Below, in pieces: positions 1 to 64,000 of a stretch of DNA of 64,000 nucleotides. Within the stretch, counting starts at the first letter, position 1. Every line of letters begins with the position of its first letter. Position numbers and translations under genes: made by a program. The DNA lies in the IMG/VR virus record IMGVR_UViG_650716086_000003, positions 4,081 to 68,080 of that record; one strand, 5' to 3'. The DNA comes from a virus. Lineage: Duplodnaviria; Caudoviricetes. Below the pieces are notes generated by a model. The model made no database searches and was not told the DNA's origin. It was given only the letters and a program-made list of their open reading frames with translations.

Positions 1-459
1 CAGAAGCGTTATCCGGACGCGAACCAGAAAGACAAGCTGAACGCTGCGCGCGGCGATGTGCCAGTGGCTTTCCTGAACTCGAACGAACTGAAGGATTCAC
101 TGAACGGGTTTCTCGATCGCAAGGATCCGGGCGGCGGCCGTTGGACCTTCCCGATTTGGGCACCCAACTGGTTCTACACTCAGATGACTGCGGAATTCCG
201 GAATACCAAAGGGGAGTGGGAAGCTCCGAAAAACCATCGCGTTCGAAACGAGAGCTGGGACTTGAGCTATTACGCTCTCGGCTTGCTGCGGCATGATGAG
301 ATAAAGGCGCTCCGACCGAACTTTTGGGAAAACCCGCCCGTTTGGGCTCGGCCTTGGGATGAGAATGTCATGGTCTTCGGAGAGCAAGAGAATAGTATCG
401 TCATTCGCAAGCCGGCGAAAAGGTTCGATCTGTCTGCACTGGCGAAGGAGTTGGCTTAG
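1..459 (+). CDS. Terminase large subunit, lambda GpA family, C-terminal part (5' truncated by window)
   Basis: Frame is open from base 1 (QKRYPDANQ...). RNESWDLSYYA resembles the GpA C-terminal RNEALD motif. It lies directly upstream of gpW and portal. Confidence 0.8.
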   Translation, partial: QKRYPDANQKDKLNAARGDVPVAFLNSNELKDSLNGFLDRKDPGGGRWTFPIWAPNWFYTQMTAEFRNTKGEWEAPKNHRVRNESWDLSYYALGLLRHDEIKALRPNFWENPPVWARPWDENVMVFGEQENSIVIRKPAKRFDLSALAKELA

Positions 460-474
460 TCAATTTTTAGTTGA
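460..474. promoter_or_regulatory. First of ~30 copies of palindromic operator-like motif TCAAC-N5-GTTGA
   Basis: TCAAT-TTTTA-GTTGA directly after the terminase stop. A second copy lies at 518-532; the full list is in findings. Confidence 0.65.
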
Positions 475-572
475 CGCAAGCCGTGCAACTTGGCATATTC
501 AACAATCTGTTTGCAAATCAACAAATGGTGGATTATACGAAGTGAAACATCTTCGAGGACTCCACCGGTTAT

Positions 573-794
573 ATGACGCTCGCTCAACGCATCGCCGAGG
601 CTGAAACTGCCCTTCACGATTTGATGACGGGCAAGGCAGTCGTCGAGGTTGTCGACCAGAATGGCGAACGCGTCCGGTACAGCGTGGCCAACCGCCAGGC
701 TCTCGTTGCCTATCTTCAGTCCCTGAAAGCCGAACTTGCGGCCGAAGTCGCCGGAACCGCCCCGGTTCGCGGCCCGCTGAGGTTCTGGTGGTAA
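573..794 (+). CDS. Head-tail joining protein, lambda gpW family
   Basis: 73 aa. ALHDLMTGKAVVEV...GERVRYSVAN..AL.AY and the C-terminal RGPLRF are typical of gpW. It sits between terminase and portal. Confidence 0.85.
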   Translation: MTLAQRIAEAETALHDLMTGKAVVEVVDQNGERVRYSVANRQALVAYLQSLKAELAAEVAGTAPVRGPLRFWW

Positions 795-795
795 G

Positions 796-2622
796 ATGAC
801 GCAATCCTTCAATGAGTTTGCAGATGTGCTCGGCCCCAATCCCTCCCAGGAGGGGCAGGGCACGCCCGCGCCGTCGAGTTTCAGGGTGCTCGATGGCGCG
901 GGCAAGGAATCCGCGATTGCCGGTGAAGCCTACGAAGGCGCCAGCCGCTTCAGCCGCGAACTCGCGATGTGGCAGCCGCACAACCGCACGGCCGATCAGG
1001 ACATCCTACCAGCCAAGCGCATTTCCGATGCCCGTATCCGCGACATCCTGCGCAACGACGCCTATGTCCAGAGCGGCGCCGCGCTGCACAAGGACAACAT
1101 CGTCGGCGGCGCCTTCCTCCTGAACGCCAAGCCGCACACCAAGGTGCTGTTCGGCAAGGCGGACGATGTTTGGGAAGAAGAGTTTCAGGAAGAAGTCGAA
1201 GCTAAATTCACGCTTTGGGCTGAGTCCGATGCGAATTGGGTGGACGCTTCGCGCCGCAATAACTTCACAATGCTGGTTCGCCAGGCGATCGGGACGTATC
1301 TCGCGTGCGGTGAAGTGATCGCCTCAATCGAATGGTCACGTGAAGAGCGCGATTTCCGGCCGTTCAACACGTCGGTCCGCATGGTTGACGTTGATCGTCT
1401 GTCCACGCCTCCGACTCTGAAGGCAAATCCATACATCATTGGCGGCGTCGAAGTCGACCAACGACACATTCCTATCGCCTATCACATCCGCAAGGCACAT
1501 CCGCGGGACGTTTATTACGTCCAGAACTACGAATGGGCGCGCATCGACGCGAAAAAGCCGTGGGGTCGCCCACTGTTCATCCACCTGTTCGAGCAGATGC
1601 GTGCCGGCCAGACCCGCGGTATGTCCGATATGGCAGCCGGGATCAAGGAAACGCGCATGGCGCGCGAGTTCCGCGACGTGATGCTGCAGAACGCGGTGGT
1701 CAACGCGACTTACGCGGCCGTTATCGAATCCGATATCGCCAACTCGGCGGAAGTCTTCGCGAAACTCGGCGCAGGCGCCGACAGCATCGACGAGGCAATC
1801 AGCGAACTCCTTGGCGCGCAGATGAGCGCGATCTCGGAATACGCGAAGGGCGCCGATCAGTTGAAGCTCGGTGGCGTGCGGATCCCGCATCTGCTCCCCG
1901 GCTCGAAACTGCATATGCAGCCGGCCGGCCAGGGTGGTCCGCTTGGCACGGAGTTCGAACAGTCGTTGCTGCGGAACATCGCCGCTCTGCTCGGCGTCTC
2001 GTATGAGCAGCTTTCGAAGGACTACACCGAGACCAATTACTCGTCGGCGCGCGCTGCTCAGACCGAGACCTGGAAGTTCATGGTCTCGCGCAAGAAGATC
2101 ATCGCCGATCGCTTCGCGAACATCGTCTATCGCAATTGGCTCGAAGAGGCGCTGAACAAGGGCGTGATCACATCCATGCCGCGCCGCATGGGTGTCGATA
2201 CTGCTTGGCTCTACCAGCCCCTCGCCATGGAAGCGATTACGCGTTGCGAATGGATTGGCGCTTCGCGCGGTCAGATCGACGAACTGAAGGAAACTCAGGC
2301 TGCGGTTCTTCGTCTGAAATACGGCCTCTCGACCTACGAACAGGAACGCGCCCGCCTCGGCGGCGACTGGCGTGCAGACATCCGCCAGATCGCTCGCGAG
2401 AAAAAGGCCATGGAAGATGCCGGCCTGCCTCACGTCAGTACGGTTCAGGACAACTCGATCAACGCAGCTTCCGGCGAAAAGGACGTGAGCGAGTCCAGCA
2501 ATCCCAGCGCTCAGAGCGCTCACAGCGAGTTTGCAGACATTCTCGGTGGAGAATTGAACGGCAGTCTTTCTAACGACTTCCGTGACGCCGTTCATAAAGA
2601 TGAGGAAGACGATGCCGAATAA
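796..2622 (+). CDS. Portal protein, lambda family
   Basis: 608 aa with YEGASR, RN..Y..G, GVE.D, RPGQ.RG-like, GVSYEQLSKDY...NYSSARA and IDELKE motifs. Confidence 0.92.
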   Translation: MTQSFNEFADVLGPNPSQEGQGTPAPSSFRVLDGAGKESAIAGEAYEGASRFSRELAMWQPHNRTADQDILPAKRISDARIRDILRNDAYVQSGAALHKDNIVGGAFLLNAKPHTKVLFGKADDVWEEEFQEEVEAKFTLWAESDANWVDASRRNNFTMLVRQAIGTYLACGEVIASIEWSREERDFRPFNTSVRMVDVDRLSTPPTLKANPYIIGGVEVDQRHIPIAYHIRKAHPRDVYYVQNYEWARIDAKKPWGRPLFIHLFEQMRAGQTRGMSDMAAGIKETRMAREFRDVMLQNAVVNATYAAVIESDIANSAEVFAKLGAGADSIDEAISELLGAQMSAISEYAKGADQLKLGGVRIPHLLPGSKLHMQPAGQGGPLGTEFEQSLLRNIAALLGVSYEQLSKDYTETNYSSARAAQTETWKFMVSRKKIIADRFANIVYRNWLEEALNKGVITSMPRRMGVDTAWLYQPLAMEAITRCEWIGASRGQIDELKETQAAVLRLKYGLSTYEQERARLGGDWRADIRQIAREKKAMEDAGLPHVSTVQDNSINAASGEKDVSESSNPSAQSAHSEFADILGGELNGSLSNDFRDAVHKDEEDDAE

Positions 2623-3934
2623 TCTGAATCCGATCATGGCACGCTTCGATCAGGCGCCGGCTCTCGTTTCTCCGGAAATGCAAGGACTCTTCGAGGCTTC
2701 CCTGCACGAGACGGCCAAGATGACGGCTCGCCTCGAAGCCGATACGACCGCTCCGCAGATGCACAACGGCGACGACTTCTGGTTTGCCGACAACGATTGG
2801 CGCTCGATGCTGCGCCCGTACAAGGTGAAGGACGGCATTTTGCAGATCCCGGTCAAGGGTGTTCTGCTGCACAACTTCCCCTACCAGTACGGCGGGTACG
2901 CGACCGGCTATTTCTATATCTGGAAAGCGTTCGAGCGCGGCCTCGCGGACGGCAACGTTAGGGGTATCGCCCTCATCATCGACTCCCCCGGTGGCGAAGT
3001 CGCCGGAAATTTCGATCTCGTCGACAAGATGTTCGCGCACCGCGACGAAAAGCCGGTCCGCGCATACGCGATGGAGAGCGCATATTCGGCAGCCTACTCG
3101 ATCGCCTCCGTCGCAGATTCGATCACCGTTTCGCGAACTGGTGGCGTTGGCTCGATCGGCGTCGTCACGGCCCACGTCGATGCAAGCAAGATGGTCGACG
3201 AGATGGGTTGGAAGGTGACTTTCATCTTCGCCGGCAAGCACAAGGTCGACGGCAACCCCTACGAAGCGCTGTCGCCGGAAGTCAAGGCGCGCATACAGGC
3301 TCGCATTGACGAACTCTATTCAGTGTTCGTGTCCACCGTGGCACGGAACCGCGGCATGGATGAAAAGGCAGTTCGGGATACCGAGGCTCTGACATTCACT
3401 GCTTCGCAAGCAACGTCGAACGGGCTGGCCGATCATATCGGCACGCTTGACGACTCCGTTGCCGCTTTCGCGGCAGAACTGTCCCTAGATGAAGAGGATG
3501 AAACCATGTCTGGACAGACGAAGAACGAAACGGCGGTCGATCAGGCTGCCATCGAGACGGCTCGTGCCGAAGGTTTTGCTGCCGGCAAGGCTGAAGGTGT
3601 GAATGAAGGTGCAACGTCCGAGCGCGCTCGTATCAGTGCAATCGTCAATTCGGAAGCCGGCCAGGCTCGCCCGAAGGCTGCCCTGAAGATGGCGACCAAC
3701 GACAAGTTCTCGGCCGTCGATGCCGACGCGATCGTTGAAATGCTCGCCGACCTTCCGGAAGAGAAGGCCGAGACGCCCGCCAAGCAGGAAAACGCCACCG
3801 GCAACCAGTTCAAGGAAGCCATGGATACCTCGGAGAATACCGATCTCGGTACTCCGGGCAACGGCGAAGGCGGCGAGATGACTCGGGCTCAGCGCGCCGT
3901 CACGCTCGCCAAGGGTCCGCGCAAGGCCGCGTAA
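2612..3934 (+). CDS. Prohead protease, S49 (lambda gpC/SppA-like) family, with C-terminal scaffold domain
   Basis: IDSPGGEV, AYSAAYSIAS (catalytic Ser) and GGVGSIGV motifs. Start placed at ATG 2612. Confidence 0.9.
   Translation: MPNNLNPIMARFDQAPALVSPEMQGLFEASLHETAKMTARLEADTTAPQMHNGDDFWFADNDWRSMLRPYKVKDGILQIPVKGVLLHNFPYQYGGYATGYFYIWKAFERGLADGNVRGIALIIDSPGGEVAGNFDLVDKMFAHRDEKPVRAYAMESAYSAAYSIASVADSITVSRTGGVGSIGVVTAHVDASKMVDEMGWKVTFIFAGKHKVDGNPYEALSPEVKARIQARIDELYSVFVSTVARNRGMDEKAVRDTEALTFTASQATSNGLADHIGTLDDSVAAFAAELSLDEEDETMSGQTKNETAVDQAAIETARAEGFAAGKAEGVNEGATSERARISAIVNSEAGQARPKAALKMATNDKFSAVDADAIVEMLADLPEEKAETPAKQENATGNQFKEAMDTSENTDLGTPGNGEGGEMTRAQRAVTLAKGPRKAA
3506..3934 (+). CDS. Nested in-frame scaffolding protein (Nu3-like)
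   Basis: GAGGA Shine-Dalgarno before the in-frame ATG at 3506. The product is Ala/Glu-rich with an ERARISAI motif; same arrangement as lambda C/Nu3. Confidence 0.65.
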   Translation: MSGQTKNETAVDQAAIETARAEGFAAGKAEGVNEGATSERARISAIVNSEAGQARPKAALKMATNDKFSAVDADAIVEMLADLPEEKAETPAKQENATGNQFKEAMDTSENTDLGTPGNGEGGEMTRAQRAVTLAKGPRKAA

Positions 3935-3978
3935 GCCGCGCAACCTAAAAATCAACCTTTTGTTGAAAGGATACTGAA

Positions 3979-4419
3979 ATGGCTACCTTCACCCCAAACA
4001 ATGATCCTTGGAAGGCCGGTTTTCCGGGCCAGTCCTCGGATCAAGTAAACCCCGTTGCTCAGGGGCTCATCGTCGGCGAAACCCCGGCTGTCGTCATGGA
4101 AGACATGACGCTCGCTGCCAGCCAGACGATCGCCGCGATGTACACGCCGGTCGGCCTGGACGGTTCCGGCAATCTTGTCCCGGCCGTTTCCGGCACCACG
4201 CAGGCCATCGGCATTCTGATGCGGCCGATCACCAGCGGCGCATCGCCGATTCAGGGCGTCGAAGTCCTGCGTCAGGGCTGCCTGAACATGGACCTGATCG
4301 CCTGGCCGGCATCCTACGACACCGACGAGAAGAAGCTCGAAGCCTTCCGCGGTGCTCCCACCCCCACTGCCATCGTGGTCCGCAGGGTCCGCGCTGGCGC
4401 CATCGTAGCACAGCCGTAA
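3979..4419 (+). CDS. Head decoration protein (lambda gpD-like)
   Basis: 146 aa between protease and capsid, with an AIGIL motif and an AAGGA RBS. Confidence 0.8.
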   Translation: MATFTPNNDPWKAGFPGQSSDQVNPVAQGLIVGETPAVVMEDMTLAASQTIAAMYTPVGLDGSGNLVPAVSGTTQAIGILMRPITSGASPIQGVEVLRQGCLNMDLIAWPASYDTDEKKLEAFRGAPTPTAIVVRRVRAGAIVAQP

Positions 4420-4457
4420 GCCGTGGCTTTGGCGAACTAGAAAAGGACATAGCAGTC

Positions 4458-5549
4458 ATGGCAATCGACCTGTGGTCTCCACTGGATCTGTTCGAACTCC
4501 GTCAAGACGACCGCATGAACGCGCTCCCGTCTTGGATTCTGGACACGTTCTTCACTCAAACGCACTTCTCGCAGGACAAGTCGATCAAGTTCGCCGACCT
4601 GCCGGAAAACGATCGCTACCTGGCGCCGTTCGTACTGCCCTACGATCAGGGTAAGCCGCTCGACATGCGTCGCGGCTACTCGGTTGAAGAGTTCATGCCG
4701 GCTTATATCAAGCTGAAGAACGCCGTTCGCCCGAGCGAAGCACGCATCCAGGACCCGCGCGTTCTCCTGTCCGGCCGGCAGCCGTCGCTCGTCGAGAAGT
4801 TCGACCAGCGCGTGGCCGAGATCACGGAAGCCCATCTCCGTGCAATCCGCGTCCGCGAAATCTGGATGGCCGTTCGTGCCTTCGTCGATGCCAAGGTTCA
4901 GATCGACTACGATCGCGACCAGGGTGCGGCGAATCCTTCCGTCCTGCTCGACTTCGGCCGTGACCCCGGTCAGACCGTCACGCTCAGTGCGGAATACTGG
5001 AACGATCCGGCCTCGGACATCCTTGGCGATCTCGAGTCTTGGATGACCACCATGTACCTCGCCAACGGCGGCGGTACCGCGAGCATGCTGATCGTCGGTG
5101 CGCAGGTGGCTCCGTTGTTCAAGAAGAACACCGGCATCAAGGCGGCTCTCGATCGTAACTACCGTGGCAACGAGAGTGTCCAGATCGACCTCGGCATCAT
5201 GCGGACCGAACGTCCGCTGCAGCGCATCGGTCAGTTGGACAACAGCCTCGAAGTGTTCTCCTACAAGGACACGATCGACATCCCGAACGGTGCGGGCGGA
5301 AAGACCAAGATCGACCTTTTCAACGAGAAGGACATTCTGCTGGTCGCTCCGGGTGCAAACGGCGTCCGTGCCTACGGCGCGATCTACGATGTCGATGCCA
5401 TCGAAACCGGTCAGGCTCTGTCGACCGACATCTTCGGCAAGATGTTCAAGACCGACGATCCGGGCGAAAAGTTCGTCATGCACCAGTCCTCGCCGCTGCC
5501 GATCCCGCTGTATCCGAACCGAACCTTCAAGGCGCGCGTTCTGGCCTAA
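4458..5549 (+). CDS. Major capsid protein, lambda gpE family
   Basis: 363 aa from ATG 4458 (AAGGA RBS). LAPFVLP, PAYIKLK and QSSPLPIP motifs. Confidence 0.9.
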   Translation: MAIDLWSPLDLFELRQDDRMNALPSWILDTFFTQTHFSQDKSIKFADLPENDRYLAPFVLPYDQGKPLDMRRGYSVEEFMPAYIKLKNAVRPSEARIQDPRVLLSGRQPSLVEKFDQRVAEITEAHLRAIRVREIWMAVRAFVDAKVQIDYDRDQGAANPSVLLDFGRDPGQTVTLSAEYWNDPASDILGDLESWMTTMYLANGGGTASMLIVGAQVAPLFKKNTGIKAALDRNYRGNESVQIDLGIMRTERPLQRIGQLDNSLEVFSYKDTIDIPNGAGGKTKIDLFNEKDILLVAPGANGVRAYGAIYDVDAIETGQALSTDIFGKMFKTDDPGEKFVMHQSSPLPIPLYPNRTFKARVLA

Positions 5550-5556
5550 CAGCCGC

Positions 5557-5582
5557 GAGGCGGCGGGTTCGCTCGCCGTCTC
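5557..5582 (+). terminator. Stem-loop after capsid gene
   Basis: GAGGCGGCGGG-TTCG-CTCGCCGTCTC, with a UUCG tetraloop and only a weak U-tract. Confidence 0.55.
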
Positions 5583-5639
5583 ATTCAACCGCTTGGGGAA
5601 TATGATCTAAGTTTGACCCTAGAAAGAAGGATTGGCCCA

Positions 5640-5981
5640 ATGGCTACCGTTACCACATACGCAATTCACTCCATCGGCCGTCGCGTCAAGGACGGCAAGG
5701 TTCTCGTGCCGGCATCCACCCGCGAACGTCCGAGCGTCTTCGAGGCAACCGCCGAAGAATTCGAACGCCTCGAAAAGCTCGGCGCCGTCCGCAAGGCAAC
5801 GAAGGAAGAGATCGCAATCGCCAAGGTGCAGTCGAATGAAGCAGCCGACGCTCCCACCACCGCGGAAAAGATCGCAGCTTCGTCCACCGAAACCAAAGCA
5901 CCTGCTTCCGGCGCGGACGGTGACCCCAAGGGAGCCCCGAAAGGCGCCGCAAAGGCTCCTGGCAAGGACGAAGAAATCTGA
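5640..5981 (+). CDS. Small head-associated protein (FI position), Ala/Lys-rich tail
   Basis: ATG 5640. Position immediately after the capsid gene, as in lambda-like and Chi-like phages. Confidence 0.6.
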   Translation: MATVTTYAIHSIGRRVKDGKVLVPASTRERPSVFEATAEEFERLEKLGAVRKATKEEIAIAKVQSNEAADAPTTAEKIAASSTETKAPASGADGDPKGAPKGAAKAPGKDEEI

Positions 5982-6358
5982 TGCCATCTTTCCGTGACAT
6001 AAAGCGGAAAGCCCGTCGGGACGTGCATGCGCACATGCGCGTCCCGGCACTTTATCTCGCCACGCGTGAAGCAATTCCGGTGGCTTGTTTTGTGCGCGTC
6101 CACACGAAATTCGCAGCCCTCGGCGACATGAAGGGCACCAACTTCAACTACGCTGAGCGTGAAGAAGAGACTCCGAAGCTGATCATCTGGCGCGAGGAAA
6201 TCCCGCAGCCGGCGCGTAACGCGATCATCTCCGTCGAGACTGGTGAAGCCTATCAAATCGATTCCAGTGCGCCCGCCGACGACTTGACGATCACCGTCAA
6301 CGTGACCGCCATGGCCGCCGAAGACACAGTGGGGCTTCCTGTTCCGGAGTCCACCTGA
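5981..6358 (+). CDS. Head-tail joining/closure protein (FII-like)
   Basis: 125 aa, synteny, translational coupling. Confidence 0.6.
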   Translation: MPSFRDIKRKARRDVHAHMRVPALYLATREAIPVACFVRVHTKFAALGDMKGTNFNYAEREEETPKLIIWREEIPQPARNAIISVETGEAYQIDSSAPADDLTITVNVTAMAAEDTVGLPVPEST

Positions 6359-6942
6359 TGGCAGAGTATTTCGCTGTCGCAATAGAAGGTCTCAGCGCCT
6401 TCGATCAACTCGACAAACTGGATCCCAAAGTTATCAAGGCCGCCCGCATGGCCGTGAACGACACGGTTCGCGAGGCTCGCAAGGCGTCTGCTCGCTCGAT
6501 GGAGCAGCAAGTCAAATTCCCCCAAGGCTATCTCACCGGTCAGGCAGGTCGATTGAAGATCGCGAAGTTCGCGAGCAACGACGATCTGAGCGGTATTGTC
6601 CGCGGCCGTGACGAGCCGACATCCCTCGCGCGCTTTGTCGTCGGCGGTGCCCAACCTGGTCGGAAACAGAAAGGTGTCTCGGTCGAAGTTGACCCCGGCA
6701 TCGCAAAGTACATGCCAAGCGCTTTCGCAATCCGGCTGAAGAATAACAACATCGGGCTTGCGTATCGAACGAAGGACGGCAAGGCGCCAAGCGTCGGGGC
6801 AAGGAAACTCGGCAAAGGCCTGTGGCTGCTCTACGGACCGAGCGTGGATCAAGTCTTCAACGAAACCCGCAACATGATCAAAGGCGACATGGAAGCGCAC
6901 ATGAAGCGCGAATTCGAGCGTCTATTGGAGCTTAACCTATGA
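6358..6942 (+). CDS. Tail completion/minor tail protein (gpZ-like)
   Basis: 194 aa basic protein with the LYGPSVDQVF motif; synteny. Confidence 0.65.
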   Translation: MAEYFAVAIEGLSAFDQLDKLDPKVIKAARMAVNDTVREARKASARSMEQQVKFPQGYLTGQAGRLKIAKFASNDDLSGIVRGRDEPTSLARFVVGGAQPGRKQKGVSVEVDPGIAKYMPSAFAIRLKNNNIGLAYRTKDGKAPSVGARKLGKGLWLLYGPSVDQVFNETRNMIKGDMEAHMKREFERLLELNL

Positions 6943-7472
6943 CCACCTTCACCGAACCCTTTCGCCTTCGCGTCATGAAGGCGCTCACCTCCTGCCTGCA
7001 GGAGATCACGATCGCCAATGGATATAACTTCGACCTGGCAACGAGCGTGTTCCGCGGGCGCATGATCTTCGGCGAAAATGACCCCATTCCGATGGTCAGT
7101 ATTCTCGAACCGCCGCTCCCGCTTGATCGATTGGGACGGCCGCTCAACTCTTCGGTCACCAACGGTCCCTGGGACATCCTCATCCAGGGCTTTGTCAAGG
7201 ACGATCGCGAGCATCCCACCGATCCCGCTCACATGCTGATGGCCGACGTTAAGAAGCGATTGGCCGTGGAATCGAAGCGAAAACAAACACTTCCTGCCCA
7301 TGGCTTCAATCCCTTCGGGATGAATGAACGCGGCATGAAGAACCGTGTTGAACAGTTCACCATCGGCCCCGGAGTTGTACGCCCCCCGGAAGAGGCCGTT
7401 TCCACCAAGGCGTATTTCTGGCTAACCCTTAGCCTGCAAATTGTAGAGGACAATTTCGATCCTTTCGGGTAA
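6939..7472 (+). CDS. Tail terminator protein (gpU-like)
   Basis: 177 aa with L..ITIANGYNFDL...VFRGR; directly before the major tail gene. Confidence 0.6.
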   Translation: MTTFTEPFRLRVMKALTSCLQEITIANGYNFDLATSVFRGRMIFGENDPIPMVSILEPPLPLDRLGRPLNSSVTNGPWDILIQGFVKDDREHPTDPAHMLMADVKKRLAVESKRKQTLPAHGFNPFGMNERGMKNRVEQFTIGPGVVRPPEEAVSTKAYFWLTLSLQIVEDNFDPFG

Positions 7473-7521
7473 AAGGGTTTTCAACTGTTTGGTGATTTAA
7501 CCAACAAAGGAGTGAATATCG

Positions 7522-8310
7522 ATGGGAAGTGAAGCATATACGCTAGGTCGAGGGGAAGTTCACTTCTCGCGTTTTCGGCCCGGAACTCAGCTTGGCGAAG
7601 GTTATCGTTACCTCGGCAACTCGCCGGAATTCTCGCTGACACTGGAAAGCGAAGAACTCGCGCACTTCAACTCCGACCGCGGCATTCGCGAAAAGGACAA
7701 GTCGATCACGATCGAAGTGTCCCGCTCGGGCAACCTGGTGCTCGACGAGATCACCATGGAAAACCTCGCCTACTTCTTCTTCTCGGCGGCCGGCAAACAG
7801 GTCGTTGCTGAAGCCGGTGGCGCGGTCGTCGGTTACGCTATCAACGATGTGGTTCTCGGCCGCTCCTACCAACTCGGTGAAAGCGACTCGAACCCTGTCG
7901 GCGATGTCAAGATCAGCGCCACCGGTTTGTCCGTGAAGGCCGGCGCGACGGTCTATGTTCTCGGTACCGACTATGTCGCCGACCTTGAGCGTGGTCTGAT
8001 CACCATCCTCGAAGACGGCGCTATTGCTGCCGGCTCCGATCTGACGGTGGACTACACGACCTTGGCCACGAGCTACGACCTCATTCTGTCGGGCTCCGAA
8101 AAGGTCGAAGGCGCGATGAAGTTCATCACGCGCAATGCCAGCGGTGAGGACCGTGTTTACACGCTCCCCTACATCACGCTCGCTCCCAACGGTGACTACA
8201 ACCTGAAGGGCGACGACTGGCAGCAGATCCCGTTCACGGTCGAAGTGCTCCGTAAGGGCGCTCTCGAAGCAATCTACCTGAACGGTCTGCCGTATACCCC
8301 GGCTCCCTAA
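7522..8310 (+). CDS. Major tail tube protein
   Basis: 262 aa, GGAG RBS, LGRGEVHF...YLGNSPEFSL; precedes the chaperone and tape measure genes. Confidence 0.8.
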   Translation: MGSEAYTLGRGEVHFSRFRPGTQLGEGYRYLGNSPEFSLTLESEELAHFNSDRGIREKDKSITIEVSRSGNLVLDEITMENLAYFFFSAAGKQVVAEAGGAVVGYAINDVVLGRSYQLGESDSNPVGDVKISATGLSVKAGATVYVLGTDYVADLERGLITILEDGAIAAGSDLTVDYTTLATSYDLILSGSEKVEGAMKFITRNASGEDRVYTLPYITLAPNGDYNLKGDDWQQIPFTVEVLRKGALEAIYLNGLPYTPAP

Positions 8311-8339
8311 CCCTCCATCCCTGAAGGAGATCAGGCAAC

Positions 8340-8768
8340 ATGCCTTTGAACTACACCCTGAAATACGACTCTATCAAGTTCACGGGCGGCGAGCTTTCCG
8401 TCCGTGGCTTGACCGTTCCGGACATCACGCAGCTTGTTCACATCCACCAGGATGCGGCGCTCTCGATATACGACCGGTTCAAGGATCCCAAGATGCTTGG
8501 CGAGGGCAGCGTTGAATCTGTCGCGCAAGAACTCCTTGGCAAGTTCCCCTCGGTCGTCGCCCACCTGATTGCCCTGGCCGCCGACGAGCCCCATCGTCTC
8601 GACGACTATGCCAAGTTGCCGATCGACGTGCAGGTGGCGGCTCTTGAGAAGATCGCGATCCTGACATTCGCGATGGAGGGTGGCTTAAAAAACTTCATAG
8701 AGACCGTCACGCGAATCGCGGCAAGCGCGGGCGGTCTCACCGACCAACTCAGACTACCCCTAGCCTAG
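8340..8768 (+). CDS. Tail assembly chaperone (gpG-like)
   Basis: 142 aa between tail tube and tape measure. It contains the slippery heptamer A AAA AAC at 8687-8693. Confidence 0.75.
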   Translation: MPLNYTLKYDSIKFTGGELSVRGLTVPDITQLVHIHQDAALSIYDRFKDPKMLGEGSVESVAQELLGKFPSVVAHLIALAADEPHRLDDYAKLPIDVQVAALEKIAILTFAMEGGLKNFIETVTRIAASAGGLTDQLRLPLA

Positions 8769-9028
8769 ACGAATGGGTTTGGGGGCTCCGTGGTCAAGTC
8801 AGCCAACTGCTCGAACACGGACATATCGACGCCACGTTCTACCCTGTCGGAAAAGTTTGGGAGGAAAATCAACTGGTTGTTGAACGGGTTAACCGGCAAC
8901 ACGCAACCACGGCCACCGTTCTCAACGCCGTTATGACGGCTGCGGTGGCCGCATTCGGCTCGAAGGGTAGGGACGCCAACAAAGCCCTTACCGAACTGAT
9001 CAAGGATCTGAACGGCGATGGCGCGTAA
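8340..9028 (+). CDS. Tail assembly chaperone gpGT-like, -1 frameshift product (not in ORF track)
   Basis: The -1 frame is open from the slippery site to TAA 9026-9028 (...LRGQVSQLLEHGHIDATFYPVGKVWEE...DLNGDGA) and overlaps the tape measure ATG. Confidence 0.75.
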
Positions 9029-12000
9029 GAACGAAGTCGATCTCGTAATCAAAGCCGAGAATCAGTTCTCCAAAACCCTCAAGTCCGCTGTCGACGCCTT
9101 CAACGAATTCCAGACCATCCTGAAGGGTACGACCGGCGATACCGGTAAGGCGAACACTGCGCTAGGGCAACTGGCCACTCAGGCTGGCTCCCTGGCGCAG
9201 AAACTCCGCGGCCTGAAGTCGGTCGAAACCATCGCCAAGAGCATGGACGAACTGACTGCCTCGGCCGAGCGGTCGCAGGCGTCCGTCAATAAGATGTCGG
9301 GCGATTATGCGAAACTGTCGAAGGAACTGGTCGCCGCCGAGAAGAACCTCGGTGATCTCAAGACCAAGCTGCAGCAGGAAGAGAGTGCGCTTCAGGCGAT
9401 CAAAGATCGAACCGCCGCTGCGCGCGATGAGAAGAAGCGTTTCACCGATCAGGTCACTGCGGCTCGCGAATCTCTCGCCAAATACAACGCCGAACTGAAG
9501 AAGACTCCAAACCCCGGCCCCGCGCAGAAGTCGGCCGGCGTGTTCCTCCGTGGTGATGTCGAAGCTGCCCGCACGGCAAACACGGCCTCGGTCAAGTCGA
9601 CGCAAGCTGCCGTTCAGCAACTCGGCGAGGCAGCAGCCAAGCAGGCCGCCGCTGTCAAGGCAGCCGAGGATGCTTTCAAGGCCGCCGAAGGTCAGACGAA
9701 AAAACTCAAAGGTGAATCCGACCGGCTGACGCGCAGCCTGAAGGATGAGCAGAGCGCCCTCGAAGGTGTCAATCGCGAACTGTCGCGCACCCGTGAAATC
9801 AGCGCCCAGGTTAGCGCCGTTTCCGGTGGCGCCGCCGTCACGCAAGAACGTGTCACCCGCGAATATGCAAAGCAGGCCGCCGAATTGGCCCGCGTCAATG
9901 CTCAGATTCAGGAGTTCAGCAAAGCTCAGGCTGCGCCGGTTGCGACCGATCGCCGTGGCGTTCTGACTTCGAAGCGTGCTTTCGTCGAGGCGCAGGCCGA
10001 GGTGAAGCGTCTCGCCGATGAGATGCGCAGGGCCGAGGCGCCTACGGAAGAACTGGCCGCGGCACTCGGCCGTGCTCAGGCTCGTGCAAAGCAGGCCGCC
10101 GATGCATACCAGGCGAACAGTATCGCACTCCGTCGGACCGCGGCAACGCAGACCTCGCTGAGCCAGTTCCTGAGCCGCACGGCAACCGCGCAGCAACAGG
10201 CCGCGACCCGTCAAGTCAAAGCCCTGGCGCAGGCGAACCAGGCCAGCCAGCAAGGCGCATCGGCTAACCGTCAACTCGCTGCTGCGACCCAATCCGCGCT
10301 GCCGCCGATCCGTCAGTTGGCTCAGGCCGCACAGACTGCCGGCGCCGCCGCGCAACAGGCTGCCAACGGAACCAGAAATCTGCGCAGCGCCTTCGCAGGG
10401 CTCTATGGTGAGAGCCGGCAGTCGCTGTCCCTCTTCCAGCGCATCCGTGGCGAAGTTCTCGCCCTGACCGCCAGCTACATCGGCCTGCACGCCGCAATCG
10501 GTCAGATCCGTGGCGTCGTCACCGCGTTCCAGACGATCGAAGCGGCACAGAGCCGTCTCGGTGTCGTGTTCAATCAGGACACTTCCCGAGTCGCCAACGA
10601 ACTCGCGTTCCTAGAGCGCAACGCTCAGCGCCTTGGTATCAGCTTCGAAGTTCTGTCGAACCAGTATTCGAAATTCGCCGTGGCCGCCAATGCCGCGAAC
10701 TTCACCAGCACTGCCACGCGTGACATCTTCCTGTCCGTGGCCGAGGCTGGTCGCGTCAACAAGCTTTCGATGGATCAATTGAACGGCGTGTTCCTAGCGC
10801 TCGAACAAATGATCAGTAAAGGGAAAGTCAGTTCAGAAGAATTGAGGCGTCAGCTTGGAGATAGACTTGCCGGCGCTTTCACTATATTTGCTGATGCCAT
10901 CGGCGTTTCTACGTCTGAACTTGACGACATGCTTCGCAAGGGCGAAGTTATCGCTGACCAGGCCAACCTGCTGAAGTTCGCCGACGAACTGAAGAAGCGG
11001 TTCGGCCCGCAACTCGGCGCAGCCCTCGCAACGACGACCGCTGAACTCGGCCGCTTCCAGAACAATCTCTTCCAGGCGCAGTTGCGCGTCGGCGAGGGTG
11101 GTTTCATCGAAGCCTTCACGGACGGCGTGCGCCGGCTGAACGAATTCTTCCAAAGCCGGGAAGGCCGCGACTTCTTCCTGTCGATCGGCACGGCTCTTGC
11201 GAAGGCTACGCAAGCCCTCGTGGCGTTCATGCCGTACATGGACGAACTCGCAAAGGCGATCGGCCTCATTGCGCTGTTCAAGGTCTCGCGGTTCTTCGCC
11301 GATATGGTCACCTCGCTGCGCACCACCGCGGCGGCGACGGCGACAGCAAACGCCAACCTGTTCACCTGGCAGAGCACGGTTCAGGCGGTTAACGGCAAAT
11401 GGAACGCCTTCGCAGCCTCGCTCACGGTTGGTACCGGCGCCCTCGCTCGTGTCAATGCGCAGTTGCGTGTCGCGACCGTTGTCGCCGGTACCGCTGGCAG
11501 CGGCTTCCTCGCACTCCGTATCGGCCTGAATGCGCTGACGACACTGGCCGGCGTTGCGGCCGGCGCGTTCCGCCTTCTGTGGGCGGCAATCGGCGGCTTG
11601 CCCGGACTCATCCTGACCGGTGTCACCGTTGCACTCGGTTCCTGGTTGACCGGCGTTGAGGACACCACGACCGCGCTCGATGAGCACAAGCGCATTATGG
11701 GCGAGGTGATCACCAGCTACGAAGCGGTGAAGGGCAAGACGAAGGAGTGGGCTCAGGAAGTTCGAAACGTCACGCTCGACCAGGCTGTGGCGAATCTGCG
11801 AACCATGCAGACGAACCTCGAAAAAGTACGGCAGACCTTCCTCGATATCGACCGTATGCCGACCACCATCATTCGAGATCCGGTTGACTTCAAACTCGCC
11901 CAACAGATCCGCGATGTCAGGGACGCTTACAAAGACGGCACCATATCCGCGAAGGATTTCGTAACCCAACTCGAAACCTTGTACCGCCAAATCTCGAATG

Positions 12001-14069
12001 ACGGTGTTCGGCAGTGGGCGGAAGAACTGCTCAACGTTGGCCGTAATCTCGCCGATATGGAAAAAGGTGTCGGCGAGGCCGCACTCGTTGCGAAAGAGCT
12101 TGGCGATAAGACGGCCGAAACCAACGCTATCGTCGCGAAGACCGGTATCACCATCGAGAAGGTGACCGAGGTTGTCGAAGACGCCGGCAAGGCGATGGAG
12201 GCGGTTGCCGAGGAAAAGGCGAAAAAGTTCAACGAAGCCATGGAAGAGATGGGCAAACTCATCCCATCCGTGGCCGATGAACTGAAGCGCCTAGAAACAA
12301 TCAAGGGGCTTGAGGAACAGTACACGCAGGCCATCAAGCTGGCCGGTTCCTTTGAAGACCTGGTTCGGGCTCATGATCGCTACCAGAACGCGGTGACCGC
12401 TCAGACTTTCGGTAATCTCGGCGGTACCGGAAACGAAGCGTCCTTCAATCTCATCCGTCGGTTTGAAGGATTCGCGCCGACCGCGAAATGGGACCAGAAC
12501 GCATTCCGCGCCGGTTTCGGCTCAGACACAGTAACGCTCTCCGACGGTACGATCAAAAAAGTCACCGAGGGCATGACCGTCACGATGACGGATGCCGTTC
12601 GCGATCTCGTCCGCCGTGTCGACGAATTCACGATGGTCGCCCGTAGTCAGTTGGGACCGGATCGCTTCGATTCATTCTCGGCACAACAGCAAGCCGTGTT
12701 CACGTCGCTTGCCTATAACTACGGCGATCTGAAGAGCACGGGCGCCCTGAATACCTTCCAAACCGGAAGCGTCGAAGAGATCGCCGAGGCAATTCGCAAA
12801 CTCGGCAGTCACAACGGTGGCATTAACAGCCGGCGCCGCAATCAGGAGGCTGATCTCTTCGCATCTGGCGGTGACTTCTCCGAGCGTCAGTATCAGGTTG
12901 AGCGCAAGCGGCTCGACACACAGCGCGAATACAACACCGAACTCGAAGATCGCCTTTCGCTGCAGGAAAACGAGAACGCCAACGAAGGGCGACTGACTCA
13001 GGAAGCCTTCATTCAGAAGCGTCTTGCCGAGGAACAGAAGAAGGCCAAGGAAGCCGGCGTTGCGCTCACCGCGGAGCAAATCGAGCGTGTCAAGGCTGTC
13101 GCAGCCGAGGAATGGAAGGTCACGCAGGCAAAGCGCGATCAGAAGACCGAGGCGAAGGACGCTAACACGGCACTGCGCGAAGCTCAGGCTCTCGAACAAC
13201 AGCGCAATGCGTTGCTCGCCCAATACCGTCAGGCGGTTCAGACCGGCGATGTCGCCGCTCAGGAAACGCTGAAGGGCCAGATCACCAGTCTGAACCAGGA
13301 GATTGTCGCGGCTGCCGAGAGTGCCCGCGCGATGTGGGAAGCAATCGGTGGACCGGAAGCGGCTGCCAAACTCCCCATTCTTGACGCTCTGATCACCAAA
13401 GCGAAAACCGCTGGCAATCAGATCGGTATTGTCGGCCGGCAGACCAACTCCCTCGGCCTCACTGCCAACCAGACACAACAACTCGTCGGCTCGTTTGCCG
13501 ATGGCCTGGTTGGCGTGTTCGACAATTTCGCTCAGGCGGTCGCCAACGGCCAGAACGCTTTCCAGGCTCTCGGTACAGCCTTCCTCCAATTTGCTGCAAC
13601 CTTCCTGCGCGAGATCGCCACCATGATCTTGAAGCAGATGATCCTGAACGCGCTGGCCGGCTTCGGCGGCCCGATCGGTCAGGCGGCTGCGGCATTGGGT
13701 GGCGCAGTTCCCGTTGCTCACGGCGGTGGCACGGTCGGATCCACGGTTCGTTCGCGCCGCGTCGATCCCGGCATCTTCTCGGTCGCTTCCTACTATCACG
13801 GTGGCGGTGTCGCCGGTCTGAAGTCGAACGAAGTTCCGGCGATCCTTGAGCGCGGCGAGACGATCAGAACGGAAGCGCAGGAACAAGCGCTGCAGGACCG
13901 CATGGCGGCAGGACAGGGCGGCGGGGGCGGTGCACAGGTCATCCGCAACATCGTCACCCTTGATGAGGATTCCGCGCGCAACTGGCTGACCAGTTCATCG
14001 GGCGAGCAGGCGATCTGGTCTGTCCTCGGTCGTGACAAGGCGAAACTCCGGAGTTTGACGGCAAAGTAA
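9018..14069 (+). CDS. Tape measure protein with internal lysozyme-like domain
   Basis: 1683 aa, Ala-rich coiled coil. Tape-measure domain LEQMISKGKVSSEELRRQLGDRL; GH24-like segment LIRRFEGF...FRAGFG...SLAYNYG; C-terminal HGGG...EVPAILERGE. Confidence 0.92.
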   Translation: MARKNEVDLVIKAENQFSKTLKSAVDAFNEFQTILKGTTGDTGKANTALGQLATQAGSLAQKLRGLKSVETIAKSMDELTASAERSQASVNKMSGDYAKLSKELVAAEKNLGDLKTKLQQEESALQAIKDRTAAARDEKKRFTDQVTAARESLAKYNAELKKTPNPGPAQKSAGVFLRGDVEAARTANTASVKSTQAAVQQLGEAAAKQAAAVKAAEDAFKAAEGQTKKLKGESDRLTRSLKDEQSALEGVNRELSRTREISAQVSAVSGGAAVTQERVTREYAKQAAELARVNAQIQEFSKAQAAPVATDRRGVLTSKRAFVEAQAEVKRLADEMRRAEAPTEELAAALGRAQARAKQAADAYQANSIALRRTAATQTSLSQFLSRTATAQQQAATRQVKALAQANQASQQGASANRQLAAATQSALPPIRQLAQAAQTAGAAAQQAANGTRNLRSAFAGLYGESRQSLSLFQRIRGEVLALTASYIGLHAAIGQIRGVVTAFQTIEAAQSRLGVVFNQDTSRVANELAFLERNAQRLGISFEVLSNQYSKFAVAANAANFTSTATRDIFLSVAEAGRVNKLSMDQLNGVFLALEQMISKGKVSSEELRRQLGDRLAGAFTIFADAIGVSTSELDDMLRKGEVIADQANLLKFADELKKRFGPQLGAALATTTAELGRFQNNLFQAQLRVGEGGFIEAFTDGVRRLNEFFQSREGRDFFLSIGTALAKATQALVAFMPYMDELAKAIGLIALFKVSRFFADMVTSLRTTAAATATANANLFTWQSTVQAVNGKWNAFAASLTVGTGALARVNAQLRVATVVAGTAGSGFLALRIGLNALTTLAGVAAGAFRLLWAAIGGLPGLILTGVTVALGSWLTGVEDTTTALDEHKRIMGEVITSYEAVKGKTKEWAQEVRNVTLDQAVANLRTMQTNLEKVRQTFLDIDRMPTTIIRDPVDFKLAQQIRDVRDAYKDGTISAKDFVTQLETLYRQISNDGVRQWAEELLNVGRNLADMEKGVGEAALVAKELGDKTAETNAIVAKTGITIEKVTEVVEDAGKAMEAVAEEKAKKFNEAMEEMGKLIPSVADELKRLETIKGLEEQYTQAIKLAGSFEDLVRAHDRYQNAVTAQTFGNLGGTGNEASFNLIRRFEGFAPTAKWDQNAFRAGFGSDTVTLSDGTIKKVTEGMTVTMTDAVRDLVRRVDEFTMVARSQLGPDRFDSFSAQQQAVFTSLAYNYGDLKSTGALNTFQTGSVEEIAEAIRKLGSHNGGINSRRRNQEADLFASGGDFSERQYQVERKRLDTQREYNTELEDRLSLQENENANEGRLTQEAFIQKRLAEEQKKAKEAGVALTAEQIERVKAVAAEEWKVTQAKRDQKTEAKDANTALREAQALEQQRNALLAQYRQAVQTGDVAAQETLKGQITSLNQEIVAAAESARAMWEAIGGPEAAAKLPILDALITKAKTAGNQIGIVGRQTNSLGLTANQTQQLVGSFADGLVGVFDNFAQAVANGQNAFQALGTAFLQFAATFLREIATMILKQMILNALAGFGGPIGQAAAALGGAVPVAHGGGTVGSTVRSRRVDPGIFSVASYYHGGGVAGLKSNEVPAILERGETIRTEAQEQALQDRMAAGQGGGGGAQVIRNIVTLDEDSARNWLTSSSGEQAIWSVLGRDKAKLRSLTAK

Positions 14070-15307
14070 TGGCGATCGAAACCCTTCCCGTATGGCCGTT
14101 TGAACCGAACTGGTCCGGTGTGTTGACCGAGGCACTGGAATGGCTGACCGACGTGCTCACGTCACCGAGCGGCGCCGAACAACGGCGTTGCCTTCGTCTG
14201 TATCCGCGCAAGACAATCGAATTCTCGACGGCGCTCGGCGGCAATGAGAGAGCGGTGTTCGACCAGTTCCTGAGCACGCACGGCGGCCGGAACATGTATC
14301 TACCCCAATGGCACGAGTCCTATCGCTCGGGCGCTGCGGTTGCGGCCGGCGCGGTTTCCATTCCGTGCGACCAGGCGAACAACGGCGGCCTTCGTATCGG
14401 CGACATCATCTTCATCAGCGCCAACGATCCACGGCACTATGAGCTTGCGGAAGTTCTGTCCTTGTCGGCATCCGCCATCACCCTGGTCGCACCGTTGGTT
14501 TCCGCTTGGCCGGCGTTCTCGAAAGTGCATCCGGTGCGCAAAGCGCGCTTGGACGATCAGCCGACACTCCGTCGCGTGACGGATTCCGGCGTCACCTTCA
14601 CCACGACGTTCCGCATCATGCAGCGCAACGATGACGTTAATATCGTGCTTGGGCCGAGCGTCACCACCGATCTGCTTCCAATCTACCAGGGCTTCAACGT
14701 TCTTCCCACGGTACCGGATGAGCGCGACAGCATCGATGTCGGCATTACGCGGATGATTGACGTGCTCGACAACGAGGTTGGAATTCCGATCTACAACGAC
14801 GTGGCCGGAATTCCCTTCAAGTCGCAAAAGTACAATTGGGCTCTGCAGGGACGTGCGGATTACGACACACTGAAAAAGACGTTCTATCATCTGCGTGGCC
14901 GCGCTATTCCGGCCTGGCTCCCGACCTTCTTCAATGATCTGCAGATCGTCGAGAACACGCCGACCGGTGGCACGTCCATCAAGATTGAGAACATCGGCTT
15001 CACCGCCAGCGGTGGCGTGCAGACCGGCCGCACTCACATCATGGTGACGAGAGTCGACGGCACGAACACCTTCCATCGCATTCTCAGCAGTGCCATCGAC
15101 GGCGACAAAGAAATCATCGGCGTGAACAGCCCGTTCGCTTCCGGGCTCCCCGCTGCTTCGGTCATGCGCATCAGCTTCATGCAATTGAGTCGTCTTGACC
15201 AGGATCGGATTGAGATAGTCCATCACACAGACACGCGCGGCGTATCGGCGTGCACGGCGAGGTTCCGTGCTGCACCTGACCTGCGCCAGGTCCAACCGGG
15301 GTTCTGA
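14069..15307 (+). CDS. Virion structural/distal tail protein
   Basis: 412 aa, WPFEPNW...EALEWLTDVLTS.SGAEQRR; Chi-like position after the tape measure. Confidence 0.65.
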   Translation: MAIETLPVWPFEPNWSGVLTEALEWLTDVLTSPSGAEQRRCLRLYPRKTIEFSTALGGNERAVFDQFLSTHGGRNMYLPQWHESYRSGAAVAAGAVSIPCDQANNGGLRIGDIIFISANDPRHYELAEVLSLSASAITLVAPLVSAWPAFSKVHPVRKARLDDQPTLRRVTDSGVTFTTTFRIMQRNDDVNIVLGPSVTTDLLPIYQGFNVLPTVPDERDSIDVGITRMIDVLDNEVGIPIYNDVAGIPFKSQKYNWALQGRADYDTLKKTFYHLRGRAIPAWLPTFFNDLQIVENTPTGGTSIKIENIGFTASGGVQTGRTHIMVTRVDGTNTFHRILSSAIDGDKEIIGVNSPFASGLPAASVMRISFMQLSRLDQDRIEIVHHTDTRGVSACTARFRAAPDLRQVQPGF

Positions 15308-15308
15308 T

Positions 15309-16124
15309 ATGTCGTTCGACGTTTACGAGGGTTCCAACTACAGCGGCTTGCCCGTCGCACTCTACGATTTCGTTTTCGGCACAGCGCAATGGAACTACAC
15401 GTCAGATGAAGAGCTGGTGACTCTCGGTGCTGTCACGTATGAACCGATCTCGATCAAGGACAGCGGCGTAAAGCAGTCCGGTGACGCCAGTAGCGACGAG
15501 ATGATCATCACCGTGCCGAAGACCGCACCCGTGGCAATTATGATGAACGGGCAGCCGCCGAGCGAAAATATTTGGGTCTACATTCGCCGCTATCACCATG
15601 GCGACGACGGCGCGCCGATCATCTGGCCGGGATACGTGGTCAGCCGCAAGCAGATTGACTCCCAGGCGGTTGAACTTTCATGCAAAATGATCACTGCCGG
15701 CTTCGATCGGAATGGGCTGCGGTTAGGTTGGTCGCGCCAATGCCCGCACGCTCTCTATGACCAGAACTGCAGAGTGAACAAGGATCTGTTCGCACTCACG
15801 TTTCAGGTCGAAAACATTGTCGGAAACACGATCTATTCAGCGGCACTGGATGCTCTTGCCGACGGCCGCTTCTCGAACGGCTTCTTCACGTGGAGCCGGT
15901 TCAACGGTGCGGTGGAGCGCCGCGGTATTGAAATTCACGTTGGTAACCACTTCAGCATTCTCGGCACATCCGTTGGCATTGAAGTAGGTGATTGGGTCAC
16001 CGCATATCCCGGTTGCGCGAGGACGCGAACTGACTGTATAAACAAATTCAACAATTTGTCGAATTTCGGTGGTTTCCCCCATATGCCAGGCAAGTCTCCG
16101 TTCAAGGGTGACCCTGTTTTCTAG
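15309..16124 (+). CDS. Tail tip protein, BR0599/DUF2163 (gpL-like) family
   Basis: CPHALYDQNC, and the C-terminal YPGCART...CINKFNNLSNFGGFPHMP Cys cluster. Confidence 0.85.
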   Translation: MSFDVYEGSNYSGLPVALYDFVFGTAQWNYTSDEELVTLGAVTYEPISIKDSGVKQSGDASSDEMIITVPKTAPVAIMMNGQPPSENIWVYIRRYHHGDDGAPIIWPGYVVSRKQIDSQAVELSCKMITAGFDRNGLRLGWSRQCPHALYDQNCRVNKDLFALTFQVENIVGNTIYSAALDALADGRFSNGFFTWSRFNGAVERRGIEIHVGNHFSILGTSVGIEVGDWVTAYPGCARTRTDCINKFNNLSNFGGFPHMPGKSPFKGDPVF

Positions 16125-16135
16125 GAGTTAGGTGG

Positions 16136-16372
16136 ATGAACTTCCTGTGGGCAATCGGCTTGTTGATCGCGTCTTATGCGATCCAGATGCTGACGACCCC
16201 CAAAACCAAACCGCAGAAACCGGCGTCCCTTTCTGACTTCGACTTCCCACAGTTCGAAGAAGGTACACCGCAGTGCGTGTTCTTCGGCGACAATTGGACC
16301 GAAGACCATTTCATCCTGTGGTACGGCAATATGCGGACCTCGGCCGTAAAGACGAAATCGAGCAAGAAATGA
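16136..16372 (+). CDS. Small tail assembly protein
   Basis: 78 aa, hydrophobic N-terminus and DFDFPQFEEGTPQ..FFG motif. Confidence 0.7.
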   Translation: MNFLWAIGLLIASYAIQMLTTPKTKPQKPASLSDFDFPQFEEGTPQCVFFGDNWTEDHFILWYGNMRTSAVKTKSSKK

Positions 16373-16584
16373 GCCCTGAAAATCAACCAATTGTTGTTTA
16401 CATGCGTCACATACGGGCAGCCAAACTCTGCGCTGGCGGGACGCGTCAATGGTTTCGTCGACAAGGCTTCGATTGGATCGATTTCCTGAACAACGGCATC
16501 CCGCTCGAAAAGATGGAGGCGACCGGTGATCCCTTGGCGCTCCGCGTAACCAGTATCGCAAAGGAAGAGGCCGGCAATGTCTAA
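16369..16584 (+). CDS. Small tail-module protein
   Basis: 71 aa from ATG 16369, with C.GGTRQWF...FDW.DFL.NGI...GD.LA. Confidence 0.65.
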   Translation: MSPENQPIVVYMRHIRAAKLCAGGTRQWFRRQGFDWIDFLNNGIPLEKMEATGDPLALRVTSIAKEEAGNV

Positions 16585-18781
16585 GGGCGGTAGTGAGGTA
16601 ACGGTCGGCTATCGTTATTACATGACACTTCAGATGGGCCTGGGGCGCGGCCCAGTCGACGAGATTGTACAGATCAAAATCGGCGACAAGTCTGCCTGGC
16701 CCACGTTGGAGGGCAAGACCACTCCCTACGATACGACGATCACTGACGATCGTGTCACCAACATCAAGGCGCCAAGCCTGTTCGGTGGCGATAAGGCTGA
16801 AGGCGGGGTAAGCGGTTCGCTTACCGTCCGCATGGGCAAACCCACCCAAGTCTATCCTGGCTGGTTCAAGGCTCTGCTCGGATCAAACGTGCCGGATTTC
16901 CGCGGCGTGGCCACGGCCATCTTCGACGGCATGATCTGCGCGATGAACCCCTATCCCAAAGAGTGGCGCTTTCGTGTGCGTCGTATTCTCAAGGGTTGGG
17001 ATGGCCCTGTTTGGCAACCGAGCTTGGCGACGATCTCGCTTAGTGGCGGCAAGATCAAGGCCATGAATCCCGCCCATATTCTGTACGAATGCGTGACCAA
17101 TCGGGATTGGGGGCGGGGATATGACCGGTCTCGCATCAATGACTCTTCGTGGGTGGCGGCCGCGACCACGCTCTTCAATGAGGGTTTCGGGCTCTGCATT
17201 CGTTGGAACCGGCAGGACACGTTGCAGAGCTTCGTCGAGGAAGTGCTCGAACACGTCGGAGCTACGATCTACACCAACCGCGAGACCGGTCTGCTCGATC
17301 TCAAACTCATCCGCGGCGACTACGTTGCTGCCGATCTGCCGCTCTTCACAAAAACGACCGGCCTGATTGAGATTTCAGATCCGGAAACGGCGAGCATGGT
17401 GGATGCCATTGGCGAAGTCATCGTCAAATACAGGGATCCCATCAAGAATGAGGAATTGGGGATTCGTGCCCAAAACCTGGCCGTCCTTCAGTCCACGGAA
17501 GGTGTCAATTCCAAAACCAATCCATATCTCGGTCTACCCACTCAGGATCTCGCCGCACGCGTCGCTCAGCGCGATCTCAAGGCTATGTCGGCTTCCGTCA
17601 GCCGCTACAGCGTGAAACTCGATCGTCGAGCCTGGCGCATCTACCCCGGCGCCGTCTTCCGTGTCTCCGATCCGGACAAGGGTATTCAGAACCTGGTGCT
17701 GCGCGCCGGTAAAATAGATGACGGCACGTTGACCAATGGCATCATCACCGTCGAAGCGGTACTCGATGTATTCGGCCTGTCCGACGTGGCGTTCGTTGAT
17801 GAAGAGCCGCCAGCGTGGGAGCCGCCACCGACAACCCCAATCGTGATCACAAAACGCATCGTCCGCGAGATCACGTATCAGGAACTGGTCGTTCAACTGA
17901 CCCCGACAGAACTCGCCACAGTGGAACCGACGGCGGCAGGTATCGCGACCGTAGCGGCCCGAGACTCCCAGGGCATGTTCAGCTACTCGATCTCATCCAG
18001 GCTCGGCACTGCAGAGTTCGTCGTCAATGGTTCGCAGAGTTTCGCGCCAGTCGCTCAGTGCGTCGGCCCGATCGACTACTATTCATCGTCAATCGCTTTC
18101 GACAGCGCGATTGATCCTGGTCTGATCGAGGTGCCGATGCTCATTCAGATCGACAACGAGATCATGGAAGTGACCGCGATAGTCGTCAATGACAACGGCG
18201 TTTCCGGCACTTTGACTGTCAAGCGGGGCTGTGTCGATACCATTCCGGCGCAGCACGCGGATAACGCGCTTATCTTCTTCACCAGCAACAGCATCGGTAC
18301 TGACGGCCGGGAGTATACGGACGGTGAGACGATCGATGTGAAGCTGCTTTCCAGCACATCGAGCGACACCCTCGATCCCTCGCTGGCGCCGACGGATTCC
18401 GTAGCGGCCATTGGCCGGCAGGGGCGACCGTACCCACCTGGCGCCGTCTATGTGAATTCGGATCTGTGCTTCATTGCTGGTCCGGTTACCGGCGATTTCA
18501 CAATCAGTTGGGCACATCGGGACCGCGTGCTGCAGGCGGACCAGATCGTCGGGCACATGGACTCGAGCGTCGGCCCGGAAGCCGGCACCACCTATCGGCT
18601 CCGTTTCTACACATCGAGCATGGTTCTCATTCGTGAAATCGGCGGCATCGCAGGCACGTCGCAGTCCTTCAATTCCTTCGACACAGACCTGACGGGCTCA
18701 ATGATTGTACAACTCGCCAGTGTTCGAGACGGGTTGGTTTCCATGCAGAAATACGAGTTCCCGTTGACGCGTACTCTCTGA
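16577..18781 (+). CDS. Tail tip/central hub protein (gpJ-like, Chi-type)
   Basis: 734 aa: VGYRYYM, LFGGDKAEGGV.G, AMNPAHILYEC and RGCVDT.PAQH motifs. Confidence 0.75.
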   Translation: MSKGGSEVTVGYRYYMTLQMGLGRGPVDEIVQIKIGDKSAWPTLEGKTTPYDTTITDDRVTNIKAPSLFGGDKAEGGVSGSLTVRMGKPTQVYPGWFKALLGSNVPDFRGVATAIFDGMICAMNPYPKEWRFRVRRILKGWDGPVWQPSLATISLSGGKIKAMNPAHILYECVTNRDWGRGYDRSRINDSSWVAAATTLFNEGFGLCIRWNRQDTLQSFVEEVLEHVGATIYTNRETGLLDLKLIRGDYVAADLPLFTKTTGLIEISDPETASMVDAIGEVIVKYRDPIKNEELGIRAQNLAVLQSTEGVNSKTNPYLGLPTQDLAARVAQRDLKAMSASVSRYSVKLDRRAWRIYPGAVFRVSDPDKGIQNLVLRAGKIDDGTLTNGIITVEAVLDVFGLSDVAFVDEEPPAWEPPPTTPIVITKRIVREITYQELVVQLTPTELATVEPTAAGIATVAARDSQGMFSYSISSRLGTAEFVVNGSQSFAPVAQCVGPIDYYSSSIAFDSAIDPGLIEVPMLIQIDNEIMEVTAIVVNDNGVSGTLTVKRGCVDTIPAQHADNALIFFTSNSIGTDGREYTDGETIDVKLLSSTSSDTLDPSLAPTDSVAAIGRQGRPYPPGAVYVNSDLCFIAGPVTGDFTISWAHRDRVLQADQIVGHMDSSVGPEAGTTYRLRFYTSSMVLIREIGGIAGTSQSFNSFDTDLTGSMIVQLASVRDGLVSMQKYEFPLTRTL

Positions 18782-18835
18782 TGGTAAAATCAACTGTTTG
18801 TGGTATAAGCAACCCACTAGTGAACGGAAATCACC

Positions 18836-20035
18836 ATGGCCGTGACTGAATGGAATGACTTCAAAGGCGCCGCCAAGCGCTTGGAAGATATCGATATTCC
18901 CCGCATCGCCAACAGGATTGGTGTAGGCGAAGACGAACTGCACGCCTTCATGGATGTTGAGACGGCCGGTGGCGGCTTCGATGCCAAGGGTCGTCCGAAA
19001 ATGCTGTTCGAGCCTCATGTCTTCTACCGCAATCTCAGCGGTGCGAAGCGCGCAGCCGCAGTCAAAGCCGGTCTCGCATATGCGAAGTGGGGCCAGAAAG
19101 CCTATCCCAGGGACAGTTACCCGCGTCTGATCAAGGCCATGGCAATCGACGAGACGGCGGCCCTCAAATCCGCATCGTGGGGATTGGGGCAGGTGCTCGG
19201 CGAGAACCACGAAATGGTCGGCTACAAGACCGTGCAGGACATGGTTCGCGCCTTCATGGTCGACGAGGAACATCACCTCGAAGCCATGGTCGACTACCTG
19301 ATCTCGGCGAAGCTCGCAGACGATTTGCGCCGGCACGACTGGACCGCAGTCGCCCGCGGCTACAACGGCCCTAGTTACGCCAAGAACCGATATCACACAA
19401 AGATGGCGACGGCGTTCAAGAAGTGGTCGAAGATCAAGGACACCCCTTGGTCGCCCGACGGCAAGACGGACGCAGTTGTTGCTGCGCCAATCAAAGTGCC
19501 GGTACCGACTCCGAAGCCGGCCGTGGTGGACCAGTCCGACGTGATCCGTCAGGTGCAGGATCTGCTGTGGGATAAGGGTTATCCGGAAGTCGGAGAATCC
19601 GACGGCAAGTTCGGCAAACGCACCCGCAATGCCATTCTCGCATTCCAGGCCGATAACGATCTGCCGCTCAGCGGACAGGTCACGGATGAACTGCTCGCTC
19701 AGTTGATCAAGGCGCCCAAGCGCGAGATGACGCCGGCACGCGAGAACGCCACCGAGAAAGACCTGAAGGCCGAGCCGGTGGTCAACGACGCCAACTGGCT
19801 GAAGAAGCTCGGCGCGGCGATCCTCACCGCCAGTGGGATCGGCGGGGTGCTCGACGGTACCGACAATCTGGATACCGCGATCGTTGGCATGGGCAAGCTG
19901 AAGAGTTTTGCCGAGACCCTGCTTTCCGTATCCCCGTGGATCCTCGTTGGCGCTGCGGGGTTTGGCGTCTTCTACTTCGGCCGCCGTGTGATTCAGAAAC
20001 ATGTTGAGGCTTATCGGGAAGGGCGCGCTCTGTGA
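18836..20035 (+). CDS. Endolysin: N-acetylmuramidase (DUF3380-like) + peptidoglycan-binding domain + C-terminal hydrophobic segments
   Basis: VETAGGGF...PKMLFEPHVFY, SASWGLGQVLGEN and RGYNGP.Y; PG-binding VQDLL..KGY...DGKFGKRT.NAI..FQ. Confidence 0.88.
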   Translation: MAVTEWNDFKGAAKRLEDIDIPRIANRIGVGEDELHAFMDVETAGGGFDAKGRPKMLFEPHVFYRNLSGAKRAAAVKAGLAYAKWGQKAYPRDSYPRLIKAMAIDETAALKSASWGLGQVLGENHEMVGYKTVQDMVRAFMVDEEHHLEAMVDYLISAKLADDLRRHDWTAVARGYNGPSYAKNRYHTKMATAFKKWSKIKDTPWSPDGKTDAVVAAPIKVPVPTPKPAVVDQSDVIRQVQDLLWDKGYPEVGESDGKFGKRTRNAILAFQADNDLPLSGQVTDELLAQLIKAPKREMTPARENATEKDLKAEPVVNDANWLKKLGAAILTASGIGGVLDGTDNLDTAIVGMGKLKSFAETLLSVSPWILVGAAGFGVFYFGRRVIQKHVEAYREGRAL

Positions 20036-20943
20036 CAACCACCGAGAACGCAACCCTCGTAATTGGCCGCGGCGAACTCTATTTCGATCGCTTCATTCCC
20101 GGCACCAAGGAAGGTGAGGGGGAACTCTATTTCGGCAATACGCCGGGGTTCTCCCTCTCGCGCACTGTTGAAGAGATCACGCGCTTCACGTCCTACGGCG
20201 GCCAGCAGATCGAGGTGAACGGTCTGGTGACGCGCGAGGTTCATTCCGCCGACATCACCACCGACAATATCAGCATGCAGAACATGGCACTGTGGTTCGG
20301 CGGGAATGTCGACGACGGTGGTCAAGCGGGGATCGGACAGATCACCGAGAACATCGCGATCAAGCGTGGGCGTTGGTACCAGCTCGGAAAGTCACAGACG
20401 CCAATCGGTGTTCGGCATGTCACGGCCGACATCGTCTTCAGAAAAGGGGTCACGGTTGTTCCCGTGGCCGACAACATTCTTCTGAATCTCGAAGAAGGTC
20501 GCTTCTACGTCGTACCAGGTGCCCCCGGCATCTTTGACGGGGATGTTCTCAGCGTCGACTTCCAGTGGCGATCGTCTTCCTCCACGCAGGTTGCGCCGGC
20601 CGTCGGAGAAATCATAGGTGCGCTTCGCTACATCTCGAAGAACCCTGTCGGGCCGCGCCAAAGCTATTTCTTTCCCTATGTCCGGATCACGCCAGCGGGA
20701 CAGATCGATCTGAAGGGTGACAGTTGGCAAGAACTGTCCTTCGAAGTCGATATCCGCAAGATTGGTCCGACCACTCAGTATTTCTACGCGCTCGAAGTGG
20801 CGCCGGCAGGAACGACTGACGACGAGCAAGCAATCATCGATCTTGGCCCCATGCCGCTTGAAGTATTCCCGTTCTACGAAGACATCTTGCATACAGCGAC
20901 CAACATCGATTGGCCGCCAGCGGTGATCGGCACTTCACCGTAA
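20032..20943 (+). CDS. Second tail-tube-like protein (paralog of 7522-8310)
   Basis: IGRGELYFDRFIPGTKEGEG..YFGNTPGFSL vs LGRGEVHFSRFRPGTQLGEG..YLGNSPEFSL, and LKGDSWQ vs LKGDDWQ. Confidence 0.8.
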   Translation: MTTTENATLVIGRGELYFDRFIPGTKEGEGELYFGNTPGFSLSRTVEEITRFTSYGGQQIEVNGLVTREVHSADITTDNISMQNMALWFGGNVDDGGQAGIGQITENIAIKRGRWYQLGKSQTPIGVRHVTADIVFRKGVTVVPVADNILLNLEEGRFYVVPGAPGIFDGDVLSVDFQWRSSSSTQVAPAVGEIIGALRYISKNPVGPRQSYFFPYVRITPAGQIDLKGDSWQELSFEVDIRKIGPTTQYFYALEVAPAGTTDDEQAIIDLGPMPLEVFPFYEDILHTATNIDWPPAVIGTSP

Positions 20944-20979
20944 TCATAAAATCAACCGTTTGTGGAAAGATTCAACACA

Positions 20980-23196
20980 ATGGCAGAACTTCCCCTCGAT
21001 CAGGCAATCCCACGCTTCAAGGCCAACGAGGACCGCGTTGACCGGTTCACGAACGGCAACGACACGGCTACGTGGACAACGAGTGATGGAGCGGTCTCTC
21101 CGTCGCTTCGCAAGTACTTGAAGGACAAAGACGCTGAAATTAATGGCGCCGGGAACTTGATTCTCTCGGGTGCTCAGGCTGCCGCAAACACTGCTACAAC
21201 AATGGCGGGTGAAGCTACCGCCGCCAGGGATGTAGCGGTGTCCGCTCGTGACGAGGCTGTCTCGGTCGCCTACACCAGATTCAACACTGAAGCGGATTTT
21301 GAAGCATCGACTGCGATCGCCGATATTGTACAAGTCCTCGGCTATTACTCTGCGGGGGATCAGGGCAGCCATCGCAAGGTTCGTCGAACAGGACCGTTGG
21401 CTCCCCAACCGTGGTTGAAGTTTGTCAACGGCGCATGGTGGGAAATCAATGAACCCACCCTGAACCCGTACATGTTCGGCGCTATTGGCAACGGAGCGGC
21501 AGATGACTACCCGCCGTTGAGAGACACCTTCCTCGCTGCGGCGGCACTGAAGGCCCGAGTGCACATTCCTGAAGGTGTGTTCCGCCAAACGTCGGGATCA
21601 GCGCAGGTCTTTTCTTACACGATCGTTACCGGCGAGGGTGTGGGACGTTCGATTATCGTTCAGCCGAACTACTACAGTTACGACCGGCCGACCGCCCCTT
21701 ATGTGAAGGAGAACGTAGTCGATTGGAACGGGCTGTGGATGGATGTAGGTACTCGGTGCGTGTCCATTTCGGGCCTAGAGTTTCGCGGACCGTTCTGGCA
21801 AGCCGACGAGGCAGCATACGTCGCGAACCCCGTTCAGAGCTGGCCTGCCAGCAACGGCATTCATGTTCGAGGGGCGGACTACCAGTTCCGAAAGGGATTG
21901 CCCATCGAAGGTGAAAGCGTCGATATTCGCATCCGCGATTGCCACTTCGAAGGCTGGGGTGAGGACGCCGTACAAACGGACATGGTCACCCACGTCTATG
22001 TCGAACACAACACCATGGGACACAACGCCCGAGGTGGTCACCGCGGTTACAGTTGTGTCCATGCCTGGACGCAGTTCAACAGCATCTACTCCCCTGGTCC
22101 AGGCGACTACCTCAACAACGGCAACCGCATGTACGGCGTCGAATACACGCGTCAGTACATCGCCGGGGTCCGCCCATCGACCGACTTTTGGGTTGCTTTC
22201 AACCGCGTCAACGGCTTCATCCAGTGGAAGGGGATGGGTACGCACGGCGGCGTCCGCGGCAACTTCCTGTTCAACGACATTTTTGACTGCCACCACGGTA
22301 TCGGCATCGACAAGGGTGGCTTCACAGAAGAACACGGCATCTCACCGCCGCGCGACATCAAGATTATCGGCAACCGATGCTACCGCAGTGCACCGGGAAA
22401 TCCGACCGAGGGCAACGGTGAGGGCGGTGCGGGTCATGGCGTCTTCGTCGTCGCCCACGACAACACGGCAGCCCACATGGGTCGCAACATCGTCATTGCC
22501 GACAACATCTTCGAGGGGTGGGGTTCGGAGAACCTTGAGGGTGGAGCTTGGATCGGAAATTGGGACGGTGTCTCGATCCACGGCAACACCTGGCGTAACT
22601 CGTTTGGCTCGGGCGTCCGCTTCAGGGACAAGGTGACCGGTCTAAATATGGGGCCGAACATCTTCATTGGCGTCAATCGCTCGTCGGAAGGCAACCAACG
22701 GGCGATTGGTGTTGAGAACGCACAGGTATACGGGACGATCGCACCGCAGTATTTCGAAAATACCGACACCGTAAATACCGCGACGTTCCTTTTCCTCTCC
22801 AACCACGGAGCAAATGAGGGACTGACCGTGGCCGACGGACACCGTTTCGTCGGTCTCGTGTCAAAAACAAACATTGCCCTTAACGCGCTGCCGAGCCCGT
22901 TCAATCTCACACCAGTCGCAGGCGGTTATGCCGCTGTATCCGTGGGGGCGGTGACGCCTCAAAACGTGACCGGTGCCACGTTGGTTTGGGAAAGCACGGG
23001 TGTCGTTCTCGCAACGGTCGATCGTCCAGCAACCCTAGCGAACAATCTTTTCGCGATCCCCGGAGTCGTCGGTTCGGGCGGCAGAACCATAAATTGGGAG
23101 CGAGTTGGAACGAATCAGATACGCTTCCGAACCTTCACTGCAGGTGGTTCGACCCCCGTAGATAACTCCTTCAGCTTCGCCATTTTCGCGATGTAA
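20980..23196 (+). CDS. Tailspike/tail fibre with parallel beta-helix (pectate-lyase-like) domain
   Basis: Anchor-like N-terminus, PYMFGAIGNGAADD beta-helix cap, and repeated I..N.. rungs. Confidence 0.82.
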   Translation: MAELPLDQAIPRFKANEDRVDRFTNGNDTATWTTSDGAVSPSLRKYLKDKDAEINGAGNLILSGAQAAANTATTMAGEATAARDVAVSARDEAVSVAYTRFNTEADFEASTAIADIVQVLGYYSAGDQGSHRKVRRTGPLAPQPWLKFVNGAWWEINEPTLNPYMFGAIGNGAADDYPPLRDTFLAAAALKARVHIPEGVFRQTSGSAQVFSYTIVTGEGVGRSIIVQPNYYSYDRPTAPYVKENVVDWNGLWMDVGTRCVSISGLEFRGPFWQADEAAYVANPVQSWPASNGIHVRGADYQFRKGLPIEGESVDIRIRDCHFEGWGEDAVQTDMVTHVYVEHNTMGHNARGGHRGYSCVHAWTQFNSIYSPGPGDYLNNGNRMYGVEYTRQYIAGVRPSTDFWVAFNRVNGFIQWKGMGTHGGVRGNFLFNDIFDCHHGIGIDKGGFTEEHGISPPRDIKIIGNRCYRSAPGNPTEGNGEGGAGHGVFVVAHDNTAAHMGRNIVIADNIFEGWGSENLEGGAWIGNWDGVSIHGNTWRNSFGSGVRFRDKVTGLNMGPNIFIGVNRSSEGNQRAIGVENAQVYGTIAPQYFENTDTVNTATFLFLSNHGANEGLTVADGHRFVGLVSKTNIALNALPSPFNLTPVAGGYAAVSVGAVTPQNVTGATLVWESTGVVLATVDRPATLANNLFAIPGVVGSGGRTINWERVGTNQIRFRTFTAGGSTPVDNSFSFAIFAM

Positions 23197-23221
23197 CAAT
23201 CAACTATTTGGTGAATACAAT

Positions 23222-23252
23222 GGCCCCGCTCTCAGGCGGGGTCTTCTTTTTT
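23222..23252 (+). terminator. Rho-independent terminator ending the late operon
   Basis: GGCCCCGC-TCTCAG-GCGGGGTC followed by TTCTTTTTT. Confidence 0.8.
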
Positions 23253-23401
23253 GTCAGTGCCGCGCGGCGGTCTAATACGCCCCTTTTCTGTGGAAGCTTC
23301 TCCGGGTTGTTCGTTGTTGTGACCGAGAAGACCTTCCAGAATTTCAATGCCACGCTTCTTGGCTTGTTCCGTGTTCATTGAGGTGGTGACCCTTTCCGGT
23401 T

Positions 23402-24109
23402 TTAGAATGTGCTGATGACGCAAACGAGTTGTCGCGGGTTATTCCTTCGACACTCAACACGCGAAAGCCTAACGGTTGGGCAGTATCGCCAAAACAGGGC
23501 CAGCCAGGCTGCAGGCGGCATGACGGTCAGGTGGCTATGGCCGTCATCATAACATGCAATGACGTGGTGCTGTAAAGGTGATGAGGCAACGCACTTCGCA
23601 ACCACCTTGGTAAGATCGAGCGGGTTGAAGTGCTCAAGGACATCGGCCGAACAGGTTACATCGCCGCTCGGTATCTCATCCCGCGTCACGTCAGCCTTGA
23701 AGAAGTGGACGTTCTCGGGCCGGTCTACGAAGTTGGGAGAGAGCGCCCAATCGACCGCGTGAACCTCGCGCACGGAAGGGGCGATCTCTTTAGCAAAGGC
23801 TCCGTTTCCGCATCCGATCTCAACGACGATTTGCGGCTTCTTGGCTAGGATTGTCTCGATCTCTGAAACCAGCCAGTTGTTGGTCATGTAACCAGGATCC
23901 TCATCGTGAAGATGCTGGTAGTAGTTCGCATCGATCTCCGACGAGGCGAGCCGCGGGCGAACGACCGTCGATGCTATAGGTGAAGAGAGTGGATCTTCCA
24001 CCCTCCACCCTAGCTGCGTCAGAAATTCAGCTTGACGAGTTTCTGACGCAATGAACGCTTCATGAAGTGCGTGCGGCATTATCGGCGCGCATCTGAAGAA
24101 TGATGTCAA
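23402..24109 (-). CDS. Class I SAM-dependent methyltransferase (start may be 24079)
   Basis: VVEIGCGNG motif I, AVDW motif II, and ADVLEH post-II motif. Confidence 0.82.
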   Translation of the reverse strand: MTSFFRCAPIMPHALHEAFIASETRQAEFLTQLGWRVEDPLSSPIASTVVRPRLASSEIDANYYQHLHDEDPGYMTNNWLVSEIETILAKKPQIVVEIGCGNGAFAKEIAPSVREVHAVDWALSPNFVDRPENVHFFKADVTRDEIPSGDVTCSADVLEHFNPLDLTKVVAKCVASSPLQHHVIACYDDGHSHLTVMPPAAWLALFWRYCPTVRLSRVECRRNNPRQLVCVISTF

Positions 24110-26363
24110 TCGCCTCTTCGATCTCGATCAGTTTGCCGGTATTCGGATTGAGGTAGACGGACTGGTTGATGCAAGCCACCTGAAAAAGTTCCTCCACGGT
24201 TCTCTTCTGTGTCCGCCTTAGAATGGGATTGCGGTCATCCGTCAATCCCCATCCGGCGTAAAAAGGTGAACCGAAGGTTACCACATTCTTTCCTCGCAGC
24301 AGCCCCTCAAAGCCGACCTGAGACGAGACCGTGTAGATTGTCTCGCATCTGTCAATGATCGAACCGATGGTCACGCTGTCGGGCAGAACTCTGATCTCCT
24401 TGACGTTCCGATTCCGATAGGAGTTCATGTTCCGCTGAATGCTGTCCGGATGACGCTTGAAGTAGATCGGCCTGCCGGCATTCTCTTCGACGGCCGCTTC
24501 GAGCATGCGGTGGAAACTGTAATCGTTGGCGCCGGCAAACTCGATCGACGCGTCACCTTTCTTCTGGTCAATAATCAGTACCGCGTCAGGCTCGATCTCG
24601 AATTCGGGACCGCTGACGTACTTATTGTACTTGGTGATCTGCTCGGCGCAGATGCGATTGATGACGGCTCGCGCGCGCCGCCGTTCGTCATCCGCCAGTG
24701 AGAACTCGGGATCATTCAGGGTGCGTTCGATGCGAGACGGCTGCCGTGCGTCGAAATAGTAGCTAAGGTCGTCGATCATGAATCCGATCGCTCGCCTCTC
24801 GTTGAGGGTTGCTTCCTGGTCGAAATAGGACGCGAACGCGCCGAACAGTGCCACCTCGGCGAAATAGAGGGGGATGTCATAGAGATAGGCCGTCTGCACG
24901 CAATCCCAAAACATGTCCTGCTCGATCCGCTGCGAGAGTAGGAACACCGAGTCCGGCAGTCGATCGGTGAAGTGGGAGAAATTCGACGTTCTCGTGATGG
25001 TCTTGATGTTCTCGGCGTAGCCGCCCTCCATGTCCTTTTTCGAGACATTGGACATGATGGTGGAATTCGCGGACATCGCCTCGATCGCAGCCCGAGCGTT
25101 GAATTCTTTCGGGGCGCTGGCGGCTCGGCCGACCAGGATACTTTTTAGCGTCACGCCGAGATCGGCCGCACGAGGTGAAAGCGGTTTTCCGCCTAGCGGG
25201 CCAGTGCCGTGTTCCACTGCGGCCATGCGACGCTCAAGCTTGCCCACCGCAACGCGTGTGTGCCTGATGCGTGTGAAGCTCACCAATGTGGCCGGCACGA
25301 TGACCTTCAGAAAGTGTTCGAGTGCCTTTTTATCAATCTTTACCTTGGTCTCGGGCGTGGATGCAGGCGTTTCCCTTCTCTCTGCCTCCTGTGGCCGAGG
25401 CTTTTCGATCTCCTTCTTATAGGGCGTCAACGCGAGATACTTGAACCACTCTTCCGATTTGGGATGTTCCAGCGAAATCCACGGCTTGCGCTTCAGTGTG
25501 TAATGGATGATGCCGGGATCCTTGATGGCCTTGGCAGCTTCGCTGGCATCCATTAAGTTCCTAGTGCCCACGAATTTTCCAATCCATCCGCTTGCGAACA
25601 TGGAGCCATGCACGTTCCATTGCACCGGGATGTATTTGATGGAGCCTGTAAACAGTTCCGTGATGATCTGCTGGTCGCCGAGCACCAGGCGATAGCGGTT
25701 GCTTTCGAGATAGCGCTCTACCAGTTCGCTGAAGCCGATGGCCCGCATCATGTCGACGTTGACTAGGAGCACGCCGGCATTCACGTGACGATCGGTCTCG
25801 GCCAAGCCGAACCTGACATTGTAGGTCTTGGAAATCGTGTCTTCGACACCAGCGAACAGATGGCCTTCGAACGGTATGTTGAAAAGCTCGTCGATCGACT
25901 TCCGAATAATGAGATCGCTGTCGAGATAGATGACCTTGTGCACGTCGGCCGGCAACAGCTTATGCATCAGCAGTCGATAGTAGGTGGCGATCGAGATTCC
26001 GTCCGACGTTTTGATGTTGCGGAACAGGCTGGCGTCGACCGCGATCTGATGAAGCTCGAATTTATGAATCTTGTTCAGCGCCTCGATCTTCCGGCTCTCC
26101 GCTTCGGGGAGGATTTTGTCGAGCAGCACGAACACACGCAGCGGCGCGCGGCCGGTGTAATTACGCAATATGGAAGCCAAGGTGACCGCGGTGAAACGGA
26201 TGTACCGATCATCCGAGGCGAACACCAGGTCGACGGTGGGCTGCGCCGGCTCGGGCATGGTTGTGGCAACAATTCTATCAAATGCGATTTTGTTCAAAGG
26301 AACGAACATTCGATGCTCCAAAGGAAGTCCGGTTTTAAGGGGAGTGCGATCCTCTATAGGCAC
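24060..26363 (-). CDS. Fusion of GT8 glycosyltransferase (N-terminal) and KpsC/LipB-like capsule biosynthesis domain (C-terminal)
   Basis: GT8 motifs TYYRLL, KVIYLDSDL, NAGVLL.N, DQQI and IIHYT..KPW. KpsC-like motifs YFKRHPD and SSQVGFEGLLRGK.V.TFG.PFYAGWGLTDD. Confidence 0.85.
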   Translation of the reverse strand: MPIEDRTPLKTGLPLEHRMFVPLNKIAFDRIVATTMPEPAQPTVDLVFASDDRYIRFTAVTLASILRNYTGRAPLRVFVLLDKILPEAESRKIEALNKIHKFELHQIAVDASLFRNIKTSDGISIATYYRLLMHKLLPADVHKVIYLDSDLIIRKSIDELFNIPFEGHLFAGVEDTISKTYNVRFGLAETDRHVNAGVLLVNVDMMRAIGFSELVERYLESNRYRLVLGDQQIITELFTGSIKYIPVQWNVHGSMFASGWIGKFVGTRNLMDASEAAKAIKDPGIIHYTLKRKPWISLEHPKSEEWFKYLALTPYKKEIEKPRPQEAERRETPASTPETKVKIDKKALEHFLKVIVPATLVSFTRIRHTRVAVGKLERRMAAVEHGTGPLGGKPLSPRAADLGVTLKSILVGRAASAPKEFNARAAIEAMSANSTIMSNVSKKDMEGGYAENIKTITRTSNFSHFTDRLPDSVFLLSQRIEQDMFWDCVQTAYLYDIPLYFAEVALFGAFASYFDQEATLNERRAIGFMIDDLSYYFDARQPSRIERTLNDPEFSLADDERRRARAVINRICAEQITKYNKYVSGPEFEIEPDAVLIIDQKKGDASIEFAGANDYSFHRMLEAAVEENAGRPIYFKRHPDSIQRNMNSYRNRNVKEIRVLPDSVTIGSIIDRCETIYTVSSQVGFEGLLRGKNVVTFGSPFYAGWGLTDDRNPILRRTQKRTVEELFQVACINQSVYLNPNTGKLIEIEEAIDIILQMRADNAARTS

Positions 26364-26495
26364 CGGAGAAAGAAAAATAAACCCCGGTTGTGAGACTTAT
26401 GGAAGACACGTGAACCGATTGAGACATACGCACGTCGGTTCCAAAATCAACCGTTTGTGGTATAAGCTTCAAAACGGAGCAGATTTAGCCGAACG

Positions 26496-26798
26496 ATGGA
26501 AAGTGCCATCCAGCTTCTGACAGACCAGGCTGTTGCCCAAGGATCCAGTGTTGCGACGATCGCACTGGCTATTGTTGTCGCCTATCTATGGCGAGAACTG
26601 AAGGCCGTCAGAAAGCAATACGACGAAGACCTTGTTGAAGAGCGCTCAAGGCATGCCGTCGAGATCGCCGCCGAGAGAAAATCGAACGCCGACCTGCAGG
26701 AAGCTCGTCTGAATGAGCTTCGCAATGCCATGGAAGCCGTTCGTAAGGTCACCGATACCGTGAACGCAGCGCTCGCCATCCTTCAAGGGAGGCCGTAG
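26496..26798 (+). CDS. Membrane-anchored coiled-coil protein (holin or spanin-like)
   Basis: One N-terminal TM segment, then a coiled coil. The upstream element is shared with the endolysin gene. Confidence 0.5.
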   Translation: MESAIQLLTDQAVAQGSSVATIALAIVVAYLWRELKAVRKQYDEDLVEERSRHAVEIAAERKSNADLQEARLNELRNAMEAVRKVTDTVNAALAILQGRP

Positions 26799-26801
26799 CC
26801 C

Positions 26802-27032
26802 ATGTCGCTGTTCCACTGGTGGAAGAAGACTCCGGTCAAAGGCAAAACGCGAACCACGGTGATCGTCAATGACGTGGAAGCGGCGCCTGTCCCAAATCAG
26901 AACACGGCCGACATCACAAAGGCAGTTCAGGAAGATTTCATCCAAAGTCTATTGCATCTCGGCCGGCAAAACGCCCTGCTTCATCAAGCCCTGGCCGCAT
27001 CAACTCTCAAAAACGTGAACGGTGGGCGATAA
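26802..27032 (+). CDS. Hypothetical protein
   Basis: 76 aa ORF, coupled to its neighbours. Confidence 0.55.
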   Translation: MSLFHWWKKTPVKGKTRTTVIVNDVEAAPVPNQNTADITKAVQEDFIQSLLHLGRQNALLHQALAASTLKNVNGGR

Positions 27033-27514
27033 TGAAACGCATTTCCAGCAACACTGCCGCAGTGATCGCGATCCTAAGTATTGTGCTCTTTTGGATCCTG
27101 AACGCCCTGCTCGGGCACGCGATCATGCTCGAACTAGCGTCGAGCCTTCTCCTGGGAGCATGCTGCTCTGTGATGATCCGATGGGCTGCCGCGGCTTACG
27201 CCGCTGTCAGGTCAGGAGGAAAAGAAGGCGAAAACCTTCTGGCGCTCGCTATTTGGAGCCTTGGAGCCGCTATCTTCTTTCACCGGTCGTGGGCCAACGT
27301 TGTGCGCTGGTCCGATCGACCGGACTGGATGCTCGACTCGCCAGTGGCGGCTTTCGCCGTCTGGATAATGGCCATAGCCATGGCAATGATTATTCTTGCC
27401 CCCGGTACTGTCCGCGGGGTGGTCCCTCTCAGAAATTTCGTCTGGCTATTCGCTTCAGGATGCGTCGGCTCTCTCGTCGCCGGCATCATGATAGGCGCGT
27501 CGTTCTTCAAATAG
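27032..27514 (+). CDS. Multi-pass membrane protein (possible holin)
   Basis: 160 aa with about five hydrophobic segments. Confidence 0.55.
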   Translation: MKRISSNTAAVIAILSIVLFWILNALLGHAIMLELASSLLLGACCSVMIRWAAAAYAAVRSGGKEGENLLALAIWSLGAAIFFHRSWANVVRWSDRPDWMLDSPVAAFAVWIMAIAMAMIILAPGTVRGVVPLRNFVWLFASGCVGSLVAGIMIGASFFK

Positions 27515-27517
27515 GCT

Positions 27518-27799
27518 TCAGGCCGCGCTGACGATCAGTTCCTCCGAGATCCGCGTGGTGAAGCCTGTTAGAACGGAACTGCTGTCCTGCTTAGCAACAG
27601 CAGTGTTTATGATGCGACCTATCAGCGCCGCATCCTGATGTTCACGAATAAAGTCGATGGTCTGCTCCGCACGGTTGCGGCCGATGCGACAGCCCTCGTG
27701 CCAATCTTCGTTTGCTGCGGTCGACCATAGGTCGACTCCTCCCTTATCCGTGGCTGTTACAAAATCAAGCGCACGCAGCATTTTATTCCGGTATTCCAC
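27518..27799 (-). CDS. Hypothetical protein
   Basis: 93 aa ORF converging on the membrane-gene cluster. Confidence 0.55.
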   Translation of the reverse strand: MEYRNKMLRALDFVTATDKGGVDLWSTAANEDWHEGCRIGRNRAEQTIDFIREHQDAALIGRIINTAVAKQDSSSVLTGFTTRISEELIVSAA

Positions 27800-27902
27800 A
27801 ATAGCAGATCCTATCCATAGACGTGCATCGGCGTTCCCCCACCTGCAACGGTAGGTTAAGCGCAGCGATGCGGTTTTCAGTGAGGTTTACGACAAGAAGT
27901 TG

Positions 27903-28145
27903 TTAACCAAGAATGTCGCCGAAGTCATCATAAATGTTTGTCAATTGCGAAAAATTGGGGTCCGGTCCTACTACACGATCCGTTCGAGCGTAGTAGACAA
28001 TTCCCCGTTCATCTTCTGCAACCAAGTGTTCGTCGTTCGGATGCTTTATCACCTTGACGCCAATGGGGTTTTTCATCCAGGCGTCAAGAAGGATGATTCG
28101 GCTATTCAACGGCCAGTTGGTGGACGGGGTGACCGCGACCTTCAT
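27903..28145 (-). CDS. Hypothetical protein ending in DDFGDILG
   Basis: 80 aa, coupled start/stop, C-terminal motif. Confidence 0.65.
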   Translation of the reverse strand: MKVAVTPSTNWPLNSRIILLDAWMKNPIGVKVIKHPNDEHLVAEDERGIVYYARTDRVVGPDPNFSQLTNIYDDFGDILG

Positions 28146-28456
28146 TGAAGTGTTTTTCCTCTCAACAAATTGTGATCGGGCCGACAGTCGGCGGGCTCGT
28201 CATCCACACTTTCTCCGAGTTCATCCACACTTTCGTCACAATCGTCGCCGTCCAAGAAATCGGCATAGGTCGAGAGAGCCGCTTGCAACTCCCCGTCGCT
28301 CTCGATCGTGGTGGCTACGTCGTAATCCGTGCTTGCGTCATTGTCGGTTGTCAGCATGATGACCAGATTCTCGTTTGGCCCGAGGAAATGCTTGAGCTGA
28401 TCAACCAAAGATTGAATATCGATTCCTGCGCCTTGGTCTTTATCCGAGAATATCAT
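28142..28456 (-). CDS. Acidic hypothetical protein (start uncertain)
   Basis: Fills the gap between coupled genes. ATG 28456 overlaps the upstream stop region. Confidence 0.45.
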   Translation of the reverse strand: MIFSDKDQGAGIDIQSLVDQLKHFLGPNENLVIMLTTDNDASTDYDVATTIESDGELQAALSTYADFLDGDDCDESVDELGESVDDEPADCRPDHNLLRGKTLQ

Positions 28457-29624
28457 CGAAATGCCCTCCACTAACAGTTGAATTACCGCATACGCGGTGC
28501 CCGAGTATATCGTCAAAATCTCCGAGTAGATTGCGTCCAAGAAGATTGTCAGCCGCTTGCTTAACGGATTGCATACGATCTTCGGACGGCCTTCGGAGCG
28601 GCCGGTATTCGGTTACGTTCGAGCGTCCGCGCCAGATCACCCAAATCACGTCCATGAGCGGGCTCTTGCCTCGCTCTTTCTCAAGGAAGGACGGCCGCCA
28701 GGTGAGGGGGCACACATACGCAGGAGGGAATTTTTCGAACAACTCGACGCGGCTCGCCGCATGCCAGAACTGACTTTTGAGCAGCATGGCGACGTTCGGA
28801 GTGATCGAGAGCGCGTGCCCGATGAACTCGGTTGCGACCTTGAAAGGGGGGTTGGTGATGATCCATTCCGGCGAAATCAACTGCTTGGCCGTGAGAAAGT
28901 TCACACCGCCTGCAATGAAACTCGTCTTGCGGATGTCAGTCGACCAAACGTCGTGGCCGTTCACTTCCATGACGGCAGCCATGTCACCTTCGCCAGCGGC
29001 CGGTTCCCAAATGCTCGTACCTTCCGGCAGATTCAGGAAGTCGAGGAGAACCTGGGTGACGTTGTACGGGCTCGGATAGAAGTCGGCCGGCTTGCGTTCC
29101 CATTTCTGCTGCGAGCCGATGATGGCCGATGCTACTGTGTGCATTCCCATGTCCGACAACCCGTACTCTTTCAAAATTTGTCTAATTCTCGGTGGAGTCA
29201 CGCCGAAACGGCGCGCAAGTGCGCTCTTGTTCTCTCCGCCGCGGTAGAGATCGGCGATTTCCCGGTAGTCCTCTGGACCAAGCTTCGGGTGACCGTTTCC
29301 AAGGCGCGGCGATCGATTGCGGCCCTTGGCCACCATGTCGTCGATGTTCTCTTGACGGCTGCCGGGAATGAGGTGGTTCGGATTGCAGCAAACAGGGTTG
29401 TCGCAGGAATGCCGAACGTGTACTTCGCCGACGAACGGCCCCTGGAAGTATTCGCAAATGAGTGCGTGTGCTTCGCGAATCTGCCCATACTTGCCCCCGA
29501 CGCGGAAATGTCCGTATCCGCTTTTGTGGATTGAACCCTGCCAAGGCCAACACTCATGCTCGCCTCGAATTTCGACCTTCGCCCAAAACCGCTCAAGGTC
29601 GCTTTCTGTCAGTCGAATCCTCAT
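28440..29624 (-). CDS. HNH endonuclease + HTH fused in frame to an N6-adenine DNA methyltransferase
   Basis: CWPWQG...GYG...HSCDNPVCCNPNHL (HNH); SALARRFGVT (HTH); DFYPSP, WEPAAGEG and IITNPPF (MTase). Two FDDILG motifs near the C-terminus. Confidence 0.8.
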   Translation of the reverse strand: MRIRLTESDLERFWAKVEIRGEHECWPWQGSIHKSGYGHFRVGGKYGQIREAHALICEYFQGPFVGEVHVRHSCDNPVCCNPNHLIPGSRQENIDDMVAKGRNRSPRLGNGHPKLGPEDYREIADLYRGGENKSALARRFGVTPPRIRQILKEYGLSDMGMHTVASAIIGSQQKWERKPADFYPSPYNVTQVLLDFLNLPEGTSIWEPAAGEGDMAAVMEVNGHDVWSTDIRKTSFIAGGVNFLTAKQLISPEWIITNPPFKVATEFIGHALSITPNVAMLLKSQFWHAASRVELFEKFPPAYVCPLTWRPSFLEKERGKSPLMDVIWVIWRGRSNVTEYRPLRRPSEDRMQSVKQAADNLLGRNLLGDFDDILGHRVCGNSTVSGGHFDDILG

Positions 29625-29950
29625 CCGAGGATGTCATCAAATTCACACGCAGCCGTCATAGGCTCGGCCGCGATCACGTTGGATTCGAGCAGGCGCATCA
29701 GCCGCTCGGAAGCAGGCACTGTCGCATCTGCACACTGGTCGACCACAGCCGTGCTCACATCACGGAGCAACGCCACGCGCGGACCCTCACCATCTCGGTC
29801 GGCATAGACCGTAATGCCGTACCAGGCGCCGGAAACTACAGCGCGATCAATCAGTTCGGCTAACGAACAACCACCTAGTGCAGCGATCGAGTGTTCGACA
29901 CCCGCAGGTTCCATTTTCAGGCTGTCAACTGTCGAAAGTGGCATAGTCAA
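29621..29950 (-). CDS. Hypothetical protein ending in CEFDDILG
   Basis: 109 aa, ATGA-coupled. Confidence 0.65.
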   Translation of the reverse strand: MTMPLSTVDSLKMEPAGVEHSIAALGGCSLAELIDRAVVSGAWYGITVYADRDGEGPRVALLRDVSTAVVDQCADATVPASERLMRLLESNVIAAEPMTAACEFDDILG

Positions 29951-30255
29951 CCCCCGAAAATATCATCAAAATCACCGGATAGTTGAACCGGTGGACACGG
30001 CTTCGCCGTCCGCCGTCTCTGCTTCTTTCTCGGTTCTGGTTCCTCGATCGGCGGCATGTCTTCGGTTCGCAATTCGGGCGGCAGGTATTTCGTTGCGTCT
30101 GCAATGACCGTGTCCAGGTCGGCCCCGTCAGCATGATCGCGGACGATAGCCATGTTCACCTGCCAGATCGCCGCAATCGCTTCATGCGCCACCTGCAGTT
30201 GGCTGCGCAGATACGCGTAAACCACCTGTTTTTCGACCTCATTGCTCATGATCAA
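29947..30255 (-). CDS. Hypothetical protein ending in GDFDDIFGG
   Basis: 102 aa, coupled. Confidence 0.65.
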   Translation of the reverse strand: MIMSNEVEKQVVYAYLRSQLQVAHEAIAAIWQVNMAIVRDHADGADLDTVIADATKYLPPELRTEDMPPIEEPEPRKKQRRRTAKPCPPVQLSGDFDDIFGG

Positions 30256-30256
30256 A

Positions 30257-30499
30257 TCAGCCTAGAATATCGAGGAAGTCGTCAGCGACCGCAGCATTGA
30301 TCGCGGCTGCCATCGTCGGCCCGCGGCCACGTCTCACGTGTACCGTCCGCGCCTTGGTCTGGACGAACGGCAAATCGTACTGGCGGCGCAAACTGCACTG
30401 CCACTGATCGCCGGAGTCCTGGCAAAGCCACGAGACGTACATTCCGCGCTCGCGCATGTGCTGAAGTGCTTTCACCAGTTCTTCAGCATCTTCCCTCAT
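30257..30499 (-). CDS. Hypothetical protein ending in DDFLDILG
   Basis: 80 aa, coupled. Confidence 0.65.
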   Translation of the reverse strand: MREDAEELVKALQHMRERGMYVSWLCQDSGDQWQCSLRRQYDLPFVQTKARTVHVRRGRGPTMAAAINAAVADDFLDILG

Positions 30500-30711
30500 C
30501 AGAGCACACCGTTGAGGAAGTTGATGCCGCGCGGAGTGATGACGAGCGTGCCGGTGTTACCGTTGTCGAACTTACGCGCCCATTTGGCATGGCCGACGCT
30601 GACCAGAACACTGGCCGGTCCATACGACACGGACTTGAAAACACCCTTTTCGCCGGCACGCTTCAGTTCGTCGAGCAGAGCCCGTTGAGGCATAGAGAGC
30701 TTGATCGACAT
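30499..30711 (-). CDS. Hypothetical small basic protein
   Basis: 70 aa, coupled on both sides. Confidence 0.6.
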   Translation of the reverse strand: MSIKLSMPQRALLDELKRAGEKGVFKSVSYGPASVLVSVGHAKWARKFDNGNTGTLVITPRGINFLNGVL

Positions 30712-31016
30712 CAGACATCGTCCTCGTCGACTTCATCAGCGATCGGCGCCATGCCGAGGGCGATGAGATAGGTGTTCAGGATGCTCTCGAACTCGGTAAG
30801 CTCGTCGCCGTCCTTCTTGCGGCGAGCGAGCACGGCCCGAATGACCTTTGTGTCGAAACCCATCGACTTGGCTTCTCCGAACACATCTTTGATGTCGTCG
30901 GCGATCGTCTTCTTCTCTTCCTCCAAGCGCTCAATACGCTCGATGAAAGCTCGAAGTTGATCGCGAGCGATGCCGTGTGCGTCAGTGCCGCTACTGTTAT
31001 GCCCGATAGTTGCCAT
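30711..31016 (-). CDS. gapR: GapR/DUF2312 family nucleoid-associated protein
   Basis: [42 protein letters not shown]...RK matches the family signature. Start set at MATIGH. Confidence 0.9.
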
Positions 31017-31257
31017 TGCCGCTTTTTCCCTTGATGTAGCTGACGACATCGGGCACCGAGCGCGCGCTCGTGACCAGTTCGTCGTCGATATCGATGTTGA
31101 ATTCCTCTTCGAGCAGGATGACCATTTCGACGGCATCGAGACTGTCGAGTTCAAGCTGCTCAAAGGTGCTATCCGGCTGGATTCGTTCTGCCGGAAAGTG
31201 CTGGCAGTTCACCAGGGTGAGTTTCACCCGCTCGAAGATGTCCTGCTCAAGCTGCAT
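30997..31257 (-). CDS. Acyl carrier protein homolog
   Basis: 86 aa acidic protein with [26 protein letters not shown]; the phosphopantetheine Ser in DSLD is intact. Confidence 0.9.
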
Positions 31258-31396
31258 CTTTCGTCTCCGTGGAGCGTGGCAACCGGGGCGAACGCTTGCG
31301 GTTCAGGGTGGTCAGGAACCGACGCGAAAGCGCGGTCTCAACGGCATCCTGCGCCGCGCGATCTACCTCTTCCTCGGTGATCTGGCGGTATTCCAT
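31247..31396 (-). CDS. Small hypothetical protein (49 aa, not in ORF track)
   Basis: GGAGG RBS, MEYRQITEEEV...KDAA; the stop overlaps the ACP start. Confidence 0.55.
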   Translation of the reverse strand: MEYRQITEEEVDRAAQDAVETALSRRFLTTLNRKRSPRLPRSTETKDAA

Positions 31397-31441
31397 TTAC
31401 TGCCTCCAGTTGATTGAATCAACAATATGGTGAAAATGACT

Positions 31442-31984
31442 CTATTGCAATAGCCCGCGGTAGGCCAAAACGCCTATTTCCAGCAAAAATTTCGAGCATT
31501 CTTGCCGTAGATCGTCGAGCGTGCCGTTGTTCCGGATCACGTGGTCGTAAAACCTCTCGCGCCAGGTTCCGGTGTCTGATGCGTTGCTGGTCACGTTCTC
31601 GGCACGATCGGCGTCGATGTAGACCTTCCTAACCGGCCACGGGGTCATGGCGGCCAACTTCTCGATCAAAGCAGGCTCGCGCATGTGCAGGAAAAACACG
31701 TCAACGCCGGCCGCGAATGCCACGTTGATCTGCACGGTGCATTTCTCGGTGCGGAAACTGTAATAACGTTCGAGCGTGTCGCCGATCTCAGACAGCGCCG
31801 CGCGGTCGTTTTCCGTCTTTGCGGTCGTGTCGATACCGAGGCTATGGAGAGCACTTCGAACAGGATCGATCGACGAGAATTCGTGCGTCTCCAATTCCTC
31901 ACGCGCACACGCCTGCTTCATGAACTCAATGCTGGTGTCCTTGCCGGCGCGCGGCTTGCCGTTGACGACGATGACGGTTTTCAT
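31442..31984 (-). CDS. P-loop deoxynucleoside monophosphate kinase-like protein
   Basis: VIVVNGKPRAGKDT Walker A; C-terminal DHVIRNNGTLDDL typical of phage dNMP kinases. Confidence 0.72.
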   Translation of the reverse strand: MKTVIVVNGKPRAGKDTSIEFMKQACAREELETHEFSSIDPVRSALHSLGIDTTAKTENDRAALSEIGDTLERYYSFRTEKCTVQINVAFAAGVDVFFLHMREPALIEKLAAMTPWPVRKVYIDADRAENVTSNASDTGTWRERFYDHVIRNNGTLDDLRQECSKFLLEIGVLAYRGLLQ

Positions 31985-32262
31985 TTCGAATCCTCATTCT
32001 TGATGACCAGGCACGGCATGCGCTCAGGTCCGCGGAAGCCGTAGATGCGTTTGGGGAAGGCGTTCGGGCTCACACGCACGTGGATTGGTCGAGCGGCCGC
32101 GGCAACGATTTGCTTGGCCTTGTCTTCCTGTTCCGGCGTAACCCACAGAATGGTGGCACCGTTCAAAGGGTCGGCCATGGGCTCCGGACTGAAGGCGTCG
32201 AGCATGTCGAGCAGCGTTTGCTGAGTGAAGACTGGCGCTTCAGTCGTCGTGGAGGCGGTCAT
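31981..32262 (-). CDS. Hypothetical protein
   Basis: 93 aa, coupled. Confidence 0.55.
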   Translation of the reverse strand: MTASTTTEAPVFTQQTLLDMLDAFSPEPMADPLNGATILWVTPEQEDKAKQIVAAAARPIHVRVSPNAFPKRIYGFRGPERMPCLVIKNEDSK

Positions 32263-32540
32263 ATTATGGTTCCAGTCTTGGCAAGCCGGTAGTGCCCGAG
32301 CTTCGAGCGATCACCTTGAGCGCTTGGGATGGTCCAACGGGCTCGCGCGAGAGCACGCCGCAAATTCACGATCGTTTTGCGAATGTAATTGACGGCTTCA
32401 GGCGGCTCGCCATCCGGGTAGGCGACCTGCCGCAGATCCTCGACCGTCAAGCCGTTCGGATGTGCGGCCATGAGCGCGGAAAGAATCCGATACTGCGGGC
32501 CGTCAGGTCGGTTTCTGATGAGAAGGAGTAGATCGGGCAT
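32259..32540 (-). CDS. Stand-alone winged-helix (OmpR C-terminal-like) DNA-binding protein
   Basis: YRILSALM...LTVEDL...IRKTIVNLRRAL...GHYRL pattern. Confidence 0.6.
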   Translation of the reverse strand: MPDLLLLIRNRPDGPQYRILSALMAAHPNGLTVEDLRQVAYPDGEPPEAVNYIRKTIVNLRRALARARWTIPSAQGDRSKLGHYRLAKTGTII

Positions 32541-32548
32541 GTCCGCTC

Positions 32549-33094
32549 TCACGCATTCTCGGCGGCCGCAATGCGCTTCCAGGCGCGTTCGACAGCCATG
32601 TACGGCAGCTTCATTCTGGTGGCGCATTGGGTGATGCTGAACCGCCTGCTCATCAGGTCTTTCAGCGTGTCATCGTATTCAGGCTTCCAGCGGTGCGCTG
32701 AGCCCTGCTCACGGTAGCGGATACTGGCTTCCTTGATCTCGTTGGCCTGAGTGGCGTCGGCGCTGACAACGCGATAACCCTTGCCCCAAACGGTCTCGAT
32801 CACCATGCCGATCTCGGCGAGCAATGGGCGGATGTGGCAGATCCTGACATCGATAATCTTCATGTCCGGACCTTCGCCGGTCGGCCGCATGAAACAGCGG
32901 TCGTAGATCGCTTCCTTGGTGGCTACCCGCGGATAGGACTCGAGAAGGAACTGAGCCACCTCGAACTGTTGAGTGGTCAGCCGAACGCTCTTGACGCCGT
33001 TGGTGATGGTTTGGGAGATCGGATCAGCGAGGTAGGAAACACCTTCCACGACTTGACCGCAGCAAGGGCATTTCAGAGCGTTCGGGATGTCCAT
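32549..33094 (-). CDS. CtrA-like OmpR/PhoB winged-helix protein lacking a receiver domain, with N-terminal CPCC and C-terminal HTH
   Basis: VRLT...TKE...PDMKIIDVRICHIR.LLA...IETVWGKGY closely resembles the CtrA effector domain as recalled (PELKIIDVFICKLRKKL...IETVWGRGY). Confidence 0.8.
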   Translation of the reverse strand: MDIPNALKCPCCGQVVEGVSYLADPISQTITNGVKSVRLTTQQFEVAQFLLESYPRVATKEAIYDRCFMRPTGEGPDMKIIDVRICHIRPLLAEIGMVIETVWGKGYRVVSADATQANEIKEASIRYREQGSAHRWKPEYDDTLKDLMSRRFSITQCATRMKLPYMAVERAWKRIAAAENA

Positions 33095-33123
33095 TATTTT
33101 GATTTCCACATTTGGTTGAATTA

Positions 33124-33537
33124 TTAGGCAGCGAAACCGCGGACGCCGTGCTTGGCGAGAAGGTTCAGGGTCACCCGGAGTTCGTCGAAGTCTTTCACCC
33201 GCCGAACCGACGAGTGCCACTGCCAGGTGCCGTAGTCCTCGTGAGCACCGACGACGATCACCGTCTTATGGAGAGCTATCGCGGCGCCAGCTTCAACGAG
33301 AGCACCGCGCAGATGGTCGTTTCCGTCGGCGAAAACCACGCAGACATCGCAACGGCTGACATCCTCGATATCCTGCATCCAGAACCAGCGGGCGAAGGTA
33401 TCGGAATCAGGGATGTTGCCGCAGTGCTCGACCGGCCAACGCGAGACCCAATCGAACTCGGGCCACTCCTGGCGAAGCTGGCGCCACCATTCGGCATGTC
33501 GAAGTTTCGAGGCGGTGTAGATGCGAAGCCTGGTCAT
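33124..33537 (-). CDS. Nucleoside 2-deoxyribosyltransferase-like protein
   Basis: IYTAS..., DIEDVSRCDVCVVF and RGALVEAGAAIALHKTVIVVG pattern. Confidence 0.7.
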   Translation of the reverse strand: MTRLRIYTASKLRHAEWWRQLRQEWPEFDWVSRWPVEHCGNIPDSDTFARWFWMQDIEDVSRCDVCVVFADGNDHLRGALVEAGAAIALHKTVIVVGAHEDYGTWQWHSSVRRVKDFDELRVTLNLLAKHGVRGFAA

Positions 33538-33776
33538 TCACTTGCCTCCGGTTCCGAATCCAACTCAGTGATCGTCCATTCCCGCACATTCCCGCCGATC
33601 GGGAACGAATAAGCCTTGGCGCCGCAGAGCAGGGTTAGGATTCCAGTTTCACCCGCCTGCTTGGCGAGGTGCGGGGCGATGCCGGCGCCGGCCGTGATGC
33701 GATAGGTCTGAACAGTGCCATCGACGAAAACCACGTCGACATCGGAATGCCGCTTTGGATAATCGGACACGTTCAT
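33534..33776 (-). CDS. Hypothetical protein
   Basis: 80 aa from MNVSDY, coupled. Confidence 0.55.
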   Translation of the reverse strand: MNVSDYPKRHSDVDVVFVDGTVQTYRITAGAGIAPHLAKQAGETGILTLLCGAKAYSFPIGGNVREWTITELDSEPEASE

Positions 33777-34354
33777 TCCCCCGACCGATCGTGCTCGATG
33801 GCTTTGTCTTCGCTCATGGTCCGCCAATCCGGCCAGTTGCGAGCGAAGTTCTTGTCCTGCTTGCCCTGCAGGATGGTCATAGCGCGCTCCGGGCTGCCGC
33901 CGTGGCGCCAGTAGCCGTCCAGGGCGAGGATGACGATATCGAGCCATTCCATCAGGTCGTGCGGGTTCTTCCGGACTTCCTTCAGTTCCTTGCCGATATG
34001 GTCGCAGATGCCCTCGGTGCGGAAACCTGGTCCGAACGTGCGCAGGGACCATTCCCACTGCCGGCGAAGGTACGCGATCAGAGGGTTTTCCGGCTCAGGC
34101 TGTTGGGCGCGTCCCTGGTTCAACCCCTCCTGGTAAGCACGAAGGGCGGCGCCTCGCGCGATGAAAGCGGCGGTGTCTGCGATGTAATCGATCATCGATT
34201 TTCTCGCATCCCGTCCGTTGATAGCGTCGGCGGAGAGCAGTCTGCGTACTTCCGCGTCAATGGCGTCGACCATCGGCAGAGTGGTCTCGGCGGGAACAGC
34301 TTCCGCCTCGGCCTGCGCCTCGTCGAGCGCTTCATGATAAGTCTGGTATCCCAT
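33773..34354 (-). CDS. DUF550/MazG-like dNTP diphosphohydrolase domain protein
   Basis: RQWEWSLRTFGPG...DHIGKELKEV...EWLDIVILALDG..RHG...KQDKN.AR.WPDWR. Confidence 0.75.
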   Translation of the reverse strand: MGYQTYHEALDEAQAEAEAVPAETTLPMVDAIDAEVRRLLSADAINGRDARKSMIDYIADTAAFIARGAALRAYQEGLNQGRAQQPEPENPLIAYLRRQWEWSLRTFGPGFRTEGICDHIGKELKEVRKNPHDLMEWLDIVILALDGYWRHGGSPERAMTILQGKQDKNFARNWPDWRTMSEDKAIEHDRSGE

Positions 34355-34400
34355 GGGTCAGGGCTCCGAAATCAACAAAAAGGTGAATTGGTGGGCGCGA

Positions 34401-34688
34401 TTAAGCACCCACCTCGGCGGTAGCGGCGGCCTTCTTGGCGCGCGGCTTGCGGACCTTCACAGGGTCTGCCACCTTCTTCTCTATGACCAGGAGCTTGAGT
34501 TGGCCGGCAGCAAGCTGACGAGCGTAGCGCTTACGCTGGCGTTCTGAGGAATGCTGATGAGGCGTACACGTGTACCGGACGAAACTGCGGCCGCGGCGAA
34601 CATGCACTTGCCGCATCATGTCGCGATTCATCAGGATCTCTTCGCGCCGAGTTTCACGTTCTACCTGGCTAAGCTTTGAGGACTTCAT
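34401..34688 (-). CDS. Small basic hypothetical protein
   Basis: 95 aa, AAGGA RBS. Confidence 0.55.
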   Translation of the reverse strand: MKSSKLSQVERETRREEILMNRDMMRQVHVRRGRSFVRYTCTPHQHSSERQRKRYARQLAAGQLKLLVIEKKVADPVKVRKPRAKKAAATAEVGA

Positions 34689-34724
34689 TTCAGGGTTCCT
34701 TGTTTTCAGGGTGTTTGATGGAGA

Positions 34725-35183
34725 TCAGTTCAACGACTCGGGGAGATCGTTGGTGCGGAAGAGATCGCGGTTCGCCATCTGCGTTCGAGCGTTGTACTCG
34801 CCCACCATGGATGCCCGTTGACCTTCGAGCCCGAGAACGATGCTGCTCAGACGCGCGTGCTCCTGCTTGTCCTCGAACGTCCAGGCGGTGCGCGGACCTG
34901 CCGATGTTTCGAAACGCTCAAGAGCTTGGCGGGAAGCCACGAGACGAACGTCCATGGCTTTCACGTCCTGCACCTGGCGCTTGAACCATTCGTAGTTGGC
35001 CAGAACGTTGTCCGGATTGCTGACGCGGTTCACGATGCCGACGACGGATCGAGCCGGCGCCGTTATGATGGTGAGTACACCACCGACGAGTCCGAGACCG
35101 GCAACGATCACGAGGGCCGAAACGCCGAGCGCGAAGATCGTTCTGCGCGGCTTCTCTTCGAACCGTTTTTCCCAATTGGTCAT
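34725..35183 (-). CDS. Membrane-anchored coiled-coil protein
   Basis: N-terminal TM segment; C-terminal EYNAR..MANR.LF...LP. Confidence 0.65.
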   Translation of the reverse strand: MTNWEKRFEEKPRRTIFALGVSALVIVAGLGLVGGVLTIITAPARSVVGIVNRVSNPDNVLANYEWFKRQVQDVKAMDVRLVASRQALERFETSAGPRTAWTFEDKQEHARLSSIVLGLEGQRASMVGEYNARTQMANRDLFRTNDLPESLN

Positions 35184-35210
35184 TTTGAGATTCCTTATCG
35201 CCGGCAGCCG

Positions 35211-35741
35211 TCAGTTCGTGACGTTGCGAACCATCATAGGTTCCTGGTTGAGTTTCAGCGGCTGGTCGGAGAACAGGTAGTCGCCGGCCCACTCGACATA
35301 GGCGTTGGTGTCCGCGGTGAAGAAGAAAACACCGTCGGCGTTCTTGCCGTAAGCACCGTCATAGTCGGGCTGCTCAACCATGATGGCCGCACATTCCCCG
35401 CCGATGCACTCCGGATCATCTTCCGGCCGCTCACCGCCCATGAGGTATGCGTTCAACGATGAGACCTTGCCGCGGATCGGATAGGACGCCACAACGCGCC
35501 CGTAGCTGAGCAGATAGACGTAGCCGCTCATGTTCTGCTGATTGATGCGCTTCAGACGCTCGGCCAGGTTCTGCCGTTCGAGCGACGTGTCGAGCACTGG
35601 CGCCGGAATGGCGGTGATCAGGCGTTGCTGATTGGCTTCGACCGACTTGCGCTCCTGTTCGCTCGATGTCGGTTTTGCGGGCTGGCATGCGGCGAGCAGG
35701 AAGGCAGACGCCAGGAGCGGAATGAAGTATTTGCGGGACAT
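35211..35741 (-). CDS. Lipoprotein
   Basis: Signal peptide with LLAAC lipobox; GGAGA RBS. Confidence 0.72.
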   Translation of the reverse strand: MSRKYFIPLLASAFLLAACQPAKPTSSEQERKSVEANQQRLITAIPAPVLDTSLERQNLAERLKRINQQNMSGYVYLLSYGRVVASYPIRGKVSSLNAYLMGGERPEDDPECIGGECAAIMVEQPDYDGAYGKNADGVFFFTADTNAYVEWAGDYLFSDQPLKLNQEPMMVRNVTN

Positions 35742-35800
35742 TCAGGGTTTCTCCATTTCAGGGTGAGCACATCAACAGTTAGTTGAATATGAGGATTCGG

Positions 35801-35887
35801 TCAAGCGGTCAGATAGGCCAAAAGTAGCGCCATTGCTGGCAACGTGAGGACGCGCACGAGAGCGCGGACACTGAATTCCTGGGTCAC
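35801..35887 (-). CDS. 28-aa hydrophobic peptide (not in ORF track)
   Basis: GTG start overlapping the upstream TGA; MTQEFSVRALVRVLTLPAMALLLAYLTA. Confidence 0.4.
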   Translation of the reverse strand: MTQEFSVRALVRVLTLPAMALLLAYLTA

Positions 35888-36177
35888 CAAAGATCCTCCG
35901 AAAAGAGTTGCGTTGGATGCGTGTTGCGGATGGTTGGCTGATCAATCATCTCCACGACAAATTTCGCTTCGACGCGATTCAAGAAGTTTCCGTGATTGTC
36001 GATGAAACCTTGCTCGCATTCGAGCGCGGCCGTCTCGTGCATCTGACTCAGTGGCGTGAGAATGTCACCGTGGCGGCCCGGTGCCGGAACGTGAATGATG
36101 AGCGGTCCGAAATCCGGGCACTGCGGATCAGTTTTTGCCGGCAGGTACCGTACGGCTGCAGCTACGATTTTGCTCAC
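35884..36177 (-). CDS. Conserved phage hypothetical protein (QGF...LFSEDLW type)
   Basis: GGAGG RBS and GTG start; RHGDI...EQGFID..G.FL.R.EA...LFSEDLW. Confidence 0.65.
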   Translation of the reverse strand: MSKIVAAAVRYLPAKTDPQCPDFGPLIIHVPAPGRHGDILTPLSQMHETAALECEQGFIDNHGNFLNRVEAKFVVEMIDQPTIRNTHPTQLFSEDLW

Positions 36178-36584
36178 CTGCGCCTCCCGAAAATGTAGGC
36201 GAGGGTGCTCATTGCCTTCCCTGCAACTTGCACGCCGAAAAAGCTTAGGAGAATGACACCCTGGTACTCGTTGAACGGACCGGGGAAAGCCGGCACACGC
36301 CAATCAATCCAGTTAAATGTTGTATCCAGGGCAACCGCCCATAAGTGCAGCACGAACGGCGCCGCGATCAGAAACGTGATCAGCCGCATCTCCCAAAAGC
36401 CAGCGGTCGCAAGCCTGATCTCCTTGGCGTTTTGCCTGACTGCGAGATCGGCCTCGACATGCTTGATCGCCACGTCGGCCGCGAGCTTCTGCGATGCGTT
36501 GTCGGCGGTCAGTTTCTTTTCGTAGAGACCGGTGAGCGTCCGGAAGATATTGCCGGTGAGTAGATTGACGATGGCGCCGATCAT
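36174..36584 (-). CDS. Holin-like membrane protein
   Basis: 136 aa: amphipathic N-terminus, then two TM segments ending in ILLSFFG...FGRRR. Confidence 0.55.
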   Translation of the reverse strand: MIGAIVNLLTGNIFRTLTGLYEKKLTADNASQKLAADVAIKHVEADLAVRQNAKEIRLATAGFWEMRLITFLIAAPFVLHLWAVALDTTFNWIDWRVPAFPGPFNEYQGVILLSFFGVQVAGKAMSTLAYIFGRRR

Positions 36585-37018
36585 CGACCTCTCCCCCGCA
36601 ACGCACCGGCAAGCTGCTGATCGAAGTTGCGCCGCAGAGCGACACCCATCTCTTTCCGGATACGCTCTGCGAGACGATGAAAGCGCGTTGCCGGCGTCTC
36701 TTGCTGCCGATCGATGTCGTCGAGCATGGTCTGCATGTCAGCCGATCGAGGATGCTTGTAGGACTCAACGCTTTGGACCCGGATCTCGATCGTCTTGTGC
36801 CACTGCTCGGCAATCTGCCGGCGCGCCGAATCGACTCTGAGCGCTACCTTGGCGGCCGATGTCCGGTCGGGCGAATGGCGAAGGAGGGGAATGGGCACAG
36901 TGAACGTATCTGCAATCGCGCGGCGATTCCGATCAATGAACCCGCCAATGTGAAAGTCACCACGTTCCTGCAGCGCCTTAAACACCAGTTTGTCGTAATC
37001 GATTGGGATGGCCATCAC
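36581..37018 (-). CDS. Hypothetical protein
   Basis: 145 aa, coupled. Confidence 0.6.
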   Translation of the reverse strand: MMAIPIDYDKLVFKALQERGDFHIGGFIDRNRRAIADTFTVPIPLLRHSPDRTSAAKVALRVDSARRQIAEQWHKTIEIRVQSVESYKHPRSADMQTMLDDIDRQQETPATRFHRLAERIRKEMGVALRRNFDQQLAGALRGRGR

Positions 37019-37248
37019 AGGATCTCCAACGGCAGGCCCATCAGGCGCCGGATGTCGCGCGCCGCGTCTTGGGCGAGCCGGTTGATACGAGGGCAGGGAT
37101 CATTCTCGATGCGCTGAAGCGGTTCGAGCCTCGCGGAAGCTGATGACCTGAGCCCGAGACGGGCAAGGAAGCGTCCTTGCTGAGCGCCGGCCCAGGTTAT
37201 GAAGGCGCGTTCTTCGAGCGGTCGTTTCGGTGTGGGTTCATCGGACAT
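37015..37248 (-). CDS. Hypothetical protein
   Basis: GGAA-type RBS and MSDEPTP start; coupled stop. Confidence 0.5.
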   Translation of the reverse strand: MSDEPTPKRPLEERAFITWAGAQQGRFLARLGLRSSASARLEPLQRIENDPCPRINRLAQDAARDIRRLMGLPLEIL

Positions 37249-37349
37249 TGGAGATTCCTGCGTTATGGTGAATAAATCAACAATGGGTTGAATTGTCAAG
37301 CAAGGTGATGGGTCTTGTCTCCGATCGCGAGTGCGCCAGATACTGACTC

Positions 37350-37583
37350 ATGAAAAACACATGGCGCGAACCCGTTCAGATCAAAGAGCGCCCCGGCATT
37401 ACTCGCATGGTCAAGTCGGTCGACGAGGCGCTGCAGGTCATTGACTGGTGGCCGGTTACTCGTCGATGGCAGCGCTCGGTGGACATCCTGATTCAGGCGC
37501 AGCTTGGCAACAAAACGCCCGAGGAAGGGAGGAAGGCGTTCGTAGAAGCGGCGCGGGAAGCCAAAGCGCTGATTGGCGAGTGA
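37350..37583 (+). CDS. DUF982 family protein
   Basis: W.EPV.I......V.SV.EAL..I.WWP...G.KTPEEGRKAFVEAAREA; a rhizobial family. Confidence 0.75.
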   Translation: MKNTWREPVQIKERPGITRMVKSVDEALQVIDWWPVTRRWQRSVDILIQAQLGNKTPEEGRKAFVEAAREAKALIGE

Positions 37584-37587
37584 CATC

Positions 37588-37941
37588 TCACATCCTCGGC
37601 GTGATGTTCATGAAGATGTCGCAATTGGATATGTGAATTCGCCTAGACGGATTCCCCTCAGTGACGAAAACTTCACCTGGTCCGAACTCGTAAGGCGGCG
37701 ACTTTCCGTGACCGGCGATGTAAAGGATACGGCAGGATAGTGCTAACGAGCGTTTGTGAATGATGACGGGCTCGCCGACCTCGATAATCTTCTCATCGAA
37801 CTGGACACGTTCGTTCTTAATCGCAGCTACGAGCCCTGGCAGGTCGTCGTCAACGCCGTTCGCGAAGATGACCGGAACGAAGTCTATTTTCGTTACCCTC
37901 TTGAGCTTCGGCCGGATTATCCGGTGTAGGAAAGCGATCAT
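37588..37941 (-). CDS. Hypothetical protein
   Basis: 117 aa, coupled. Confidence 0.5.
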   Translation of the reverse strand: MIAFLHRIIRPKLKRVTKIDFVPVIFANGVDDDLPGLVAAIKNERVQFDEKIIEVGEPVIIHKRSLALSCRILYIAGHGKSPPYEFGPGEVFVTEGNPSRRIHISNCDIFMNITPRM

Positions 37942-38156
37942 TGTTCAGCCTCTTGCCCTTCCACAAGGCACTCGATGATTGCTGCCGTGCACTTATCGCA
38001 CGCCACAAGGCGCCCTTTATTCATGCCGTTGTAGGCGGCGTGATCGGTGTCTTGAAACAGAAAGCCGAAGGCGCGTTTCCCGCACCACGTTTCCGTTTTC
38101 TTTTCCTCGTGCGTGTGGCGAATGCAAACGATATGATCGGGACGTTCGTTGCTCAT
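37938..38156 (-). CDS. Cys/His-rich hypothetical protein
   Basis: 72 aa with HIVC, TWCG and ACDKC. Confidence 0.6.
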   Translation of the reverse strand: MSNERPDHIVCIRHTHEEKKTETWCGKRAFGFLFQDTDHAAYNGMNKGRLVACDKCTAAIIECLVEGQEAEQ

Positions 38157-38639
38157 TTACGCTGCGCCCTCTTTTGCGGCAGCAAACGCAGCGCAGATTG
38201 CCTCAACAGCATGGAAAATACCCTGCGAGAAGCCATCGCCGTAGGTCTCGCGCCTCCCTGTTGTGTTCTGTGAGAGTGCGGTCATAACCAGCTTCTCGCG
38301 GGCTTGCGTGAATGCGGCTATGAGTTGTCCGTCGATAGCTGGGGTTGCGTACAGGAAATGTATTCCTGCACCTAACTTAGAGGCAGCGGGCAGGGCTGCG
38401 AACATATGAGTCGTAGGGTCTTTATGAGCGACGTATTTCGCGACCGGTTCAACTGCCTTCAGCGGAACGCGGAAATGTCCGTGCCCAACAGGCGGATGGT
38501 ATTGCGGTCTGGCGGCAGCGATTGCGCGCGATATTTCTGACCGCAGTTTATACCAGTCGACTTGCGGGCAGCCGCCTTCCATTCCCGTGTGAGCGAGAAG
38601 CAGGTTGTGTGCGATTTCTTCGGGGGTCATGTCATCCAC
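38157..38639 (-). CDS. Hypothetical protein
   Basis: 160 aa, coupled. Confidence 0.6.
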   Translation of the reverse strand: MDDMTPEEIAHNLLLAHTGMEGGCPQVDWYKLRSEISRAIAAARPQYHPPVGHGHFRVPLKAVEPVAKYVAHKDPTTHMFAALPAASKLGAGIHFLYATPAIDGQLIAAFTQAREKLVMTALSQNTTGRRETYGDGFSQGIFHAVEAICAAFAAAKEGAA

Positions 38640-39279
38640 CTCTTTTGGGAACGATGCCCATCAGTCGGCGATGGGTCGCGCAGTAGTAATTACCGACGCC
38701 GGAATGAACGCCGCAACACGCTGTCTCAGGACCGGAAACCGTCTCGACCGTTTCGAGCGGGAAGCGGCACTGCCAGCCGGCCAGATCGAGGAAGCGGACA
38801 GGCTCTCGATCGGCGATCTGGTATTGCGCGAGATCGAGCGCGCGACGTTCGGCGCCGGCTTCCTGGTCGATGAAATCGAGCACTGGCTCTTGCGACTTCC
38901 GCTTGCGGCCGATCTTACGAGTGGGGAACATTCCGCGGTACCGGTTGGTGACACTCAGGAATGACCGCTCGTTGACTCCGAAGTCGCCGGCAATCTCCTT
39001 GGCCGTCTTCCCGTCGTTCCACATGGCCGCCGCGCGCTGAAGCACCTCATCGGTCCAATGGAAGGCACCGAGCTTCACGCCGACAGCATGAGGCCGCTTG
39101 ACGTTTCGGCCGGTGACCTTCTGCGGGAACTTGTCGCGGTTGCGGTAGATCATGGCCGCCACGGCGCTACGCGAGACGCCGAACAAATTGCCGATCTGCG
39201 TAATGGATTGGCCGTCGGTCCAGAGTTTAGCCGCGCGTTCGACGTTTTCCGGATTCCAAGAGAAGACGATGTTCATCAA
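38632..39279 (-). CDS. gcrA: GcrA-family cell-cycle regulator homolog with duplicated N-terminal HTH
   Basis: SWNPENVERAAKLWTDGQSITQIG..FGVSRSAV, a second HWTDEVLQRAAAMWNDGKTAKEIA, and C-terminal FLDL..WQCRFPL...CG...YCATH. Confidence 0.85.
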   Translation of the reverse strand: MMNIVFSWNPENVERAAKLWTDGQSITQIGNLFGVSRSAVAAMIYRNRDKFPQKVTGRNVKRPHAVGVKLGAFHWTDEVLQRAAAMWNDGKTAKEIAGDFGVNERSFLSVTNRYRGMFPTRKIGRKRKSQEPVLDFIDQEAGAERRALDLAQYQIADREPVRFLDLAGWQCRFPLETVETVSGPETACCGVHSGVGNYYCATHRRLMGIVPKRGG

Positions 39280-40229
39280 CGGCTTTCCTCAGCAACAAGC
39301 GCTTCAACGGCTGCCGGATGAGAGCCGGGCCGATAGGTGCCGTCTTCCTCGATCCAGAGCGGGAACTTTGGCCATGTATCGAAACCGGTACCTCTACGAG
39401 TGATTTCGAGATCGAAATGAGCCACCATATGGGCTGGCCGCCCGAAACTAACCCTCCACCAGCGGTCGGTAGGTGCCTCGACGGCGCGCAGCGGCGCATC
39501 GGGATAGATCGCCTGCAGGAAGGCACGGGCGGCCGGATGCAGCTTGTCGAGCGTGCGGAAGAGGGGATCGTGTTTGGGCTTGCCGCAGCGCTCTGCGGTG
39601 CCCATGCTACAATCACATTCCGGAAAGCGGCAGAAGTCGCTCTGACCCCCTTCAGTTTTTTCCGAAGGTCGAATCTCGGGGGCGGATTCGTTTTGGGCAC
39701 CCTCGATCAGGCGCAAAATTGCCGGTCCGATGAAGTCCCTGTCGAGCCCGTCTTCGTCCGAACAAAGATCGCTGAGCCATTCCTCGCGCGCTGCCGCGAT
39801 GGTCTGCACGATTTCATCGAGCGATGGCGCCAATGTGCCGATCTGACCGGTGGTCGCATCGACGACCACGGGCTGAGCCAAAGTTACGGACTGAGCCGCG
39901 AAAGCCGATTCGACGATCGCCGACACGAACTCATCATATGCAGGCCGAGCCTTCAGACCTGCTTCACGCGCCGCGGCGAGCACGTCCTCCCTTATGGCCA
40001 CAGTCACCTGGTCTGCCGGCGTTTCGACGATTGAATCTGTCGAGATGACGGAAACGATGTCACGTGGATCCGCCTCGCCTAAGAAGTAACCGCCCGTTGG
40101 TGTCCACGAGTGCTTCCCCACCGACCAGGGGAATTTCGCGTGCGCGTTCTTTTCTCGCTGCAACGGTCCCTTCGTCTCGCCATTCCGGAGCTGCACATGG
40201 CAGCCCTCATACAAACCTAAATCGCTCAT
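39276..40229 (-). CDS. Composite hypothetical protein (start uncertain)
   Basis: Long ORF coupled to gcrA; no clear family. Confidence 0.55.
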   Translation of the reverse strand: MSDLGLYEGCHVQLRNGETKGPLQREKNAHAKFPWSVGKHSWTPTGGYFLGEADPRDIVSVISTDSIVETPADQVTVAIREDVLAAAREAGLKARPAYDEFVSAIVESAFAAQSVTLAQPVVVDATTGQIGTLAPSLDEIVQTIAAAREEWLSDLCSDEDGLDRDFIGPAILRLIEGAQNESAPEIRPSEKTEGGQSDFCRFPECDCSMGTAERCGKPKHDPLFRTLDKLHPAARAFLQAIYPDAPLRAVEAPTDRWWRVSFGRPAHMVAHFDLEITRRGTGFDTWPKFPLWIEEDGTYRPGSHPAAVEALVAEESR

Positions 40230-40540
40230 TCTCAGATGCCTCATGAGTCGGGAAAGCCAAAGTTCGAGATTGATGAAATCAACAAACAGTTGATGCGTCA
40301 AGCTCAAAGTTGAAAAATCCGCTTGCGGTTGATTCAAAATCAGCTACCCTATTGATGCTCGCAAAGCCCCAAGCGAGACTTTCTGCCTCCGTGAACCCCT
40401 CCGATTTGCCTCATGGTCGGAGGGGTTTGGTTATGGGCTGGATCATTTTCCAGAGCCAAAGTAGGCAAAATCCATTTTCGAGCGCTAAAGTAAAAAGCCC
40501 TCTTGCAATATTGGGCTCCTGGCAATAGTCAGGCGCTAAC

Positions 40541-40630
40541 GGAGAGGTGGCCGAGTGGTCGAAGGCGCTCCCCTGCTAAGGGAGTATACCGGCGACGGTA
40601 TCGAGGGTTCGAATCCCTTCCTCTCCGCCA
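40541..40630 (+). tRNA. tRNA-Ser (anticodon GCT), long variable arm, encoded CCA
   Basis: GGAGAGG/CCTCTCC acceptor stem, TGGCCGAGTGG D-arm, CTCCC-CTGCTAA-GGGAG anticodon arm, GGTTCGAATCC T-arm, GCCA end. Confidence 0.96.
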
Positions 40631-40687
40631 TTGCACCTTTCCGCGTTTCGTGATTGCCTACCGTTCCGGGCATTGGGGAAAACGGCA

Positions 40688-41107
40688 ATGAAGCGAGTTG
40701 CAATAGTGGCCGCCGCGCTCGCGTTCCTGAGCGGTTGCCAATCGGACTCAACGGGCAGTGTTGATATTTCGGATCGTTTCGCCGATCCCGGCATGCGCGC
40801 TCAACAGAAAGAGATTTACCGGCAAGAACGCGTGGCATTGGCCGCCATGGAAACGCATTGCGCCGCGCAATGGGCAGGCGATCCGGGCATGGTCGAATTC
40901 TGCAGGGAAACGCAACGCCCGAAAGCCCGTCAATTTGTGGCGGCCAAAGTCACATACGAGACCATGCACGCGCGGGATCGAACGCTATTCGCCAGTGACG
41001 TGAAGCGCTATCGAGCGTGCCAAGCGGCGAATCCAGGTGATTTTGAAATGGCGGCCGAATGCGTCAAAGCCGGCAAGGCGGTTGCGACACTGGCCGCGCG
41101 CCAATAG
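40688..41107 (+). CDS. Lipoprotein
   Basis: MKRVAIVAAALAFLSGC lipobox; Cys-rich mature part. Confidence 0.7.
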   Translation: MKRVAIVAAALAFLSGCQSDSTGSVDISDRFADPGMRAQQKEIYRQERVALAAMETHCAAQWAGDPGMVEFCRETQRPKARQFVAAKVTYETMHARDRTLFASDVKRYRACQAANPGDFEMAAECVKAGKAVATLAARQ

Positions 41108-41108
41108 C

Positions 41109-41147
41109 AAAAAGCCCGCGCCGGTCATCACTCCGGAACGGGCTTTT
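41109..41147. terminator. Bidirectional Rho-independent terminator
   Basis: AAAAAGCCCG...CGGGCTTTT between convergent genes. Confidence 0.7.
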
Positions 41148-41179
41148 AAAAGGCCGTGAAGCCTTGAAGCTCTAAAGCA

Positions 41180-42451
41180 TTATTGGAGTTTGGCTAGGCT
41201 TGCAACCGTTACGGCAAGCCCAAATGCGGCCGCGCGTCCTATCGTTCCGGCATGCCAAAGCGAATAGAGCCCGAAACCGACGGCCGCAAGCGCGACCATG
41301 CAGAACAACAAAAGCACAATTTCCGGCTTGCCAAGCCGTTGCCATTCGAGCGCGGCGCCGGCTGGCGCTTCAACCAGTTCCGGCATTGGCGGCCGCTCAT
41401 CTTCCCGCAACGCACCTAACGGGCAATCAGGCAATGTGACTTGAACTGCACGGGCTGGAAACGGCCGGCCGGTCTCATCTATGCCGGAAAAATCGGCCTG
41501 CCCGATTGCCAATTCACGGGAATGGCGAACACGGAAAGCCAATTGCTCGCGAATGGCGGCCGGAACGTCATCAGGGTTTTGCGTGACGAAATAGACGCCA
41601 ACGCCTTTCGAGCGGATAAGCCGCGCGATTTGCTCAACTTTCCGCAATAGAGCCGGATTCGCGTCCTGGAAAAGTAAATGCGCCTCATCAAAAAAGAACA
41701 CGAGTCGCGGCCGCTCGATATCGCCGATTTCCGGCAATCGTTCGTACAGATCCGATAAGAGCCAAAGCAGGAACGCGCCATAAACGCGCGGGCTTTCGAT
41801 AAGCCTTTCCGCCTGCAGAATGGAAACGAGTCCGCCGCTTCTCAAATAACCCGGTAAATCAGGATCATCTGAAGGCGGAATCCCTGTGCCTTGACCTTGC
41901 TTTTCGAGCAATTCCGCCACGTCAAATTGCGGATTGTTGAAAAACCGGCTGGCACCTTGCGTTTCCAGGCGCAATAGCGTGCGCAAGATGACGCCAACGG
42001 ATGCGGCCGAAACCTGCCCGTATATCGCCGACACTGACTCCCGCGCTTGCTGCAGGTGATTCAGGACAAACCGCAAATGCGCTATGGTTTCGAGCGGCAT
42101 TGCATTGTCACGGGCAACCGCAAAAGCTATTTCGAGCGTTCCGGCTTGCACGTCAGATAGTTCTAGAGCCCGTGCCAGGATATCGGCGCCCATTGCCTGA
42201 ATAGGTACGTTTAGCGCCTTGCCTGAGCGGCCGAAAACATCCAAGAACGTAACAGGACATGAGCGGGAAAGCGCGGCTATATCGCCTTTTACGTCCGATA
42301 TGAAAACTGGAACGCCAGCTTGCGAGAATGACTCGGCAAGCTTTTGCAGTGTCACGGTTTTGCCCGTTCCGGTTTGGCCAGTAATGAGCCCGTGGCGGTT
42401 GGCATACCTGAGCGGGATTCCGGCATTGCGGGAAAGTGCGGCGGCCGTCAT
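41180..42451 (-). CDS. HerA/FtsK-like ATPase, DUF853 family, with C-terminal TM segments
   Basis: YANRHGLITGQTGTGKTVTLQ (Walker A), DVKGD, FFFDEAHLLF (Walker B) and IRSKGVGVYFVTQNP. Confidence 0.88.
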   Translation of the reverse strand: MTAAALSRNAGIPLRYANRHGLITGQTGTGKTVTLQKLAESFSQAGVPVFISDVKGDIAALSRSCPVTFLDVFGRSGKALNVPIQAMGADILARALELSDVQAGTLEIAFAVARDNAMPLETIAHLRFVLNHLQQARESVSAIYGQVSAASVGVILRTLLRLETQGASRFFNNPQFDVAELLEKQGQGTGIPPSDDPDLPGYLRSGGLVSILQAERLIESPRVYGAFLLWLLSDLYERLPEIGDIERPRLVFFFDEAHLLFQDANPALLRKVEQIARLIRSKGVGVYFVTQNPDDVPAAIREQLAFRVRHSRELAIGQADFSGIDETGRPFPARAVQVTLPDCPLGALREDERPPMPELVEAPAGAALEWQRLGKPEIVLLLFCMVALAAVGFGLYSLWHAGTIGRAAAFGLAVTVASLAKLQ

Positions 42452-42780
42452 TCTGCCGACTCCACGTCGGAGTCTTCAATGCCGAAAGCGATTGTAGGGA
42501 AATCGGCAGTAGGGTTTTCAGACTGCAACCACGTTTCGCGCGCTATGGATTCCGCCTCATCCGAGTCCGCCGCTTCAACGGTTACCGTGTATGAGACTCT
42601 TTCGGTTATGGTGACTGCATATTTCTGAACCGGCTTTAAATTGCATTCGGCGCAACGTTCCGGCCCATGGTCGAATTCGACCATAATCCAGCCATTGCGC
42701 GTTACGCAATCGACCTTGCCGCGCTTGCCGCTCAGAGACGGAACGTTGCCCGTGTATTCTACCAATTGCCCGTTTTTCAT
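42448..42780 (-). CDS. Hypothetical protein
   Basis: GGAG RBS; MKNGQL start. Confidence 0.6.
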   Translation of the reverse strand: MKNGQLVEYTGNVPSLSGKRGKVDCVTRNGWIMVEFDHGPERCAECNLKPVQKYAVTITERVSYTVTVEAADSDEAESIARETWLQSENPTADFPTIAFGIEDSDVESAE

Positions 42781-42852
42781 CGCTCGACTCCTTGCGTGAA
42801 TTCGCCGCAACGGCCGCCACGTTCTGAGCGGCCGCTAAAGCGAACTCACGAT

Positions 42853-43302
42853 TCAGCGGTGAATGTCGACGATTGCCAGCCAATCGCCGGGCTTGCCGAT
42901 ATAGCATGTTCCCGCGTTGCTGATTTGGCAGCAATAGACACGGCGCCAACGGCCGTTCCATTTGACCATATACGGAGTCGCGAGTTTGAGGCCGTAACCG
43001 CTCGCCGTTTGCTGCAGCCCCTTATCATGGAACCAAAGCGGCGATTCCTTCACTGGCACGGAAACGGTTTGCATTGGTTCCCCTGCCTTGCCGAATTGCA
43101 GATATGCCTTCAGTAGATCCGACGGCTCGACAATCCGGCCGCCCGTTCTGGCCGCATTAGCGCGTGCATCCGCTTCATTGCTGAACTCGATTGCGGACGC
43201 CATTTCGTGCGGCTTGTCGCAAACTACTTTCCAGATTCCAGGCTTTGCCGCATATAGCGCGCGCATGCCGTCCGCGTTTTTCATTTGGTGCCAAGTAGCC
43301 AT
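42853..43302 (-). CDS. Hypothetical early protein
   Basis: GGGGA RBS; C-terminal TASGYG.KL.TPYMV...GRWRRVYC..ISNAGT.YI motif. Confidence 0.65.
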   Translation of the reverse strand: MATWHQMKNADGMRALYAAKPGIWKVVCDKPHEMASAIEFSNEADARANAARTGGRIVEPSDLLKAYLQFGKAGEPMQTVSVPVKESPLWFHDKGLQQTASGYGLKLATPYMVKWNGRWRRVYCCQISNAGTCYIGKPGDWLAIVDIHR

Positions 43303-43330
43303 TGCCTTAAATCCCCAATTGGTTGAATGG

Positions 43331-44020
43331 TTAAGCGTAAATCTGCCCATCGTCGCCGACATACAAGTCGACGTTGCCGAATGCTTTGGCCGCATTGTCG
43401 AGCGCGGTTGCGGCCGGTTCTGGCCAATCGCCATCCCAAAAGCCCGCGCCATGGCCGCAACGCGTGAGCCAAAAGTCATGGCCAGCCATTGCCGATTCAC
43501 GGGCTGCAATCGATCCGTCCATATCGTTGGCTACTGGCGCGCCGTCGCAATGGATATGCTCAGAGTTTGCCCAATAGAACCGCTCGCAATCCTGTTGCAT
43601 CTGAGCGAGTGTTTCCGGCGCAATGTCGGAGTCGTCGCGGCCGTTGTCGAGCGGAGTCCCGTCGTCATCTGAGCTAGACCAAAGCGCGGCGCCGGTATAG
43701 CTCTTGAAGAAATACCAAAGCGGAGTCCCTTCGCGCATTGGATTGAGCGAGCGCCAGAAATCGAGCCATGCCGATTCCGTGAAGGCGCCGCGCTCAGGTG
43801 AAAACCGCTTCCCCGCCTCTTGATGAAAAGTTTTATCTTCCGACGCGATGGAAACGAAAACCTGATTTTCCGGTTCATATCGGCAGATATACATAGGCAT
43901 TTTGAAACCGCCTTGCCGTTGCCAGGAGATGGCGCGTTTTGCTCCTGCCATGTCGCGCGCATGCAATCCGATAACAACTGAGCTTGTGCCATAGTCGGCG
44001 ATAACGAAAAGGTTTGCCAT
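43331..44020 (-). CDS. Hypothetical early protein with GHDFWLTRCGHGAGFWDG motif
   Basis: GGGGA RBS; an aromatic-rich motif typical of a recurring phage family. Confidence 0.7.
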   Translation of the reverse strand: MANLFVIADYGTSSVVIGLHARDMAGAKRAISWQRQGGFKMPMYICRYEPENQVFVSIASEDKTFHQEAGKRFSPERGAFTESAWLDFWRSLNPMREGTPLWYFFKSYTGAALWSSSDDDGTPLDNGRDDSDIAPETLAQMQQDCERFYWANSEHIHCDGAPVANDMDGSIAARESAMAGHDFWLTRCGHGAGFWDGDWPEPAATALDNAAKAFGNVDLYVGDDGQIYA

Positions 44021-44047
44021 TGCTATAATCCCCAAACGGTTGAATTG

Positions 44048-45985
44048 TTACGCATCGATTGAAAGCAGAACGGTTGCGACTCCGGTTCCGCTTTCCTTGA
44101 AGGCGCCGGCCGGCAAGTCGCGCTTTTCGTGCGGTACCGTGTCGAGCCAATCGCGGAACGCTTGCGCCTTTCGATCACTCCGGAAGAATGGCCCAGGCGA
44201 CATGATGGCGACAAGGCGGCCGCCGCTCTTCAGGAACCGGAAAGCGTGTTGCACGTGTTCCGCGTCCTGCCCGTTTTCGAATGGCGGATTCATCAACACA
44301 TAATCAAAATCGGCCGTCGGCGCCGACTCCGTGAAGTCATTGCCGATTAGCTCGACATTCTGCATTTGCAGGATCTCACGCAAACTGAAATGCCGCTCGA
44401 AAGCTTGGATAGTAGCTTGCGGCGCAACCGCCCGAATTCCCTTCACAATGGCGCCGGAACCGGCTGAAGGCTCGAGAATGCGGCAAGGCTCATCTCGCAA
44501 GCCGGCCGCCGCGACCATATCGGAAACGATCTCAGCCGGAGTCGGGAAATAGCCGGGAATGTTCGTAAACTGCAGGCGCTCGATTTTGGCGCGCAAGATT
44601 TCCGCCTGCTTATCGGACTCGCTTTTGCCTTCAGCCAATGCCCAAACGGCGCGCGCTTGCTCAGTGTCGACGGCCGGCCGGTTGGTATCGATTCCCGCGT
44701 CATAATAACCGGAGTTCGAGCGCTCTATTTCGGAACGCGTGAGCGCATGAATATCTGCCTTGCTCTTCAGCCCGGATAGGATCGCCGGCACGGTTCCGGA
44801 CTCGTGCATATCGGCGAGCGCGCGCAAGGCGGATTGAGTCCGCTTCAATTGCCAGCCTTCAATGCGAGCGGCCGCCGCTTCCCGTTGCCGCTTTGGCGTG
44901 TTCGCAAGCCGGTTGCCTAGCTTGTTATCGATTTCAGATTGCATCTTATCCGCCATGGCGCGGAACCGTTCTGCAATGGTCGCATTGCCGGCGCCGTTGG
45001 CTGCAGGCGCGGTTTCTGATGGCGTGGCGGCCGTGAGCCCGGAAACAAAGCTTTCCGCCTTGTCGCGCGCCTTGAAGGCGAAACCACCCGGAGTCTTTCC
45101 CCATGGGCGAGAATACCACCCGCCAAACGCTTTCGCGCTTTCGTTCATTGCGTCAAATGCCGCGCGGTCGACGCGCTCAGGCAATATGACAATGTGCATT
45201 TGAAAGCCTTTTTTCGAATGCGTATGCTCTTCAATGCGCACGCCATCAGCGGCGGCCGGCGCCTTGCCCGTGTCGACGGCTGCAGGCTTTTCGGCAATGT
45301 GCCATTCCCCGACGGGAACGGACTCGGCGCCGTCATAAAGCTTATGTTTCTTGATGCGCCAGCCGTTGGAATTGCGGTAACCGCTCTTCAGATAGTAGCC
45401 GGCGCCCATGGAATATTTCTCGCGGTGTTCCGCGCTTTCCGGCGCCGTCGCGAGCGCTACAGTCTCTTCAAACATGGCTGCAAATTTCCGTAGCTCAGGG
45501 AACAAATCGCGTGCATGGCTGGAAAAGCCGAGAATGACGGTTCGAACCGTTGTTGAGGCGAAATAATCCGTCATGGAGTCGGATTGGTCCTTTATCAGTT
45601 CCGCGACAATCACGGCTTTTGCCCATGACGGAGTCCGGGCTTTTGCCTCTTCACGGAATGAATTCCGGCGCGCGGCCGCCTCTTCAGACTGGCGACGGGC
45701 AACCGCTTGCGCCTCATCTTGCATAGCCTTAATTGCCGCGCGCCGTTCCGCGACATTCTCGACTTTCGGCAAATGCGCCGCGCGGTCGACAAACGGTTTC
45801 AGAATGCCATCAGAAAAAACCGAGATGCGGCCGCTTTCGAAACAGACTTCATATTCCTTTTCGACTTTGCGCATGCCGGCGCCGATCACATACATAGCCG
45901 TTTCCGGCTCACGAATGGCGGAAACGAAACCGCGCGTTCCGTATGGATCGATTGCAGGCGTTCCGATTTCAAAAACTTGGCTCAT
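44048..45985 (-). CDS. Multidomain protein with C-terminal N6-adenine DNA methyltransferase
   Basis: GYFPTP, ILEPSAGSGAI, VLMNPPF and LPAGAFKESGT; N-terminal SDSMTDYF...EHREKYSMGAGYYL domain. Confidence 0.85.
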   Translation of the reverse strand: MSQVFEIGTPAIDPYGTRGFVSAIREPETAMYVIGAGMRKVEKEYEVCFESGRISVFSDGILKPFVDRAAHLPKVENVAERRAAIKAMQDEAQAVARRQSEEAAARRNSFREEAKARTPSWAKAVIVAELIKDQSDSMTDYFASTTVRTVILGFSSHARDLFPELRKFAAMFEETVALATAPESAEHREKYSMGAGYYLKSGYRNSNGWRIKKHKLYDGAESVPVGEWHIAEKPAAVDTGKAPAAADGVRIEEHTHSKKGFQMHIVILPERVDRAAFDAMNESAKAFGGWYSRPWGKTPGGFAFKARDKAESFVSGLTAATPSETAPAANGAGNATIAERFRAMADKMQSEIDNKLGNRLANTPKRQREAAAARIEGWQLKRTQSALRALADMHESGTVPAILSGLKSKADIHALTRSEIERSNSGYYDAGIDTNRPAVDTEQARAVWALAEGKSESDKQAEILRAKIERLQFTNIPGYFPTPAEIVSDMVAAAGLRDEPCRILEPSAGSGAIVKGIRAVAPQATIQAFERHFSLREILQMQNVELIGNDFTESAPTADFDYVLMNPPFENGQDAEHVQHAFRFLKSGGRLVAIMSPGPFFRSDRKAQAFRDWLDTVPHEKRDLPAGAFKESGTGVATVLLSIDA

Positions 45986-46055
45986 GTCAGACTCCACGGG
46001 TTATCAATGCGACTCTTATCGCAATTCCGGTTGAACGTGTCAACTAATTGTTGAA

Positions 46056-46529
46056 TTAAGCGGCAAGCGCTTTCGAGCTTTTCGCGGTCTCACGCAAGGA
46101 AACGCACATTCCCTTGCCGAACGTGCGGCCGGTAAATTCCTTGCCGGCAATCCACGCGGTTGCCTGGTACATGCGGGAACCGACATAGGAATGCACGCGC
46201 CAGCCGGCGCCGAGATAGCACGTTCCGACAATGTCGCCCGTCCATGTCGTGACATAGTGATTGCTCGAATTCGGCACGCGCTCGCCGATATAGGCGCCGA
46301 ACCGTGACGGCTTTTCCGTTAGGATCTCGAATTGCTCGACACGGCCGCGCATTGCGTTGTCGCATGCCGCATAGTCCGGATGAGCCGCCTCATCTTTCGT
46401 TAGGTAGTTCCGCTTGCGCTTGGAACCGCCTTCACACATTACGGACTCCGCATAGGCTTCAGCCTTGCTGCAGATAGCGCGCTCGATTGCATATTGTTCT
46501 GGCGTCAATGCCGGTTTGATAGTGGACAT
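46056..46529 (-). CDS. Hypothetical early protein
   Basis: AGGA RBS; 157 aa. Confidence 0.65.
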   Translation of the reverse strand: MSTIKPALTPEQYAIERAICSKAEAYAESVMCEGGSKRKRNYLTKDEAAHPDYAACDNAMRGRVEQFEILTEKPSRFGAYIGERVPNSSNHYVTTWTGDIVGTCYLGAGWRVHSYVGSRMYQATAWIAGKEFTGRTFGKGMCVSLRETAKSSKALAA

Positions 46530-46559
46530 ATCAGGATTCCTAAACAAACGGTTGAATGG

Positions 46560-46853
46560 TTAGCGCGGCAATTCGCAAGTGACGTTCAAGCCGGCCGCGC
46601 GCATGCGCTGGATAGCGTCGGCGCAATCGGCCGTGCTTAGGCCATAGTCGACGATATCGGACTCGGCGCCGTGATATGCGATTAGGTCATACTCGCGCTC
46701 AGGCATTGGCCAGTTGAGACCGGCAAGGAACGCCAAACCGGCAAAGCCGGGAAGCATTGCAAGCGCCAGCCAACCGAAAGCGATTTTGGCCAGTTCTGCC
46801 CGTTCCTTCACGTTCAACGCTTTGGCGCGCTGCAGGTAGGTTTGCGGGCTCAT
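46560..46853 (-). CDS. Small membrane protein
   Basis: 97 aa with one hydrophobic segment. Confidence 0.6.
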   Translation of the reverse strand: MSPQTYLQRAKALNVKERAELAKIAFGWLALAMLPGFAGLAFLAGLNWPMPEREYDLIAYHGAESDIVDYGLSTADCADAIQRMRAAGLNVTCELPR

Positions 46854-47584
46854 GATATCACCTCTTGAGACTGTAGCTCAACAAAGCAATGCGCGGCGCC
46901 GTGGTAGTCCTGCAGCCATTCGACAACCATTTGCCACGTGTCGACGGTTGCGGGCTCAGGCTTCACGCTCGCGGCGGTATCGCTCAACATGATATTGACG
47001 AGATGCACGGCGCAATCTATGGCCGCCGCTTCCGTGGCAAACGTTTTGAGAATGAAGCCTGCAACGCTGAAATGCTCGCCCGTGACAATCCAAACGATTG
47101 ACGGGCTGGCCGGCTTTTCCGGTTCCGTTGGCACGGGCTCAGGAACGGCAAGGCGGAAAGAAAACTGCTTTGCGGCCGTGTCGAATTCCGACTCTACCAC
47201 CTGATTTAGAGCATGGTGGAACGCGTCGGCGATATAGTCCTTGATATCGTTCCGATTGCGGCCGGTAACGCGGATTGTGAAGCCGTGAAACTCAGGCTCG
47301 ACAATCACAAGGTGATTAGTCCAACCGTCATACATGCCGGCGTCGTTCATATGGTGGAAAGAGGTATTGAAGACGAGACGGCGCGGCCGGCAATCGTCCA
47401 GCTCGATTTGCGTTCCCGCGTCAAAGCCGGAACCGGACGGCAGGAACTCACGGCAAAGCGTTTCAATCTCATCCGCGTTCCTATCGGCAAAAGATTGCTC
47501 GATATTCGGAAAGGCGCCTTGCGCTGCAGGAATGCGGCCGGCGATCATTTGATAAAGATGCTTTTGATAAAGATGCTTTGGCAT
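46850..47584 (-). CDS. Hypothetical early protein
   Basis: GGGGA RBS; LPSGSGFDAGT...FHHMNDAGMYDGWT motif. Confidence 0.65.
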   Translation of the reverse strand: MPKHLYQKHLYQMIAGRIPAAQGAFPNIEQSFADRNADEIETLCREFLPSGSGFDAGTQIELDDCRPRRLVFNTSFHHMNDAGMYDGWTNHLVIVEPEFHGFTIRVTGRNRNDIKDYIADAFHHALNQVVESEFDTAAKQFSFRLAVPEPVPTEPEKPASPSIVWIVTGEHFSVAGFILKTFATEAAAIDCAVHLVNIMLSDTAASVKPEPATVDTWQMVVEWLQDYHGAAHCFVELQSQEVIS

Positions 47585-47623
47585 GTTGATTATATCCCCA
47601 AAAGGTTGAATTAGCAGGCGCAA

Positions 47624-48103
47624 TTACACGCGCGATATGGACTCAATTTGCATATCTTCCGGTTCCGACTCGCTCCATTTGTAGCCGGACTCGAAAAGCT
47701 CGATTGCCTTTGCACGTGCCTCATCTTCCGTCGCGGCTTCAATGCGGTATTCTGCCGTTACGTGCTTTATCGCTCGAATTTGAATAGCAAAGGCGGCCGG
47801 CGCCGGTTCAACGGGCAACGGCTTTGCGGGCTCGAAATCATCGCAACGCCTGATATCGGCAATGGTCAAATCGGTCTCGATCTCGCCGGCCGCGTCGAAA
47901 AGGCGCAAGCAATAGGAACGCTTATCGGTTTGCTGCAGGAACCAATCATTACGGCGCAACGCGAGCGTGCGGCCAGGATAAAGCGCGTTGAATGCGGCTT
48001 GTCCTGCATCCATGGGCGCCGTGTTCGAGAATGTGATTTCGAACGCAACCGGCTTTCCCTTGTGCGTTCCCGTTGCCTTTGCCTTCAGAACGATAACCGA
48101 CAT
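47624..48103 (-). CDS. Hypothetical early protein
   Basis: GGAGTC RBS; 159 aa. Confidence 0.6.
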   Translation of the reverse strand: MSVIVLKAKATGTHKGKPVAFEITFSNTAPMDAGQAAFNALYPGRTLALRRNDWFLQQTDKRSYCLRLFDAAGEIETDLTIADIRRCDDFEPAKPLPVEPAPAAFAIQIRAIKHVTAEYRIEAATEDEARAKAIELFESGYKWSESEPEDMQIESISRV

Positions 48104-48115
48104 ATCGGCGACTCC

Positions 48116-48307
48116 TTAGATGAGATAGAGCGCGACGGCCGCGCGGATAATCTGGCCAAGCGCGCCAGGATCGAAGGCGCCAGCAAGAGCGAACATAACC
48201 GGGATGGAAAGCAGGCCGGCCGCGCATTTGGCAAGCTCAACACGCTCATAATAGGCAAGGCGCGCCTGAACCGGCATTTCGGAAAGAGACTTGCGAGACT
48301 TGAACAT
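48116..48307 (-). CDS. Small membrane protein
   Basis: GGAGTC RBS; 63 aa, hydrophobic. Confidence 0.55.
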   Translation of the reverse strand: MFKSRKSLSEMPVQARLAYYERVELAKCAAGLLSIPVMFALAGAFDPGALGQIIRAAVALYLI

Positions 48308-48345
48308 TTCGGCGACTCCGTTTCGTTGTGTGATTCAACAATAGC

Positions 48346-49021
48346 GTATGACGTGATTAAGTCAACCGTTTGTTGAATATGTCATCCAAGGATATCGCCG
48401 AATTCTGAGCTTTCCGCCTTGCCCGGATCGCTCGACTTGCTGACCATCTTTGCGGCCGCCTTCACGCGTTCCCTATAAGCGCGCTGGCGCGTGGCATGTT
48501 GTGTGCGGAATGCCTCATCATTCCAATCTCGTCGGTTTTTATCACAGTATACGCATGACGCATTGTGAGTGTACCGCACGCGCGTTCCGCACTTGTGGGG
48601 GTTATCCGCAATGTAGGTTTTCGAGCCTTGCGCCACGGCCGCCGCGCGCGCTCCTTTTGGTCTGCCTCTCGCCATCTCTGACTCCCGTCGGTTTGATTGG
48701 TCCATGGCTCACACTAGCGTGCACTGTGATTTAGTCAACCGTTTGTTGACTGTTGCGAGCTTGCGGCAGGGGATGAAACGGCAAGCGTGCACTGTGATTA
48801 AATCGCATTATGAGCATGCGTCGACGGGCTTGGATGAGCGTTTGAGCGTGACTGTGATTAAATGGGATTCGTGACTGTGATTAAATGATGTGTATGCGTG
48901 ACTTATTCCGATTAAATCACAGTCACGTTTTGAATAAGTCACGTCATACGTTTTCGACTTAATCACAGTGTCACGCGTGCATTTAATCACAGTGTCACGC
49001 GTCGACTTAATCACGTCATAC
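48346..49021. repeat. GTGATTAA/ACTGTGATTAAAT repeat family in both orientations
   Basis: Copies at 48719, 48787, 48848, 48871 (direct) and 48911, 48959, 48983, 49004 (inverted). Perfect 18-bp inverted pair at 48346-48363 and 49004-49021. Confidence 0.85.
48382..48675 (-). CDS. Basic Cys-containing protein ending in SEFGDILG
   Basis: GGGAG RBS; HKCG...CVYC; C-terminal motif. Confidence 0.7.
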   Translation of the reverse strand: MARGRPKGARAAAVAQGSKTYIADNPHKCGTRVRYTHNASCVYCDKNRRDWNDEAFRTQHATRQRAYRERVKAAAKMVSKSSDPGKAESSEFGDILG

Positions 49022-49054
49022 GTTGGCAATTCTTCAATGATATCAGGTCGCTAC

Positions 49055-49094
49055 GGGTCCTTCCGGGCAGTTTGACCTTCGGCGGGGGCGCCGA
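49055..49094 (+). other. Predicted cos site (cosQ-like GGGTCCT plus symmetric cosN-like segment)
   Basis: GGGTCCT at 49055-49061 matches lambda cosQ and is followed by TCCGG as in lambda (TTCCGG). TCGGCG-GGGG-CGCCGA dyad at 49079-49094. Confidence 0.6.
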
Positions 49095-49220
49095 GACCCC
49101 GGCACGCGCAAGTTTTCAAAAAGTTTTTCCCGCCTATCTTCGCCTGATCGGAGCGACTTGGAACGGAAATCCCGGATTCCGGGGGAAATTTCCTGCGAAA
49201 ACTTCAAAAACACGAATCTC

Positions 49221-49511
49221 CTTATCTCACTTGCCCTTCCTTGTCTCATCCTTATCTCACTTAACTACTTGTTTTCTTTATATAAAAGATCAGTGAGATA
49301 GATGAGATAAGTGAGATAAGGAGTTTCTACGTGTGCGATGCAGATCCCCTCCCGAGATGGAAGTGCGCCGACCTGCCCGGAAAATGTTCTGTCCCGTATT
49401 GGTGAAAAAGTCCTTGTCTTCCTTATCTCACTTATCTCACCTCGTTTTTAACGCGTAAAATCAATTAGTTATCTGAGACAAGGATGAGATAAGGAAACGC
49501 TCTGAGATAAG
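49221..49511. repeat. CTTATCTCA(C) repeat cluster around an AT-rich core
   Basis: About 11 copies in alternating orientation blocks; AT-rich segment at 49261-49290. Confidence 0.85.
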
Positions 49512-49898
49512 GAGCGTGCACATGGCGGATAATGGGTGAATCCGCGTGCACTGTGATTTTCCGAGGTCGGACTCCCGGCTGCGCGCATGTGAGACAGGTG
49601 ATTTCCATCTATGCACGTCACCACCCCTCAGACCTTGCTGCGCAGGCGGTGGAGGGTGATTTCCACAACAGTTCGACACCACCTCCTTGCAAACCCTCCA
49701 AAAGGTTATAGGGTGATTATGTCTCGCCACCGGGGAGCCAAACCGTTGCATGACGAGGTACAGCGTCCTTCGCGGGTACGCGCCAAAACAAAATGCCCAT
49801 TCCGAGTTTGTCGCCGGAATGGGCATTTTGCTGTGAAAAGAAATCCCGCTCGAAGGCGGGGCTCTGAGGGGGTCGGTGAAACCGATATCACCTGTCAC

Positions 49899-50102
49899 TC
49901 AACCGTCCTTTATCCGGTACCTGATGATGTCGAACGAGGGATCGTCGCACAGGTCGTTTACGTCGGCCCACCGCCAAACTAGGTCGTCGCGCAAACCCTG
50001 GATGACAGTCCCGTCGCGAAATACGACTTCTACCAGATCGCTTGCCGTCGGCTGAAGCGCCATTTTAGATCGATCGCCCTTGTATTCGTGCCAGTCACTC
50101 AT
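49899..50102 (-). CDS. Hypothetical protein
   Basis: GGAG RBS; SDWHEY.G...VEV.FRDG...W.W...DIIRYR motif. Confidence 0.65.
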   Translation of the reverse strand: MSDWHEYKGDRSKMALQPTASDLVEVVFRDGTVIQGLRDDLVWRWADVNDLCDDPSFDIIRYRIKDG

Positions 50103-50148
50103 TCACACTCTCCCTCTCAACGCGCCTCTTTCCCGTTTTGCAGATTCA

Positions 50149-50415
50149 TCACAGGTTCCCTTTTTTCCGCGATTCGAGATCCGGTAACTCCCACTCTATC
50201 AAACCTTTCCAAGGGTAGCGTATTTGGAGATCGATGAGAAAATCCGTCAGTTCCGGAGAAGCATCAATGATGACAAGTCCAGACCCGTAGGCCACCATGC
50301 TCTTGACGGTGCTTTCGATTGCTTCTTTTACGGACTCAAGATCACCGACATACCGCTGGCCGCTGCCCGTGACGACGTATACTTCGGCCATTGAGTGTTC
50401 TCCGTTTTCCGACAT
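50149..50415 (-). CDS. Hypothetical protein
   Basis: 88 aa, TAATG-coupled. Confidence 0.55.
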   Translation of the reverse strand: MSENGEHSMAEVYVVTGSGQRYVGDLESVKEAIESTVKSMVAYGSGLVIIDASPELTDFLIDLQIRYPWKGLIEWELPDLESRKKGNL

Positions 50416-50570
50416 TACAGGTTCCCTTCCTTGTCAGTGAACGCAATTCTGAGCAGCCCGCTCGTGCGCCAGAACCGTGGATAATTGATCCAAACGCATA
50501 GGCGGAACCACTGGAACTCCCAACTGGTCGCGCCGGGAAAGAAGATGGGGGATTTCGGCAACTCGCTCAT
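50415..50570 (-). CDS. Small Trp-rich protein (51 aa, not in ORF track)
   Basis: MSELPKSPIFF...KEGNL; coupled at both ends. Confidence 0.4.
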   Translation of the reverse strand: MSELPKSPIFFPGATSWEFQWFRLCVWINYPRFWRTSGLLRIAFTDKEGNL

Positions 50571-50872
50571 CACCGTCTCCCTTCTTTGCGCGGTTCGAGA
50601 TCCGGTACATCGATCTCGACCATCGTGCCGCCATGCCCTGGCAACGGTGCCCCTGGTGCGTAGCGGATAAGTCGGTTCCGGCGCAGGTATTGCGCGATCA
50701 ACCAGATGGAGGTGGCGCCGAGATACGGCCTGAACACGCTACCGCCTTTCCATCCTGACGCCCAATCCCCTTTCGACGCGCCACCAGATCGCGTCCGTGC
50801 AGGCGACGTGAAAAAGAATCTCCCGGCGCCGAGGGGTCAGCTTCACCTTGCCGTCAAGCACGAACCACGTCT

Positions 50873-51124
50873 TCATAGCTTGACGATCCCTTCGCAAGAT
50901 CGAATGAAGTAGAGTGCGCCTTGCACTTTTGGGTGCAGCTCAAGTGGATATCCGCAGACATTGCAATCGGCGCGGCCACCGGCTCGCGGCACGCCAACTT
51001 TTCCGTATCGGCCGTTCTCAACCTCGCCGTCGATGATCGCTTTGTCGTTGGGGTGGAGAAGATCGGGGTTGTTACCCCAATCGTCATAGCCGAGGCTGTG
51101 CAGGATCGAGGGGGAAGTCATCAC
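50873..51124 (-). CDS. Hypothetical protein with CxxC
   Basis: 83 aa, coupled. Confidence 0.55.
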   Translation of the reverse strand: MMTSPSILHSLGYDDWGNNPDLLHPNDKAIIDGEVENGRYGKVGVPRAGGRADCNVCGYPLELHPKVQGALYFIRSCEGIVKL

Positions 51125-51951
51125 TCACCTACCTTCCAATCCTGAGCCAGGATCTCATCAACCGTGAACGCGTGCCTCAGCAGATCGTCCGTCTCTTCGT
51201 TCATCGACCAGAACGCGCAGCCTTCAGCGCCGTCGAAATCGAACTTGATGTGAGGGTGGCTTTCCCGATAGGCGCTCTTCTGTTCCCACAGCATAAGGTG
51301 GAGAGCCCAAGCGAACGTGCCTTCCGGCGCCGACATTGCGGCCACTTGGCGGCGCAGGTTGTCGACCTCATAGGCGAGCGCCACATGCAGGTTGTCCGGC
51401 CCGTTCTGTTCGAACGCCGGCCAGGGTTCGCCGTTTCGTAAGCACTCCCATTTCCCCGGCGCCGTTTGCCGGATCGTGTACTTGCCGTGTTCGATGGTGA
51501 CTGAAACGAGATCGTCGACTATTTCGGCAACTGCCATATGCCCAACAGTATCGGCAGCAGAACGATCAAACTCGCCACCAGCAAACTTACTGCGGTCAGC
51601 ATCGGTCACATCCCTTTTCTTATCGGACTTTACGAACGATCGGCCGTAGAGAAATTTGTCGAAGGGTGTGACGCAATCGGTGCCATCCTGCGGATCGTTT
51701 TCCTCTAACCAAACGCGTCTTGCTTCCACGATTGTGTCTCGCACCGCGGTAAACCGATCGCAGTCAGCTTGACGTAGGGCTTCGGCCGCGGCGCCGTTAA
51801 ACCGTTCGATCAGAGACCGAGCTAATTCCTCCGGATTTTCGCCGTTGATGGTGACGCGGCAATTTCCGGCGTCGAACACGACAAAGCTGCGACCTTGGCA
51901 ATCGCCGATCTTATGCGGCTCGTCGGTGATACGGGCATAGTCTTTGGTCAT
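51121..51951 (-). CDS. Composite hypothetical protein
   Basis: 276 aa; C-terminal FAWAL...DILAQDW resembles small phage domains. Confidence 0.6.
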   Translation of the reverse strand: MTKDYARITDEPHKIGDCQGRSFVVFDAGNCRVTINGENPEELARSLIERFNGAAAEALRQADCDRFTAVRDTIVEARRVWLEENDPQDGTDCVTPFDKFLYGRSFVKSDKKRDVTDADRSKFAGGEFDRSAADTVGHMAVAEIVDDLVSVTIEHGKYTIRQTAPGKWECLRNGEPWPAFEQNGPDNLHVALAYEVDNLRRQVAAMSAPEGTFAWALHLMLWEQKSAYRESHPHIKFDFDGAEGCAFWSMNEETDDLLRHAFTVDEILAQDWKVGE

Positions 51952-52023
51952 CGCATTCCCTTTCTCAGGTTGGAATGCGATGACCGTATGCTCGAAAGGT
52001 GATTAAGTCAACAAAAAGTTGAA

Positions 52024-54444
52024 TTACAAATCATCGAGATCGTCGTAATCGTCCTCAATGTCGTCGACCGGCTGCGAGATATCTTCCCAAACCAGGTGCG
52101 AGTTCATGTAGCGCTCGAACGCGCGGCGGCACTCGCTCAGTTTCGGGAACACGTAGGTCCAGACTTGTTTCGCTCCCTCGCGGCGGCGCCTGTCCTCGAT
52201 CTGCGGCAGGATCTCGCGCATCCGCTTGCCGATCATGAACTTGACCAGTTCCTCGCCGTTGTAACGCTGGCGGCGCATCCATTCGGAATAGGCTTGGCGG
52301 AACTCGTCGCGATCGACCATGACGGGCTCTGTGAGCCATTGGCCGGCGTTTCCACCCTTGATCGAGTAGCAGGGAAATTCGAGTTCGCCGCTTTCGAGCA
52401 TGTCGAACCACCACTTGTCGATATTCTTCAGCCCCTGCACCTTCTGCTGCGCGAGCGCGGTCGTGTCGGGCACCTTGCGGACTTCGAAATCGGACAGATC
52501 GTAGTTCTGCAGGTAGTGGAGTAGGGCGGCCTGGCCGCCGTGATCGCGCTCATTGCGAATGGCCCGGAAATACCCGTGATCGTCCTTGCGGTGCGGCGAC
52601 ACATCGAGCACGAAATATCGGCCTTCGTCGGCGGTCGCCGGCACAACCCAATCTTCGTTGGACGACATGAACAGCCTGAGATAGCTGTCGACATGGAACC
52701 CGTTGAGCCCTTTGGGCTCGATGAACACCTTTTCCGATGTGATCAGGTATTTCAGCGAACCTTCCGCGTTCTTGTTGCCGGCCCAAAAACCTTCCTGCAC
52801 GTGCAGAAGCAAGCACTTCTCCTGGTGCGCGTTGAACTTGCCGACCAACTGCTCCTGATTCGCGATGACAACGTGATGGTGCGGGAACAGGCCGCCGATA
52901 TAGTCTGCGATCGTGTCCTTGCCAATACGCTTCTTGCCGCGGAGCACCATGGCCACGCCAGGCTTTTCGAATGGCCGCTGGATCATGTGAGCGAACCAGC
53001 CGAGGGCGTACCGATAATATTCCTCGTTGCCGCTGCAGATGACGTTTTTCAGGTGATCGAGGATGAGGCGGCACGAACCCTCCGAATCAGGCTCTACGGC
53101 GAACCCTTTCCAGTGATTGAAATAGCCGTCGCGCTCCTGACCTGGTGCGAACACGATGCCGTTCGGATACTGCCGGCGTAGCTTGTGGCGCATCCAGGCT
53201 TTCGACACCGGCTCTGTGGCCTTTTCCGTTGCCACGCGGTCATTCTCATACCAGTTATGCAGTTCGTTCGGCGTTCCGTAGGCCGTGGTGCCGTCCATGT
53301 GCTCGGTGACGATGACCGTTTTGCCGTTGACGAAGGCGACCGCGTGCTTGCGGTTCATCCGTCGCACCTTCGGCGGCACGTGCCCTAGATCGGCTTCCGT
53401 TTCCGACTTCTTCAGCTTCTTCGCGCGCTTCGTGTCACCGTGCTCGGTGCCTAGAATGTCGTCGAACTCGGTATCCTGTTCCGGCGCATCGAGATCGTCC
53501 GTTACATCGTCGTCCAGATTCTCGAACTCTTCGTCGAGTCGGGCTTCGCGCGCCGCGGTGACGAGCGTGGCCATCCGGACCGGCTTTTGTGAACCCTTGA
53601 ACGACTTCCAAACCCGTTTCTGGTCGGACTTGTCGAACTTCTCCGAGTCCTTCGAGAAGTCGAGCCAGAGTTTATAGCCGTGATCGGAGCCCCCGGTTTC
53701 GTGGTGCAGCGACATGCCGACCGTAAGCCAGCCGTCGCGATCGTCGCGCCAGTAATCCCGTGGCAGGTCGTCGAGCACTTCGCGGATCTCGTCGAGGGAT
53801 AGCCCGAGCGGCTTACTTCTCTCCGGATCGGCGGCCGCCCGTTCATCGTCGGCGTCCATGTCGAGCATTTTCGCAAGCACGTCGGAACCGACCATCGGCC
53901 CCAAACCGAGATCGAGATCGTCGAAGTCGAAAGGTGTCTGCCAGCGATAGGGCTTTCCGGTGTCGGGATGGATTGACGGCGGCATTGCGACCTGTTTGCC
54001 GGTGCCGAATAGATCGATTTCCCAGCGCCAATGCCATTTACCGTCTGCCGTCTGAATCTTCTCGCGGCTGTGCGCAAGCTTCTTCGGTGAGAACGGTTTG
54101 TCTGAGAGAATATAGAAGTGCCGGCTCTCGCCGCCCGAGCCGGAAATGACGGTTGGATACGTTTTCCAGACAGGGAATAGCTCGGTGAGCTTTTGCCGTG
54201 CCTCGTCGGCCAGTTTGGGGTCACGAATGTCTAGATCGATGACGTGGAGATAATCGTTGCCGATCTTCGACCACTTGCCGAGTCGCACACCGACGTTGTT
54301 GCCGTCCTTGTAGGTCTTTTTAAGCTGTTCGAGCGTCAGTACCGGCTTTGTAGACCAGTTCTCGCCGATCGGCCGCTTTTGTTTCGGATGCAGCCAGTGG
54401 ATTGCAAATCCGGCGCGAGCCAGGCGCTCAATTTGGTCGAGCAT
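52024..54444 (-). CDS. DNA primase-polymerase / helicase-like protein (Prim-Pol N-terminus, PriCT, C-terminal P-loop)
   Basis: KRP...W, NVGVRLG, VIDLD, SGSGG..RHFY, DGWLTVGMSLH, and LRGKKRIGKD plus GKFNAH. Confidence 0.88.
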   Translation of the reverse strand: MLDQIERLARAGFAIHWLHPKQKRPIGENWSTKPVLTLEQLKKTYKDGNNVGVRLGKWSKIGNDYLHVIDLDIRDPKLADEARQKLTELFPVWKTYPTVISGSGGESRHFYILSDKPFSPKKLAHSREKIQTADGKWHWRWEIDLFGTGKQVAMPPSIHPDTGKPYRWQTPFDFDDLDLGLGPMVGSDVLAKMLDMDADDERAAADPERSKPLGLSLDEIREVLDDLPRDYWRDDRDGWLTVGMSLHHETGGSDHGYKLWLDFSKDSEKFDKSDQKRVWKSFKGSQKPVRMATLVTAAREARLDEEFENLDDDVTDDLDAPEQDTEFDDILGTEHGDTKRAKKLKKSETEADLGHVPPKVRRMNRKHAVAFVNGKTVIVTEHMDGTTAYGTPNELHNWYENDRVATEKATEPVSKAWMRHKLRRQYPNGIVFAPGQERDGYFNHWKGFAVEPDSEGSCRLILDHLKNVICSGNEEYYRYALGWFAHMIQRPFEKPGVAMVLRGKKRIGKDTIADYIGGLFPHHHVVIANQEQLVGKFNAHQEKCLLLHVQEGFWAGNKNAEGSLKYLITSEKVFIEPKGLNGFHVDSYLRLFMSSNEDWVVPATADEGRYFVLDVSPHRKDDHGYFRAIRNERDHGGQAALLHYLQNYDLSDFEVRKVPDTTALAQQKVQGLKNIDKWWFDMLESGELEFPCYSIKGGNAGQWLTEPVMVDRDEFRQAYSEWMRRQRYNGEELVKFMIGKRMREILPQIEDRRRREGAKQVWTYVFPKLSECRRAFERYMNSHLVWEDISQPVDDIEDDYDDLDDL

Positions 54445-54561
54445 GCGTGGCCTCCGAGGGACGCGGTGTTGAGCGAAGGCCGAAAGATCGGCTCGCCAAA
54501 CTCAATTTCATCATGACAAGATCCGCAGCTAGAATTCAGGCAGGTTCGAGACTGCGGGGGA

Positions 54562-54879
54562 TCACTCCGGAGAAAGGAACGGCTCGAAGTCCATCAAGGT
54601 GAGTTTGCGATAATCTTCCGGCTGAAACTGCTGATTCGCAGACAGATCGACGAACCGGCGCGCCATTTTGACCGAGATGACATTGAAGTGCTTTGTGTCG
54701 GGGCGCATCATCTTATAGATCGCCTCGTGGCTGACACTCAGCGCCTTGGCGACACTGTTGATGTTCAGGCGCACCTGGCCGTTGATTTTGGTCCGGAAAT
54801 CAGGGAGACCCTGCGCGAGCAGGTCATAGAGAGCCCCCTCTGGTCCCACGCGCTTCTCCGTATTGACGGTCAATGTCAC
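54562..54879 (-). CDS. Cro-like HTH protein
   Basis: LNINSVAKALSVSHEAIYKM; divergent position between primase and the replication operon. Confidence 0.6.
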   Translation of the reverse strand: MTLTVNTEKRVGPEGALYDLLAQGLPDFRTKINGQVRLNINSVAKALSVSHEAIYKMMRPDTKHFNVISVKMARRFVDLSANQQFQPEDYRKLTLMDFEPFLSPE

Positions 54880-55039
54880 GAGTGAAATTCCTCTATTTGT
54901 TGAATTCGGATCATGCGGACCGTACTTTTTTCAACTTTTAAAGTCAATCGCATATTGACCCATTCACCAAAATGTGGAATTTGTGTTGTCACCGTCGCAG
55001 CACGGACACTGCAAAACCCCAACCCTGAAAGGAAATCGC

Positions 55040-55525
55040 ATGTCTCTCGAAGCAGCCCTGCTTTCGCTCAAGGAATCCATCGACGTTCAGAACGGCCTTC
55101 TCTCTAAGATGCTCGCGAAGGCCGGCACCGCTTCCGCACCAACCGAGGGCGACGAAGGCAAGACGACGGCCACCCGCGGCAAGGGTAAGGGCAAGACCGC
55201 TGCCAAGGAAGCCGAGACCGACACCAACGAAGGTGAAGGCAACGACGATACAGGTCTCTCGCACGACGAAGTGAAGAAGCTCGCCGGCAACTGGCTCGCC
55301 GAGTTCAAGGCGAACGAAAAGGATCCGGAGACGGAAGCCCGCCGCGATGCCATCAAGGGGGCACTCGCCAAACTCACCGGCAAGGAAAAGGGCACGATCG
55401 CCGACGTTCCGGCCGCGGATCTTCATCGCGTTGTTGCCTGGCTCGACAAACAGAAGGCCAAGGGCCGCCTGACGCCCGAGCCGACGGACGAAGATGGTTC
55501 GGAAGAAGACGGCGACGAAATCTGA
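55040..55525 (+). CDS. Hypothetical acidic replication-module protein
   Basis: AAGGA RBS; MSLEAAL start; Chi-like synteny. Confidence 0.7.
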   Translation: MSLEAALLSLKESIDVQNGLLSKMLAKAGTASAPTEGDEGKTTATRGKGKGKTAAKEAETDTNEGEGNDDTGLSHDEVKKLAGNWLAEFKANEKDPETEARRDAIKGALAKLTGKEKGTIADVPAADLHRVVAWLDKQKAKGRLTPEPTDEDGSEEDGDEI

Positions 55526-55565
55526 TCACAGCGCCTCCCAAGCGCGACCCTCGGCTAAATCGCCG

Positions 55566-55648
55566 GGGGTCATTTTGCAGGAAGCCGCCCGCGGTCGCAC
55601 ACGCGGGTCTCGTGCGAGAGGGTAACTGGCTTCCTCCAAAATGACCCC
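55566..55648 (+). other. Long RNA stem-loop upstream of the homing endonuclease
   Basis: GGGGTCATTTTGCAGGAAGCC pairs with GGCTTCCTCCAAAATGACCCC (20 of 21 bp) and encloses smaller hairpins. Confidence 0.7.
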
Positions 55649-55663
55649 GATGAGAACTCGGAA

Positions 55664-56200
55664 ATGACCATGGAAGTCTGGAAAGACATAGCTGAGCACG
55701 CCGGTTACCAGGTTAGCAATCTCGGGCGAGTGCGTAGTGTCGATCGCATAATTGAAGTGCGCTGCCCGTGGGGGCACATCGTCAAACGCCGACTCAAAGG
55801 TAAGATTTTAAAAGCAACCGTGCATCCGGAGACTGGCTACGTTCACGTGACCATGGGTGCCGGTGTCACCAAGATGGTTCACAGACTGGTGGCTAAGGTT
55901 TTTGTGCCGAATCCTCTGAACCTGCCTGAAGTAAATCACGAAGATTTGGACCGCACCAACAATGTCGACACGAACCTCACCTGGGTGACGAGTTCCGGCA
56001 ACAAAGATCATTCGTATGCATCAGGAACTCGAAAGCAGCACGGTTTGACACAGCCTGTCAGACTTGTTCGACCGGGGTACACGTTACAGTTCGATTCCAT
56101 GCTCGACGCCGCGAAACATATTGATCGAAATCCCGGTTCCGTGGCTTCAGCGTTTCACCGAGGACACCTGTGCGCCGGCTGGCAAGTGGAGGCTGGCTGA
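55664..56200 (+). CDS. NUMOD4-HNH homing endonuclease
   Basis: EVWKDI....YQVSNLGRVRS (NUMOD4); VHRLVAKVF...EVNHED.DRTNN...NLTW (HNH). Confidence 0.92.
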   Translation: MTMEVWKDIAEHAGYQVSNLGRVRSVDRIIEVRCPWGHIVKRRLKGKILKATVHPETGYVHVTMGAGVTKMVHRLVAKVFVPNPLNLPEVNHEDLDRTNNVDTNLTWVTSSGNKDHSYASGTRKQHGLTQPVRLVRPGYTLQFDSMLDAAKHIDRNPGSVASAFHRGHLCAGWQVEAG

Positions 56201-57426
56201 TGGCAGGCCACGCTCGTAACGCACCCTCCGATTCGAAAAGATGGCTTTTGTGTTCCGGTGCTCTAAACCGATGCAAGGCTCTCGGGCTCGATCAGATTGA
56301 CGACAGTTCGGACGCTGCCGACGAAGGCACTGCTGCTCACTCCATACGCGAGCTTTGCTTGGAAGTGGGACTCGATCCCTATGATTTCGTCGGAACCAAA
56401 ATCGGCGTGAACGGCAAGACGTTTACTTGCGACGAGGATATGGCAGCCGCGCTGCAGCCAGGCATTGACCGTCTTAGAGAGTTCGATGGGGTCATGTTCG
56501 TCGAATTCCGCGTCGACATTACACCTTGGACCGGTCCGGATGAGCACGGGAATCCGCAAGGCGGCACTCTCGACTGCGGGATCGTTGGTGACGACGAAAT
56601 TTGCGTCGGCGATTTGAAGTTCGGCAAGGGTATTCCCGTCGAAGCCGTCGGCAACACGCAGATCCGGCTATACGGGCTCGGTTTCTACGAGCAGGTCGCG
56701 AAGTATCTGACGAAGGCGAAGCGTTTCCGGTTCATCATCGATCAGCCTCGGAATGGCCGCGGTGGCGGTGAATGGGTGCAGACGCTCGAAGAACTTCAGG
56801 CGTTCGGCGAGTACGTCAAGGAACGCGCCGCGTTGACCTTCGATCCGAACGCACCCTGCACACCGTCGAAAGAAGCCTGCCTGTGGTGTTCCGCGGCGAA
56901 AGTGGATGGCGCCTGCCCGGAATTCGAGGCTTGGAACCTTGAGTTTTGCGACATCGAGTTCGAGAACCTGGACGACTACGACGAGTACGGGATCGATATC
57001 GAGACGCCTGACGTGGAAGGGCTCACAGTCGCGCGCAAGCGGGCGATCTATGATCACCTCGGCGTCATCCGCAAGTTCCTGACGCGCGTCGAGCAGTCCG
57101 TAGCCGAGGCGGTCCGAAGCGGGCAGGGCGATCTTTACGGCAAGAAACTGGTAGCCGGCCGCCGTTCACACCGTAAGCACGTGGATGAGACTGAGTCCGA
57201 GAAGTGGCTCCGCAAAAAGGGCTTTGAGGACGAGCAGATATTCACCAAAAAGTTGAAAACGCCCGCAATGCTGGATAAGGTGTGCGGGAAAGGGAAATTC
57301 CCGACCGAGATGGTCAAGGGTGGTCACCCCACTCCTTCCATCGTCTCGATCGAGGATGCGCGGCCGGCGCTACCGGTTGATATGGAATTCGACAATCTCG
57401 ACGACGATTCCGACGAAAACGATTGA
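56200..57426 (+). CDS. DUF2800 PD-(D/E)XK (Cas4-like) exonuclease
   Basis: H...PS...RW..C.G, EGTAAH, GGTLDC, DLKFGKG and C.WC. Confidence 0.85.
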   Translation: MAGHARNAPSDSKRWLLCSGALNRCKALGLDQIDDSSDAADEGTAAHSIRELCLEVGLDPYDFVGTKIGVNGKTFTCDEDMAAALQPGIDRLREFDGVMFVEFRVDITPWTGPDEHGNPQGGTLDCGIVGDDEICVGDLKFGKGIPVEAVGNTQIRLYGLGFYEQVAKYLTKAKRFRFIIDQPRNGRGGGEWVQTLEELQAFGEYVKERAALTFDPNAPCTPSKEACLWCSAAKVDGACPEFEAWNLEFCDIEFENLDDYDEYGIDIETPDVEGLTVARKRAIYDHLGVIRKFLTRVEQSVAEAVRSGQGDLYGKKLVAGRRSHRKHVDETESEKWLRKKGFEDEQIFTKKLKTPAMLDKVCGKGKFPTEMVKGGHPTPSIVSIEDARPALPVDMEFDNLDDDSDEND

Positions 57427-57452
57427 AAACGTGAAAACGAAGGACGACTGAC

Positions 57453-58133
57453 ATGGCATTCAAACCAACATTCAATCCGGAGACTGGCCGCGTAAAGGTG
57501 CTGGTGCGCCTGAGCTACTGCAAGATCACCGAGAAGACCAAATCCTCAGATGAGGGCGCGCTGAAGTACCGTACCAACGGTCTGATCAGCAAGAAGACGA
57601 AGGAAGGTAAGGCCAGTAAGGCGGTCATTGACGAGGCCGTCGAGCATCTGATCGAGAAGGAGTGGCCGGGAAAAGACCCGGAAAAACTGCTCCGTGCGTT
57701 TGACAGCAAACGGCTGCCCATCTTTGACGGTGACGAATACCTCACCAGCGATGGCGAGATTCGTGATCACTACGAAGACACCTGGTACCTGAAACTGACG
57801 AACGATCGTCTCCCGAAGCTGAAGGACCGCCAGGGCAATGACCTGACGATCGAAGAGGCGGAAGAACTCTTTTTGTCCGGTTACCACGCGGTCGCGTACT
57901 ACCACTATTATGCGATCAAGGACAAAGCGAAGGGTGGCAACGGCATCTTCTCGACCATCGACGGCCTGCAGTTCTTCAAACGTGACGAACTCTTCACTGG
58001 CGGTGGCATGGATGACGACGAGTTCGACGACTTCGGTGACGACGAGGATGACGGCGACGATCTGAACGACAAGCCGTCGAAGTCGAACAAGGGTAAGTCC
58101 AAGGCGTCGATCGACGACGATGACGATATCTAA
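57453..58133 (+). CDS. Single-stranded DNA-binding protein, DUF2815 family
   Basis: RLSY, DGDE, SGY...GGNGI...IDGLQFFK..E.FTGG, and a long acidic tail. Confidence 0.82.
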   Translation: MAFKPTFNPETGRVKVLVRLSYCKITEKTKSSDEGALKYRTNGLISKKTKEGKASKAVIDEAVEHLIEKEWPGKDPEKLLRAFDSKRLPIFDGDEYLTSDGEIRDHYEDTWYLKLTNDRLPKLKDRQGNDLTIEEAEELFLSGYHAVAYYHYYAIKDKAKGGNGIFSTIDGLQFFKRDELFTGGGMDDDEFDDFGDDEDDGDDLNDKPSKSNKGKSKASIDDDDDI

Positions 58134-58141
58134 GATCGTCG

Positions 58142-58167
58142 GACAGGGCGCCTAACCGCGCCCTGTC
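58142..58167 (+). terminator. Stem-loop after ssb
   Basis: GACAGGGCGC-CTAACC-GCGCCCTGTC. Confidence 0.6.
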
Positions 58168-58208
58168 AATCCACTGTTTGTTGAATAGTCCTTGTGAGGC
58201 ACACCCTG

Positions 58209-58799
58209 ATGTCTATGAACTGCATGGTCGACCTGGAAACCGTAGGCCAACGCTTCGATGCTCCGATCATTTCAATCGGCGCCATTTTCTTCGACCCCGA
58301 CACGGGTGAGTTCGGTCCTGAGTTTTACCGTGCGATCGACCCGGAAAGTGCGTTCCGCTTCGGCCGGCCGTCGGGCTCAACGTTCAAATGGTGGATGAAT
58401 CAATCCGATGCTGCTCGGAAAGCTGCAGTGGCCGGATCGCTCACCCTGGACGCGGCTCTCAACGATCTCACGACCTTCTATCGAACTCATCCGAAGGCTC
58501 CGATATGGGGCAACGGTCCGACCTTCGATATTACGATCATGGAACACGCCTATTGGCAGGTTTTCAGAGAGGCGGCCCCGTGGGCATTTTGGAATGTCCG
58601 CGATTGCCGCACGGTGCTCGAACTCGGCGAGGTTCTTGGCTACTCCAAGCCTGAATTGAAGGGCACGGCTCACAACGCGCTCGACGATGCCCGCCACCAG
58701 GCACAGTGGGTTTGCGAGATCAGGAAGCTGCTCGCTGACCTGAAGATGAAAGCAACCGCCCCGCGGGTCGCTCTTCCGGTCGATATCGACGATATCTGA
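58209..58799 (+). CDS. 3'-5' exonuclease (DnaQ-like, exonuclease VIII N-terminal type)
   Basis: MVDLETVG, IISIGA..FD, IWGNG.TFD, RDCRT and HNALDDA.HQA. Confidence 0.88.
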   Translation: MSMNCMVDLETVGQRFDAPIISIGAIFFDPDTGEFGPEFYRAIDPESAFRFGRPSGSTFKWWMNQSDAARKAAVAGSLTLDAALNDLTTFYRTHPKAPIWGNGPTFDITIMEHAYWQVFREAAPWAFWNVRDCRTVLELGEVLGYSKPELKGTAHNALDDARHQAQWVCEIRKLLADLKMKATAPRVALPVDIDDI

Positions 58800-60862
58800 T
58801 GGCCGAGCGCAAGGTTCAGTTTAAGACGGAGCGACCGATAGCGTTCTTCGACTTGGAATGCTATCGCAACTTCTTCTATGTCGCATTCCTGACCGAGGAC
58901 GGCCGATCCGCGTTCTATGAACGTAGCGATCGGGCCGACTTCGACGGTCGCCGCATTCGTCGCATTCTCAAGAAGTATACCGTCGTCGGATTCAACAGCC
59001 GCGACTACGACTTGATGGTTTTGCTCTATGCGCTCGGCGGCGCCACGAATGAGCAATTGAAGAAGCTGTCCGATTGGATCATCCAGAAGCGGAAAAAGCC
59101 CTGGGACTGTGAGCGCGAGTACGGAATTGTTGTTCCGAGCTTTATCGATCACGTGGATCTGTTTGATACAAATCCGTCTGTCGGTACCGGCGCGGACGAC
59201 GATGATGAGGCCGAAAACACGTTCGCTTCAGGTAGTGCGAGCCTGAAAACGCTCGGCGGCCGTCTACACGTGAAGCGCCTGCAGGATCTACCAGTAGATC
59301 CGGATGCACTGCTCACGCATGAGCAGATGGACATCGTGGGCGACTACTGCCTGAACTCGGACTGCCCTGCGACACGCGCTCTCTACAACCATTGCAAACA
59401 AGCTCTCGAACTGCGCGAGTCTATCGGCGAGATTTATGACATCGACGCCCGCTCGTTGTCTGACGCGCAAACCGGCGAGCGCATGATCAAGATCGGCGTT
59501 GAGCGGCTGATCAAGAAGAAGATCGAGAAATCGGAATTCAAGGGCGGTTACAGTTTTCGCTATCAGGTGCCTGACTTCATCGAGTTCCAGACACCGTTGC
59601 TGCAGAGCGTGCTGAAGACGATCCGCGAGACCGACATTCATGTCACCGATACCGGCTCGGTACCATTCCCTGAAGCCTTCAAGAAGTTCAAAATCGAGAT
59701 CGGCCAATCTAGCTACAAGCTCGGTATTGGCGGCTTGCATTCCCAGGAAAAGTCTCGCGCCGAGTTCTCCGACGGCGAATGGGTGCTGCTGGATTTCGAC
59801 GTGGGCTCTCAGTACCCGTCAATCATCATCAAGCTCGGGCTCTATCCTAAAGCCGTCGGACCGAAATTCCAGCCGGTCTATAGCGGCATCAAAGAAGAGC
59901 GAATGGCCGACAAGCGCCGTTCTCAGGCTGCCCGAGATGCCGGCGACCGGGAAAAGGAGCTTTTCTACAAGGTACGATCTGACGGCCGAAAGGTTGGTCT
60001 GAACGGTCCATACGGAAAGCTCGGGAGCCGTTACAGCGTTCTGTTCGCTCCGCACCTTATGATCGCAACGACACTCACTGGGCAGCTGACTCTGCTGATG
60101 CTTATCGAACGCGCTGAGATGGCCGGCATACGGATAGTGTCGGCCAACACCGACGGTATTGTCATGAAGGCGCCGCGGTCCCTCTACAACGGATTCATCC
60201 AGAAAGACGGCAAGGATACTGAGCGCCTGGCCCCAGGACCGATCGCTGAAATCATTGACTGGTGGGAAGAGAAAACCAGTTTCGTGCTCGAAGGCGCCGA
60301 ATACAAGGCGATCTATAACCGCGACGTGAATTTCTACTTAGCCATCAAGTCGAACGGCAAAGGCAAGCGCAAGGGCTATATCGCCAACCACTGGCACCCC
60401 GAGTCGCCGGAATACAGCCCGTCGTTCGAGCAGATGAAGAAAAATCCGAACATGACGGTGATCGGTGACGCCATCCTCGCCTTTCTCACCAAAGGCACGC
60501 CGATCGAGGAATTCATCAGATCCTACACCGACGTTCGCGGCTTCATCCGCGTGATCAAAGCCAAGGGCGGCGGCGATTGGAACGGCGAATATCTCGGCAA
60601 GACGGTGCGCTTCTATTGGGCAAAGAAGGGTGCGCCGATTATGCGTGGCAAGCCCCATGCGAAGACCGGAAACCGCAACAAGGTTTCGAAATCAGACGGC
60701 TGCCGGCCGCTGATGATCCTGCCCGATGATTACGCGGTTCCTCCGGATCTCGACTACGAGCGTTACATCGCTGAAGCATATGAAGTGCTCGGCAACTTGG
60801 GTTGGCAGCCGGATGTGACGCTGTTCGAGCGCTTCCTTTCCCGTGTTCTGCAAATCAACTAA
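58799..60862 (+). CDS. DNA polymerase, family B-like
   Basis: FFDLECY exonuclease motif, DFDVGSQYPSII (motif A), KVGLNGPYGK (motif B) and SANTDGI (motif C). Confidence 0.88.
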   Translation: MAERKVQFKTERPIAFFDLECYRNFFYVAFLTEDGRSAFYERSDRADFDGRRIRRILKKYTVVGFNSRDYDLMVLLYALGGATNEQLKKLSDWIIQKRKKPWDCEREYGIVVPSFIDHVDLFDTNPSVGTGADDDDEAENTFASGSASLKTLGGRLHVKRLQDLPVDPDALLTHEQMDIVGDYCLNSDCPATRALYNHCKQALELRESIGEIYDIDARSLSDAQTGERMIKIGVERLIKKKIEKSEFKGGYSFRYQVPDFIEFQTPLLQSVLKTIRETDIHVTDTGSVPFPEAFKKFKIEIGQSSYKLGIGGLHSQEKSRAEFSDGEWVLLDFDVGSQYPSIIIKLGLYPKAVGPKFQPVYSGIKEERMADKRRSQAARDAGDREKELFYKVRSDGRKVGLNGPYGKLGSRYSVLFAPHLMIATTLTGQLTLLMLIERAEMAGIRIVSANTDGIVMKAPRSLYNGFIQKDGKDTERLAPGPIAEIIDWWEEKTSFVLEGAEYKAIYNRDVNFYLAIKSNGKGKRKGYIANHWHPESPEYSPSFEQMKKNPNMTVIGDAILAFLTKGTPIEEFIRSYTDVRGFIRVIKAKGGGDWNGEYLGKTVRFYWAKKGAPIMRGKPHAKTGNRNKVSKSDGCRPLMILPDDYAVPPDLDYERYIAEAYEVLGNLGWQPDVTLFERFLSRVLQIN

Positions 60863-60871
60863 AAGGTGATT

Positions 60872-61324
60872 ATGATGGAATGGCCCGCCTACTATTTCGG
60901 TTTCGCCGAGCACGCCGCAAAGAAGAGCAAGGACAGCACGCAGGTGGGCGCCGTTCTCGTCGGACCTGAAGGCGAAATCCGGCTGACCGGCTACAACGGC
61001 CCACCCCGCGGCGTGAACGATACCAAGATGCGCCGGGAGCGGCCGACGAAATACCTCTTTGCCAGTCATGCAGAAGCGAACCTGATCGCCTTCGCTGCGC
61101 GAGAGGGTATCCGGACGAAACTCTGTCATGTCTATGTGACACATCACCCATGTGCCGCCTGCGCACGCACGCTCATCCAGGCTGGTATTTCTTGCGTGGT
61201 GGTCGGGCCGGCGAGCTTCGCCAACGGCAGCGCGATCAACGCAGAACTCGATGCGGCCGCCGAGATGTTCGCTGAAGCCGGCGTGATCGTGAAGCCGTGG
61301 GACAGCGAAGCGCTCGATGGCTGA
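60872..61324 (+). CDS. dCMP deaminase family protein
   Basis: SKD.STQVGAV, GYNG.PRG, HAEAN and PCAAC. Confidence 0.92.
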   Translation: MMEWPAYYFGFAEHAAKKSKDSTQVGAVLVGPEGEIRLTGYNGPPRGVNDTKMRRERPTKYLFASHAEANLIAFAAREGIRTKLCHVYVTHHPCAACARTLIQAGISCVVVGPASFANGSAINAELDAAAEMFAEAGVIVKPWDSEALDG

Positions 61325-61604
61325 ATTCTCCGACGTTCAGAGACCGCTCGTCGAGTACGGCAAGTCAGAAGGCTGGCTCGTCCGAAAGGTCGTCTATCAG
61401 GGGCGCCGCGGCTCTCCCGATTTGTGGTTCCTGAAGGGCGGAACGTGGGTGCTTATCGAAGCCAAGAAGTTCGGCGACGAGGCACGCATCCAACAGAAAA
61501 GAGAGCACGAGCGGCTGCGCAGAAAAGGCGCAAACGTCTACGTCGTCGACACATTGGCAGAAGGGAAACGCATTCTAGATGCTCACGACCCTGACTCCAT
61601 TTGA
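61317..61604 (+). CDS. VRR-NUC domain nuclease
   Basis: GRRGSPDL...LIEAKK...QKREHERL. Confidence 0.85.
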   Translation: MAEFSDVQRPLVEYGKSEGWLVRKVVYQGRRGSPDLWFLKGGTWVLIEAKKFGDEARIQQKREHERLRRKGANVYVVDTLAEGKRILDAHDPDSI

Positions 61605-63147
61605 ACGGTTCCTCGAACAGCTTCTAGAGCCCGTCGACATCGAGCCGATCGAGACGCCGTTCGAACGGTTCCTCCGCGATGTCTTCCTGGTCGATATCGG
61701 AAATCCGACATCGGGATTGCGCCCCGAGTCGTTGTTGCGCTCGTATCAGTCTTATCTCGCTGACTGCATCGTCGACATGGACTATCTACTCGGCGCCGCT
61801 GAAATGTCACTCGGCAAGACCGCTGCGACCTTGACCGGTGTGCGCCGGCTGCTGCGCAAATTCCCCAAATGGCGCTGCATCATCGTCGCCCCGCTCGAAG
61901 TCGCCAAAAATACTTGGCCAGAGGAAATCGCCGAGTGGGAACACCTTCAGGATCTCACTTACACAGTGGTGTGCGGCGACGAGCAGCAGCGCCTAGCCGC
62001 GCTCAAAGTTGATGCCGATCTGACGATTATCAATCGCGAAAATCTGCAGTGGCTGTGGCAGACGATCGGCGGCGACACGGGCTGGCGCTGGCACATTCTC
62101 GTCTATGACGAATCAAGCCGTCTCAAAGGATTCACGTTCCGCACGCCGAACAAAAAGAAAGACCCCAAGACCGGCGAGACGGTGAAACGGAAACCCACGC
62201 TCACGGAATTCGGAGTCCTTGCTCAGGCGCGCAAGCACATGAAGCGAGTGATCGAACTTACCGGAACTCCTTCGCCGAACGGTGTTCGCGATCTCGGCGG
62301 CCAGGCGTACATCCTCGATCAGGGTAAGAGGCTCGGCGTCAACAAGACCAAGTTCGAGAACCGTTGGTTCGACAAGAATCAGTTCACCAAAGCGGTGACA
62401 CCCAAAGCCCACGCCAAAGACGAAATCATGGCTCTGATGAAGGACGTGATGATCGGCCTTCGATCTCAGGACTACATCGATCTGCCGCCGCAAGTGTTCA
62501 ATCCGGTCTACGTCAATCTGTCGCCGAAGCTCATGAAGGAGTATCGTGAGTTCGAGAAGACACTCGTTGCGCAGAACTACGACGTGGAGGCCGTCTCGCG
62601 CGGAGTGTTGACTGGCAAACTCCTTCAGTTCGCGAATGGGGGTCTGTATCGACTCGACGAAGATGTCTTCAATGCGAAGCGCGAGACGATCGCGATCCAT
62701 GATTACAAGCTGAAAGCTCTAGAAAGCATTGTCGAGGAAGCTGCCGGTCAGAATGTCCTAGTGGCCTATAGCTTTCAGTTCGACAAAGACAGGATTCGAA
62801 AGAAGTTCCCAAAGGCAGTCTTTTTCGACGAAGAACCTAATTTCGTCAAAAAATGGAATGCCGGTAAGATCCAGATGGGAGTCGCGCATCCAGCCTCAAT
62901 CGGCCATGGTCTGAATCTTCAGCACGGCGGTCATATCCAAGTCTGGTTTGGACTGACTTGGAGTCTTGAATTGTGGGACCAGTTCAATCGGAGACTCGCC
63001 AGACCTGGACAGAAAAACCACTCAGTGTTCATCCACGTGATCATTGCAAAAGGCACGATGGATGAAGCGCAATACGAAACCCTTCAGATTAAGGGGGTTA
63101 CGCAGGATCAAATCATGAACGCCGTGAGAGTTCGGTTGAAAAAATAG
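61579..63147 (+). CDS. SNF2-like superfamily 2 helicase
   Basis: EMSLGKT, VYDESS, LTGTPSPNG, HPASIGHGLNLQ and RLARPGQ. Confidence 0.9.
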   Translation: MLTTLTPFERFLEQLLEPVDIEPIETPFERFLRDVFLVDIGNPTSGLRPESLLRSYQSYLADCIVDMDYLLGAAEMSLGKTAATLTGVRRLLRKFPKWRCIIVAPLEVAKNTWPEEIAEWEHLQDLTYTVVCGDEQQRLAALKVDADLTIINRENLQWLWQTIGGDTGWRWHILVYDESSRLKGFTFRTPNKKKDPKTGETVKRKPTLTEFGVLAQARKHMKRVIELTGTPSPNGVRDLGGQAYILDQGKRLGVNKTKFENRWFDKNQFTKAVTPKAHAKDEIMALMKDVMIGLRSQDYIDLPPQVFNPVYVNLSPKLMKEYREFEKTLVAQNYDVEAVSRGVLTGKLLQFANGGLYRLDEDVFNAKRETIAIHDYKLKALESIVEEAAGQNVLVAYSFQFDKDRIRKKFPKAVFFDEEPNFVKKWNAGKIQMGVAHPASIGHGLNLQHGGHIQVWFGLTWSLELWDQFNRRLARPGQKNHSVFIHVIIAKGTMDEAQYETLQIKGVTQDQIMNAVRVRLKK

Positions 63148-63280
63148 CGATAAAGTTGTGAATTAAGGTTAACGAATCACTAACGTGTTGACTTGCTCAA
63201 CCGGTTGCGTCATCTTGTCAACATAATGTTGAAAGAAATTTCAGCGCACCTTTAAAGAGTTCACACGGGGGTATTTCGTT

Positions 63281-64000
63281 ATGGGTGACACTTCCAAAAT
63301 TCCTGCTCAGAAGATCATTCGCGACAAGTCTTTCGCGAAACGCATGGAGATTGCGTGCGAGAATCATCCGAGAGCACCTTCAGGTCACGGCCGGCAAAAG
63401 TGGGTCCGTGAGCAGTTAGCTGAACAGTTCAAGGCGTCGGCTAGTCCTGAAGCAGTGAGAAAGTGGTTTGCCGGTGAAGCTCGGCCGAGACCGAAACTCA
63501 TGAGCCAGATCGCTCGTGTCCTTGAAGTCGACGAAGCTTGGCTGTCGCTCGGCATCACTCCTAAAGCTACACCTCGCGAGCAGCGGAAACAGAACGCTAC
63601 TGCAGCCGGCGCGGTCAATCTAGTCGCTGCGTTGATCCAATTGTCGGGAGGCAACATAGCCTTCCCTGAGAAGGATGGACCAGACCTATTTGCGATTGTC
63701 CACGGCAAACACCACAACATCACGGTGCGCCTGGCTGATCGTTCGGAGAAGAGCACTATCCAAGTGCCAGTGAAGACGAACACTCTGATCGCCGTCACGC
63801 CGACAGACCGTCCGACCGTTTACAAGTTTTTCCGCATTCCATCTGAGGCTGTTGAAAAGTTTGGATCGAACCGCGGTGGCTACTCGGACCTTGAAGTTGT
63901 GTACCGTTCCGACGGCATGTTCGTGGGTGAGGAAGCTCTTCCGGAAATCTTCGCTTTTGACGATCTGGAAGGGTCTCAGGCTGATCGAGTATACGCATAA
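63281..64000 (+). CDS. HTH transcriptional regulator with C-terminal nuclease-fold-like domain
   Basis: SPEAVRKWFAGEARPR...IARVLEVDEAWLSLG (XRE-type HTH). Operator copies lie upstream at 63177 and 63218. Confidence 0.75.
   Translation: MGDTSKIPAQKIIRDKSFAKRMEIACENHPRAPSGHGRQKWVREQLAEQFKASASPEAVRKWFAGEARPRPKLMSQIARVLEVDEAWLSLGITPKATPREQRKQNATAAGAVNLVAALIQLSGGNIAFPEKDGPDLFAIVHGKHHNITVRLADRSEKSTIQVPVKTNTLIAVTPTDRPTVYKFFRIPSEAVEKFGSNRGGYSDLEVVYRSDGMFVGEEALPEIFAFDDLEGSQADRVYA

Follow-up and report, generated by a model that had tools for sequence, protein, structure and literature searches.

A six-residue peptide with the pattern F-x-D-[IV]-[LF]-G recurs on nine proteins of a temperate, Rhizobium-type phage and is almost certainly a real motif maintained by selection. 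The carriers are the portal, the small terminase, the primase, a methylase and five small proteins. On balance, the tag is best explained as a docking motif, with one co-evolving receptor that would link DNA enzymes with the packaging machinery. The stretch of DNA analysed, referred to here as the window, is 64,000 nucleotides long and spans bases 4081-68080 of its source, a provirus record of 68,080 bp. A six-frame regular-expression scan returned 11 matches in the window, among them all ten occurrences listed in an earlier note on this DNA, and the copy in the small terminase, outside the window, brings the genome total to 12. The eleventh window match, FLDVFG at 42230-42247 (minus strand), falls within the HerA_C domain of a 423-aa ATPase; it is probably a structural coincidence and is left aside.

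The earlier note had proposed that the motif be scanned for against shuffled controls. Compared with the 12 copies in the genome, dinucleotide-preserving shuffles (n=300) gave a mean of 0.10 copies and a maximum of 1, and residue shuffles of all ORF segments (n=1000) a mean of 0.18 and a maximum of 3. When the six motif positions were permuted, the true order ranked top of all 720 with its 12 copies, the median being 0; the runner-up yielded 6 copies and overlaps the true order. By Pfam and PHROGs the carriers are mutually unrelated, as had been claimed before the small terminase raised their number to nine: they include a lambda-family portal, an HNH-HTH-methyltransferase, a PrimPol-PriCT2-D5 helicase and small proteins, the five small tagged proteins having no family in either resource. 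Six copies are located at the extreme C-terminus, again as first described, with 0-1 residues between tag and stop.

The portal (gene 796-2622, plus strand) harbours two copies. FADVLG at 817-834 occupies residues 8-13 and is kept as EFADVLG in Rhizobium phage RHph_X2_30 (X2_30) and as DFTDVLG in a second relative, G001; in 23 of 26 portal relatives a hydrophobic-x-[DE]-hydrophobic-L-G sequence is found within the first ~20 residues. FADILG at 2530-2547 occupies residues 579-584 in the acidic C-terminal tail and reads DFSDILG in both X2_30 and G001; among the portal relatives compared, the more distant ones do not have this copy. The AF2 model of the portal renders both tags as short helices terminating at Gly within long segments of low pLDDT: residues 1-73 (pLDDT <50) include a short helix at 4-11, and residues 556-608 (pLDDT <50) one at 573-582, which stops at the C-terminal tag. 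The small terminase starts with the tag (MDEFDDILG..., genome positions 1794-1811), and its homologues nearly always begin with the tag followed by an AT-hook; in the AF2 model the tag lies in a 45-residue segment with pLDDT 46-48. Both DNA-packaging partners therefore carry the tag.

All other copies are on the minus strand. The HNH-HTH-methyltransferase (gene 28440-29624) ends in HFDDILG-stop (28443-28460), and a second tag, GDFDDILG (28500-28517), is found 13 residues ahead of the terminal one. The X2_30 methylase is devoid of the HNH part, yet has two tags (FEDILG...FIDVLGE); the G001 enzyme carries FDDILG...FHDILGA, and tandem tags are also present at the ends of methylases of G002 (MT-A70), G004 and G005 (N6_N4_Mtase). 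In the primase (gene 52024-54444) the tag, TEFDDILG at 53449-53466, occupies residues 327-332 of the linker between PriCT-2 and the D5-type helicase. This linker tag is kept in X2_30 and G001, and the primases of an Aquamicrobium prophage (DEDDLLGTP) and of PspYZU01 (ELEDLLGIP) are tagged at the same place. A 930-aa ORF of DSS3-P1 ends in SIEDLLG-stop.

The five small proteins bear the tag at the C-terminus. An 80-aa protein (gene 27903-28145) ends in DDFGDILG-stop (27906-27923); its X2_30 orthologue, an annotated CDS, ends in DDFADILG and that of G001 in DDFSDILG. The 109-aa protein (gene 29621-29950) terminates in EFDDILG-stop (29624-29641; SFDDILG in the X2_30 counterpart), the 102-aa protein (gene 29947-30255) in DFDDIFGG-stop (29953-29970; DFHDILGG in the X2_30 orthologue), and another 80-aa protein (gene 30257-30499) in DDFLDILG-stop (30260-30277), which also ends the X2_30 orthologue. 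The fifth, of 97-107 aa (gene 48382-48705), combines an N-terminal AT-hook (RGRPKG) and Cys pairs with a terminal SEFGDILG-stop (48385-48402). A 71%-identical database homologue ends in SEFEDILG and has a different linker before it; the X2_30 version ends in GFDDVLG and the G005 homologue in IESLIG.

A rival reading takes the tag as a capsid-targeting signal, which would bind the scaffold or the inner capsid face, so that the portal and pilot or anti-defence proteins would be assembled into the procapsid and co-injected with the DNA. The cargo would then be methylase, primase, integrase and small DNA binders, in analogy with the T4 capsid-targeting sequence and encapsulin cargo-loading peptides. 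No protein is tagged more constantly than the portal, and the lambda portal has IPTLLGP at the same place, inside a 22-residue leader annotated as removed when mature. Moreover, most other copies are at the extreme C-terminus, the position typical of encapsulin loading peptides. However, the small terminase, which acts outside the capsid, is as constantly tagged as the portal, and the 806-aa helicase-primase and the 394-aa methylase would take up much room in a capsid with 68 kb of DNA to accommodate. Mass spectrometry of virions of the relative JS26, compared irrespective of tag carriage, shows structural-cluster proteins only and no non-structural ones (PMC8754663), which indirectly disfavours the encapsidation role suggested in the earlier note. 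The T4 and encapsulin peptides likewise place one short terminal sequence on unrelated proteins and are tied to portal or HK97-type assembly, but here the small terminase and replication enzymes are tagged and no cleavage site is evident. Encapsidation is improbable.

A degradation or chaperone-adaptor signal is decidedly unlikely. A host or phage protease or unfoldase would recognise the tag and remove or remodel the carriers at a set time; the tag is indeed terminal, exposed and placed on a disordered tether, and Lon, ClpXP or FtsH typically have methylases, integrases and early phage proteins among their substrates. Nevertheless, we know of no ClpX, ClpA, Lon or FtsH signal that resembles this acidic motif, portal and terminase need stability and stoichiometry, one copy is internal, and the tandem arrangement on methylases suits avidity more than degradation. 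A protease adaptor, one of the hubs first envisaged, finds no support.

Comparison of the copies at the nucleotide level reveals 96% identity at codon positions 1+2, 38% at position 3 and 26-29% in the 30-nt flanks. As third positions are so divergent and the flanks random, what is selected is the peptide, rather than a repeat in the DNA or a site for the ribosome, which bears out the protein-level conservation originally proposed. Five tagged genes do adjoin one another, with stop and start codons that overlap or almost touch, and in one case extra GG codons generate a G-run 8-9 nt upstream of the next ATG, an arrangement that could suit a repeat or a ribosome-binding or coupling signal for the next gene in a tightly packed operon. 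Such a role is practically out of the question: it is already contradicted by the codon-position comparison, there is no downstream start at the N-terminal and internal copies, and no Shine-Dalgarno-like word is common to the copies.

Every tag copy is kept in the X2_30 and G001 orthologues, and the adjoining linkers vary; the tag is kept in orthologues of X2_30 and of a 68%-identical relative. The absence from orthologues that the earlier note had named as evidence against the motif is thus not seen. Its description of the motif as private to one phage proved too narrow, as distant Casjensviridae-like phages of alpha-, beta- and gamma-proteobacteria possess their own variants (..DLIG, ..EMLG, ..DLLG and ..F[DE]xLL), making the tag family-wide with lineage-specific forms. 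These are ..[DE]LIG on at least 8 proteins in G005, F.[ED]MLG in G003, ..D[LV][LI]G in G002, DDF[DE]xLL in G004, L[DE]DL[LI]G in PspYZU01 and [IV][DE]DLL[GSA] in DSS3-P1; phage Chi has no copy of the tag. Tagged proteins in relatives comprise small terminase, portal, primase, three methylase families, integrase, nucleases and small proteins, with N6_N4, C5 and MT-A70 methylases, a tyrosine integrase and a GIY-YIG nuclease among those of the variant lineages. Unrelated proteins of one genome have tags that are more alike than orthologue tags from different genomes: terminase and portal tags have 4.08 of 6 residues in common within a genome and 3.09 between genomes (permutation p ~5e-5, over 13 lineages that are not phylogenetically independent).

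This concerted pattern also bears on the possibility that no common reader exists and that each tag is an acidic, DNA-mimicking tail folding onto the DNA-binding surface of its own protein, an auto-inhibition comparable to that of SSB, T7 gp2.5 and HMGB1. Most carriers of readable function act on DNA, some have AT-hooks, and plain acidic tails are also found on DNA-binding proteins of the genome. On the other hand, six fixed positions, three hydrophobic residues and the Gly among them, are common to proteins with unrelated DNA-binding folds and change in concert within a genome, and in the AF2 models neither the portal nor the terminase tags fold back confidently onto the body of their protein. 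Auto-inhibition is therefore an unlikely explanation.

The tag is a protein-level short linear motif, as the earlier note had surmised: it is far above chance, kept in orthologues and located on flexible ends of unrelated proteins. In the docking model its acidic lead-in is followed by hydrophobic-x-Asp-hydrophobic-hydrophobic-Gly, forming one to two turns of amphipathic helix halted by the Gly and carried on a disordered tether at the N-terminus, at the C-terminus or between domains. A single common receptor would read every carrier through the tag, and co-evolution of its groove with the tag would account for the separate spelling in each phage lineage. Docking onto one common reader is quite likely, as the tags are uniform within a genome yet divergent between genomes. 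Since the carriers are the packaging pair, the primase-helicase, methylases, small proteins (some of them DNA-binding) and, in relatives, integrase and homing-type nucleases, the reader may be a DNA-associated platform at the site of replication and packaging. Such a platform would bring proteins for modification, replication, integration and packaging together on one DNA, like the sliding-clamp toolbelt of T4 gp45; an alternative model would be the T7 polymerase, which catches acidic tails.

The reader could be an untagged core phage protein, for example the large terminase, the A-family polymerase or a helicase ring, and could equally be something else; a host factor, for instance the beta clamp, is only slightly less probable. 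Enzymes present in few copies, terminase and polymerase among them, would make awkward hubs for at least ten client species. Among the presence/absence profiles of phage genes, none follows the tag. Two host genomes showed no excess of the tag outside prophage, and thus no endogenous host clients are visible in them. GapR is likewise rejected or disfavoured. A further-reaching proposition is speculative and rather doubtful: Casjensviridae-like phages would use a co-evolving peptide address code, in which one reader grips small terminase and portal along with primase, methylases, integrase and nucleases and physically couples replication, modification, integration and packaging on one platform, and the lineage-specific spelling could insulate co-infecting relatives.

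The literature searched contains no description of a tag common to the packaging machine and to DNA-modifying, replicating and integrating enzymes. As the relatives have variants of their own, the peptide gives the impression of an address tag, so far undescribed, that a single partner reads. If one reader exists, it would point to a physical connection of replication with packaging across a large phage family, offer a handle for assigning functions to many small tagged orphan proteins, and yield natural peptide-receptor pairs specific to each lineage. In annotation the tag is of practical use as well, as it confirms small ORFs as real genes and locates their ends.

Hub-and-peptide wiring is already known from sliding clamps, SSB and the T7 replisome. 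In T4 the gp45-binding peptide LDFLF[G/D] closes the polymerase (EKASLDFLFG-COOH), recurs in a loop of the ligase and is bound as an amphipathic helix (PMC6212786). The T4/RB69 gp45 peptides (gp43 polymerase, DNA ligase, gp55 and gp33) are likewise short, acidic-hydrophobic, C-terminal or in loops, and borne by unrelated DNA-transaction proteins, with the same logic of one reader and many clients that is proposed here; they follow the pattern hydrophobic-acid-x-hydrophobic-hydrophobic-Gly/Asp. F-x-D-I-L-G, L-E-D-L-I-G of G005 and L-D-F-L-F-G of T4 gp43 have similar hydrophobic spacing and a final Gly, a likeness that is resemblance only. Unlike the T4 peptides, the phage motif is often N-terminal, and portal and small terminase would be clients, of a kind not known for T4. 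A six-frame HMM search of the whole 68-kb genome (PF00712, PF02916, PF00705) gave no gp45, PCNA or beta-clamp match at E <= 1, although a very divergent fold among the unannotated proteins is possible; with no recognisable clamp, a phage-encoded one is rejected or disfavoured as reader. The phage PolA (58799-60862) is untagged and ends in ...FLSRVLQIN. The bacterial beta-clamp consensus (QL[SD]LF / QLxLxL) is absent from all 11 copies and from the lineage variants: it starts with Gln and is non-acidic, whereas the phage tag is acidic, has no Gln and follows another hydrophobic spacing.

The SSB-Ct peptide (DFDDDIPF) resembles the tag in its hub-and-peptide logic, disordered ends and acidic lead-in, but it resides on the hub itself and needs its terminal Phe carboxylate. 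The tag does not reproduce this tip (...DDDIPF with a free Phe carboxylate, on SSB), and the gp2.5-like SSB of the phage ends in DDDDDI. The commonest form, DFDDILG, does recall the host SSB tail in its letters and acidic lead-in, and by mimicking it could let the carriers fill the pockets in which host replication and repair proteins receive that tail. This is very unlikely, since 4 of the 11 copies, being N-terminal or internal, lack a free C-terminus, the tag closes with Gly instead of Phe, relatives replace Phe by L, I or M, and concerted change within a genome could not come from many different host pockets; on the first three counts the SSB-Ct analogy of the earlier note is weak. The replisome is T7-like, with a gp2.5-like SSB, a split exonuclease and A-family polymerase, and a primase-helicase. 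In T7 the tails of gp2.5 (SSB) and gp4 (helicase-primase) dock on the gp5 polymerase, and there, as here, a terminal acidic-hydrophobic tail is found on unrelated proteins. FxDILG, in contrast, does not consist of an acidic run with a hydrophobic last residue on replisome proteins: it is position-specific, helical, Gly-ended, often not C-terminal, and present on packaging proteins and methylases. The phage has separate tails of a second type, in which an acidic run closes with I/L/V-COOH (DDDDDI on the SSB-like protein, VDIDDI on the exonuclease, DDLDDL on the primase, and others), and these are the better, indeed the true, counterparts of the SSB and T7 gp2.5/gp4 tails.

The peptide F-x-D-[IV]-[LF]-G is a genuine short linear motif, under selection and found across the phage family, each lineage spelling it in its own way. 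Its carriers serve packaging, replication or modification, or are small orphan proteins, and it sits on tethers that are predicted to be disordered. All ten copies listed in the earlier note were recovered at exactly the same coordinates by a six-frame regular-expression scan of the window; with the small terminase, the eight tagged proteins become nine, which carry 11 tags out of 12 matches in the genome. The window spans bases 4081–68080 of a provirus record 68,080 bp in length. The small terminase opens with MDEFDDILG, just upstream of the window, followed by an AT-hook, KRRGRPKG. The portal bears two tags (residues 8–13 and 579–584 of 608), the PrimPol-PriCT2-D5 primase-helicase one in an inter-domain linker (residues 327–332) and the HNH-HTH-methyltransferase two (residues 370–375 and the last six residues). 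In each of five small proteins of 80–109 amino acids the tag lies at the very end. The eleventh match in the window, FLDVFG (42230–42247, minus strand), is conserved in Rhizobium phage RHph_X2_30 (X2_30) and in the 68%-identical relative G001. It was set apart because it is located within a folded domain, the HerA_C domain of a 423-residue HerA/DUF853-type ATPase (41180–42451), and is most likely a structural coincidence unrelated to the tag.

The AT-hook-like RGRPKG that follows the small-terminase tag (genome 1812–1850, upstream of the window) also opens the 97–107-residue tagged protein (window 48660–48680, minus strand). A palindrome, TCAAC-N5-GTTGA, is found at window ∼48355–48382, a few bases past the stop codon of this 107-residue tagged gene.

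Against the 12 real matches, dinucleotide-preserving shuffles yield a mean of 0.10 (maximum 1) and residue shuffles a mean of 0.18 (maximum 3). None of the other 719 orders of the six tag positions scores as high as the real one. The earlier note had placed conservation at the level of the protein rather than of a DNA repeat, and the codons bear this out: identity between copies is 96% at positions 1 and 2 against 38% at position 3, and flanks of 30 nt stay at the random level of 26–29%. As the first two codon positions are conserved and the third position and flanks are not, selection acts on the peptide, and these statistics exclude a DNA repeat and a ribosome site. A ribosome-binding signal serving the next gene is also excluded by the N-terminal and internal copies, which have no downstream start; no Shine–Dalgarno-like word is common to the tag copies. 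An exact-pattern IMG/VR scan for DFDDILG-stop returned one match, on an unrelated 392-kb contig, equivalent to chance, and the methylase tail had no match among PDB sequences.

The nearest named relative is X2_30 (Casjensviridae; host Sinorhizobium americanum), with a portal identity of 91%. Every copy of the tag is retained in the orthologues of both X2_30 and G001 while the adjoining linkers are altered, and two further X2_30 proteins are tagged. Similarly, in a database homologue with 71% identity to the 107-residue protein, SEFEDILG is preserved behind a rewritten linker. More distant relatives, compared as whole genomes, each display their own spelling: [LMIF]-x-[DE]-L-I-G on at least eight proteins in the Sphingopyxis prophage G005, F-x-[ED]-M-L-G in G003, ..D[LV][LI]G in G002, DDF[DE]xLL with or without Gly in G004, L[DE]DL[LI]G in Pseudomonas phage PspYZU01 and [IV][DE]DLL[GSA] in Ruegeria phage DSS3-P1. 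The carriers in these genomes are partly the same proteins and partly others. They include methylases of the N6_N4, C5 and MT-A70 types, which often bear a tandem pair of tags, as well as one tyrosine integrase and one GIY-YIG nuclease. The small terminase starts with an unambiguous F-x-D-x-L-G-type tag in at least 17 of 22 homologues, with weaker variants in the rest, and in most of the tagged homologues an AT-hook follows it; the portal has a tag at its start in 23 of 26 relatives. Terminase and portal tags have 4.08 of six residues in common within a genome and 3.09 of six between genomes (permutation p ∼5e-5, an optimistic value as the test includes some related lineages). That tags on proteins without homology change in concert is the chief reason for proposing a single shared, co-evolving reader, that is, a putative receptor binding all tagged proteins.

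Many portal relatives (L015–L027 and others) display a second conserved segment of [VL]-x-V-P-A-G type, ∼15–25 residues past the tag, in an otherwise variable N-terminal tether. The portal leader of lambda gene B (L153:2687–2752), 22 residues that according to the annotation are lost from the mature protein, has the sequence MKTPTIPTLLGPDG... and contains a hydrophobic-x-x-L-L-G-P pattern at a position equivalent to that of the portal tag. By analogy with this leader, the N-terminal portal tag may be cleaved on head maturation.

In AlphaFold2 models, residues 1–45 of the small terminase have a pLDDT of 46–48 and no regular structure, the folded body beginning around residue 50 (23-sequence alignment), and portal residues 1–73 and 556–608 fall below 50. 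Both portal tags are modelled as short helices (4–11 and 573–582) terminating at Gly. In these predictions the tag, hydrophobic at positions 1, 4 and 5 and capped by Gly, looks like an amphipathic helix of one to two turns on a floppy tether. The monomer models of terminase and portal show no confident fold-back of the tag onto its own body, so that neither protein is supported as its own receptor.

A docking tag with a single co-evolving reader is the best reading and a rather probable one. That tagged proteins should instead be destined for the capsid, the tag acting as an encapsidation signal, is disfavoured: the small terminase is tagged, and the virion proteome of the relative JS26 consists of structural-cluster proteins only (PMC8754663). 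For the reader of the docking tag, a DNA-associated replication or packaging platform is preferred, albeit tentatively. Two hints on its origin point in opposite directions: tagged integrase and early proteins suggest a reader that is available early, in favour of a host protein or an early phage product, whereas lineage-specific spelling favours a fast-evolving, phage-encoded one.

Phyletic profiling disclosed no protein of this phage that every tag-bearing genome shares and the tag-less Salmonella phage Chi lacks. The universal proteins are encoded by core genes only: terminases, portal, protease/scaffold, capsid, tail, Cas4-like exonuclease, primase and a divergent PolA; within this set, no tag is ever seen on the large terminase or PolA. 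Immediately upstream of the five tagged genes is a phage GapR gene (PF10073, E 5e-31; window 30711–30995, minus strand), whose product has an acidic tail, and the order GapR, small tagged genes, methylase recurs in G001–G005. GapR was rejected as a general reader, since PspYZU01 and AchV4 are tagged yet devoid of it. The long ORF annotated for GapR runs across a stand-alone gene for an acyl carrier protein (30997–31257). A phage-encoded clamp was likewise discarded: six-frame HMM searches of the whole genome (E ≤ 1) detected no recognisable beta, gp45 or PCNA-type clamp. On the host side, a single [DE]LIG-stop match, equal to the control level, lies beyond the prophage in the Sphingopyxis host of G005, and in the Aquamicrobium host DDLLG is confined to terminase and primase of the prophage, malate dehydrogenase, an outer-membrane protein and off-frame matches. 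As neither host genome harbours a tag excess outside the prophage, no endogenous host clients are visible.

The genome also encodes a second type of tail, a plain acidic run with I, L or V as the last residue at the very C-terminus. It is found on the plus strand of the window in a gp2.5-like SSB (DDDDDI, 57453–58133), an exonuclease subunit (VDIDDI, 58194–58799), a 183-residue protein (GDEI, 54974–55525) and a protein in the lambda-FI position (KDEEI, 5613–5981), and on the minus strand in the primase (DDLDDL, 52024–54444) and GapR (DEDDV, 30711–31163). Chi (NC_025442.1, L107–L109), which has no FxDILG-type tag, encodes around ten proteins ending in ..[DE][DE]DEV-COOH, among them primase, Cas4-like exonuclease, SSB-like protein, SNF2 helicase (DDEE), small terminase, a 97-residue protein after the capsid gene and a PAPS-reductase-like protein. 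The second type, distinct from FxDILG, is the real counterpart of the gp2.5 and gp4 tails of T7 and probably a T7-like polymerase-docking tail. Many terminase homologues combine an N-terminal FxDILG-type tag with an acidic, aliphatic-ended C-terminal tail, and the presence of both types on primase and terminase suggests two different docking sites. An eight-residue acidic motif is common to the primase linker (EFENLDDD, window 53506–53529, minus strand, 21 residues before FDDILG) and the C-terminus of the Cas4-like exonuclease (EFDNLDDD, window 57385–57408, plus strand); it resembles the tag spelling of G004.

The earlier note knew of no described system of this kind, and full-text literature searches likewise found no description of the tag. 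Its proposed analogy with SSB tails is weak, as the tag fails the SSB-tip consensus; nor does it meet that of the bacterial clamp motif. The tails of T7 gp2.5 and gp4 match the acidic I/L/V-COOH type, not FxDILG. Resemblances to the CheY-binding peptides of CheZ and FliM, the N-terminal helix of PopZ, the mobile loop of GroES and the type I secretion C-terminus are uninformative, since over six residues all acidic amphipathic helices look much the same. The nearest known system, in logic and in letters, is the gp45-binding peptide of T4: gp43 ends in EKASLDFLFG-COOH, the ligase loop contains LDFLFD and the peptide is bound as an amphipathic helix (PMC6212786). In contrast to T4, this phage has no recognisable clamp and its polymerase is untagged. 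Although it belongs to none of the T4-clamp, bacterial-clamp, SSB-tip and T7-tail families, the tag would work like a hub-docking motif.
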